Shown here piece after piece: positions 1-52,331 of a DNA stretch of 52,331 bases. The DNA comes from Chiloscyllium plagiosum (taxonomy: Eukaryota). The notes below the pieces were generated by a model. The model saw only the letters and a program-made list of their open reading frames with translations. It was not told the origin of the DNA and ran no database searches. The DNA lies in contig NC_057719.1 in the NCBI RefSeq assembly GCF_004010195.1, positions 20,922,881 to 20,975,211 of the forward strand. Direction: 5' to 3'. The stretch's first letter is position 1. Each line of letters begins with the position of its first letter. A program made the position numbers and the translations under genes.

Positions 1-290
1 AATTCCTAGAGGCATGGCACTCATCCACAGATTCTATCAACTAACACATCCACCTGGACCCAATATACCAGCCACTGGAGTGGATAGCTGGAACTGACAA
101 CCGGAAGCAGCAGAGACAAACCATTATAAATGCCAGAGGAAACATCACAGAAACGCTTCACAGGAGGCTCCCAAGCACTGAGGATGTCACCTAGATAGGG
201 GATGAAACGTCTGCAACACAAATTCCCAGCTTGGCGAACAGAACCACAACAACGAGCACCCGAGCTACAAATCTTCTCACAAACTTTGAA
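1..290 (+). mobile_element. Penelope-like element 3' end (GIY-YIG endonuclease C-terminus plus hammerhead-bearing terminus), family P
   Basis: Translates as FLEAWHSSTDSIN*HIHLDPIYQPL, the typical PLE endonuclease C-terminal motif. It is followed by a hammerhead core at 178-211 and is homologous to 30075-30411. Confidence 0.85.
178..211 (+). ncRNA. Minimal hammerhead ribozyme motif
   Basis: CTGAGGA-T-gtcacct agat aggggat-GAAAC-GTC: core boxes, an imperfect stem II, palindromic ACGT mini stem III and a GUC cleavage triplet. Confidence 0.65.
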
Positions 291-355
291 CTAATTAATA
301 TTGACAATCAAAACTATCTGTTGTTTTCTAGGAACTGTTTAGATTAAAAGATAAG

Positions 356-650
356 AAATTAGATTCCCTACAGTGTGGAAACAGGCCACTTGGCCCACAC
401 CAACCCTCTGAAGCATAACCCGCCCTGGGTTATTTCCCCTATATTTACTGATGCACCTAACACTATGATCAATTTAGCAGTGCCAATTTACCTGACCGCA
501 CATCTTCAGACTGTGGGAGGGAACGGGAGCAAACCCACGCAGACACAGAGAGAATGTGCAGGCTCCACACAGACAGTGGCTCAAGGCAGGAATTAAACCC
601 TGGTCCCTACCATTCTGAAGTAGCAGTGCTAACCACTGAGCCACCATGCC
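356..650 (-). mobile_element. HE1-like tRNA-derived SINE
   Basis: Reverse strand starts ggcatggtggctcagtggttagcactgc (Pol III A box) and ends gcctgtttccacactgtagggaatctaat. Confidence 0.85.
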
Positions 651-1179
651 AACCCTGCAGTTGCAATATAATACAGTTGTAGTGATAGACTTTTAAGGAG
701 ATATTTAATAATTCACCAACATTTATATCTCAAGATGAGAAAATCCTCTTTGAGAAAGATGCATTATCCGTGTCTAAATAAGGAGATTCGGGATTGTATT
801 AAATTGAAAGATACAGTACACTGATCTGCAGAAAGTTAGCAGTAGGTCAGAAATTGGATGGAATTTAAGATTCATTAAAGAATGACTAAAATACAGAACA
901 GTGTGCAATTGACAAAAATACAAGTAATAAGAGTTTCCGAAGATATTTGAAAAAGAAAAGGGTAAATAGAGCACGCCTTGGTCTATGATAGAGAGAATGT
1001 GGGGAATTAATAATGGGAAAGAAAGAAGTGTCAGAGGCTTTGAACACGCATTTTGATCATGGTAGAAGACTTTAAAATATACAAAAAATAATTGAAAATT
1101 AAGCAGTGATAGGGAAAGAAGAAATTTAAAAAAAAACATTCATCAAATGGAAAAGTGTACAAGGAAAACTTGGGCACAA

Positions 1180-1940
1180 CAATTCATCAATGACCTTCCC
1201 TCAGTCATAAGGTCAGAAGTGGGGATGATCACCAATGATTGCCCAGTATTCAGCACCATCCACAACTCCTCAGATACTGAAGCAGTCCGTGCTCAAATGC
1301 AGCATTTTCTGGACAATATCTAGGCTTGGACCAACAAGTGGCAAGTAACATTCATGCCACAGAAATGCTAGACAATGACCATTACCAGTAAGAGACACTC
1401 TAACCACCACCCCTTGACATTCAACAGTATTCAACCGTCACTGAATCCCCCACTGTCAACAGCCTTGGAGTTATCATTAACCAGAAACTCAGTTGGACTC
1501 AGCATATAAACACAGTGGCTACAAGAATAAGTTAGAGACTAGGGATACTGCGGCGAGTAACTCACCTCTTGAATCCCCAAAGTCTATCCATCATCAACAA
1601 GGCACATGTCAGGAGTGTGTTGGAATGCTTCCCACTTGCCTGGATGGGTGCAGTTCCAACAACACTCAAGAAGCTTGAAACCATCTAGGACTAAGCAACC
1701 CGGTTGATTGGCACCACATCCACAAACGTTCAATCCCTCCATCACTGAGTAGCAGCAGTGTGCACTACCTACAAGATGCACTGTAGAAATTCACCAAAGA
1801 TTCTTAGACAGCACTTTCCAAACCCACGACCACTTCCATCTAGAAGGACTTGGGAACACCACCACCTGCAAGATCCCCTCCAAGCCACTCACCACACTGA
1901 CTTGGAAATGTACCTGTTTCTTCACAGTCGGTGGGTCAAA
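1180..1940 (+). mobile_element. Degenerate CR1/L2-group LINE (family B), RT C-terminal part and 3' region
   Basis: Translates FINDLPSVIRSEVGMITNDC...DNI*AWTNKWQVTFMPQKC (degenerate FADD region of an RT). Similar to 6715-7255, 25625-26312 and 36608-37965. Confidence 0.75.
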
Positions 1941-2134
1941 GAGGTCAGTTAGATTTTATAGTGAAATTGCTAAAATCTATTATTTAGGGGGTTATAGTTT
2001 TGTGAAAGAGAATCTATTGCTTTTTATTTGAAGAAGTTGCATTCAAAGTGAATAAAGGAGAACCAGAAAATAAAGTGTACTTGGAATTCCAAAAGTAATT
2101 TGCTAAGGTTTCATCAAGGGATATTACAAAAGAT

Positions 2135-3652
2135 AATAGACAATAGGTGCAGGAGTAGGCCATTCTGCCCTTCGAGCCTGCATCACCATTCAATATGATC
2201 ATGGCTGATCATCCTTAATCAGTATCCTGTTCCTGCCTTATCTCCATAACCCTTGATTCCACAATCCTTGAGAGCTCTATCCAACTCTTTCTTAAATGCA
2301 TCCAGAGACTGGGCCTCCACTGCCCTCTGGGGCAGAGCATTCCACACAGCCACCACTCTCTGGGTGAAGAGGTTTCTCCTCATCTCTGTCCTAAAAGGTC
2401 CACCCCGTATTTTTAAGCTGTGTCCTCTGGTTCGGCACTCACCCATCAGCGGAAACATGTTTCCTGCCTCCAGAGTGTCTAATCCTTCAATAATCTTACA
2501 TGTCTCAATCAGATCCCCTCTCAGTCTTTTAAACTTAAGGATATACAAGTCCAGTCGCTCCAGTTTTTCAGTGTAAGGTAATCCCGCCATTCCAGGAATT
2601 GACCTCGTGAAGCTATGTTGCACTCCCTCAATAGCCAGAATGTCTTTCCTCAAATTTGGAGACCAGAACTGCACACAGTACTCCAGGTGTGGTCTCATTA
2701 GGGCCCTGTACAGCTGCAGAAGAACCTCTTTGCTTCTATACTCAATCCCTCTTGTTATGAAGGCCAGCATACTATTAGTCTTCTTCACTACCTGCTGTAC
2801 CTGCATGCTTACCTTCATTGACTGGTGTACAAGAACACCCAGATCTCTCTGTACTGCCCTTTTACCTAAATTGATTCCATTTAGGTAGTAATCTGCCTTC
2901 CTGTTCTTGCCGCCAAAGTGGATAACCATACATTTATCCACATTAAACTGCATCTGCCATGCATCTGACCACTCACCTAACCTGTCCAAGTCACCCTGTA
3001 ATCTCCTAACATCCTCCTCACATTTCACCTGCCACCCAGCTTAGTATCATCAGCAAATTTGCTAATGTTATTACTAATACCATCTTCTATATCATTAACA
3101 TATATTGTAAAAATCTGCAGTCCCAGTACTGATCCCTGCAGTACCCCACTGGTCACTACCTGCCATTCCGAAATGGAGCCGTTTATCACTATTCTTTGTT
3201 TCCTATCAGCCAATCAACTTTCAATCCAAGTTAGTACTTTGCCCCTAATACCATGCGCCCTAATTTTGCTTACTAACCTCCTATTTGGGACTTTATCAAA
3301 AGCTTTCTGAAAGTCCAGGTACACTACATCTACTGGATCTCCCTCATCCATCTTCAGAGTTACATCCTCAAAAAAGTCAAGAACATTAGTCAAACATGAT
3401 TTCCCCTTCATAAATCCATGCTGACTCTGACCTATCCTGTTACTACTATCCAGATGTGTTGTAATTTCATCCTTTATAATAGACTCCAGCATCTTTCCCA
3501 CCACTGAGGTCAGACTAACTGGTCTATAATTTCCTGCTTACTCTCTCCTACCTTTCTTAAAAAGTGGTACAACATTAGCCACCCTCCAATCCGCAGGAAC
3601 TGATACAACTGATCTATCAAACTCTGGAAAATAATCGCCAATGCATCCACGA
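2135..3652 (-). mobile_element. CR1 LINE, 5'-truncated, frameshifted ORF2 (RT), relatively young; nested in an older + strand CR1 remnant (~2010-2130 and ~3655-4000)
   Basis: ORFs 3214-3504, 3025-3213 and 2219-3028 carry YLDFQKAFDKV, GVLQGSVLG, KFADDTK, RPHLEYCVQFWSP and TRGHSLK. ATAAGA occurs at both ends (2135-2140, 3657-3662). Confidence 0.95.
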
Positions 3653-4095
3653 TGTGATAAGAGCACATGGTGCAGGGGATAATATATTAGCTTGGATAAA
3701 GGTTTAGTTAGCTAACAGGATTCAGAAAATTAGCATAATTGGATCTATTTGGCTTGGGAAACTGTCAGTAGTGCCAGAGGAATTAGTGCTGGCTCTCCAA
3801 CTATTTATAATCAATATTAATGATTTGAATGAGGGACTAAAGGTACAGCAGCTAAATTTGCCAATAACACCAAGGTAGTGAATAAGATATATAGATGGGA
3901 ACAAAATCTGGCAGATGGCATATAACATTAGCAAGTGTGGGATTTCCAATTTTTGCAAGTAGAAGGAGAAAAGCAGTGTATAAATAGAGAGAGATTTCAG
4001 AACTTTGTGACATTCTATTCTGAATTCAAAATAGAAAATCAGGTCCGACAAGACAGATGTACATTATTAGCCTCTTAGTTAATGTTTCTTTTTTA

Positions 4096-5545
4096 GAGTC
4101 ATAGAGCCATAGAAATGTACAGCGCTGAAATAGACTCTTCGGTCCAACTCATCCATGCCGACCAGATAACCTAACCTAATCTAGTCCCACCTGCCAGCAT
4201 CAGGCCCATATCCCTCCAAACCCCCCTATTCATATACCCGTTCAGATGCCTTTTAAATGTTGTAATTGTACCAGCCTCCACCACTTCCTCTGGCAGCTCA
4301 TTCCATACACATACCACCCTCTGCGTGAAAAAGCTGCCCCTTAGGTCCCTTTTATATCTTTCCCCTCTCACCCTAAACCTATGCCCTCTAGTTCTGGACT
4401 CCCCGATCCCAGGGAAAAGACCTTGTCTATTTCTACTATCCATGCCCCTCATGATTTTATGAACCTCAGCCTCCAACACTCCAGGGAAAACAGCCCCAGC
4501 CTGTTCAGCCTCTCCCTGTAGCTCAGATCCTCCAACCCTGGCAATATCCTTGTAAATCTTTTCTGAACCCTTTCAAGTTTCACAACATCTTTCCGATAGG
4601 AAGGAGACCAGAATTGCACGCAATATTCCAACAGTGGCCGAACCAATGTCCTGTACAGCCGCAATATGAACTTTCTACACCTATACTCAATGCTGTGACC
4701 AATAAAGGAAAGCATATCAAATGCCTTCTTCATTATCTTAGCTACCTGCAACTCCACTTTCAAGGAGCTATGAACTGCACTCCAAGGTCTCTGTTCAGTA
4801 ACACTCCCGAGGACCTTACCATTAAGTGTATATTAGTCCTGCTATGATTTGCTTTCCCAAAAATGCAGCACCTCACGTTTATCTAAATTAAACTCCATCT
4901 GCTACTTCTCAGCCCATTGGCCCATCTGATCAAGATCTCGTTGTAATCTGATGTAACCTTCTTCGCTGTCCACTACACCTCCAATTTTGGTGTCATCTGC
5001 AAATCATTTATATAAATGACAAAAAGTAGTGGACCCAGCACAAATCCTTGTGGCACTCCACTGGTCACAGGCCTCCAGTCTGTAAAACAACCCTCCACCA
5101 CCACCATTTGTCTACCTTCCAGTTGGTTCTGTATCCAATGGCTAGTTCTCCCTGTATTCCATGAGATCTAACCTTGCTAACCAGTCTCCCATGAGGAACC
5201 TTGTTGAATGCCTTACTGAAGTCCATATAGATAATGTCCACCACTCTGCCCTCATCAATCCTTTTTGTTAATTTTTCAAAAAACTCAATCAAGTTCATGA
5301 GACATGATTTCCCATGTAAAAAGCCATGCTGACTATCCCTAATCAGTCCTTGCCTTTCAAAATACATGTGCATCTTGTCCTTCAGGATTCCCTCCTACAA
5401 CTTGCCCACTACCAACATCAGGCTCACCAGTCTATAGTTCCCTGACTTTTCCTTACCACCTTTCTTAAACAGTGGCACCACGTTAGCCAACCTCCAGTCT
5501 TCCGGCACCTCACCTATGATTATCTATGATACAAACATCTCATGA
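4096..5545 (-). mobile_element. CR1 LINE, 5'-truncated, decayed ORF2
   Basis: Motifs YMDFSKAFNKV, RPLLEYCVQFWSP and TRGHRF, with an (ACTCTATG)n-like 3' tail at 4096-4115. Confidence 0.93.
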
Positions 5546-5629
5546 AGAGATAAGAAACTATGCCAAGTAAGAAACTGTGCTGTTGTTTTACCATACTTGC
5601 TGTATAATTGGTACTGTTACTTTAGTGAT

Positions 5630-6090
5630 TGCAACAAGGTCAGCCAAGTTGATTAGATAGAAATTGCTGGAAAAGCTCAGCAGGTCTGGCAGCATCTGTA
5701 GAGAGAAATCAGTGCTAATATTTTGAATGGAGTGACCCTTCCTTAGAGCCATTTGAAGAGTAACTAGACCTGCAACATTAACTCTGATTTCTCTCCACAG
5801 ATGCTGCCAGACCTGCTGAGCTTTTCCAGTAATTTATATTTTTGTTTCTGATTTACAGCATTCACAGTTCTTTTGGCTTTTATTCGGCCTCACAGAAGAT
5901 GAGTTCCGTGACTGAGGGTGTTGATCTGATCCAATCAGGGACGCTGGCTGACAGATAAGAACAGGAGTGTCAGAGGTTCTGTTCACTCTGAGAGCTGGCT
6001 CAGAGGGAGTTGGATCATTGTCAACACCTTTCTACTTGTAAATGAAGAGTCACCTGGTGATGGAATGTCAGCCTCTGTGCAGTTACTTCT
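5630..6090 (+). mobile_element. Probable solo LTR, interrupted by a fold-back PLE derivative
   Basis: Begins TG. Contains CCAATCAG at 5931, a TATA-like gataagaa near 5954 and a degenerate polyA-signal-like gtaaatgaag near 6038, in LTR order. The family assignment is from recall only. Confidence 0.4.
5661..5882. mobile_element. Fold-back non-coding PLE derivative (family C, old)
   Basis: aaattgctggaaaagctcagcaggtctggcagcatctgt at 5661 is inverted at ~5797-5835. A decayed hammerhead lies near 5753-5779. Confidence 0.75.
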
Positions 6091-6714
6091 GTTACACCAA
6101 ATAGAAGAATGCTCTGTGATGAGACTGGGGTTTTTGAAGATTAACTGACAAGTATATAAACCACATTTCTTTCGAATGCAATGAAACAACTTTTGTGCAA
6201 GTGAAAGCACTATCAAGTATCAACTCACTATGTGTACATGATTCTGCATCATTATAAGGGTCCTGCATGTTACATCTTTTGACATTGAACATAAAAAGAC
6301 ACAAGTCATAGAAAAGTTTTATTACCTCAGTGGAAAAACTAGAAAAATACATGGATTATGCAACAAAAGAGATTAGATAGCCATACCTAGAGGTTGTAGC
6401 CTTAAACAGAACTCCACAGAGTGGGAGTAATCCATTTCTTCTACTTGCTATCCCAATAGAATGTCACAGGGAGATCAGATTGACTTGGGAAGATGAGCCC
6501 ATCAAGTAACAGATCTCTAAAGTCTCCTAGCAGCTTAAAGAAAGCAGTAAAATATATTTTTCCCACTGTTAACTATTCCCTTTTCAAACCAACAGTCCAT
6601 TTTTGCACTGAAGCTACTTCTACAGGCAGAGTTTTAGTAAGACTGGAAAAGCATCAATAATTAACCAGTACTGCCATGTCAGTCATGTGACATACTCTGA
6701 GCAGCGTTTTTAAA

Positions 6715-7255
6715 AATAATTCCATCAGGGGATGCAGCTAACATTTATTGTCCATGCCTGTAGCCCAAGGGAAAGTGATAGTGAACAGTTTTTTTGAACG
6801 ACTGAAGTGCACTTGGTGTAGGAACATTGACAATGCCATTAGGGAACATTTCCAGGATTTGAGCGACTTACATTGAAATAGCAGCAATATATTTCCAAGT
6901 CAGGATAGTGAACGGCTTGAAAGCAAGCTGCCAGGTGGTAGTTTTGCCATGCATCTGCTACTCTTGTCCTTCCAGAGGCATTTGGTCATGGGTTTGGAAA
7001 GTCCTATCTAAAGAGCACTGGTGATTTTTTTTTTTGCATTGTATTTTACAGATACCATATACTGTGGCGACTGAGTGCCAATGCTGGAGGGAGTGGATAT
7101 TTGTGGATCTGGTGCCAAGTGGACTGCTTTTTCCTGGGTGTTGTCAAATATCTTGAAGGTTGCTTGAGCTGAATTCATCCAGACAAGTGGGGAATATTCC
7201 ATCACACTCCTGGCGTATGCCTTGTAGATGGTTGGCAGGTTTTGAGGGGTTAGGA
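6715..7255 (-). mobile_element. CR1/L2-group LINE family B, 3' fragment
   Basis: ORF 7008-7268 LTPQNLPTIYKAYARSVMEYSPLVW is homologous to 1560-1700. Confidence 0.75.
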
Positions 7256-7954
7256 CCCCTCCATTCATCAGTTATCAATACTCCCAGTAAAGGTACATGG
7301 GTTGAGAACAAGGAACAATAACAAAAGATGTCTGTGACCGTTTTACAGGGTGCAAATTACCTCAGTTGAAGATTGGATGAAAATCCAAGTACAACTCTTT
7401 AACTCATGGTACATGGAATTGAACGAAAATCCTCAGCCCAACATCAAGATCGTATCATGCATGAACAGCATATAGCATGACAGTGCAAAAAGAAAAGCCA
7501 ACTGAAAATATCACAGCGAGAAACACTGAATAATCTTATTAAACAGAATACTATCTAAGACAGAACACAAAAGAAGACACTACCAACCAGCCTTTGGAAA
7601 GCATGCAGCAGGCTCACCCAAGACCACTACAATTAATTTTTGGCTAGATAAACAAAAAAAAATTATACATTACAGAGATCTTAAATTTATTGTTTTATAC
7701 AAATATATATCTGAATATTTGAGGTTAAAATCTTTTGTTATGAATAAAAGGAGATGATGTGATATGTATGTATATTTTAAATTACTCTCAATTACTCCTC
7801 ACTGAAACAGGATAGGATGTGATGACTCTGTGGCACTGAACCCAGACAGCAGCAATATCAACAAGGTGGCTTGGCATGCTCAGCCTTTCAGTTAGCACTA
7901 TGCGTACAGTCTTTTCCTCAGGTAAAGAACCTGAGGTTCGCCAATCCTTAATAC

Positions 7955-8279
7955 AGAATTCCTGCAGTGTGGAAACAGGCCATTCAGCCCATCAAGTCCA
8001 CACTGACTCTCTGAAGCACCCAGACCCACCCTATCCCTGTAACCCTGCATTTCCCCTGGCTAACCTGCAAATCGCTGGACACTGTGGGCAATTTAGCATG
8101 GCCAGTCCGCCTCACCTGCATGTGTGTGGACTGTGGAAGGAAACCAGAACACTCAGAGAAAACCCACACAGACATGGGGACGATGTGCAAACTCTACACA
8201 TACAGTCACCTGAGGCTGGAATGGAATCCAGGTCTCTGGTGCTGTGAGGTAGCAGTGCTAACTACTGAGCCACCATGCC
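7955..8279 (-). mobile_element. HE1-like SINE
   Basis: Same 5' A-box head (reads gcagtgctaactactgagccaccatgcc on +) and same 3' tail as the other copies. Confidence 0.88.
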
Positions 8280-9377
8280 TCCCACAGCACATTTAAAGAC
8301 ACATAGCCTGAAATGGTAATAAACTGCAGTTTTTAGGCAGTAGAGTGGGGGAAATAATTTTTTTAAAAAGTATGATCAGGAGCTTTAGAGTGTCAAAAAA
8401 TATATATAACCAGGGGATCAGAATCTCTTCAAAAAAATATAACCAGAAGATTTAGAATCTCCTCAGTTTAGGACATGGACTCTGTAAAAAGAAATAAAAT
8501 GCAGTCTTGCTAATTTCCAATGACTCCTACAAGTAGAACAAATTTAAAATAAATTATTCTTTAGAGTAAGTTGTATACATTTTTAACTTCACATCACTGT
8601 GAAAATAGAAATCACAGGTGAAGAATTTGTTTGGCAAAACCTGTGAATGTATTCAGGAGAAATGTACTTTTGATGGCACTGGTGGACAGTTATATTTCTG
8701 TCATAGTGACGTGAGACACATTTAGAATATTGCTATCAAAAAACTGAAAAGTTACAAATCCTAACATTGTTTTCTTTCCCTCTCTTATTTTAGTTTATCA
8801 TTGAAGTATGGCAACATATATCAACTGCAACAATGTAGAAAAACAGCATTTTGATGAAATGTTAACTCAATAGATATTAAAAATGTCACTCAAGAGCAGT
8901 AGAAGCATTACTTTTAGTTCATAATCAATGCCAAACTGGCTGTATAAGTTGATTGCCTGCTTCTTATTCCAATAACCTGATGGTCTTTAACACAGCTATG
9001 TACACCTCACAATTATATTTATCTGAACTTAATGTTGTACAATTGAGTTTAAGCCCAACTAAAACCCAAAAATCTTATTATATCAATGGAATTATTCATC
9101 TTATTGAAGTGCACAGACACATTTGTTAACTATATGTCCCTGTCTAAGTAATCATATACACTAATGGCATTGTGCATATAGATCTACATTAGACAATAAC
9201 ACTGCTTCTTGGATTTATGTTATATAGAGAAATAAAGCAATTAAGATTGCATTTTGCTTGCACATTATTAAAAGGCTCACAAAATCTTATAAAATAGAAA
9301 GGCATCCTCAAGAACTTTGTAAAAAATACACAAGAATGTCATGAACATTTGTACGAGGAGAAATCTTCCAACTGTGA

Positions 9378-11590
9378 CCGTAAGACATTGGGATGGAAGT
9401 AGGCCATTGAGCCCATCGAATCTGCTCTGCCACTCAATGAGGTCATGGCTGACCTGATAAACCCTTAACTCCACTTTCCTGCTTTTTCCTCTTAACATTT
9501 GATTTTTTAACTGATTAAAAATCTGTCTATCTCAGCCTTGAATATATGCAATGACTCAACCTCTACAGCCCTCTCTGTAAGGAATTCCACAAATTTCCCT
9601 TTTGGAAAGAAGAAATTCTTCCTCATCCCTGTCTTAAGTTGGTAACCCATTCTGAAATTATCCCTTTGGTCCTGGACTTGCCCACAAGCAAAAATAACTT
9701 TTCTTGTCACGTTCCCCAAGAATCTTATGTGTTTTAATAAAGATTCCTTTCATTCTTCTTTATTTCAAAGAACACAGACCGAATATTTTCAACCTCCTCT
9801 CATTAAACTGTCCTTCCATACCTGGTATCAGCCAAGTATCAACAAAGAACCTTCTTTGCACTGCCTTTGATGGCAGTACATCTTTCCTTAGATAAAGGAG
9901 CTGAAACTATTAACAATGTTCGATCTGTGACCGGACTGTGCCTGAAATGAACATAGGGAACACTGGGGAAATTCAGCAGGTCTGGCAGCATCAATGGAGA
10001 GGGAAATCAGAGAGCACTTCGAGTCAAAGAGTCATAGAGCATGGAAATACAACCTTTGGTCCAACTCATCCATGCCAACCAATTTTCCCAAACTAAGCTA
10101 ATCCCACCTGCCTGCATTTGGCCCGTATCTATCAAAACCTTTCAGATGTTTTCCCCCAATCGATTTTTTTTTGTAATCTTGTAACTGTACCTACATCTAC
10201 CACTTCCTCTGGCAGTTCATTCCACATTTGAACTACCATCTGTGTGAAAAAGTTGCCCCACAGATCCTTTTTAAATATTGCTCCTCTCACCTTAAAAACA
10301 TGTCCCCAGTTTTGAAATTGCCCACCCTTGGGAAAAAAACCTTTGCTATTCACCTTATCTGTGCCCCTCATGATTTTATGCACCTCTATAAGGTCACCCC
10401 TCAACATCCTACTCTCCAGTGATAAAAGTCCCAGCCTATCTAGCCTCTCCTTATAACTCAAATTCTCCAGTCCTGACCACATCTTTTCTGAACCCTTTCC
10501 AGTTTAATGATATTCTTCCTGATGCAGGGCAACCAGAACTGTACACACTACTCCAAAAGTGGCCTCACCAATGTACTGTACAACCACATCATGACACCCA
10601 CCTCCAATACTCAAAGGTTTCAGCAATGGAGGCAAGCACAATAAACACATTCTTAACCACCCTTGACATAACTTACAAAGAACTATATAGCTCGGGAAAC
10701 CCCTAGGTCTCTCTGTTCTAAAATACTGTTGAGGGCCCTACCATTAACTGCATAAGTCCTGTCCTTGTTTATTTTCCCAAAAAACAATATTTTGCATTTA
10801 TCAAAATTAAACTCCATCCGTTACTTCTCAGCCCACTAGTCCAATTGATTAAGATCCCTCTGTAATCTTAGATAGTCTTTTTCACTGTCGACTATACAGC
10901 AATTTTGGTGCCATCTGCAAACTTACTAACCACACCTCCACAATTCTCATCCAAATCATTTATATAAATGACAAAAAACAATGGACCCAGCAGACAAGAA
11001 ACATTAACTGAGTTTCTGACATCACAAATGTGATTAGACCTGCTATATTTGTTCTCTGTTATTATAAAGGCCAATATTCTATTTTCCTACCCTACTTCCT
11101 GCTGACCTTGTACACTAGCTCTTTGTGATCTCTGCATGAGGACTCCAAATCCTGTATCTTTTTGCAGTCTTTCTCATTTCAGCTTCTCTTTTCTGCCTGT
11201 CAGAGTATATAACCTTGCATTCCCGCACATTATATTCCATCTTCCAAGTTAATGCCCATTCATTTAACCCGTCTATATCCCTCTGGAGACTCTTTGCGTC
11301 ACCCTCATTAATTGGGTCGCTATCTAATTTTGCATCATCCGCATACTTGGTACTTACTTTTCCTCATCAGAGTCATTACTAAATATTGTAAATAATTGTG
11401 GTCCCAGCACTGAAAGCTGTGCCACTCCTCTGGTTACAAGTTGCCATTCTGAAAATGCCTCCCTTATCCAAACTCTCTTTTTTATCTAACCATAGGAAGA
11501 CACTACCACCAAAACTATGGGCTCTTATCTTATTAAGCAGCCTAATGAACGGTACCTTATCAACACCTTCTGAAAATCCAAACATATAGT
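9378..11590 (-). mobile_element. Old CR1 (~9378-9945 and ~10995-11590) interrupted by a PLE-end fragment (~9957-10025) and a younger CR1 (~10025-10990)
   Basis: ORF 10132-10482 LSYKERLDRLGL..LRGDLIEVHK and [21 protein letters not shown] at 10900-10990. The older copy gives FKAEIDRFL. Confidence 0.85.
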
Positions 11591-11704
11591 GTCTTCAGCA
11601 CCCCCTTTCAAATTGGAAGAGAATGGAGAAAAGGCAGTGAAATTGCTGACTCAAACAAAAAGCTTCCATCAAGGTTGAATGGCCATGTTCGGCAACAGAA
11701 ATAC

Positions 11705-12020
11705 TCAGTGGTTAGCACTGCTGCCTCACAGCACCAGGGACCCGGATTCAATTCCCACAACAGGCAACTATCTGTGTGGAGTTTGCACATTCTCCCCGTG
11801 TCTGCGTGGGTTTCCTCCAGGTGCTCCGGTTTCCTCCCAGAGTCCAAAGATGTGCAGTTTAGGTGAATGGGTCATGCTAAATTGCCCATAGTGTTAGGTG
11901 CATTCGTCAGGGGTAATTGTAGGGGCATAGGTCTGGGTGGGTTGCTCTTCGGAGGGTCAATGTGACTTGTTGGGCCGAAGGGCCTATTTCCACACTGTAG
12001 TGCTTCTAATCTAATCTATT
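11705..12020 (+). mobile_element. HE1-like SINE
   Basis: tcagtggttagcactgctgcctcacagcaccagggacccggattcaattccc (A and B boxes) and a (TCTAA)n tail. Confidence 0.9.
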
Positions 12021-12287
12021 CTATTGCTGCAACAATGTGAGCCAAAATACTGAGAAACAGTTTTAAGGTTGAAGTTGCTCATGATTTTTTTCCCAGTTTT
12101 CACTTTCCCAGGGGAGAAACAGGCCATGCAATTCTATGCCAAAGCAGCTAAACTTGAGAAAACCTGACCACTTTGACTCTCAGTTTTTCCTGATTGGAAG
12201 GAAAATCCAACTTAAATCTATGCAGGGATAACTGTTTTCGGCCAATGGAAAGGTTAGGCTAATGCAATTGGCCTCAAATTGATTGAC

Positions 12288-12635
12288 AAAATTCTGAGGG
12301 GGCTTGATAGAGTAGATGTTGAGACGATGTTTCCAGTAGTTAGGGGATTCTTGCACATTGTCACCTTATTCCATGACTCTCATTTAAAACTGAGATGCGA
12401 AGAAATTTCTTCTCCCAGTGTGTAGTGAATATTGAAATTCTCTATCCCAGAGAGTTGTACAGATTGGATCTCTGAAAACATAGCAAGAGGAGATAAATAG
12501 TTTATTTTTAAATATTGGGGAGTTGAGGGCTATGAGGAGCTGGTGCAGGAGGGGAGTTGAGGCCTGGGGAAAGACCAGTCATAACTTTGGTGAATGACTG
12601 GATAGGCTTGAGGGCGAAATAACCTACTCTATTCC
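12288..12635 (+). mobile_element. Old CR1 3' fragment
   Basis: KILRGLDRVDVETMFP, FKTEMRRNFFSQ and a CR1-type 3' UTR. Confidence 0.8.
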
Positions 12636-12798
12636 TCAGACTCTTGGCCTGCCTAGGCTTATTTGCTATTGAAACTGAGATCCATCTTGAAGTATAATGA
12701 GATACATGAAATTGAGATGGCGATCTATAGTATAATGAAACACTGACATCAGTAGCTATGTACAAGAGTCTGTGAAAAAAGGATGGAATAGTCTGCAC

Positions 12799-13444
12799 CA
12801 GGTCAGAAGTCACACGACATCAGGTTGTAGTCCAACAGGTTTATTTGCTATCACAAGCTGTTTCATCAACTGAAATGAAGAGAAGCATATAGGAATAGAA
12901 TTTTTTTGTAATTATCTTTCCGCCTCAATTAATTGGATCATAGGTCATCCCCTTCATTTACTATTCAGCTGTTGACATTTTACTCACACTCTCCGACACT
13001 TTTTATCTAGAAGAAAGTGAGGACTACAGATGATGGAGATCAGAGCTGAAAAATGTGTTGCTGGAAAAGCGCAGCAGGTCAGGCAGCATCAAAGGAGCAG
13101 GAGAATCGACATTTCAGGAATTCCTAAAGAAGGGCTTATGCCCGAAACATCGATTCTCCTGCTCCTTTGATGCTGCCTGACCTGCTGCGCTTTTCCAGCA
13201 ACACATTTTTCAGCTCTGACACTTTTTATCACCAACAAGACTTATTACTCAGCTTAACGACATTCCACTCACACTATTTGTATGACCTATTGATCTCTCT
13301 GGCGATAACTTCTGTGTCTGAAAGCTTTGCTTCTCTTCACCTGATGAAGGAGCAGTGCTTCAAAAGCTTGTGATTGGACTATCACCTGGTGTTGTGTGAC
13401 TTCTGACCTTGTCCACCCCAGTCCAACACCGGCACCTCCACATC
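12799..13444 (+). mobile_element. Non-coding PLE derivative with inverted termini (family A), with target-site duplication
   Basis: aggtcagaagtcacacgacatcagg at the left is inverted at ~13384-13409, followed by a 3' extension to 13444. Hammerhead at 13341-13369 (G12 mutated). Flanked by atagtctgcac (12788-12798) and atagtctgtac (13445-13455). Confidence 0.8.
13008..13217. mobile_element. Fold-back mini PLE derivative (family B), nested in the family A element
   Basis: Perfect ~68 bp inverted arms (13042-13109 vs 13150-13217), a mutated hammerhead at 13124-13151, and a 13-bp TSD gacactttttatc (12995-13007, 13218-13230). Confidence 0.88.
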
Positions 13445-14430
13445 ATAGTCTGTACAAGTGAGACATGTGCTTACAGAGAACAATCACACCCACAATAATG
13501 TAAATAACAGACATGAGACAGACAGCAGTCACTCATAGATAAGCAGAAACAATTATAAGACACAGACTATGAGCAAAGTCAAGTCTAGCCATTTCTCCAA
13601 CGTGCAGAATTGAAACCTGAGCCACAGCTTCAGAGAAACAGAAATAATATCACAGAAGGCGAAATAGTTTTACCGAAACAGTTGCCAACCAGTTATTGAG
13701 ACCAGTAGAAAATGGCAAATTCTGGGTAACGGGTCGACCTCTCCCTGGTAGGAGGGAGATTTGGTTCTGCTAGCCTTGCAGCTGGTGTTAGCAGTTGGAT
13801 ATGAGTCGTCAATGGTGATGTCTGGTAGATTTTAAGAAAATGTGCCTTTCAAAGTTAATATAGTTTTTATGGTTTATTGGTGAAGTGCACTCAATGGAAT
13901 CGAGGGATTTCAGCCACAAGGTTAACTGAACTTGATGGATCATCATGAAGCAAAGATGATTGTTCATTTTTAAACTTTTGTTAAAAAACTCAAAAAAATA
14001 AAATTTAAAATGAAATTCTTACAGGAATAACTGAATTCTCAACTGTAACAATTATTTATGAAATGAAATACTAAACTGCAACAATTATTTATAAATTAAA
14101 TTGATGTACATGGCTTCTTGTCTAGGTCTTGAGTCCTGTCCTATATATAGCTATTCATTTTGTACATTTCCCTTATCCCCACTTAGCCCCTGGTGTTGTG
14201 TGAAACATTAGCCATGAATGTTGAAGGTTATGTCTGTCATTACAGCTCAAAATGCACATCAATGGGAGTGATGAAAGAGAGTAGTCAGTGTCAAGACAAC
14301 AACATGGATACCTTTAATTCATTCAACTCGAATGATGAAAATAATGCATCAACTGTTCAGGAGTGTGGGTATGGCCTGCTGCAAACCGAAATCTCTTGGC
14401 CTGTCTCAGACTGAACACAACTTCACATTA

Positions 14431-14802
14431 GGTAAAAACAATGACTGCAGATGTTGGCAACCAGAGTTTTGATTAGTGGTGCTGGAAGAGCACAGCAGTT
14501 CAGGCAGCATCCGAGGAGCAGTAAAATCGACGTTTCGGGCAAAAGCCCTTCATCAGGATTAAAGGCAGGGAGCCTGAAGTGTGGAGAGATAAGCTAGAGG
14601 AGGGTGGGGGTGGGGAGAAAGTAGCACCAGGCGTCTGGTGGTGAGGGAGCGGCGGTGAAGGAGGCCCAGGACCTCCATGTCCTCGGCAGAGTGGGAGGGG
14701 CAGTTGAAATGTTGGGCCACAGAGCGGTGTGGTTGATTGGTGCGGGTGTCCTGGAGATGTTCCTTAAAGTGCTCTGCTAGGAGGCGTCCAGTCTCCCCAG
14801 TG
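14431..14802 (-). mobile_element. Penelope-like element fragment (family B): GIY-YIG part fused to hammerhead terminus
   Basis: Translates TGETGRLLAEHFKEHLQDTRTNQPHRSVAQHFN, a GIY-YIG segment, and carries an intact hammerhead at 14529-14556. Confidence 0.88.
14529..14556 (-). ncRNA. Minimal hammerhead ribozyme motif, intact core
   Basis: Reverse strand reads CTGATGA-A-GGGC TTTT GCCC-GAAAC-GTC. Confidence 0.8.
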
Positions 14803-14899
14803 TCAACTTCCTGCAGGGCAGTGTTGCACATTTTACCTTCTGCAAACTTAAAGCCATTTAAAACTGTTCCAACTTGCACGAAAGTCTGTTCACTCATCA

Positions 14900-15095
14900 C
14901 TGTGCAAGTTGGGTGAATTGGCCATGCTAAATGCCCATAATGTCCAGGGAGGTGTAGGTTATGAGCATTAGCCACAGAAAATTCAGGGTGACAGGGGTAG
15001 GGTTGTGGGATGGATTTGGGTTGGATGGTCTTCGGACGGTCAGAATGGACTTGTTGGGCCGAATGGCCTGTTTCCACACTGTAGGGATTCTATGA
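14900..15095 (+). mobile_element. HE1-like SINE, 3' half
   Basis: gaattggccatgctaaatgccc ... gggccgaatggcctgtttccacactgtagggattcta. Confidence 0.85.
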
Positions 15096-17497
15096 TCGCT
15101 CTTGGTCTCTCTAATTTACATTAGGTCCCAGTATGAACAATGTCTTGATTTTAAAATGCTCACCCTTGTTTACAAATCACTCCATAGCCTTGTATTCCCT
15201 ACTGCTATAATATTCTTTAACCCCACAATCCACTAAAACAATTGTGCATCTCCTATCCTTTTTAAAATATCATTATTTTTAATAACTGTAGCTATATGCC
15301 ACCTTTCACCACTTCATCTCATCTAAAAAAATTTTTGATAACTAAATTATTTCAAAATGTAATCAGTTGAGTATGCCACAACTTATTAACACATTGCAAG
15401 GTCCTACAAATAGTCATGGCATAAAGGACCTTTTTTAAATGCCATGGAATTGGTCCCTGCCCAAATTATGTGTACATCAGGGTGTACATGCAGGGGAAAC
15501 TGAAAGTCTCTGCTTCTCTAGGACTGGAAGATAAAGTCAAGGTCTCTATAAACACAAGGGTTCTTGTTTAGAAACTGAAGAACAGTAGATCACAGTCATG
15601 CTTTGCACATTTTGTTTCCATAAATAGTAATAGATCTATCATGGAGAAAACTACTAAGTTCCTAAATTGAGTGAAGGGCTTACAAATAATAGTGAAGTTG
15701 AGCAGAAGATTAAAGCTGGCAGCTGTGATTGAGAATCAAGCTGCCTTACATCAGTTGCTGCTAAATGAGACAAATAGCTGCAAAGGCATTTTGAGCTGGG
15801 GAAATGCCAAAATGGAACACAGAATGGAAGCTGCACTTTTTCTTAAAGTGCTCGAGCAACAAAGGCGTTTGCATTTTGCTTTGAATTACACTTGACTAAA
15901 AAATATTGAAAATGCAATCACACAATGAGACTGACCCTTCTCCACTACAGCATAGTATTTACATAATACACCTGAGATCTAACTACACCTAAGAGAGCCA
16001 GAAAGAATTTTGGCAATACACAAACTATGTCAGCTATTACAGTACCATGTCAGAGAATGTTGCAATATAAAACAGCAAAAGAGCTGCGATGTCTTCGTGT
16101 TTAAGTTCCAAAACTCATGTTGCACACTTAATACAAAGAAGTACAATGCTGTATAATAATGTGATGATGAAAATCTGGAATTCTAAGTATTAGAGGCCTT
16201 GAACTATCAGTTCACACATTTTATTTTCTGGCTGATACAGTGCGGCTTAAAGGCGCAGATGTTAGCGACTCAAAATACATTGGGTGAAGCAGTTCCAAAC
16301 TTGTGGACTGAACCGATAGGATCATTAGAAGGGTGTGCAGCTTGCCACCAAGATTTAAATGAATCTCAAACTCAAGATGTTTCTGATTTCCGTGTGCACG
16401 TGCTGGGAGAAGGGCTGATCCTTTCTACATCCAAAATTGAAAAACACACTGCATGCATTTTTAAGAATGATAAGCAACTCATTTTCTCATGTGGGTCCTG
16501 AAGTCTGAGATACTGAAGCTTTCATTATGTTTTAAGTTCTTTAAATTGCTGTGTGAGCAATGGATTGGCACACATTTGGATCAGTGTACAGACTGTGGTT
16601 CAGCAGTGAGTGACATGACATTGAGCATACTTATGTTTAGATGGACATAAATAATATATTTTGAAGTGTGAGAAAGGTTAAAAATACAGTGGCTTACACA
16701 GCAAGCTCCTGCAAACATATAACACCTTCCAAACCACATAACACCAACCATTGCAATTTGCTTTCTTACCACAACCTTTTCCTTTTTCCCAATTTCTTAA
16801 AAACCTTCATTATTATGATTTTCTCCGGTATTTCCTGTGGTTGAAAATCTCCACCTAGATTAATTACCTCCTCATTAATTGTAAAGTCCAGTCTCCTAGT
16901 ATTAAATACCTTTATTATAATTAATCAACTTCATCAATAGAAATACTGTCAACAGAGCAGAGCCAAAATTAAAGTCCAGTGATTTGATATCTTTAATAAA
17001 ATTACTGGCTTGTGGTCACTTGTAGGGATCCATTACATTCTCTGCAAATGGCTACTTGTGTACTTGATGATAACCTGAAATGTCCATGTTCACTTGCAAC
17101 TTTGATCTGGTGCCAATAGGTTAGAGTAATAGGACTCAAAAACATGCTCCTTGCAATTTTCTGATTGTGCTCACAATGGCATTCTAATCATCATGAAGAT
17201 GTTAAGGATAAATGCTTTATCCAGTGTTGGAATGTTACACAAATCAAACTGAACAAAGAAGGTTGTTAATAAATATATCTGTTTTTCAGAAATTAAATAC
17301 AGTGGGAAGAATGTAATCCAAGCATACGGGGGTTCAATGGACTACCAGATAAGCAATGAGGATAATGAGTTGCCTCGATAGAAAGGTCTGGCATATTAAG
17401 TGCCAATCAGTCATGTAAGTGGCCAGCAGCAGCCCATTCCTCGAGAAGGGCCCTGGACTTGGAAACCCCATTCTTGGTAGCAGCTGCTGGCCAATAG

Positions 17498-17659
17498 AAG
17501 CAGGTTTGAAAAGTGTGGCACTGGGAAAACACAGCAGGTCAGGCAGCATCTGAGGAGCAGGAGAATCAACGTTTCGGGCATAAGCCCTTCAGCATTCCTG
17601 CTTTCCCAGCACCACACTTTCCATCTCTGATCACCAGCATCTACTGTCCTTACTTTCTC
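17498..17659. mobile_element. Fold-back mini PLE derivative (family B)
   Basis: Inverted arms aaagtgtggcactgggaaa / tttcccagcaccacacttt, a partial hammerhead at ~17568-17593 on the minus strand, and an 11-bp TSD ctggccaatag (17487-17497, 17660-17670). Confidence 0.85.
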
Positions 17660-17959
17660 CTGGCCAATAGGCAATGCACCCAGGAAGTGTCAGCAGCTGC
17701 CATCAATGCACTAGCCAGAGACCCAGGAGTGGAGAGGAATATGACACAGGAGAGTGAGGGAGAGGCTGCAGACTGGGAGATTGTGCACTAAGGCACTGTC
17801 ATCAGGTTTCCCCTGAAGCTCGGTCCTTCAAGAAGAATTCAGCACGTAATATCAAGGGGCACCACCTTCTTAAAGATTCACGAACAGCAAACGCATGGGA
17901 GCACCATCACTTGCAAGTTCCCCTCCAGCCACTCAGCATCCTGAACTGCAAATATATCG

Positions 17960-18445
17960 ACCACAGAATGCATTCTATCTAGATGCATCATAGCTTGGTA
18001 CGGCAACTGCTCTGGCCAGGACTGCAAGAAACTGCAGAGTTGTGACCACAGCCCAGTCCATCATGCAAGCCAAGCTTCCATCCACTGACTCCACCTATCA
18101 TTCCTGATGTCTCAGGAAGGCAGCCAACATCATCAAAGAGCCCTCCCACCCCAGTCATAATCTCTTCCGACTTCTTCCACTGGCAGAAGGTACAAAAGCT
18201 GAAACACATGAACCAACAAATTCAAGAACAGCTTCTTCCCCGCTGTTAATAGAGTTCTGAATGGACCTCTCAGATTTCAAATTTAATGTTGATCTTGTTC
18301 TTTATGTATCTTCTCTGCAGCCGTAACATTATATTCTTCACTCTCTTCTATTACAATAAAGCACTTTGTATGGTGTGATCTGCTTGTGCTGCACAAAAAC
18401 AAAACTTTTCACTGTACCTAGGTACATGCGACAATAAAAAATCCA
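17960..18445 (+). mobile_element. Rex1/Babar-type LINE 3' fragment, inserted in a family B LINE tail (~17865-17960 and ~18460-18650)
   Basis: Translates with frameshifts as CIIAWYGNCSGQDCKKLQ..RKAANIIKEPSHP..GRRYKS..FKNSFFPAV, the Rex1 C-terminal domain. An A-rich end follows. Confidence 0.8.
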
Positions 18446-19149
18446 ATCAAATAAAAAATTCCTTCAGTGTCACTAAGTAAAAATCCTGGTATTCCCTCTC
18501 TAGAGGTAATTGTGGGCATACCTGCACTAAATGGACTATACATCTTCAAGAAGACAGCATACCACCACCTTATAAGTGGAAAATAGGGACAGACAGTAAA
18601 TACCGACCCAACCAGCAATGCCCACATTCTGAGAGTGAATTTTAAAAAAGTAACATTAATTGCTTTTATGGCTTCGGTTGGTATTAATGAAAAGGTGACC
18701 ACGATCTTTCCCTTTCCCAACATAATTGGGGCAGAGGCTTAAAGGCAATCATGCCTCCACCCCACATCCTCTAACTTCTTCAGGTCCTATCTCTTCATCT
18801 AGGGTAGACCTGTCCTTTAAATCCCCCCAATAAATTAAACATCTTCGAATGCAGGTGGCAGGATGCCATCCAGTACGAGAGCTCCATGATTGACACAACG
18901 TATTTAAATCCAAACGAAATAAGAAGGATTTTGACATCTCACCTTCTTTTTGAGAACTTGCAAAGAATGGAGCAGAAAGAAAAAAAAAATCTGTGGAGAT
19001 CTGAAAAATGAGAAACAATGGAAGATAAGAGCGGGAAAAGATTAGCAAGCAGCATAAAAGAGAAACAATAACATATTTTACAAAGATATAGAGGGAAAAG
19101 ATAGTGAAAGGAAGAATGGGGTTGATTAGGGAGCAAAAATTATATCTTC

Positions 19150-19622
19150 CAGCAAAGGTTCACCAGACTGATTCCCATGTTGGCAGGATCGACATATGAA
19201 GAAAGACTGAGTCAACTGGGCTTGTACTCATTGGAATTTAGAAAAATGAAGTGGGAATCGCATATAAAGTCCTGATGGGAATGGACAGGCTATGTTTGGG
19301 AAGAGTGTTCCCAATGTTGGGAAAGTTCTGAACTAGGGGTCATAGGAGACGAATAAGCAGTAAGGCATTCAGGACTGAGATAAGGAAGAATTTCTTCACA
19401 CAGAGAGTTGTGAACCTATGAAACTCTTTCCCACAGAAAGCTGTTGGGGTCAGTTCATCAGATGTATTCAAGAGACAGATGGATGGGGCCCTTGCTATTA
19501 AAGAGGTCAAGGGGTATGGAGAGAAAGCGCGAGTGGGTTACTGAAATTGCTTGATTAGCCATGACCATATTAAATGATGGTGCAGGCTCAAAGGGCTGAA
19601 TGGCCTACTCCTGTACCTACTT
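19150..19622 (+). mobile_element. CR1 LINE 3' fragment
   Basis: QQRFTRLIP..YEERLSQLGLYSLEFRK, TRGH and FFTQRVVNL. Confidence 0.88.
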
Positions 19623-20094
19623 TTCATCTGGAGGCAGGGATATTATTATGCTATGAAACAATAATTTTGCGTCAGTCTTCGTGAAAGGACATGATGTCAG
19701 TGTGGAGTAAGAGTGGCGGAGAAATAATTGGATATAAGTCGCTAAAGGTTCTAAAAGGATCTGCAGTACTTGACATGGAAACAGCACCTGATTCAAAAGG
19801 GATTCAAATTACTGAGGAAAGTAAGTGGAGGTCATGGCTTTACATTTTCAATTCTCTTTAAACCAGGCTTTATCAGAGGAACAGTGAGCTAAAAATGTTG
19901 CACCTTTCTTCATAAATGGACATCGGGATAATCCTGGCATCAATGGATCTGCCAACTCAGAACAGGCAAATGTTTATAATCTATAACCTGGAACAAAATT
20001 GGAAAAATATCAATTCATAAATAAATGCCAGCATACATTTTGCAAGACCAATCAAGACTGATGTATTTGGTTGAGTTATTTGATTAAATAGCAG

Positions 20095-20580
20095 AGAGTC
20101 ATAGAATCATAGACTCATACAGCACAGAAACAGATCCTTTGGTCCCATTTGTTCCTATGAAACCGACATCTCAATCTGATCTGATCGTTTTTGCCAACTT
20201 TTGGCCAATTTCTCTTTAAACCTTTCCTCTCCATATATCCATTCAGATGCTTTTTGCATGTTGTAATTGTACCCACCTCCACCACCTCCTCTGGCAGCTC
20301 TGTGTGTAAAGGTTATCCTCAGGTCCATTTTAAATCTTTTCCTTCTCACCTTAAACTCATGCCCTCTAGTTTTAGACTCCCTTACCCTCGGAAAAAAGGC
20401 ATTGGCTATTCACCTTATTCACGCCCCTTGTGATTTTATAAACTTCCATAAGGTCACCCCTCAGCCTCCAATGCTCCAGGGAAAAAAGCCCTCACCTATT
20501 TAACCTCTCCCTTTAACACAAGCCCTCCACTCCCGGCATGATCTTTGTAAATCTTTTCTGAACCTTCTCAAGTTTAACAA
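20095..20580 (-). mobile_element. CR1 3' fragment inserted antisense in a very old + strand CR1 remnant (~19660-21260)
   Basis: Tail agagtcatagaatcatagactcata; homologous to 4096-4580. Confidence 0.85.
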
Positions 20581-23011
20581 GAGGGTTGAGAAATTTTAAA
20601 AAAGAGTTTGAAAAGTAAGTTCATAGGTTAAAGGGGCAGTAACAGCACAGATAGAAGTCTAGCTCAGAGACCAAAGGTTGAGAAAATCAATGGATAGTTG
20701 TTTACAAACTGTAAGAAAGTATACACTGGTGTTATTAAGGGAAATATGTTTGCAACCTGAAGCTGGGTACAAAAGAAGAAATTTAAAAGTTTATGAAAAT
20801 TGCAGAACTCTCATATGCCATTAACATTAAGAAAGACAGCAAACATTTGGACAACAGTGAAATGTGCAAAACACGTTAGATGGAATACAATTGAGAAATA
20901 AAGCAGTGATACATTTTGGAAGAATAATTAAAGGCTAGATCAATGAAGTGGTGTAATGTAAAAGGATGAACCTGAGGGTTTATGTATTACGTTTTTCTGA
21001 AGGTGGAAAGCATGTGGGATCCCGTGTTTGACAAATAGAGGCATGGAGCACAAAAACAAGAAAGTTGTACAAATCATGTGCAAATCACTGGGTAGGTGTC
21101 AAGTCTGAGCATTGCATCGCAGGAAAGATATGACAGCTTAAAGAGTGAAAAAAAAACTCAAATCAGTAAACAATAACATGGTTCTGATGATAGAACAGAA
21201 AGTGAGATTAATTGGATAACTCAACGAGCTAGCATGAGCATGGGTGACTGAATGGCTTCCTCCTCTGATTTTGAGTTCTTGCCCTGTATAAAATTTAAAC
21301 AACTGGAAGAAGAGATTCTCCTGGTCAGATATGAATATGAAATAAATATTCTCTAAAGATAACCAACGGTGTAATAATGGTGTAAATCTATGTTGTAGTA
21401 ATGATGGATTAAATTATTTTCAGCAATGTCTAATTGGGCACTTCTGTCAAATAGCTGACACAGGCATGATGGGCTAAATGACCTACTTGTGAATTGTTAG
21501 ATTTTACAATTCTACAATTCTGATCCTCAAGGGTATAAGAAATAACAAATCACTGCTGTACAGTCAAGAATGTTAGCAAGTAAACTTAGTGCTATATTTG
21601 TTCCCCTCAATTTGTGTTTGCACTAGAGTTGTGCTCATTAAGGTGAAGGATGACAGTGCTATGGGAATGAAATGTTATTAGAATTAATCCGCAACGCTGT
21701 CATTCCTCATTTTGATCTGCATAAACACTCCACAAGAAAACAACAAAATGATTTGTCTTAGGCAAAAAAAAGTTGCTGAAACTATGAAAAAAAGTTATGT
21801 CTTCAGGCTGTAAACAGTCTTATGCAGGATAAGTTCAGGCCATCTCAAACGCGGTTCTAATTGCCTTGGGCGGACAGCATAAAATGTGACCCAACACTAA
21901 TTAGTAGTGACTTCGCTCTCAGTTGGAATGCTTCTTTAGGGAAATGCAAAGATGTCAATTCTATAATCTAGTTGAAGATGTTCGAACCCAGGTTAGAGAG
22001 AAACAAAGCACATTGTTGGGCAGAGTCAAAGCAGCCACAATTTGCATCAATCCAGACCCCTCAAACTACTCAGTGCAATGGTGGCAACGTCAAGAAGAGA
22101 AGTGTTCCATCCATAAGCATGAGCTGGTAGAGAGAAACAAATGTATTTTTCTTTTCAATTACTTTTCCCTCCTATAAAATGATGCCTTCTGTCTCCAGGC
22201 ATAATGTCCAAGGTGGTAATCAGGCTTCCTAGTTGATTATGAGACATCACTTCCTTTGGAAATGAGACAAGATTGCTGAGAGGCATAGTGAATGAAATTG
22301 TTGAAGGCTCAATCAGCGAGCTGAATGAAAATACCTGATTGGTATCTGCAGCTTACTGCTTTCATGCAGATGAGGCCTAATTTTGAATGGGCCTCATGCT
22401 GACATCTGAGAGATTACTTTGTGATTCTGATTTTGCTTTCATAACGACTGTGAATTGAAATCGCACCCCCCTTTGCTCCATTACATTTCACCGTCAAAGG
22501 TTACAGCTTTCAAAGCTTTTTTGTTAAATTATTATTGTGTTGGATTTCCATTGTATTCAGATAAAACAATAAAGCAACACAATTTGGCACCAAGATGCAT
22601 GTCAACATCTTTTTATAATGTGGCAACAATAATTTATTGTTCACTATTATAATAAATGATTTGGCTCAGCTGTTGTACTGCTGAAATTTCAGTAGTCAAT
22701 CTCCACTGAAATTCAGTTGCAATCCAAAGGGTTTGCCACATTGATGTTAACACCACAAGGGGATTTCTTGACTGGAAGGTTATTTTTCAGGTGTTGGGAC
22801 CATTTCCAGGTTCCAAATTTGCCGGCAATGAGGCAAAGGGAGGGATGGAGAAATGATGGAATTAGGTGGAAGTACCAACAGTGGTGATGCAGAAGCAGGA
22901 GAGATGGTGAAGTGGCCCTAGCAAGTGATAGAGAAGCACAGAGAGCAGGAAGGGTTCGTAACTTCTGACACTGAGGTGAGTGAGAGCTATTGAGTGGACA
23001 TGATACATGCG

Positions 23012-23150
23012 ATTAGATTAGATGAGATTCCCTACAGTATGGAAACAGGCTCTTTGGCCCAACAAGTCCACACCCACCCTCCTAGGAGTAATGACCCATT
23101 CCCCTACCCTATATTTACCCCTGACTAATGCACCTAACACTATGGGGCGA
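23012..23150 (-). mobile_element. HE1-like SINE 3' fragment
   Basis: attagattagatgagattccctacagtatggaaacaggc...gcacctaacactatggg. Confidence 0.8.
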
Positions 23151-24439
23151 TATTGAGAGATCTTGCTATTTAGTGAGATACATATGCAGAGGTAAGCATG
23201 AGTGGTGGCCCAGTGAGAGACAAAATAGTAGCCTTGTGGAGTGCAGAAGATCATTGACCTACTTGCTGACCTGTGGACTCAGGTCTCAGCACTGACCAGT
23301 GCAGTACCTTCTGTCTAAACTGGCTTGGTTTGGTGGCAGAGTCTCCCATGCCAGTTGGCTAAAAAAGGGACAACTTTTCTTTCCCCCATTCTGTCCAACA
23401 AATGTCTCCAGGTCTCTGTTTACAAAGCAACGATCAAGCTTTCCTTTCTTTCAGGGCATTAGTCAAATGCTAAGGTTCCAGCAGCACAGCGTGGGGAGGG
23501 AGTTCATGGCTTGAAGCTTGTGAAGTGGAACCACAGACATAAAAGCTGGAATGCCCTGTCTCTGGCGAACACTTATACCTCACCAACTGCACAACCTCTT
23601 AAGAAAAGTGCCCACTGTCTCAGTTACATAATGAAGTGAAGAGTGGTAGGTCATATGAAGGAAGGCATTCTGAACTATGACAATCCCAGGTGTCATGATT
23701 CTCCCTCTGTAAAACGCTTCAAATAAAAATGTGAATATTCTACCCATTATGTCTGCCAGGACTTGTTGAAAAGAGATCATACAATAAGGATAAAACTAAT
23801 ATCACACAAAAAAAAACAAACAGGTTGTTTTCTATTGGATGTCTGAAAGCACTTTCTGAACACAGGTACATTTATGGTGTGAGTCACTGTCGCGGTCTAA
23901 AAGGCATGGCAGACTAGTTGACCTCAGTAAGCACCCACAAATGGAGTAATGTTAAGACAATCTGCTTTGGGGTTTTAATTAAAGAACAATTACTGGCCAG
24001 GACGCTGGAGGTAACTCACCGCTCCTCCTCAAGATATGCCCATTTGAGAAATGAGATTGCTGACAGGGTAGCACTGCCTCAGTATGAATGGAGAATCAAC
24101 TTCGATTTTGGATATGATCAGTTGCACATCGTCTTAACTGCACTGTTACCTTCACACACTGCTTGATGCACAGAGGCATTTGATTAAAAAGCCTCTTTAA
24201 AAAGTATAGTGCAGACCCGTTGTGTAGTAAGATTCGTTGTGTTTTTTTTTCTGTGTTGCTATCCCAATTCGAACACATTCTGAAACTGCGCAAGCTTTTA
24301 TGCATCATTAGCAACGAATACTCTCTCTGCTCGTTTGCTTGTCGCAAGCAGCATTCAGTGAACCTCCAGGCAGAGGTCAGCATCAGATACCCTCATCTTA
24401 AAAGAAGAAGCCTCTGAACCCTCAGAGAATGTACAGGTA

Positions 24440-24975
24440 AGGCTTTCACCTGTACCCTTCACCAGCGCAGAAACCTTCACCTTGGTTTGTCCTCTATCGT
24501 TTTAGACTCTGGGGCACAATCTGTCGAGCACATCACTGACATATCTCCACAGCTAGTTGTAAAGAAAATGCCCCAGGTCTTAAGCACTCAGTAGACTGCC
24601 GGAGGTCAGGCACCTGCTCAGCCCCAGGTAATACATGAGTCCCTGATCTCAGCCATCAATGATTCAGTCAAATTGCACAGAGAGGCACAGAAGCAGCATG
24701 CAGGTTTAACACAATAGTAAGCTGGATCCTACGATAGAAGAGTCCACCAACATTTGCAGTATCACACTGACTCTGGCGTGCATGCATTTAGCTTTCTCCA
24801 TGGGCACATTAGCACAGTCACAGAGACCCATTTAGCAGTAATGGCGAAGTGAGGGGGAGTCAAAATATCTCAACCTTACTTGAGGTGACCTACCCTTGCC
24901 AGACAGAAGGTGGTGTCAGAAGGCACCAAAATGGAGGATGAGTTAAGACATCCTGAATCTTCTTCTCAAGACACA
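24440..24975 (+). mobile_element. Possible decayed DNA-transposon (Harbinger-type accessory ORF) remnant
   Basis: Broken frame fragments TSAETFTLV, LDSGAQSVEHITDISPQL and IEESTN resemble, from recall, the low-complexity C-terminus of Harbinger Myb/SANT proteins. No catalytic motif is visible. Confidence 0.25.
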
Positions 24976-25624
24976 CCAGTATTGCTAGATCCCGCCATCT
25001 CCTTTCTGATTGCAAATCCTGCTATGGCAGATAGTGGAATTTGAATCCAATAAAGAATCTGGAATTAAAAGTCTAATAATGACCATGAAACCATTGTCAA
25101 TTGTCATAAAACCCATCTGGTTCGTTAATGATCTTTTGGGAAGGAAACTGCCATCTTTAGCTGATCACAGCAACGTGGTTGATTCTTCTGGGCAATTAAG
25201 AATGTGCAAGAATTGCTGGCCTAGCCAGAGATGCCTTTATCCCCTGAGGGAATAAAAAAAGATATCCCCAAACCTTTAGCAGCTCAAGCCAAAGAGGGTG
25301 AGCTTCATCTAGGCAGAAGACCACAATCAGGCCTGGGTCCCAAAGCCCAAAGGTATCAAGGAAAATCTTCTCAAGTCTTTCAGTCCAACTGGGTTAACCA
25401 TACAGCAGGCTCCCTCCTGCCCAGCTTTCAATTCATTTGCAAATTAGCGCTTCTGGTTAAACTGTTAGATAGACTGGTCTCTAAACAGTGACAGTGTAAC
25501 AGCTAGTTGATTGACATATAATCAGCCTTTCTTTCATTAAAATCAGGGACCTAAGAGACCAAAGAAATTTCAGACTGAGTGTTTTGCTGTTTTTACCTAT
25601 ATATTACAACTTCTTAAAAAATTG

Positions 25625-26312
25625 ATGCTATGGATGGTGATGGCTTGGAGGGGAACTTGCAGATGGTGGTGTTCTCATGTGTATATGGACATTGTAATGG
25701 GCTTGAAAGGTGCTGTCTAAGGACCTTTGATGAATTTCGGCAGTACATCTTGTAGATAGTGCACACTGCTGCTACTAAGTGTCAGTGATGAAGGAAATGG
25801 ATGTGGTGCCAATCAAGCAGGCTACTTTGTCCTGGATGATGCCAAGCTTCTTGAGTGTGGTGGAGTGGCACACATCCAGGCAAGTATTCCGCCACACTCC
25901 TGAGTTGTGCCCTATAGATCCAGACAGGCTTGATAGAGTCAGGAGGTGAATTACTTGCTCCAGGACTCCTCAACTCTGACCTTATCTGGCTGCCACAAAA
26001 CTTATATGGCTCTTCCAGTGCATTTACTGGCCAATGGTAACCCCCAAGAAAGTTGATAATGGGGGAGTCTGTAATGGAAATGCCATTGACTGTCAAGGAC
26101 AATGGTTAGATCCTCTCTTGTTGGAGATGGTCATTGCCTTGCATTTGTGAGGTACAAATGTCACTTGTCACCTTTCAGTCTAAGTCTGGATCTTGTTGCA
26201 TTTAAATACTTGTTTCTTCAGTGTCTGAAGAGTAATTGAACACTGTGTAACTATAAGCAAACATTTCTAGTTCTGACCTTATAATGGAGGGAAGGTCATT
26301 GATGAAGCAGTT
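25625..26312 (-). mobile_element. CR1/L2-group LINE family B, RT C-terminal fragment
   Basis: Reverse complement of 1185-1800 type sequence (ttcatcaatgaccttccctccattataaggtcagaa). Confidence 0.8.
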
Positions 26313-27451
26313 GAGGAGAATGTTTGGAACTTTTAAATAAAAGGTCCTAAACTTTGAGTGTGTATGTCTTTGAATGCAAGTACAGATTAGAGTTGAATCT
26401 TTTTTTTATACTGAACATCCATTCTTAATAAATACTGTATTGCTTTATTTAAAAACAAATGTAAAAGAAAGTCTGGCTATGAGCATTTTTGAGAGTTTCA
26501 GTACTTAAACGACTATTATTCACTGAATTCGGAAGCAAATTCTTCTAAAAATATCTGTTCTCAAAACTCTAGTCGTGGAGTGAATAGATAGGGGAGTCAT
26601 TCCACTGCACCCCATCTGATCACAACTGACACAACATGGGTTTTGCAGCTATTTACATTGATCATGCGTGTCTCTCATTATTACAATTAATTAATGTTCT
26701 GTAAAGCATTCAATTTAAATGAGGATTACAAAGTTAATAAATTAGTGTTGTTCCAATCAATAGGTCCATGTATGAATTTAAAAATGATTTACCTTTCTGC
26801 TCCATTCCTATTTTTGAGCAAGATTTTTCATAACTGACCTTTACCTAGTCCATAATAATGCATATATTATTGTTCCCATTAATTTCTGTAAATGTATTTT
26901 AGCATGACTCCCAGGAATTCAATGGAAGGAATCTCATTACCAATTTAAACTCGATCTTGACCAATTTGTACATATCTACTTCTCATGAAAGTTAAAGGTG
27001 CAAAATAAGGCCCTCAGTATTTTAACTGATCCTTAATTAATCACTTTATTGAGATTATATTGCAACCTTTAACTGTGTTGTTTTATGCATGTGAAATTAA
27101 GTTCCTGATAATGAGAAGTAATATAATTTAAATTTTAATTAATCTGAGTGCTCTCTGCAATTTTTTTTTTATAAATACGTAACCAGTTTGTAAATAAATG
27201 ATGCTTGGCATGTGATTAACAAAAATGCTTATAAAAGTGTCCATCAAACTCAGGGTCATTGATTCGCATTATTGTCTTATGTTATATCTGCAAAATTTGT
27301 AAATTTTCAACATGCCATAGATGTATATTTCCCTTCCGGTCAACGTCAATAGTCCATCTACTTTGGATTGTATGCCCCTGATTCATTTTAGATGGTTTCA
27401 CTTTCACCAATATTATACGGACTGGCAAATTGAGGGCAGCAAATATTGGGG

Positions 27452-29000
27452 TGGCAGGGTGGCTCAGTAGCTAGCATTGCTGCTTGACTATACTAGGGAC
27501 CCAGGCTTGATTCCAATGTTGGGCAACTGTGTAGAGTTCTGGATTAGTGGTGCTGGAAGAGCACAGCAGTTCAGGCAGCATCCAAGGAGCTTCGAAANNN
27601 NNNNNNNNNNNNNNNNNNNNNNNNNNNNNNNNNNNNNNNNNNNNNNNNNNNNNNNNNNNNNNNNNNNNNNNNNNNNNNNNNNNNNNNNNNNNNNNNNNNN
27701 NNNNNNNNNNNNNNNNNNNNNNNNNNNNNNNNNNNNNNNNNNNNNNNNNNNNNNNNNNNNNNNNNNNNNNNNNNNNNNNNNNNNNNNNNNNNNNNNNNNN
27801 NNNNNNNNNNNNNNNNNNNNNNNNNNNNNNNNNNNNNNNNNNNNNNNNNNNNNNNNNNNNNNNNNNNNNNNNNNNNNNNNNNNNNNNNNNNNNNNNNNNN
27901 NNNNNNNNNNNNNNNNNNNNNNNNNNNNNNNNNNNNNNNNNNNNNNNNNNNNNNNNNNNNNNNNNNNNNNNNNNNNNNNNNNNNNNNNNNNNNNNNNNNN
28001 NNNNNNNNNNNNNNNNNNNNNNNNNNNNNNNNNNNNNNNNNNNNNNNNNNNNNNNNNNNNNNNNNNNNNNNNNNNNNNNNNNNNNNNNNNNNNNNNNNNN
28101 NNNNNNNNNNNNNNNNNNNNNNNNNNNNNNNNNNNNNNNNNNNNNNNNNNNNNNNNNNNNNNNNNNNNNNNNNNNNNNNNNNNNNNNNNNNNNNNNNNNN
28201 NNNNNNNNNNNNNNNNNNNNNNNNNNNNNNNNNNNNNNNNNNNNNNNNNNNNNNNNNNNNNNNNNNNNNNNNNNNNNNNNNNNNNNNNNNNNNNNNNNNN
28301 NNNNNNNNNNNNNNNNNNNNNNNNNNNNNNNNGAGATGCGTTGGAGGGCATCTTTAACCACGTGGGAAGGGAAATTGCGGTCTCTAAAGAAGGAGGCCAT
28401 CTGGTGTGTTCTGTGGTGGAACTGGTCCTCCTGGGGGCAGATACGGCGGAGGCGGAGGAATTGGGAATACAGGATGCCATTTTTGTAAGAAGTAAGGTGG
28501 GATGAGGTGTAATCCAGGAAGCTGTGGGAGTAGGTGGGTTTGTAAAAAATGTCAGTGTCAAATCAGTCGTCGTTAATGGAGATGGAGAGGTCAGGAAGGG
28601 GAGGGAGGTGTCAGAGATGGTCCAGGTAAATTTAAGGTCAGGGTGGAATGTGTTGGTGAAGTTGATGAATTGCTCAACCTCCTCGCGGAAGCACGAGGTG
28701 GCACCAATGCAGTCATCAATGTAGCGGAGGAAGAGGTGGGGAGTGGTGCCGGTGTAATTATTGAAGATCAACTGCTCTGTATGTTTTCCCTGTGTCTGCT
28801 TGGATTTCCTGCGGGTGCTCTGGCTTCCTCCCACAGTCCAAAGATGTGCAGGTTTGGATGGATTGGCCATGCTAAATTACCCATATTGTCCAGGGATGTG
28901 CAGGTTAGGTGGATTAGCCTTGGGAAATGCAGGATTACAGGGATGAGGTGGACTTGATGGGCCAAAAGACCTGCTCCCACACTGTAGGGATTGTATGATT
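27452..29000 (+). mobile_element. HE1-like SINE split by a PLE insertion (5' part ~27452-27537, 3' part ~28780-29000)
   Basis: ggcagggtggctcagtagctagcattgc head; the SINE body resumes after the PLE and ends cacactgtagggatt. Confidence 0.8.
27538..28778 (-). mobile_element. Penelope-like element (family B), RT fragment; assembly gap 27598-28332 inside
   Basis: LFLRYIDDCIGA..FINFTNTFHPDLKFTWTISDTSLPFL is the PLE RT catalytic YIDD region. The 3' terminus matches the 14431 copy. Confidence 0.92.
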
Positions 29001-30074
29001 TCAAATTATATCACCCCACAATACGGGCACAGAGATCATGATGAGTCATAAGACACACTTACTAGTGCTTGTATGTTGCCAGTGCTTCCAAGTTGCATTT
29101 TGGCTCAAGGTATCTGGAGATCAAATGTTATGAGAGCCCAGCACTATTTAAAGCTAGCCAGCATATCGCAATACCAGACTGTGCCATTAAGTAGGAAATA
29201 TGTTCTTGCAATTGTATGATTATTCCAGATATTGAGAAGGGGAAAACTCAGTAACAGATGATCATGGGAGAGATGTAAGAAACAAATTTATCAACATTGT
29301 AGGCCTTGTTGAAAGAGATAGAAGGTGAGAAGGTGTCCTATTCCCTCAGGTTTCCTCAAGTCACATGTTTAGAAGTCAAGCAATAGTGTGGATCTCAATG
29401 GCAAGTTATTTTTCTTTATTCTTTCATGAGATGTGGTGTCATTGGCAATGCTGAGTATTTGTTGTCCATTCCTCATTGCCTCTCGATCTAAGTAATGGCG
29501 GCCATTGAAGAAAGCAGTTACGAATCAACCACATTGCAGGAGTCACATGTTTGCCTGATCAGCTAAGGTTGTTCTTAGATTCTTGATCGCTGAGGGGATG
29601 AAAAATTATAGGAAATATTAAAGTTTGCACAGTAAAGGTAAAATCAAATCAGCTACCATTTTATTAAATAACAGAGCAGGCCCAAAGGGCCGTGTGGCCT
29701 ACTCTTGTTCCTTGTTCACGTATAATCTAATATTGAACTGGATGGGTTTTGACATCAATTAATGATAATTGCCTTGGATACTTTGACAGAAGCAAGCTTT
29801 CATCTCTAGAATAATTAAGTGAACTTAAATTCTATCACTTACTGAGGCAGGGTTCGAACACTTGTTTCCAGGGTATTAGACTGGGCCTATGGATTACAGG
29901 TCCAGTGCTAACACCAGTACACCACCATTATCACAAAGCCCTACAGGCCTGGATATCTGCCAGGAGTTATCCAGCTCAGGAGTGCCATAGGAATAGCTAA
30001 ACAAGTGCACTGCTAACCTCATTGGCTACTCAGGTAATGGCAATTCTGTGACCACATTATCAATAATCTTGAGA

Positions 30075-30411
30075 TTGTTGACTTGCTTGTTGAGCTGGTA
30101 CGTTTGCAGACATTTCATTGCCATATCAGGTAACATCATCAGTCTGCCTCTGGTGAAACGTTGTTGTTCTGTCCAGCTTGCAATTTTTGTGTGCGTCCCA
30201 GTTTGCTGAGGTGAGTGATATCATTTCTGGTTTTGTTTCTTAGTGGCTGATATATGGAGTCTAACTCTACATGTTTGTTCATGGAGTTCTGAGTTGAATG
30301 CCAGGCCTCCAGGAATTCTTGTGCATGCCTTTGCTGACTTTGTGCTAGAATGGATGCGCTGTTCCAGTCGAATCACTGTCCTTCTTTGTCCGTGTGTACA
30401 GACACAAGTGA
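30075..30411 (-). mobile_element. Penelope-like element 3' fragment (family P)
   Basis: Reverse strand translates SLVSVHTDKEGQ*FDWNSASILAQSQQRHAQEFLEAWHSTQNSMNKHVELDSIYQPL. Decayed hammerhead CTGATGA-tgttacc..ggcaat-GAAATGTC at 30108-30142. Confidence 0.88.
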
Positions 30412-30792
30412 TTTTTATCAATCAAGATTCATATCTAACATGCATGTGACTTATCTCCCTCACACAATCAGTACTGTGAAGCCCTTGCACCCACATTTCA
30501 CAGCTTACAAATATTAGTAGCTATTCAATCATGACAGCCACATGCCCAAAACCTTTACCCAACACTCCTTGAGACAATTCCTTCTTTCATGCAGGAAAAC
30601 TGCAGGAGACAGCACTATTTAATGAAAAATCTACATGTTCAAATTCCTTTGAAGGAGACAGTAGTGGCCATTATGGGAAGAGGCTACTGCAGTATGGAAT
30701 TGGTGTCCAGAATTACACAGTGCAGAATGAGTCCATCAGTTCATTGTATCTTCAGCAACTCTTTGAAAGAGTCATCCAATATGTCCCATCCC

Positions 30793-30977
30793 TAAAACAA
30801 AGCAAAGAACGGTAGACACTGGAAATCTGAAACAAAAACAGAAAGTGTTGAAGAAACTCAGTAAGGCTGGCAGCATCTGTTTAGAGAAAGTAGTTTTTTG
30901 GGGGGGAAATGTTAACTCTATTTTCATTCCATAGATGCTGCCAGACCTGCTGAGTTTCTTCAGCAATTTCTGTTTTA
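30793..30977. mobile_element. Fold-back PLE derivative (family C)
   Basis: aaaacagaaagtgttgaagaaactcagtaaggctggcagcatct is inverted at ~30932-30976. Flanked by gtcccatccc / gtcccattccc. Confidence 0.75.
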
Positions 30978-31934
30978 GTCCCATTCCCTCCTGTTTGCTC
31001 CTCAGCCCTGCAATATCTTTTCCTTTTTTTATATTTCAGTGTGAGGTGAAGAATGCTTCAGTCTTCCCTTTTGGGCGCGCTTTGTTTTGTTGAGAGCAGA
31101 AGTTTGAGCCGAAGAAATGGTTACACATGTAGGTCATTGTGAACATGCAGTCACAGTTTGCACAGTACTTGAAGCCTTTAACAGACGTCGGTGCTAATTC
31201 ACCGATAGATCCATGGAGACACTTTGTTTTCGATGGAATTGATGCACTACATGGGTCAATGCTGAAGAGAGGAGTGTATGTCCACAGCCAGCAGGAAGAC
31301 ATTGTGAACTGAGTGTAGAATTCTGGTTTGGGAATAGCCTCTGGTTTGTCAATGCTTTCATTCATTTCTGTCTGCTTTGTTTGATTTTGTTGAATCTAAG
31401 AGCCTTTTATTCATTCATTGTTTGGCTAGCCAATCAATGAATGAAATTAAGGATGCCATTGGGCCCATCATGCCTGTGCTGGTCCTTTGAATCATACATC
31501 AAATCAGTTTCATTAATCTTGCTGTCTGCCCATTGCCATGCAAATGTTGTTTTTACAGATATGTATGCAACTTCCTTTTGAAATTCATCATTGAATCCGT
31601 ATCTGTCCCATTTCTCAGCAGTGCAATGTAGATCTTAACAACTTATTCCATTACATAAAAAAATTCCCATTGTCCTTTTGTCGATTCACTTCAAGCAGTA
31701 TTGATGGGTCAGTGACCCTTCTGTGAGCAGAAACAATTTCTCCTGACCTACATGATCAAAACTCTTCATTAGTTTAATGAAGTGACATCTCTGATAGCCA
31801 CCCATTAAATCTCTGTTCGCAAGGAGAACAATCAAGTCTTTCCACATAACTGAAGACCTACATCCTTACAAGCTCAGCCTAGCATGAGCTCTTCCAAAGG
31901 TTTGGCAGCTGATCATTGTCGACTGGGAAAGCTG

Positions 31935-32360
31935 AAAGGTTAGACGCCTGTATTCACTGGAATTCAGAAGAATCAGCGCTGATTTACTTGAAACGTACAA
32001 GATCCTGAGGGGCCTGACCAGGTTGATGCGGAAAGGATGTTTCCTCTTGTGAGAGAATCTAGAACCATGGGTCATAGTTTCAAAACAAAGGGGTTTTCAT
32101 TTAAGGCAGAGATGAGGTAACTTATTTTCTCTCAGGAGGTTTGAATCTCTGGGATTCCCTTCCTCAAAAAGGCAGCAGATACAGAATCTTTAAACATTTT
32201 TAAGGCAGAGATAGATGGATTCTTGATTACCAAGAGGATGAAGGATGATCAATGGTATACAGGAATTTAGAGTTGAGGTTGAAATTAGATCAGCCGTGAT
32301 TTAATTAAATAGCAGAACAGGCTTGAAAGGCCGAGTGGACAACTCTTGTTTCTTGTTCCC
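31935..32360 (+). mobile_element. CR1 3' fragment, flanked by minus-strand CR1 remnants (~31440-31900 and ~32380-32505)
   Basis: RLDAC/LYSLEFRRISADLLETYKILRGL, FKAEIDGFL and a CR1 3' UTR. Confidence 0.82.
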
Positions 32361-34009
32361 TTGTAGAAACAAAGATAAATAGAATAATGGAGCAGTAGAC
32401 CATTCAGCCCTTCAAGCCTACTCCGCCATTCAATATGATCATGGCTGATCATCCAACCCAACACTCTATTTCTGTTTTCTCCCCATAACCTTTGCTCCCT
32501 TTACCTGGAAGAACTGTTGTCCATGCTTTAGACACTTTGACCAGTTTGTGTACTAAAAACACTTTATCCAAGAGCTCTTGTTTGTCAGGCCAGTAAAAGG
32601 GTACAGAATTTGGTTTGTGCTTCAACTCAATTTTACTAACAAAATATTCCATATTTAAATTCCAACATGCAAGCATTTCCCAAATACCCATATTATTTAT
32701 TCTCTATCTAGCTCCACCTGTCTGTGAAAGGGTATTAACAGCAATGATCCATGTGTTTGAGCTGAGCCTGTGGAATCTCCTTCGTAGAGCTGGCTGTCTT
32801 CCACAAAGGTGAGTCTTGCAGGTCAGGGCAGATCTTCTCTCTCTCTCTCTAGGTTGAGCCAGGTTGAGTTTTCACTGAGGCTGTGTGTGCTTTTATTCTT
32901 TCACCATCCCCCCCACCCCCTCCAGATTCCCTTGCTCTCACACCAGACCTTCCAAAATGTTCTGTTGCCTTTGTCCAATGGGGTCACACCTAACCTTTCA
33001 CTGTTGTTAGCTGGGAGATGTACAGTGCACATACTCAGGCAATCAAGAACTTCTGATCAACATTCTCCAATACACAAACACCAGGTTGGTTGCAATTGGT
33101 TCCCCTTGACCTTTGTAGCCTTTTTGACCTTGGTTTCCACTGTTCTCTGTAGCCAACAGCTACTGGCTGCTGTTTCATTTTGTTTAGCCAATTTTCCGTC
33201 AAGCCTGATTTCTCCAGCTGTGGGTTAACTTAAAATATCAAATTTTGGGCACATGAGCTATTTTGTATGCTTTGGATAGGGATGGGGAAGGAATTAATAT
33301 CCCTGAAGAAGAGTCATATTAGACTTGAAATATCAACTGTTTCTCTCTTTACAAATGCTACCACACCAGCTGAGTTTCAGATCGCAATAATTTGCAAGTA
33401 CTTTGCTTTTCTTTTAGTATTTGCTACTTCACAGACTATGGAACACAGAGTGATCAGGGAATTGAGCACTTCTTTGATAGAGTGAGAGGAATTGGATTCA
33501 AACAGGAATTCGCTGGTAAGTAGTCTTTTGCTGAAATTCAGTTCAACATCTAAAATTTGTCTTAGAACTTTGAAAATCATTAAAAAAAACTTTTAGGTTT
33601 CTAAGATGTCTGGCTAACTGAAGCTGCTAATCAGTGGTAGTTTGCTGTCAGTGAGCAGAAGTGTTTGTCTCAATAGGTGTTAATCACTGCAATGGCAAAC
33701 TGAATTCGGAATTCTCATTTAAGTTTTGGTCATAAGCTCCATGTAAATGATTAGCATTTGCTAACACAGAATGGGTAGCATAGAGTGCTGACGTCTGCAA
33801 TTTGGTACAAAAGGGAATTTAGTGCAAAGAGGAAGGAAAAGCTCCTTTTGTATTTTTTGATCCAATAGCTTGTGAGGGAATATTCCCTTCTTTAGTATTG
33901 CACAAGCAATAGTGAATATAGTGACAAAGCAGGATAAGAATGAACAAATTCAAATGCTTGGTATCAAAAAGATTGTCCAAATTTTCCTCTCAAGCCTCAA
34001 CTGGTGATT

Positions 34010-34380
34010 GTAGAACAGCGGATGCTGTAAATCAGAAATAAAAACAAAAGTTGCTGGAAAAGCTCAGCAGGTCTGGCAGCATCTGTGAAGAGAAATCAGA
34101 GTTAACGTTTCAGGTCTGGTGACCCTTCCTCAGAACTGATGGTAGCTAGAAAAATGTCAGTTTCCATGCAGAAGACAGGGTGTGGGGGAGGCAGTACGGA
34201 GTAAATGACAGTTTGGGATAGAGCTCAAAGAGAGAACAGTTAGAAAGCCAAAGGAGCAGATAACGATCCAGCTAGGAGGCTGAGGAGCTGAATAGCTGTT
34301 AATAGAGAGTGTTAATGGCTAACATTACGTAGTGTGTAATGGCAGAATGTGTGATAACAAGGCCTGGTGTGCGCGGGTGG
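34010..34380 (-). mobile_element. PLE terminus (family C) with hammerhead motif
   Basis: Same terminus as 5661-5882. Reverse strand 34104-34133 reads CTGAGGA-A-GGGTC ACCA GACCT-GAAAC-GTT, flanked by gtt/aac that can form stem I. Confidence 0.75.
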
Positions 34381-34517
34381 ACACTAATGCCTTTTGACCT
34401 TGTGCTTTGCTGGTGCACTATATTAATTGTTCCACCTAAATACCATTTTACTCTGCTCCAGAGCCTTGATATTTCCTCAATTGCAATTCTCCAAATTCTT
34501 CCACTCATTTCCTTTTT

Positions 34518-34819
34518 TAGATTAGATTGGATTACTTACATTGTGGAAACAAGTGCACACTGACCATCCGAAGAGCAACCCACCCAGACCCATTCCCTGA
34601 CATTTACCTCTTCACCAATACTACGGGCAGATTTAGCATGGCCAATTCACCTAACCTGCACATCTTTGGAGTGTGGGAGGAAACTGGAGCACCCGGAGGA
34701 AACCCACGCAGACACGGGGAGAATATGCAAACTCCACACAGACAGTTGCCTGAGGCAGGAGTTGAACCCCGGTCTCTGGCACTGTGAGGCAGCAGTGCTA
34801 ACCGCTGAGCCACCGTGCC
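34518..34819 (-). mobile_element. HE1-like SINE, absent from the right arm
   Basis: Full head ggcacggtggctcagcggttagcactgc and (TCTAA)n tail. Confidence 0.9.
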
Positions 34820-35191
34820 TCTTTTATTAGGCACGGTGGGGACTGCAGATGCTGGAAACCAGAGTTAGATCAGAGTGGTGCTGGAAAAGCACAGCAGATC
34901 AGGCAGCATCCAAAGAGCATTCCTGCTCCTCGGATGCTGCCACTCCTTTTTTTATAAGTGCTGTTTAGTTATTTGATTGACCACAATTTACCAGAAGCCC
35001 ATCTCAGTGGAATAACTTCCTCTTTTCTCAATACTGGTTCTAGTGACCTACAAAGTAGTATTCCAGTTACATGTCTGACCTTCTTATTTGTTAGTCCCTT
35101 TGCAAATTGATAAATGGTTTAGTTAACAATCCAAAATTATGACCTTTCAGATTTTACATTCTAATTTGGATCATAATTCCTCAAACATCCA

Positions 35192-35398
35192 TCGCAGAAT
35201 GTCATTCTTAGTTCGATTTATTTCGTAGATTCCTTCATGGACGACAACAATTGGATCCTTCCCCTCTTTGAGGAGAAAGTGAGGTCTGCAGATGCTGGAG
35301 ATCAAAGTTGAAACTTTATTTCGCAGAATGTCATTCTTAGTTCGATTTATTTCGTAGATTCCTTCATGGACGACAACAATTGGATCCTTCCCCTCTTT
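35192..35398 (+). repeat. 78-bp perfect direct duplication flanking a 51-bp PLE terminal fragment
   Basis: 35192-35269 is identical to 35321-35398. The insert gaggagaaagtgaggtctgcagatgctggagatc.. matches family B PLE ends. Confidence 0.92.
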
Positions 35399-36212
35399 AT
35401 CTAGTTTCATCCCCACCAGTCATGAGGGCTGGATTGGTAACTCCCAGTCATGGCTGCAGGGATTTCTCTACAGTCCCCTAACCATACTGTCCCCGAAACC
35501 TACTACTTAATTTTTCACTCCCTCTGCTCGAATTGGTCTCGACGACAATGGTCAACTTGTTGAGCCACCCTGAAAACTTTTAGATCTCTACTGAATCGAA
35601 CAGGTGTGATTGCCTCTTGGAACAATGTGCTCAGGTTACACTTGCTACTTAGTGCCCCACCATTTCTGATTCTCAGACCCAAGCTCAGCAGCTCTTGGAA
35701 GAACTTTACAGGCCCCTACCAGTACATTTCCAGTTGTGGATGTCCATAAAATGATACAAATGTTCTTCAAAGTATGCTCTTGCCTGCTCCTCACCAATTC
35801 TCAGTTTTACAGGGGTAGACGAGGCCCACGATGGCCTGGACTACCTTTTCACTCAGTCTCAATTTTGAGAACAGACAGAGGAGGTTTGAAATGGCTTTGC
35901 GGAAGGAGATGGAAGAGATGTTGCTTGGTAGGTCAATTTATGCTCAGCTGGCAAACCCAGAGAATTCATGCCTTTGGTCTCTTTTGCCAATCCGTTCTCC
36001 ATCAAAACCGGGCCCTCACAAAACAACCTCAAGATCTGCCTCCCCTTGGTACGCCATCGTTCCAGTCATCTCTCTCCCTCCTCACGTCTCCTCCCATATC
36101 CCTGACAATTACCTCCACTCTGGCCTGAGACTTCACCTCGTGGGACTATCTATAGTTCTAACAATGACCGCTCCTCCCAGTGGCACTGTTATAATTCCAG
36201 GTCTGGCAGATC

Positions 36213-36555
36213 TTAGAGTCATTGAGTCATAGAGATGTACAGCACTGAAAAAGGCCCTTCAGTCCAACACGTTCATGCCAACCAGATATCCTAACCTAAT
36301 CTAGTTCCATTTGCCAGCACTTGGCCCATATCCCTCCAAACTCTTCCTACTCATATATCCATCCAGATGCCTTTTAAATGTTGTAATTCTAGCAGCTTCC
36401 ACCACTTCCTCTGGCTGCTCATTCCATATACACACCACCCTCTGTGTGAAAGAGCTGCCCATTAGGTCCCATTTAAATTTTTCCCCTTTCACCCTGAACC
36501 TATGCCCTATAGTTCTGGACTCCCCCACCCCAGGGAAAAGACCTTGTCCGTTTAT
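36213..36555 (-). mobile_element. CR1 3' end, inverted copy of the end of the long CR1
   Basis: ORF 36301-36528 has FTQRVVCIWN and FKRHLDGYM. It shares its flank junction with 44013. Confidence 0.9.
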
Positions 36556-36607
36556 TCAGTCTGGTCTTCAGTCAGATCTGTCTCAATGCCTTGTCTTACT
36601 TTCGTTC

Positions 36608-37965
36608 CATAGCTCTTGATGCCTTTTATAGGAGCTGAGTGCCCCTGGTAGAACCCAAACTGGGCGTCTTTGAGAAGGTTATTGCTGAGCAGCTGCTGCT
36701 TGATAGCATTGTTGATGACACCTTTCATCACTTTCCTGATAAATTGAGGGTACACTGATGGCCTGGTAATTGGCTGGGTTGGATTTGTCCTGCCTTTTAT
36801 GTACAGGGCATATCTGTGCAATTTTCCACACAGTCAGGTAGATTTCAGTGTTGTAACTGTATTGGAACAGCTTGGCTAGGGCTCCAGCAAGTTTAGGAGC
36901 ACATATCTTCAGTACTATTGCCAGAATGTTGTCAGGGCCCATAGCTTTTGCAATATCCAGTGTCTCCAACTGTTTCTTAATATCACATGGAGTGAACCAG
37001 TATGGCTGAAGACTGGTATCTGTGATGCTGGGAACTGTTGGAGGAGCTGAGATGGTCACCTACTTGACACTTTGGCTGAGGATTGTTGTGAATGCTTCAG
37101 CCTTATCTGTTGCCCTGATGCACAGGGCTTTTGCATCATTGAGGATGGGGATATTTATGGAACCTCCTTTTCCATTGAGTTGTTTAATTGTTCACCATCA
37201 TTTATGATGAGATGTAGTTGAACTGTAAAGGTTAGATGTGATCTGTTGGTTGTGGGATTGTTTAACTCTGTCCGTCACTTTATGTTTATTCTATTTGGCA
37301 TGCAAGTTGTTCTGTTTGGTAGCTTCACCTGGTTAGCACCTCATTTTTAGGTATGCCTAGTGCTGCTCTTGGCATGCCCTCCTACACTCTCCATTACACC
37401 AATTTGATCCCCGACTTGATTATAATGGTTGAGTGAGGGATAGGTCATGAAGCTGCAGATTGATCTGGAGTACAATTCTGCTGCTGTTGGTGGCCCACAG
37501 TGCCTCATGGCTGCCAGTTTTAAGTCGGTAGATATTTTTGAGGTCTGTCTTATTTAGCAGGGTGAGTGCCACATAACATAATGGATGGTTCTCTCAATGT
37601 GAAGGTGAGACTTCATCTCCACAGGGACTGTGTGGTGGTCACTCTTACCAAAACTGTCAGGGACAGATACGTCTGCTGCCAGCAGATAGGTGAAGATGCG
37701 GGTCACATATGTTTTTCCCTCTTGTTGGTTCCTGAACCACTTGTCACACACTCAGTCTAGAAGCTATGCCCTTTCGGACCCAACCAGCTCGATCAGTAGT
37801 GCTGTTGCTGAACGACTGGCAGTGGACATTGAAATTCCAACCCAGAGTATGTTGTACACCCACGCCACCCCCAGTACTTCTTCTAAGTGTTGTTCAACAT
37901 GGAGAAGTACAGATTCATCAGCCTGGGGAGGATGGTATATGGTAATCAGCAGGAGATTTCCTTGC
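36608..37965 (-). mobile_element. CR1/L2-group LINE family B, endonuclease to RT N-terminal part
   Basis: GKSDHHTV (endonuclease SDH motif), KAMGPDNI..WKIAQICPVHKRQDKSNPANYQAIS and AQFGFYQGHSAP. Confidence 0.88.
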
Positions 37966-38237
37966 TCACTACAGAAGGGTAGTCCAAGATGGAGGATGGG
38001 AGAAAAATTGTAGCTATAAGCGCTTCTTTTATTTTAGGTATTTTAGGTGTTGGAGTTGATTTCCTCCAATTCCAGGAGCAACATTTACCACTTTAAAAGC
38101 TGTTGTATTATTTTGGAACTTTGAGGGAAAAAGATCAAAACAATGGCACTCTAAAAAGGAGGAAGACAGACAAAGGCAGAGACCACACGGTCAAAGAAAT
38201 TGACGTTGCTGTCTGATACAGTAATGTATCTGCTGCA

Positions 38238-38705
38238 AAAGCACAGCAGAACAGGCAGCATCCAAGGAGCAGGAGAATCAACATTTCGGGTAAGAGCCCT
38301 TCATCAGGAATGAGGCTTGTGATCCGAGGGGGTAGAGAGATAAATGGGAGGGGGAGATGGGACTGGGGGGAAGGTAGCTGGAAGTGCGATAGGTAGATGA
38401 AGGTGAGGGTAAAGATGATAGGTCAGAGAGGAGGTTGATGCGGATAGGTGGGAAGGAAGAAGGACAGGTAGGACATGTCATGAGGGTGGTGCCGAGTTGG
38501 AAGGTTGGATCTGGGATAACGACAGGGACAGGGAAATGAGGAAACTAGTGAAATCCACATTGATATCCTGTGGTTGGAGGGTCCCATGGTGAAAGATGAG
38601 GTGTTCTTCCTCTGGGCATCGGGTGGTTAGGATAAGGCAGTGGACTGTCATTTCTCCTGTTCCTTGGAGGCTGCCTGACCTGCTGTGCTTTTCCAGCACC
38701 ACACT
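38238..38705 (-). mobile_element. PLE 3' fragment (family B) with short inverted terminus
   Basis: EEEHLIFHHGTLQPQDINVDF, a hammerhead at 38280-38307 on the minus strand, and an inverted arm at ~38653-38705. Confidence 0.85.
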
Positions 38706-39494
38706 CCCATCTCAAACAAGTGTGCTGTTTTAGAAAATATACGGGGTGATGAACTCTCAGGGGAATGTAGCACAAACAGCCAAATTTCTGCTACTAAGAA
38801 TGGTTCTAATGTAATGAGGGGTATGTCAAGTTCAAAGCAATCGATTGTGATAGGGGACTCTCTAGTCAGTGGTAGAGACAGACAGTAGCTGGCAGTGAGA
38901 AATCAGGATGATGTGTTGCCACCCTGGCGTCAGGACCAAGGTTATCTCAGAGAAGGTGCAGAATGTTATCAAACAGGAGAAGGACCAGCAGGAGATTCTT
39001 GGACACATTGGCACTAATGATATAGGAAGAGAAAAGGATGAGATTCAGAAGGGAGAATATAGAAAGTTAGGCAGGAATTTAAAAAGGAGTTCCTCAAGGG
39101 TAGTAATAGCTGGATTACTCCTGGTGCTACGAGTTAGTGAGGGTAGGAATAGGAGGTTAGAGCAGATGGATGTGTGGCTGAGGAGGTGCTGCAGGGGAGA
39201 AGGGATAACATTTTTTGGATCATTGGAATTTTGTCTGGGATAGAAGTGACCTGTACAAGAAGGGCAGATTGCACCTGAACTGGAAGGGGACAAATAGACT
39301 GATAGGGAGATTTGCTAGAGCTGCTCGGGAGGATTTATAATTGTAAGGTAGGGGTGGGACCCAGGAAGACAGTGAGGAACGAGATCAATCTGAGACTGGT
39401 ATGATTCGGAGATGCCGGTGTTGGACTGGGGTGTACAAAGTTAAAAATCACACAACACCAGGTTATAGTCCAACAGGTTTAATTGGAAGCACAC

Positions 39495-39523
39495 TAGCTT
39501 TCGGAGCAACGCTCCTTCATCAG
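39495..39523 (-). ncRNA. Minimal hammerhead ribozyme motif, intact
   Basis: Reverse strand reads CTGATGA-A-GGAGC GTT GCTCC-GAAAG-CTA, flanked by cac/gtg (stem I). Confidence 0.8.
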
Positions 39524-40660
39524 GTGATTGTGGAGGGCTCGATCGTAACACAGAATTTATAGCAAAAATTTACAAGTGTGATGTAACTGAAATTATACAT
39601 TGAAAAATACCTTGATTNNNNNNNNNNNNNNNNNNNNNNNNNNNNNNNNNNNNNNNNNNNNNNNNNNNNNNNNNNNNNNNNNNNNNNNNNNNNNNNNNNN
39701 NNNNNNNNNNNNNNNNNNNNNNNNNNNNNNNNNNNNNNNNNNNNNNNNNNNNNNNNNNNNNNNNNNNNNNNNNNNNNNNNNNNNNNNNNNNNNNNNNNNN
39801 NNNNNNNNNNNNNNNNNNNNNNNNNNNNNNNNNNNNNNNNNNNNNNNNNNNNNNNNNNNNNNNNNNNNNNNNNNNNNNNNNNNNNNNNNNNNNNNNNNNN
39901 NNNNNNNNNNNNNNNNNNNNNNNNNNNNNNNNNNNNNNNNNNNNNNNNNNNNNNNNNNNNNNNNNNNNNNNNNNNNNNNNNNNNNNNNNNNNNNNNNNNN
40001 NNNNNNNNNNNNNNNNNNNNNNNNNNNNNNNNNNNNNNNNNNNNNNNNNNNNNNNNNNNNNNNNNNNNNNNNNNNNNNNNNNNNNNNNNNNNNNNNNNNN
40101 NNNNNNNNNNNNNNNNNNNNNNNNNNNNNNNNNNNNNNNNNNNNNNNNNNNNNNNNNNNNNNNNNNNNNNNNNNNNNNNNNNNNNNNNNNNNNNNNNNNN
40201 NNNNNNNNNNNNNNNNNNNNNNNNNNNNNNNNNNNNNNNNNNNNNNNNNNNNNNNNNNNNNNNNNNNNNNNNNNNNNNNNNNNNNNNNNNNNNNNNNNNN
40301 NNNNNNNNNNNNNNNNNNNNNNNNNNNNNNNNNNNNNNNNNNNNNNNNNNNNNNNNNNNNNNNNNNNNNNNNNNNNNNNNNNNNTGGAATCAATCTAAAC
40401 ATTAGGTCATAGACAGAGAACACAGGGGGCTAACACCTTCAACATATTGTCTAGCTATCACCATTGTTAACAGCTAACCTGAGAATGCAACTTTAAAAAA
40501 GTGTTTTGTGATTTACACATGAAAGAAGTGAAGCTATCACTGTATTCTAACAGATGAAAGGCTTAACAGATAATCAATTCTTCAATGTATAATTTCAGTT
40601 ACATCACACTGCAAATATTTGCTATAAATTCTGTGTTACGATCGAGCCCTCCACAATCAC

Positions 40661-40689
40661 CTGATGAAGGAGCGTTGCTCCGAAAGCTA
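40661..40689 (+). ncRNA. Minimal hammerhead ribozyme motif, intact
   Basis: cac-CTGATGA-A-GGAGC GTT GCTCC-GAAAG-CTA-gtg, with palindromic AGCT mini stem III and CUA triplet. Confidence 0.8.
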
Positions 40690-42395
40690 GTGTGCTTCCA
40701 ATTAAACCTGTTGGACTATAACCTGGTGTTGTGTGATTTTTAACTTTGAGACTGGTATAGTTGGGAAAAGGAACTAGTCAAACAGTCAGGGCAGCAGGAA
40801 CAAAGCAGAGAACAAGGTGGGTCTAATAAATTAAACTGCATTTATTTCAATACAAGGGGCCTAACAGGGAAGGCAGATGAACTCAGGGCATAATTAGGAA
40901 CATGGGACTGGGATATTATAGCAATTACAGAAATATGGCTCAGGGATGGACAGGACTGGCAGCTTAATGTTCCAGATACAAATGCTACAGGAAGGATAGA
41001 AAGGGAAGAAAGAGAGGAGGGGGAATGGCTTTTTGATAAGGGAGAGCATTAAGCTGTACGGAGGGAGGATATTCCTGGAAATACATCCAGGGAAGTTATG
41101 TGGGTGGAACTGAGAAATAAGATAGGGATGAACACCTTATTGGGATTGTACTGTAGTCAGTGGGAAATTGAGAAACAAATTTGTAAGGAGATCTCAGACA
41201 TCTGTAAGAATAATTGGGTGGTTATGGTAGGGGATTTTAACTTTCCAAACAGAGACTGGGACTGTCATAGCGTCAAGGGTTTAGATGGAGAGAAATTTGT
41301 TCAATGTGTACAAGAAAAAATTCTGATTCAGTATGTCGATGGACCTACTAGAGAAGGTGCAAAACTTGACCAACTCTTGGGAAATAAGGCAGGGCAGGTG
41401 ACTGAGGTGTCAGTGGGGGAGAACTTTGGGGCCAACGCCCATAATTCTATTAGTTTTAAAATAATGATGGAAAAGGATAGATCAGATCTAAAAGTTGAAG
41501 TTCTAAATTAGAGGAAGGCTAATTTTGATGGTATGAGGCAAGAACTTTCGAAAGCTGATTGGGGGCAGATGTTCACAGGTAAAGGGATGGCTGGAAAATG
41601 GGAAGCCTTCAGAAATGAGATAACGAGAATCCAGAGAAAGTATATTCCTGTTAGGGTGAAAGGAAAGGCTGGTAGGTATAGGGAATGCTGGATGACTAAC
41701 GAAATTGAGTGTTTGGCTAAAAAAAGAAGGAAGCATATGTCACGTATAGACAGGAGAGATCGAGTGAAGTCTTACAAGAGAATAAAGGCAGTAAGAGTAT
41801 ACTTAAGAGGGAAATCAGAAGGGCAAAAAGGGGACATGAGATAGCCATGGCAATTTGGGTTAAGGAAAATCCAAAAGGTTTTTACAAATACATTAAGGAC
41901 AGAGGGTAACTAGGGAGTGAATAAGGCCCTTCTAAGATCAGCAAGGTGGCCTATGTGTGGAGCCTCAGGAGATGGGGGAGATATTAAATTAGTATTTTGC
42001 ATCAGTGTTAACTGTAGAAAAGTACATGGAAAATATAGAATGTATGGAAATAGATGGTGACACCTTGAAAAATATCCATATTATAGAGGAGGAAGTGCTG
42101 AATGTCTTAAAACACACAAAGGTGGATAAATCCCCAGGATCTGATCAGATGTACCCTCAAACACTGTGTGAAGCTAGGGAAATGATGCTGGGCCCCTTGC
42201 TGAGATATTAGTATCACTGAAGTCATAGGTGAGCTGCCGGAAGACTGGAGGTTGGCTAATGTGGTACTACTATTTAAGAAAGGTGGTAATGAAAGGCCAA
42301 GGAATTACAGACCTGTGAGCCTGACATCGGGGTGGTGGGGAAGTTGTTGGAGGGAATCCTGAGGGACAGCATTTACATGCATTTGGAAAGGCAAG

Positions 42396-42607
42396 AACTC
42401 TATGATACTTTCTCCCCACCCCCACCCCCACCCCCCTCTCATTTATCTCTCCACTCTGCAGGCACCCTGCCTCTATTCCTGATGAAGGGCTTTTGCCCGA
42501 AACCTCGATTTTCCTGCTCCTCGGATGCTGGCTGACCTGCTGTGCTTTTCCAGCACCACTCTAATCTAGACTCTGGTTTCCAGCATCTGCAGTCCTTGTT
42601 TTTGCCT
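42396..42607 (+). mobile_element. PLE terminus (family B) inserted in CR1 ORF2
   Basis: Hammerhead CTGATGA-A-GGGCTTTTGCCC-GAAAC-CTC at 42479-42506. CR1 reading resumes at aaggactgattagg. Confidence 0.85.
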
Positions 42608-43326
42608 AAGGACTGATTAGGGATAATCAACATGGCTTTGTATGTGAGAAATTATGTCTCACTAACATGATTGAGTTTTTTGAAGAAGTCACAAGAGGAT
42701 TAATGAGGGCAGAATAGTGCATGTAAGGCTTTCGACAGGTTCCTCATGGTTAGCAAGGTTAGATCACATGGAATACAGGGAGAACAAGCCATTTGTACAG
42801 AACTGGCTGGAAGGTAGAAGACAGAGGGTGGTGGTGGAGAGTTCCTTTCCAGTCCAGAGGCCTGTGACCAGTGGTGTGCCACAAGGATCGGTGCTGGGTC
42901 CACTGCTTTTTGTAATTTATATACATGATTTGAATGTGAACATAGGAAGAAGAGTTATTAATTTTGCAAATGACACCAAAATTGAAGGTGTAATGAATAG
43001 CGAAGAAATATCCTCAGAGTTCAAGGTGATCTTGATCGGATGGGCCAATGGGTTGAGGAGTGGCAGATGAAGTCTGATTTAGATAAATGTGAGGTGCTGC
43101 ATTTTGGAAAGGCAGGTCAATGCAGGACTTCTACCCTTAAGGGTAAAGTCATGGGGAGTGTTTCTAACCAAAGAGACCTTGGAGTGTCGGTTCATAGTTC
43201 CTTGGAAGTGGAGTTGCAGGTAGATACAGTAGTGAAGAAGGCATTTGGTATGCTTTCATTTATTAGTCAGAGCATTAAGTATAGGAGTTGGGAGGTCATG
43301 TTGCGACTGTACAAAACATTGTTAAG

Positions 43327-43434
43327 AGTGTGGTGCTGGAATTGCACTGCAGGTCAGGCAGCATCTGAGGAGCAGAAACATCAGCACCACACTCTCGACT
43401 CTGATCTCCAGCATCTGCAATCTTCACTTTCTCC
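43327..43434. mobile_element. Collapsed fold-back PLE mini-element in CR1 ORF2
   Basis: agagtgtggtgctg / cagcaccacactct inverted arms and a ~20-bp imperfect TSD ctgtacaaaacattgttaag (43307-43326) / ctgtacaagacattggttagg (43435-43455). Confidence 0.82.
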
Positions 43435-43674
43435 CTGTACAAGACATTGGTTAGGCAACTTTTGGAATACTGTATGCAATTCTGGTCTCTCCTCTCGGAA
43501 GGAGGTTGTGAAACTTGAAAGAGTTCAGAAACGATTTACAAGGATGTTGCCAGTGTTGGAGGATTTGAGCTGTAAGGCAAGACTGAATAGGCTGAGGCTG
43601 TTTCCCTTTGAGCATCGGAGGCTGAGTGTGACCTTATAGACCTTATTTATAAAATCATGAGGCGCATGGAGAAC

Positions 43675-45777
43675 GTAAATAGACAAGATCTTTTCCATGG
43701 GGTCGGAGAGTCCAGAACTAGAGGGCATAGGTTCAGGGTGAAAGGGGAAAAATTTAAATGGGAGCTAAGGGGCAACATTTTCACACGGGAGTGGTGTGTA
43801 TATGGAATTAACTGCTGGAGGAAGTAGTGGAAGCTGGTATAATTACAACATTTAAAAGGCATCCAGATGGGTATTTGACTAGGAAGGGTTTAGAGGGATA
43901 AAGGCCAAATGCTGGCAAATGAGACAAGATTAAGTTGGGATATCTGGTTGACATGGACAAGTTGGACCGAAGGCCCTGTTTCCATGCTGTGCATCTCTGT
44001 GACTCTATGACTCTCAGATCTGCCAGACCTGGAATTATAACAGTGCCACTGGGAGGAGTGGCCATTGTTAGAACTACAGACAGTCCAATGAGGTGAAGTC
44101 TCAGGCCAGAGTGGAGGTAATTGTCAGGGATATGGGAGGAGAGGTGAGGAGAGGGAGAGATGACTGGACCGATGGAGCACCAAGGGGAAGCAGATCTTGG
44201 GATTGTTTTGTGAGGGCCCGGTATTGATAGAAAACGAATTGCGAAAAAGATCAAAGGCATGAATTCCCTAGGTTTCCCAGCTGAGCATGAGTTGACCTAC
44301 CAAGCAACATCTCTTCCATCTCCTTGCACCAAGCCATTTCTAACCTCCTCTGTCTGTTCTCAAAATTAAGACTGAGTGAAAAGGCACTCCAGGCCATCCT
44401 AGACTTACACTGGACCGAGTCTACCCCTTTTAAATTGAGAATCGGTGAGGAGCAGGCAAGAGGGTAGTGGGAAGAACATTTGAGTCATTTTAGGGACACC
44501 CACAACTAGAATTATGCTGGTAGGGGCCTGTAAAGTTCTGCCAAGAGCTGCTGAGCTTGGGTCTGAGAATTAGACATGGTGGGACACTAAGTGGCAAGTG
44601 TAACCTGAGGACATTGTTCCAAGAGGCAATCACACCTGTTAGATTCAGTCGAGGTTTAAAAGATTGCAGGGTGGTAAACAAATTGACTATAGTCATAGAG
44701 ATCAATTCGAGCAGAGGAAGTGAAAAATTAAGTGGTAGGAATGGGGAGAATATTGGAGAAAATGAGGACTGCAGATGTTGGAGATCAGAATCAAAAAGTG
44801 TGGCGCTGGAAAAGCACAGCAGTTCAGGCAGCAGCTGCGGAGCAGGAGAGTCGATGTTTTGAACATAAGCCCTTCATCAGGAAAGTGTGTGGGGTGGGAT
44901 TGGGGGTGCTGAGAGGAGAGGGGAGGGGCTGGGCAGAAGATAGCCAGGAATGCGATACGTAGATGAACGTGGTGGGTGATGGTGATAGGTCGGAGCGGAG
45001 GGTGGAGCGGATAGGTGGGAAGGAAGATGGACAGGTAGGATAGTTCAAGAGGGCAGTACTGAGTTGGAGGGTTGGATCTGGGATAAGGTGGGGGGAGGCG
45101 GGGTTGAGTAAAATGCTGCTGAAATCGACAGTGATGCTGTGTAGTCGGAGAATCCCAAGATGAGGTGTTCTTCCTCCAGGTGTTGGTTGGCTAGGATTTG
45201 TCCCGTGTGGTTGAAGGGGACACCATAGTTAGGGGACTGTAGAGAAATCCCTGCAGCCATGTCTGCGAGTTACCAACCAAGCCCTCATGACTGGTGGAGA
45301 TGAATCATGAGCAAGAGGGGAAGGATCCAATTGTTGTTGTCCATGAAGGAATCTATGAAATAAATCGAACTAAGAATAACATTTTGCAATGGGTGTTTGA
45401 AGAATTATGATCCAAATTAGAATGTAAAATCTGAAAGGTCATAATTTTGAATTGTTAACTAAACCATTTATCAATTTGCAAAAGGATTAACAAATTGGAA
45501 GGTGAGACATGTAACTGCACTATTACTTAGTAGGTCACTAGAACCAGTATTGAGAAAAGAGGAAGCTATTCCGCTGAGATGGGCTCCTGGTAAATTGTGG
45601 TCAATCAAATAACTAGAGCAGCACTAATAAAAAAAGAAATGAGTGGAGGAATTTGGAGAATAGTAAATTGAAGAGCAATCGAAGAAATACCTCTGGAGCA
45701 GAGTAAAACGGTGTTTGGGGGATAAAAAATCGTAAAACACCAGGACCAGGAAAGCACAAGGTCAAAGGGCATTAGTG
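43675..45777 (-). repeat. Right arm of ~2.1 kb inverted duplication
   Basis: Ends aaagcacaaggtcaaagggcattagtg, the reverse complement of cactaatgccttttgaccttgtgcttt at 34382. Confidence 0.92.
44755..45208 (-). mobile_element. PLE 3' fragment (family B), absent from the left arm
   Basis: LEEEHLILG, a decayed hammerhead at 44853-44880, and terminus ggagaaaatgaggactgcagatg. Confidence 0.82.
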
Positions 45778-46251
45778 ATACCAGGCAAAGTGAGAACAAG
45801 AAAGTCAAAGCCTAAGGCACTATTTCTGAAAGCAGAAACTATTTGGAACAGATTACATGAATTAATAGCTCAGACGGAAACTTAAATTAATAGCTTCAAT
45901 TTAACCGGCATGGTAGAAATGGTGCTGCATTGCCATTATTGTTCAGCCCTGCCTCAACCAATGGGCACTATAGGCACAGGGGTACAAAATCATCCCACAA
46001 AATGATATTTTGATCAAGTTTCCTTTCTGGTTTGATTTTTGTTACATTGCCCCCTTAAGTGGCTAATCAATTATAATATATTTCAATTTGGTTTATTTTT
46101 ATCAATTCTGCTATTCATTTGAAATAGTAGAATTGAGGATGCAAAGTGAGTGAGGTCGAGAACATAAATCTTCCAGGATGCTTCCAGGTAGGTGGCACTG
46201 TGGCTCAGTGGTTAGCACTGCTACCTCACAGCACTAGGGGTCCGGGTTTGA

Positions 46252-46580
46252 GACTGGGCGCTTCCTAGCAGAGCGCTTTAGGGAACATCTCCGGGACACC
46301 TGCACCAATCAACCAAACCGCCCCGTGGCCCAACATTTCAATTCCCCCTCCCACTCTGCCGAGGACATGGAGGTCCTGGGCTTCCTTCACCGCCGCTCCC
46401 TCACNNNNNNNNNNNNNNNNNNNNNNNNNNNNNNNNNNNNNNNNNNNNCTAGCTTATCTCTCCATGTTTCAGGCTCTCTGCCTTTATTCCTGATGAAGGG
46501 CTTTTGCCCGAAACGTCGATTTTGCTGCTCGTCGGATGCTGCCTGAATTGCTGTGCTCTTCCAGCACCACTGATCCAGAA
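46252..46580 (+). mobile_element. PLE fragment (family B): GIY-YIG part plus hammerhead terminus
   Basis: ETGRFLAERFREHLRDTCTNQPNRPVAQHFN and an 11-bp TSD tccgggtttga (46241-46251, 46581-46591). Confidence 0.9.
46490..46517 (+). ncRNA. Minimal hammerhead ribozyme motif, intact core
   Basis: CTGATGA-A-GGGC TTTT GCCC-GAAAC-GTC. Confidence 0.8.
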
Positions 46581-47869
46581 TCCGGGTTTGATCCCAGCCT
46601 TGGGAATTGGTGGAATTTGCACATCCCCCCATGTCTGTGTGGTTTTCTTCTACAATCCGAAAGATGTCCAGGTTAGCTGAATTGGCCAAGCTAAATTTTC
46701 TTGTGTTCAAGGATGTGTTGGTTAGGTGAATTCGTCGGGGGTACATTTAGAATAATGGGGAATGGGTTGGGTGGAATACTCTTCGGAGGGTCTGTGTGGA
46801 CTTGTTGGGCCGAATGGCCTGTTTCCACAGTGTAGGAATTCTAATACTTAGCTTTTTGAAGGAATGGGAAAAATGATACAGGAAGTGGGGTGATTTGCTA
46901 ATAAAAGATGGGAGACAGACAGCAGAGAGAAGAGGATTTTGGATCAAAACATCAGGAAGTAGAAACACGTTAGGTTAAGCGAAGAAGCAGCAGAAACATT
47001 AAACTTTTAGAGAGATGCTTACAGGCCCCTTAACAGTAGTTGTAGTGTCAGGATGAGTATAAATCAGGAATTTACAGGTGTACATAATGATGACAAAATA
47101 TAAAATGGTGTAAAATGGAGTCTTTAACCTTCAAGTCAACTGGAAATATCAAATTTACAATAAGGCAATGGAAGGTGGGTTCAGAGAGTATACACAAGTT
47201 CTTCCTTTCTCAGCATGTCAAGAAACTAACTTTAGAAAATGATTTCAAGTGGTGCAATGAGAAAGGGTTGATTAAAAGCCTTGTGCTAAAAAAGCATTTA
47301 GGAAAGAGTGACAAAATATAAACCTCTACTTTTGTCCTCCTGTCTCACCATGGACCACTCCATCCCTGATAAAACCTGGCCAATCAGGTTTGTGAACAGC
47401 CTTCTGCCCAGATGTCATTTGTGACTGTTACATGACAAATTAATGCCCACCTATGGGCCTCATCCTGCCACTGTTGCCATTAAACAAATGGCAGGCATGA
47501 GACGGGGGGTTGAGGGTGAAATGACAAGCTAAAAATACCTTTTTTAGGTTTCCTTGTGGCCCTGTGGTCCACTAGAGTTTGGTCCCTCATTCACAGGCAC
47601 TCGTATCTGGTCACAAGACTGTCATTTACAAAGGGATATCTTGCTGAAAGGCAACGCACTTTCTTTCCCTTTGAAATCCTCTCTGTCAAATCTCACCTGC
47701 AATTCCCATTTCACCTTCACTGACCTTTCTCTAGGGATCTAGCGATGGCTACTGGTGAATGCCCAGGTGAATTACTGGAATCAGCTATCAATATTAATTT
47801 GCAATACCAGCTTTTTTAAATTTTATTCACATAAGTTGAGCATCGCTGCTCGGTTAGAACATCTTTTCC

Positions 47870-48330
47870 CATCCCTCAATAGATCATCTTTCATTCTTTG
47901 AAACTCCAGGAAATTTGGGTCTAGATATTCAATCTCTCCTCACAGATCAGTCACCTCATTCCCAGAAGCAGTCTGGTGAACCTTAATTGCCCTCCTTGGA
48001 TATGAAGATAAAGGCTGTATGCAGGTGTGGCCTCAGGAATGTCCTTTGTAATTGTAATAAGATTTCTCTACTTGTATACTCTAATCTATTTGTTGTAGAA
48101 ATATTGCACTGTTTTCCCACCTAGTTGCTCGCTGTGTCTGCATATTAACTTCCTTTGATTCATGTAAAAGCATAGCTAGGCCCCTCGAAGTGCAACATTT
48201 TCTACATACTGATGTTAGGCTGACTAGCCAAAGGTTGTCTATTTTTGCTTTCCCTCCTTTTTATGTCCTGAGGGAATGTTTGCTATTCTCCAATCCCTAG
48301 AAACTGCTGTAAAATTTAAGAAATATTCTG
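47870..48330 (-). mobile_element. Very old CR1 remnant
   Basis: Degenerate match to 2520-2840 and 3500-3640 type sequence. Confidence 0.55.
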
Positions 48331-48467
48331 GGAGATCAAAACCAATGGACTTCTGTGGCTTCCATTTTTAAACCCACGATGACATAAAATCAGCTCCAAC
48401 TGTTTACTGCGGCTTAGTCCCGTTCATTTCTGTGGATAATATTTCTTACACTAACTTCTTTAAGATC

Positions 48468-49237
48468 ATGACGTGGAGGTGCCGGTGTTGGACTGAGCTG
48501 GACAAAGTTCAAAATCACACAACACCAGGTGATAGTCCAACAGGTTTATTTGGAAGCACTAGCTTTCCGAGAGGTGCTCCTTCCTCAGGTAACGAGTGGG
48601 GCAGGGTCATAAGACACAGAATTTATTGCAACAGATCAAAGTGTCGTGCAATTAAAATGATGTACTGAACAAACCCAGATTGTCGTAAGGTCTTTCATCT
48701 TATAAAATGGGTTGCAGGTTTCGGTTCATTAACATGTAAATTCCAGAACATCTTTTAAGCCACCTTCTCGAGGTAACTTAAGGTTTTTATTAAAAAAATG
48801 ACCCTCAACTCAATGTATTAAAGGTGTGAGATTAGAGTGTCTGTATCCCAATCTAGAGTCAGACTGATTCTATTTCCAAAATAGGAATTAAAAAAAAAAT
48901 GTTACATGGCTTGACTGCCTGCAGGTTGTGTGCTATTTGAGCAAAATTAGAATGAATCTGCAAATACAATCGTGCAAATGCAAATTCACCCAATAGACTT
49001 ATCTGTGTGTGTGTGTGCATGTGAGGGGAAGAGAGAGAGTGAGTGAGTGTGTGCAATCTAGGTTTATTCAATATATCATTTGAATTGCATGACATTGAGA
49101 TCTTTTTCTACAAATTCTGCAAAAGATCTCAGTGTCATGCTCCACTCGTTACCTGAGGAAGGAGCACCTCTCGGAAAGCTAGTGCTTCCAAATAAACCTT
49201 TTGGACTATAACCTGGTGTTGCGATTTTTAAACTTTT
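48468..49237 (-). mobile_element. 770-bp non-coding PLE derivative (family A) with inverted hammerhead-bearing termini
   Basis: ~48505-48599 is the reverse complement of ~49142-49236. Hammerheads at 48560-48588(-) and 49153-49181(+). 9-bp TSD tttaagatc (48459-48467, 49238-49246). Confidence 0.88.
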
Positions 49238-49903
49238 TTTAAGATCCTCAGTCCCCTAACATTTGGATTTGCACAATTTACAATTTTATATTCTGTGTTC
49301 CTGTGTGAAGATCACAACAAAGGGTTGAATTTAAGAGGATATTGGTCAATGTCATTGACCACACTGATCAATTTTTGGGAACCATGAGGAAATGAATTCT
49401 CTAAATGGCTGAGGAAGCTCAAGGCTGTATAGTTAATTGTTGCACTTTCAGTAGAAGGTCAAAGATAGCAGGTGAAATTCCTCCAGTTAGCCACACACTA
49501 TCCTAACTTGGAAATCTACTGCTTTGCTTTCACTGTATCTGGCTCCAACTTCTCAAACTCCCTCCCTAATAGCAAAGTGACTATGCCTACATCAAATAAA
49601 CAGCAGAGGTTCAAAGCTTGTCACCATCTTCTCAAGGCAACATAGTGTGGGTAATAAATACTGGTTCAGCCAGTGACACCCACATCCCATGAATGAACAA
49701 TAAAAGAAAGTCATCTCAGGCTTGATAAATGTATGGTTATGAAGGAAATTATGTGATACTGTGATAGTACAGGAATATCAGCAATGAGCAGGCTCTGAGA
49801 ACACAATTAGCCTATTGCAGCTCTCATTTCTTAACATAATATGTGGAGTTAGCATGTCATCTCAAGCCAATTCAGGGTATACAAAATTTCTAAGCAGGAG
49901 TGT

Positions 49904-49932
49904 AATGAGGTACACCAATGGTGTACCTCATT
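49904..49932. repeat. Perfect 14-bp inverted repeat with 1-nt spacer
   Basis: aatgaggtacacca-a-tggtgtacctcatt. Confidence 0.9.
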
Positions 49933-50689
49933 TACTTTGACCTGTGTACCATTCATTGTAGAGAAAGAGACCAGTTAGCTGAATAGATTCATGCTATTGT
50001 TTATATTCCACATATGCTTCTTCTCACTTCAATTCATTTCACCCAATCAGAATACCGATTGCTCTTCTCTAACCTGCATTTTATTAGCAGGAATTGGCTA
50101 TAACGCAACTGAAGAATTGTGGACGTTGTTTGCATAATGCAAGCTTTCTGCTAAATGGGCATCGCGTGTTTTCCATAGTGCCATCTTCCAAAGCACAATT
50201 TCTGTAGTGGATTGCCATAGCGGGATTTTCTCTAACACGAGATTGCAGAGGAACACAACTGTCACATTATAGCAGAATGACCTGTAATGTTTTCTTTCTC
50301 TCTCCTTCCTTTACATTATTTAGTTTCCTCTCAAATACATCTACAACCTTCTTAGTTTTAATTTAACTGCAGCCGAGAGACCTTCTGATTCTCATTCTTG
50401 TAGCAGATAGCCTTGCTTTACACAGCTTCTGCTTATTCTCCCAGTCATGCACAATAATACAGGAAGACTTAGTAGTCCACTCAAATCCTTTAAGAAAATA
50501 GAAAGCACTTCAGTACTATTCAGCACTGTTTGTGCTGATATTACAATCAGTGGTGAAGCACCAGAGTTATTCTGTATCTCATAAAAGCTCTGTCACGTAG
50601 TTTCCCCTTGTCCCTTTCTGAAAGACAGTTTTGAACTGGATGCAAACTCTGAGCAGTGGAATGGGTGCCTGCAAAAAGGTAAACATCCA

Positions 50690-51741
50690 ATCATAGAGTC
50701 ATAGAGATGTAGAGCACGGAAACAGACCCTTCAGTCCAACTTGTCCATGCCGACCAGATAATCTATTTGCCATCACTTGGCCCATTTCCCTCTAAACCAT
50801 TCCTATTCATGTACCAATCCAGATGCCTTTTAAATGTCATCATTGTACAAGCCTCCGTCACTTCCTCTGGCAGCTCATTCCATACATGCACCATCTTCTC
50901 CGTGAAAAATTTATCCCTTAGGTCCCTTTTAAATCTTATCCCTCTAGTTTTGGACTCCTCCATACCAGGGAAAAGATCTTGTCTATTTACCCTATCCATG
51001 TCCCTCATGATTTTATAAACCTCTATAAAATAATCCCTCAGCCTCCGACGCTCCAGGGAAAACAGCCCCAACCTATTCAACCTCTCCCTATAGCTCAAAT
51101 CCTGCAACCTGGCAACATCCTTGTAAATTTGTCAGAACCCTTTCAAGCTTCACAACATCCTTCTGATAGGAGGGAGACCAGAACTGCACACAAACTTCAA
51201 AAGTGGCTAAACCAATGTCCTATACAGTCAAAACATGACCACCCAACTCCTATACTCAATGCTTTGACCAATAAAGGAAAGCATACCAAATTCCTTCTTC
51301 ACTATCCTATCTACCTGCGACTCCACTTTCAAGGAGCTATGAACCTGCACTCCAAAGTCTCTTTGTTCAGCAACACTCCCCAGGTCCTTACTATTTCCAA
51401 CATGCAGCACGTCATATTTATCTAAATGTAACTCCATTTACCACTCCTCAGCCCATTGACCCATCTGATCAAGATCCCGTTGCACTCTGAGGTAACCTTC
51501 TTCACTGTCCACTCCACCTCAAATTTTGGTGTCATCGACAAACTTATTAATTATACCCTCTATATTCACCCATGTGGACCCAGTACTGATCCTTGTGGCA
51601 CACCACTGGTAATAGGCCTCCAGTTTGAAAGGCAACCCACCCCCACCACCCCCTGTCTATCTTCCAGAAACATCTGTATCCAAATGGTTTGTTCTCCCTG
51701 TATTCCATGAGATCTAACCATGCTAACCAGTCTACCATGAG
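50690..51741 (-). mobile_element. CR1 LINE fragment, decayed
   Basis: LSYRERLNRLGLFSLERRRLR, GVPQGSVLGP and an (ACTCTATG)n tail. Confidence 0.92.
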
Positions 51742-52331
51742 GAACATAGAACATAGAACATAGAAGAATACAGCGCAGTACAGGCCCTTCGGCCCTTGAT
51801 ATTGCACCGATCCAAGCCCACCTAACCTACACTAGCCCACTATCCTCCATATGTCTATCCAATGCCCGCTTAAATGCCCATAATGAGGGAGAGTCCACCA
51901 CTGCTACTGGCAGGGCATTCCATGAACTCACGACTCGCTGAGTAAAGAACCTACCCCTAACATCTGTTCTATACCTACCCCGCCTTGATTTAAAGCTATG
52001 CCCCCTTGTAATAGCTGACTCCATACGTGGAAAAAGATTCACACTGTCAACCCTATCTAAACCCCTAATCATCCTCTACACCTCTATCAAGTCACCCCTA
52101 AACCTTCACCCCTAAAACAACCCCAAGTGCCTCAGCCTTTCCTCATACGATCTTCCTACCATACCAGGCAACATCCTGGGAAACCTCCTTTGCACCCGTT
52201 CCAGTGCCTCCACATCCTTCCTATAGTATGGCGACCAAAACTGCACACAATACTCCAGATGCGGCCGCACCAGAGTCTTATACAACTGCAACATGACCTC
52301 AGGACTCCGGAACTCAATTCCTCTACCAATA
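51742..52331 (-). mobile_element. Younger CR1 3' end nested in the preceding CR1; runs off the window
   Basis: RPHLEYCVQFWSP, TRGHSFK, and a (TTCTATG)n tail at 51742-51765. Confidence 0.93.

What the first reader, a model, noticed from the sequence alone, without database searches (positions are those of the whole stretch)
178..49181. About 15 minimal hammerhead ribozyme motifs from at least four Penelope-like families
Seen: CTGA(T/G/A)GA + one extra base + short stem II + GAAA + NNTH recurs. Cores are intact or near-intact at 178(+), 14529(-), 34104(-), 38280(-), 39495(-), 40661(+), 42479(+), 46490(+), 48560(-) and 49153(+); they are decayed at 13124, 13341, 30108, 33303 and 44853. Stem II differs between families yet stays paired (GGGC/GCCC, GGAGC/GCTCC, GGGTC/GACCT). 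Mini stem III is palindromic in two versions (ACGT, AGCT). This covariation argues for a real RNA structure. Established: PLE termini carry minimal type I hammerheads, which are thought to cleave as dimers through the palindromic stem III. Inference: this genome is seeded with self-cleaving motifs at roughly one per 3-4 kb in this window, which could cut read-through transcripts.
Basis: partly seen in the sequence, partly recalled or inferred. Interest (0 to 1): 0.7.

Follow-up and report, generated by a model that had tools for sequence, protein, structure and literature searches.

The report
Penelope hammerheads spare host transcripts
These are real copies of a tiny, predicted self-cutting RNA motif carried on the end-pieces of Penelope-type jumping genes, a known pairing, here in about 200,000 copies in what is likely a shark genome, and intact copies sit in large genes about as often on the gene's strand as against it, so they likely do not cut host transcripts much.

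Summary
Observation confirmed. All 15 motifs are present, and ten have an intact catalytic core. A strict scan gives 8 in the window against 0.02 in shuffles. The genome holds 205,793 pattern matches against 272 for the control. They are minimal type I hammerheads at the 3' ends (pLTRs) of Penelope-like elements, a link published in 2014: three of four family groups were tied to RT/GIY-YIG coding sequence, the fourth less firmly. Two motif pairs are single head-to-head insertions with target duplications. Core positions resist inherited variants but take private mutations about as often as flanks, so selection likely acts on source elements, not on these copies. The inference that they cut read-through transcripts is not supported: in four large genes, intact cores lie 55 sense to 65 antisense (p=0.41). 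Of 437 copies, 103 begin just before the motif and 6 at the cut site, pointing to an uncut template. Family-B RNAs are polyadenylated about 30 nt after the predicted cut. Cleavage was not tested. This scan has reported the same motifs, 5'-end pattern and poly(A) site on other shark DNA. New member of a known kind.

The parts
175..214 (+). Family C1 (Poseidon-type PLE) hammerhead motif, C3 178, predicted cut after 211; 3' end of a head-to-head insertion whose other arm (C3 at about -2903) and RT/EN remains lie just before the window
   Evidence: duplication TTAATATTG at -2983 and 295
5714..5747 (-).
13120..13155 (+). Decayed family A2 motif at the centre of a head-to-head stub pair (13012-13219), nested in a family B2 pair
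   Evidence: duplication ACTTTTTATC at 12998 and 13221
13338..13372 (+). Decayed family B2 motif, right arm of the pair 12794-13447
   Evidence: duplication ATAGTCTG at 12788 and 13445
14525..14560 (-). Intact family A1 motif (C3 14556, cut 14529; 4 bp stem I, 4 bp stem II, ACGT), downstream of a GIY-YIG endonuclease fragment
27537..28876 (-). Family A PLE copy with RT motif RYIDD (28334-28876), an N gap and a 3' end that lacks the motif
30106..30145 (-). Decayed motif of the family C2 type (C3 30142); stem I reduced to one pair
   Evidence: family assigned by eye
33300..33337 (+). Decayed family D-type motif; stem I lost
   Evidence: family assigned by eye
34100..34137 (-). Family D motif with intact core (C3 34133, cut 34104), G-U at the base of stem II
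38276..38311 (-). Family A2 motif with intact core, weakened stem II and stem III ATGT
39403..40746 (.). One family B1 head-to-head insertion in a CR1-type LINE, with two identical intact motifs on opposite strands (C3 39523 -, C3 40661 +); only the left arm has the tail; an N gap lies between them
   Evidence: duplication TGAGACTGGTAT at 39391 and 40747
40701..40721 (+). ATTAAA signal (40701-40706) and family-B poly(A) addition sites (40718, 40721), 29-32 nt after the predicted cut
   Evidence: 261 and 321 reads with untemplated A tails; the reads are mostly from other copies of the family
42475..42510 (+). Family A1 motif with intact core but non-palindromic stem III (ACCT)
44849..44884 (-). 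Decayed family A2 motif (C3 44880), G12 lost
46252..46580 (+). Family A1 insertion inside a SINE; intact motif at 46486-46521 (C3 46490, cut 46517)
   Evidence: duplication TCCGGGTTTGA at 46241 and 46581
48468..49237 (.). One family B2 head-to-head insertion with two motifs (C3 48588 -, C3 49153 +) that share the loss of the G10.1-C11.1 pair
   Evidence: duplication TTTAAGATC at 48459 and 49238

Best explanation
The motifs are minimal type I hammerheads carried on truncated 3' end-pieces (pLTRs) of Penelope-like retrotransposons; they are likely kept functional only in the active source elements, where two copies on one RNA would pair through the palindrome, probably with help from the element's protein, while the scattered genomic copies likely decay neutrally and rarely cut anything. 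Shown here: the motif, its place at the element's 3' end and again just ahead of the ORF in a partial tandem, head-to-head insertions with target duplications, a pile-up of copy 5' ends at the start of stem I and not at the cut, a core free of inherited variants, and no sense-strand depletion in large genes. Inferred: that the element's RNA starts at the first letters of the motif; that reverse transcription primed 55-100 nt downstream copies mostly uncut RNA and so mass-produces motif-bearing stubs; that cleavage needs a dimer and the protein (taken from other species' PLEs).
For: PLE identity: RT (PF00078) and GIY-YIG (PF01541) in family A loci, RT in a family B locus flanked by two motifs (all scores just under Pfam's cut-offs); relatives of the B protein carry RT and often GIY-YIG, best hit a shark protein at 68%; Poseidon-type RT/EN motifs upstream of the 178 copy. 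Partial tandem EN end - pLTR with motif - ORF start at G000:C7:83.79 Mb. Head-to-head same-family pairs within 50 bp: 92, against 0 tail-to-tail. 5' ends: 103 of 437 at -6..-1 before C3 (17 per nt), 6 at the cut +/-1 (2 per nt, background 1.8); among 218 copies at least 88% identical, 62 versus 7 per 6 nt, background 4.3; 18 of 57 solo stubs show a target duplication of 7 bp or more against 3 in a shifted control. Selection: inherited variants in 2 of 72 core columns against 46 of 270 flank columns (p=0.0009); private substitutions 0.0151 core versus 0.0154 flank in 281 copies. Strand: intact cores 55 sense to 65 antisense; each CSMD-like gene carries 9, 9 and 15 intact sense motifs. Papers: PMC4209133 (monomer inactive, dimer weak), PMC11167929 (protein-assisted, dispensable for insertion, uncut RNA the main template).
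Against: No cleavage was measured. In the 111 long copies private substitutions were lower in the core (0.020 versus 0.030), and rare substitutions were lower in both sets (p=0.004 and 5e-5), which fits unresolved subfamilies but also weak selection on copies. Solo copies of any state were fewer in sense (67:93, p=0.048; 49:76, p=0.02 with a wider pairing rule), though not more so when intact (25:31). The strand test covers only four genes and allows a deficit of up to about 40%. No full pLTR-ORF-pLTR copy was recovered (N gaps). No RT was tied to family D. BLAST ends blur 5' positions by a few bases. The transcription start is inferred from DNA ends only.
Confidence: 0.82

Rival explanations
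1. The dispersed copies cut host read-through or intronic RNA at a biologically relevant rate, as monomers or by long-range pairing of same-strand copies.
For: About 200,000 core matches. 15 of 96 same-strand intact neighbours lie within 5 kb, the distance that separates pLTRs in a full element. Solo copies show a mild sense deficit. A sense-strand trimer with 300 bp spacing exists in one CSMD-like intron.
Against: No excess deficit for intact cores. Genes with collinear open exons carry 9-15 intact sense motifs each. None of the nine window motifs folded has the hammerhead as its minimum-energy fold, alone or as a homodimer (such folding cannot score the core). No pile of read starts or ends at the cut in one poly(A) run (weak, since the 3' product would be too short to see). 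Published monomers are inactive.
Confidence: 0.1
2. The motif is kept as a protein-binding, promoter or RNA-folding element at the start of the PLE transcript, and cleavage is marginal even in active elements.
For: Copy 5' ends mark the motif's first bases, not the cut. The commonest families (A1, A2) have a U.U mismatch in stem I. Cleavage was dispensable for insertion in vitro (PMC11167929). Naiad and most Chlamys PLEs lack the motif (PMC8557442).
Against: All catalytic positions are the same in the eight subfamily majority motifs while N7 and the stems vary with pairing kept, as expected for catalysis. The lizard motif does cleave and responds to C3/G8 mutations (PMC11167929).
Confidence: 0.2
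3. The main effect on host RNA comes from the family-B poly(A) signal, not from the ribozyme: inserted copies end host transcripts.
For: 582 reads carry A tails 12-15 nt after ATTAAA; 114 more at the matching place of the B2 copy at 12825; 68 of 90 B copies keep the hexamer.
Against: No sense deficit of hexamer-intact B copies in the three CSMD-like genes (26:28; solo 7:12, p=0.36). The reads cannot be assigned to host or element transcripts. One run only.
Confidence: 0.25
4. The motifs are chance or non-structural repeat sequence.
For: No Rfam hammerhead hit.
Against: 8 versus 0.02 in shuffles; 205,793 versus 272; compensatory changes in stems I, II and III between families.
Confidence: 0.01

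Closest known systems
[quoted passage not shown]
   Same: Type I core, extra base between 9 and 10.1, G10.1-C11.1, palindromic 15.2-16.2, several consensus families per genome, mostly solo copies, pairs on opposite strands
   Different: Copy number: about 165,000-206,000 pattern matches here against about 4,000 (coelacanth) and 9,000 (Xenopus) there, by a different search method. Stems are short (I 2-4 bp, II 4-7 bp). No shark is named in the parts read.
Poseidon element PAc of Anolis (Frangieh et al. 2024, PMC11167929; passages and second half of the main text read)
   Same: Motif in the pLTR, two 3' ends 30-40 nt apart (tail), uncut RNA as the likely template, no read ends at the cut
   Different: There the ORF starts inside stem II; in family A the likely start (MPALKK) lies about 140 nt after the cut. 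Activity was measured there, not here.
EN+ PLE insertions with inverted pLTR, tail and target duplication (Arkhipova et al. 2013, PMC3846280; Craig et al. 2021, PMC8557442; passages read)
   Same: Head-to-head arms, tail on one arm, 8-12 bp duplications, partial tandems; Cys-rich RT-EN linker in family B as in Neptune
   Different: Here most copies are 90-130 bp stubs that start at the motif.
Non-LTR retrozymes (Li et al. bioRxiv 10.64898/2026.07.22.740005; parts 1-2 of 5 and passages read)
   Same: Type I hammerheads derived from PLE pLTRs; found in the one chondrichthyan sampled
   Different: Retrozymes are tandem arrays; the window has none, and tandem units are rare in the sample (2 same-strand neighbours within 200 bp).

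Membership tests
PLE minimal type I hammerhead | Core CUGANGA ... GAAA ... UH | tested here: met
   10 window copies; all 8 subfamily majority motifs
PLE minimal type I hammerhead | Unpaired base between A9 and G10.1; G10.1-C11.1 pair | tested here: met
   A or T in all subfamilies; G-C in 7 of 8 majority motifs, G-T in C2; lost at 48588 and 49153
PLE minimal type I hammerhead | No stem III loop; palindromic 15.1-16.1 | tested here: met
   ACGT or AGCT in 6 of 8 majority motifs; ATGT in C2 and ATAT in D, likely CpG decay
PLE minimal type I hammerhead | Covarying stems I and II across families | tested here: met
   First stem I pair C-G, A-T, T-A; second T-A, A-T, C-G; stem II pairs vary. A1 and A2 have a T.T mismatch at the third stem I pair.
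PLE minimal type I hammerhead | Located in the pLTR of a PLE | tested here: met
   Families A, B, C; family D only by likeness of its 3' flank to A
PLE minimal type I hammerhead | Self-cleavage as a dimer or with protein | not testable with these tools
   No assay; read ends are uninformative
EN+ Penelope-like element | Single ORF with RT then GIY-YIG | tested here: met
   PF00078 and PF01541 in L082 and L083, below curated cut-offs; motifs in family C; all copies seen are broken
EN+ Penelope-like element | Direct pLTRs on both sides of a whole ORF | tested here: inconclusive
   Partial tandem seen; no complete copy among the loci fetched
EN+ Penelope-like element | Inverted 5'-truncated arm, optional tail, target duplication | tested here: met
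Neptune clade (families A, B, D) | Cys-rich linker between RT and EN; RT phylogeny | tested here: inconclusive
   CxxxxCxxC in the B locus L096; degraded in A copies; not seen for D; no tree built
Penelope/Poseidon clade (family C) | No Cys-rich linker; RT phylogeny | tested here: inconclusive
   Motifs VSFDVTALF and YVDD read by eye, no linker seen; clade label recalled; no tree built
Non-LTR retrozyme | Tandem units, each with a hammerhead | tested here: not met
   None in the window; one trimer elsewhere

The most novel reading that the evidence does not exclude
A unit-length element mRNA would begin with one hammerhead (start about 5 nt before C3, cut about 35 nt in) and, in family B, end with the other (cut about 30 nt before the poly(A) tail). 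The closed-loop mRNA, or the element's own protein, would bring the two halves together, and one dimer would remove cap and tail at once: a built-in switch from messenger to ligatable unit-length RNA or to decay. That would explain why the core is conserved although insertion uses uncut RNA, and why 200,000 solo copies are harmless.
Probability: 0.15. Interest if true: 0.7.

Novelty: new member of a known kind. Interest (0 to 1): 0.27.

Why it matters
The role of PLE hammerheads is an open question (PMC7761336 and PMC8557442 passages). This genome has far more copies than the published examples and several young families, so it gives statistical tests that small genomes cannot: where the RNA starts, whether the template is cut, and whether hosts purge sense copies. 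The answers here are negative for host cutting and agree with published in vitro work, so the finding is mainly confirmatory.

Tried and rejected
Rfam scan: no hammerhead model matched. Host gene in the window: 0 of 100 unmasked frames of 48 aa or more matched Pfam, and unique bins had almost no RNA depth in the two stretches laid (21 of 52 kb; no RNA holder was listed), so whether the window is intronic stays open. Run X14 laid no reads. Thermodynamic folding did not favour the hammerhead fold and was not used as evidence for activity. The MAFFT alignment of 13 motifs misplaced the stems and was dropped. The first core-versus-flank test (3.5% versus 6.8%) was biased by end trimming and was redone. 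A 3.5 kb pairing rule counts chance neighbours (41 convergent controls). Family A3 was left out of the 5'-end and conservation counts because it has no upstream consensus (12 of 449 copies). The duplication search gave only 5-7 bp, unconvincing matches for 7 of 13 insertions tried. No complete two-pLTR element was found in the 20 long loci or in 30 ORF-start loci. Lunse et al. 2017 was not held; only its title was seen in reference lists. No clade tree was built.
Full report
Observation. All 15 sites carry the motif CTGANGA, one extra base, a short stem II, GAAA and NNTH. A strict descriptor (stem II at least 3 bp, stem I at least 2 bp, UH) finds 8 in the window against a mean of 0.02 in 200 shuffles, and 37 in the 237 kb of called sequence around it. 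Genome-wide, CTGANGAWGN{8,16}CGAAASSTH matches 164,541 times against 65 for the reversed control; allowing C or T before GAAA and a longer stem gives 205,793 against 272 in 3.56 Gb. In my 1.397 Mb sample, 80 of 99 matches to that pattern also had stem II, a 2 bp stem I and a palindrome; 46 had a 3 bp stem I. Several 'intact' copies are damaged outside the core: 48588 and 49153 lack the G10.1-C11.1 pair, 42479 has lost the palindrome, and 38307 has a weakened stem II and III. Rfam returned no hammerhead.

What carries them. The motif lies 55-100 nt from the 3' end of Penelope-like elements. Family A loci hold RT and GIY-YIG domains (scores just under the cut-offs); a piece of that RT is in the window at 28334-28876 and drew 214,483 first-look candidates in the genome. 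A family B locus has two motifs flanking an RT with a Cys-rich linker; its best relative is a shark protein at 68% identity, which is my basis for calling the host a likely shark. The 178 copy is the end of a 3.3 kb head-to-head insertion with RT and endonuclease motifs of the Poseidon type (label recalled). Family D was linked only through its 3' flank's likeness to family A. One locus shows endonuclease end, pLTR with motif, then ORF start, so the motif also sits at the 5' end of the downstream unit, as published for PLEs. In the window, 39523/40661 and 48588/49153 are single inverted insertions with 12 and 9 bp target duplications, and the 46490 copy splits a SINE with an 11 bp duplication. 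In the sample, 92 same-family pairs lie head to head within 50 bp and none tail to tail. This layout is described in PMC3846280 and PMC8557442 (passages read).

Structure and selection. The eight subfamily majority motifs share every catalytic base while stems I and II change in compensating pairs and stem III is ACGT or AGCT in six of them. In 111 long copies, inherited variants occupy 2 of 72 core columns and 46 of 270 flank columns (p=0.0009), and N7 is free. Private substitutions are equal in core and flank in the larger set (0.0151 versus 0.0154, 281 copies) and somewhat lower in the long set (0.020 versus 0.030); rare substitutions overall are lower in the core in both sets. The simplest reading is purifying selection on source elements and near-neutral decay afterwards; weak selection on copies is not excluded.

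Where copies begin. Following a lead from earlier notes, I mapped 5' ends. Of 437 copies (A3 left out), 103 start 1-6 nt before C3, at the start of stem I, and 6 start within 1 nt of the cut, at background level; the less diverged subset gives 62 versus 7. Of 57 solo stubs, 18 have a target duplication against 3 in a control, so many are true ends. This fits an RNA that starts at the motif and is copied uncut, as measured for the Anolis element, whose hammerhead cleaves only with the protein and is not needed for insertion (PMC11167929). The start site itself is inferred.

Do they cut host RNA? I sampled three CSMD-like genes (1.2 Mb, orientation verified by collinear CUB and Sushi exons) and 90 kb of an EGF-repeat gene (orientation). 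Intact cores lie 55 sense to 65 antisense (p=0.41, 95% CI 0.37-0.55), all copies 176 to 202, and each CSMD-like gene carries 9-15 intact palindromic sense motifs. Intact and other copies have the same ratio (Fisher p=1.0). Against this, solo copies of any state are mildly fewer in sense (67:93, p=0.048), but not more so when intact (25:31). Intact same-strand neighbours are a median 17.7 kb apart, and the inverted pairs lie on opposite strands, so they cannot form a dimer in one transcript. Published single motifs did not cleave and dimers did so weakly (PMC4209133). Efficient host cutting is therefore unlikely; a small effect is possible.

RNA. In one single-cell poly(A) run, reads of family B end in A tails at 40718 and 40721 (261 and 321 reads), just after ATTAAA and about 30 nt after the predicted cut, and at the matching place of the copy at 12825 (114 reads). 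The reads are mostly from other copies (83 of 3,742 at 99% or more). No pile of starts or ends appeared at any cut site, which is weak evidence in such a library. Hexamer-intact B copies show no sense deficit (26:28). No host exon was found in the window.

Comparison and novelty. This is the min-HHR of Cervera and De la Pena in every sequence feature I could test; only cleavage is untested. Library searches for hammerhead with Penelope and shark (one review, where 'shark' refers to the shape), with cartilaginous (none) and for pLTR with polyadenylation (two papers, neither on this point as far as seen) found no shark-specific account, but the library is partial, and a 2026 preprint reports retrozymes in one chondrichthyan. 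The copy number exceeds the published 4,000 and 9,000 by about twentyfold or more, with different methods. This scan has already noted the motifs in at least 36 genomes, along with the 5'-end pattern, the lack of strand bias and the poly(A) site; those notes are not independent support. Verdict: real, a new member of a known kind, with the host-cutting inference not supported. Interest 0.27.

Noticed in passing
G000:C4, about 116,661,900-116,662,650 (L193-L194): Three family A1 units in tandem, about 300 bp apart, each with motif and two running into the ORF start; two cores are intact. It lies on the sense strand of a CSMD-like intron and looks like a small retrozyme, the best candidate seen for a real dimer.
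   Followed up: partly
sample-wide; fragment at window 35272-35320: Family A3 is very young (11 of 12 copies at least 97% identical to consensus), has a perfect 4 bp stem I and showed no long upstream part in 7 copies; it may be a recently active stub family.
   Followed up: partly
window 35192-35269 and 35321-35398: An exact 78 bp direct duplication flanks the 50 bp A3 fragment; unusually long for a target duplication.
   Followed up: no
window 34946-36554 and 43676-45636: A 1.6 kb sequence occurs twice in opposite orientation at 87-93% identity; its frames matched no Pfam family (one frame tested). Unidentified repeat.
   Followed up: no
window 12794-13447: A palindromic A2 insertion is nested inside an older head-to-head B2 insertion, each with its own target duplication.
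   Followed up: partly
family A and D ends, e.g. window 42530-42555: CTGAC followed by a pyrimidine run and CAG lies just after the motif and resembles a branch point and splice acceptor; an upstream ATG lies 19 nt after the cut.
   Followed up: no
L016 (G000:C1, about 68.74 Mb): A family B copy lies within 1.5 kb of a frame that looks like a geminin or multicilin coiled-coil exon (label recalled).
   Followed up: no
window 2219-5540, 41053-43640, 50691-52331 and others: Most other repeats are CR1-type LINE pieces and a tRNA-like SINE (labels recalled; one endonuclease piece matched PF14529); 57% of the window is repeat by self-comparison with the fetched loci.
   Followed up: no
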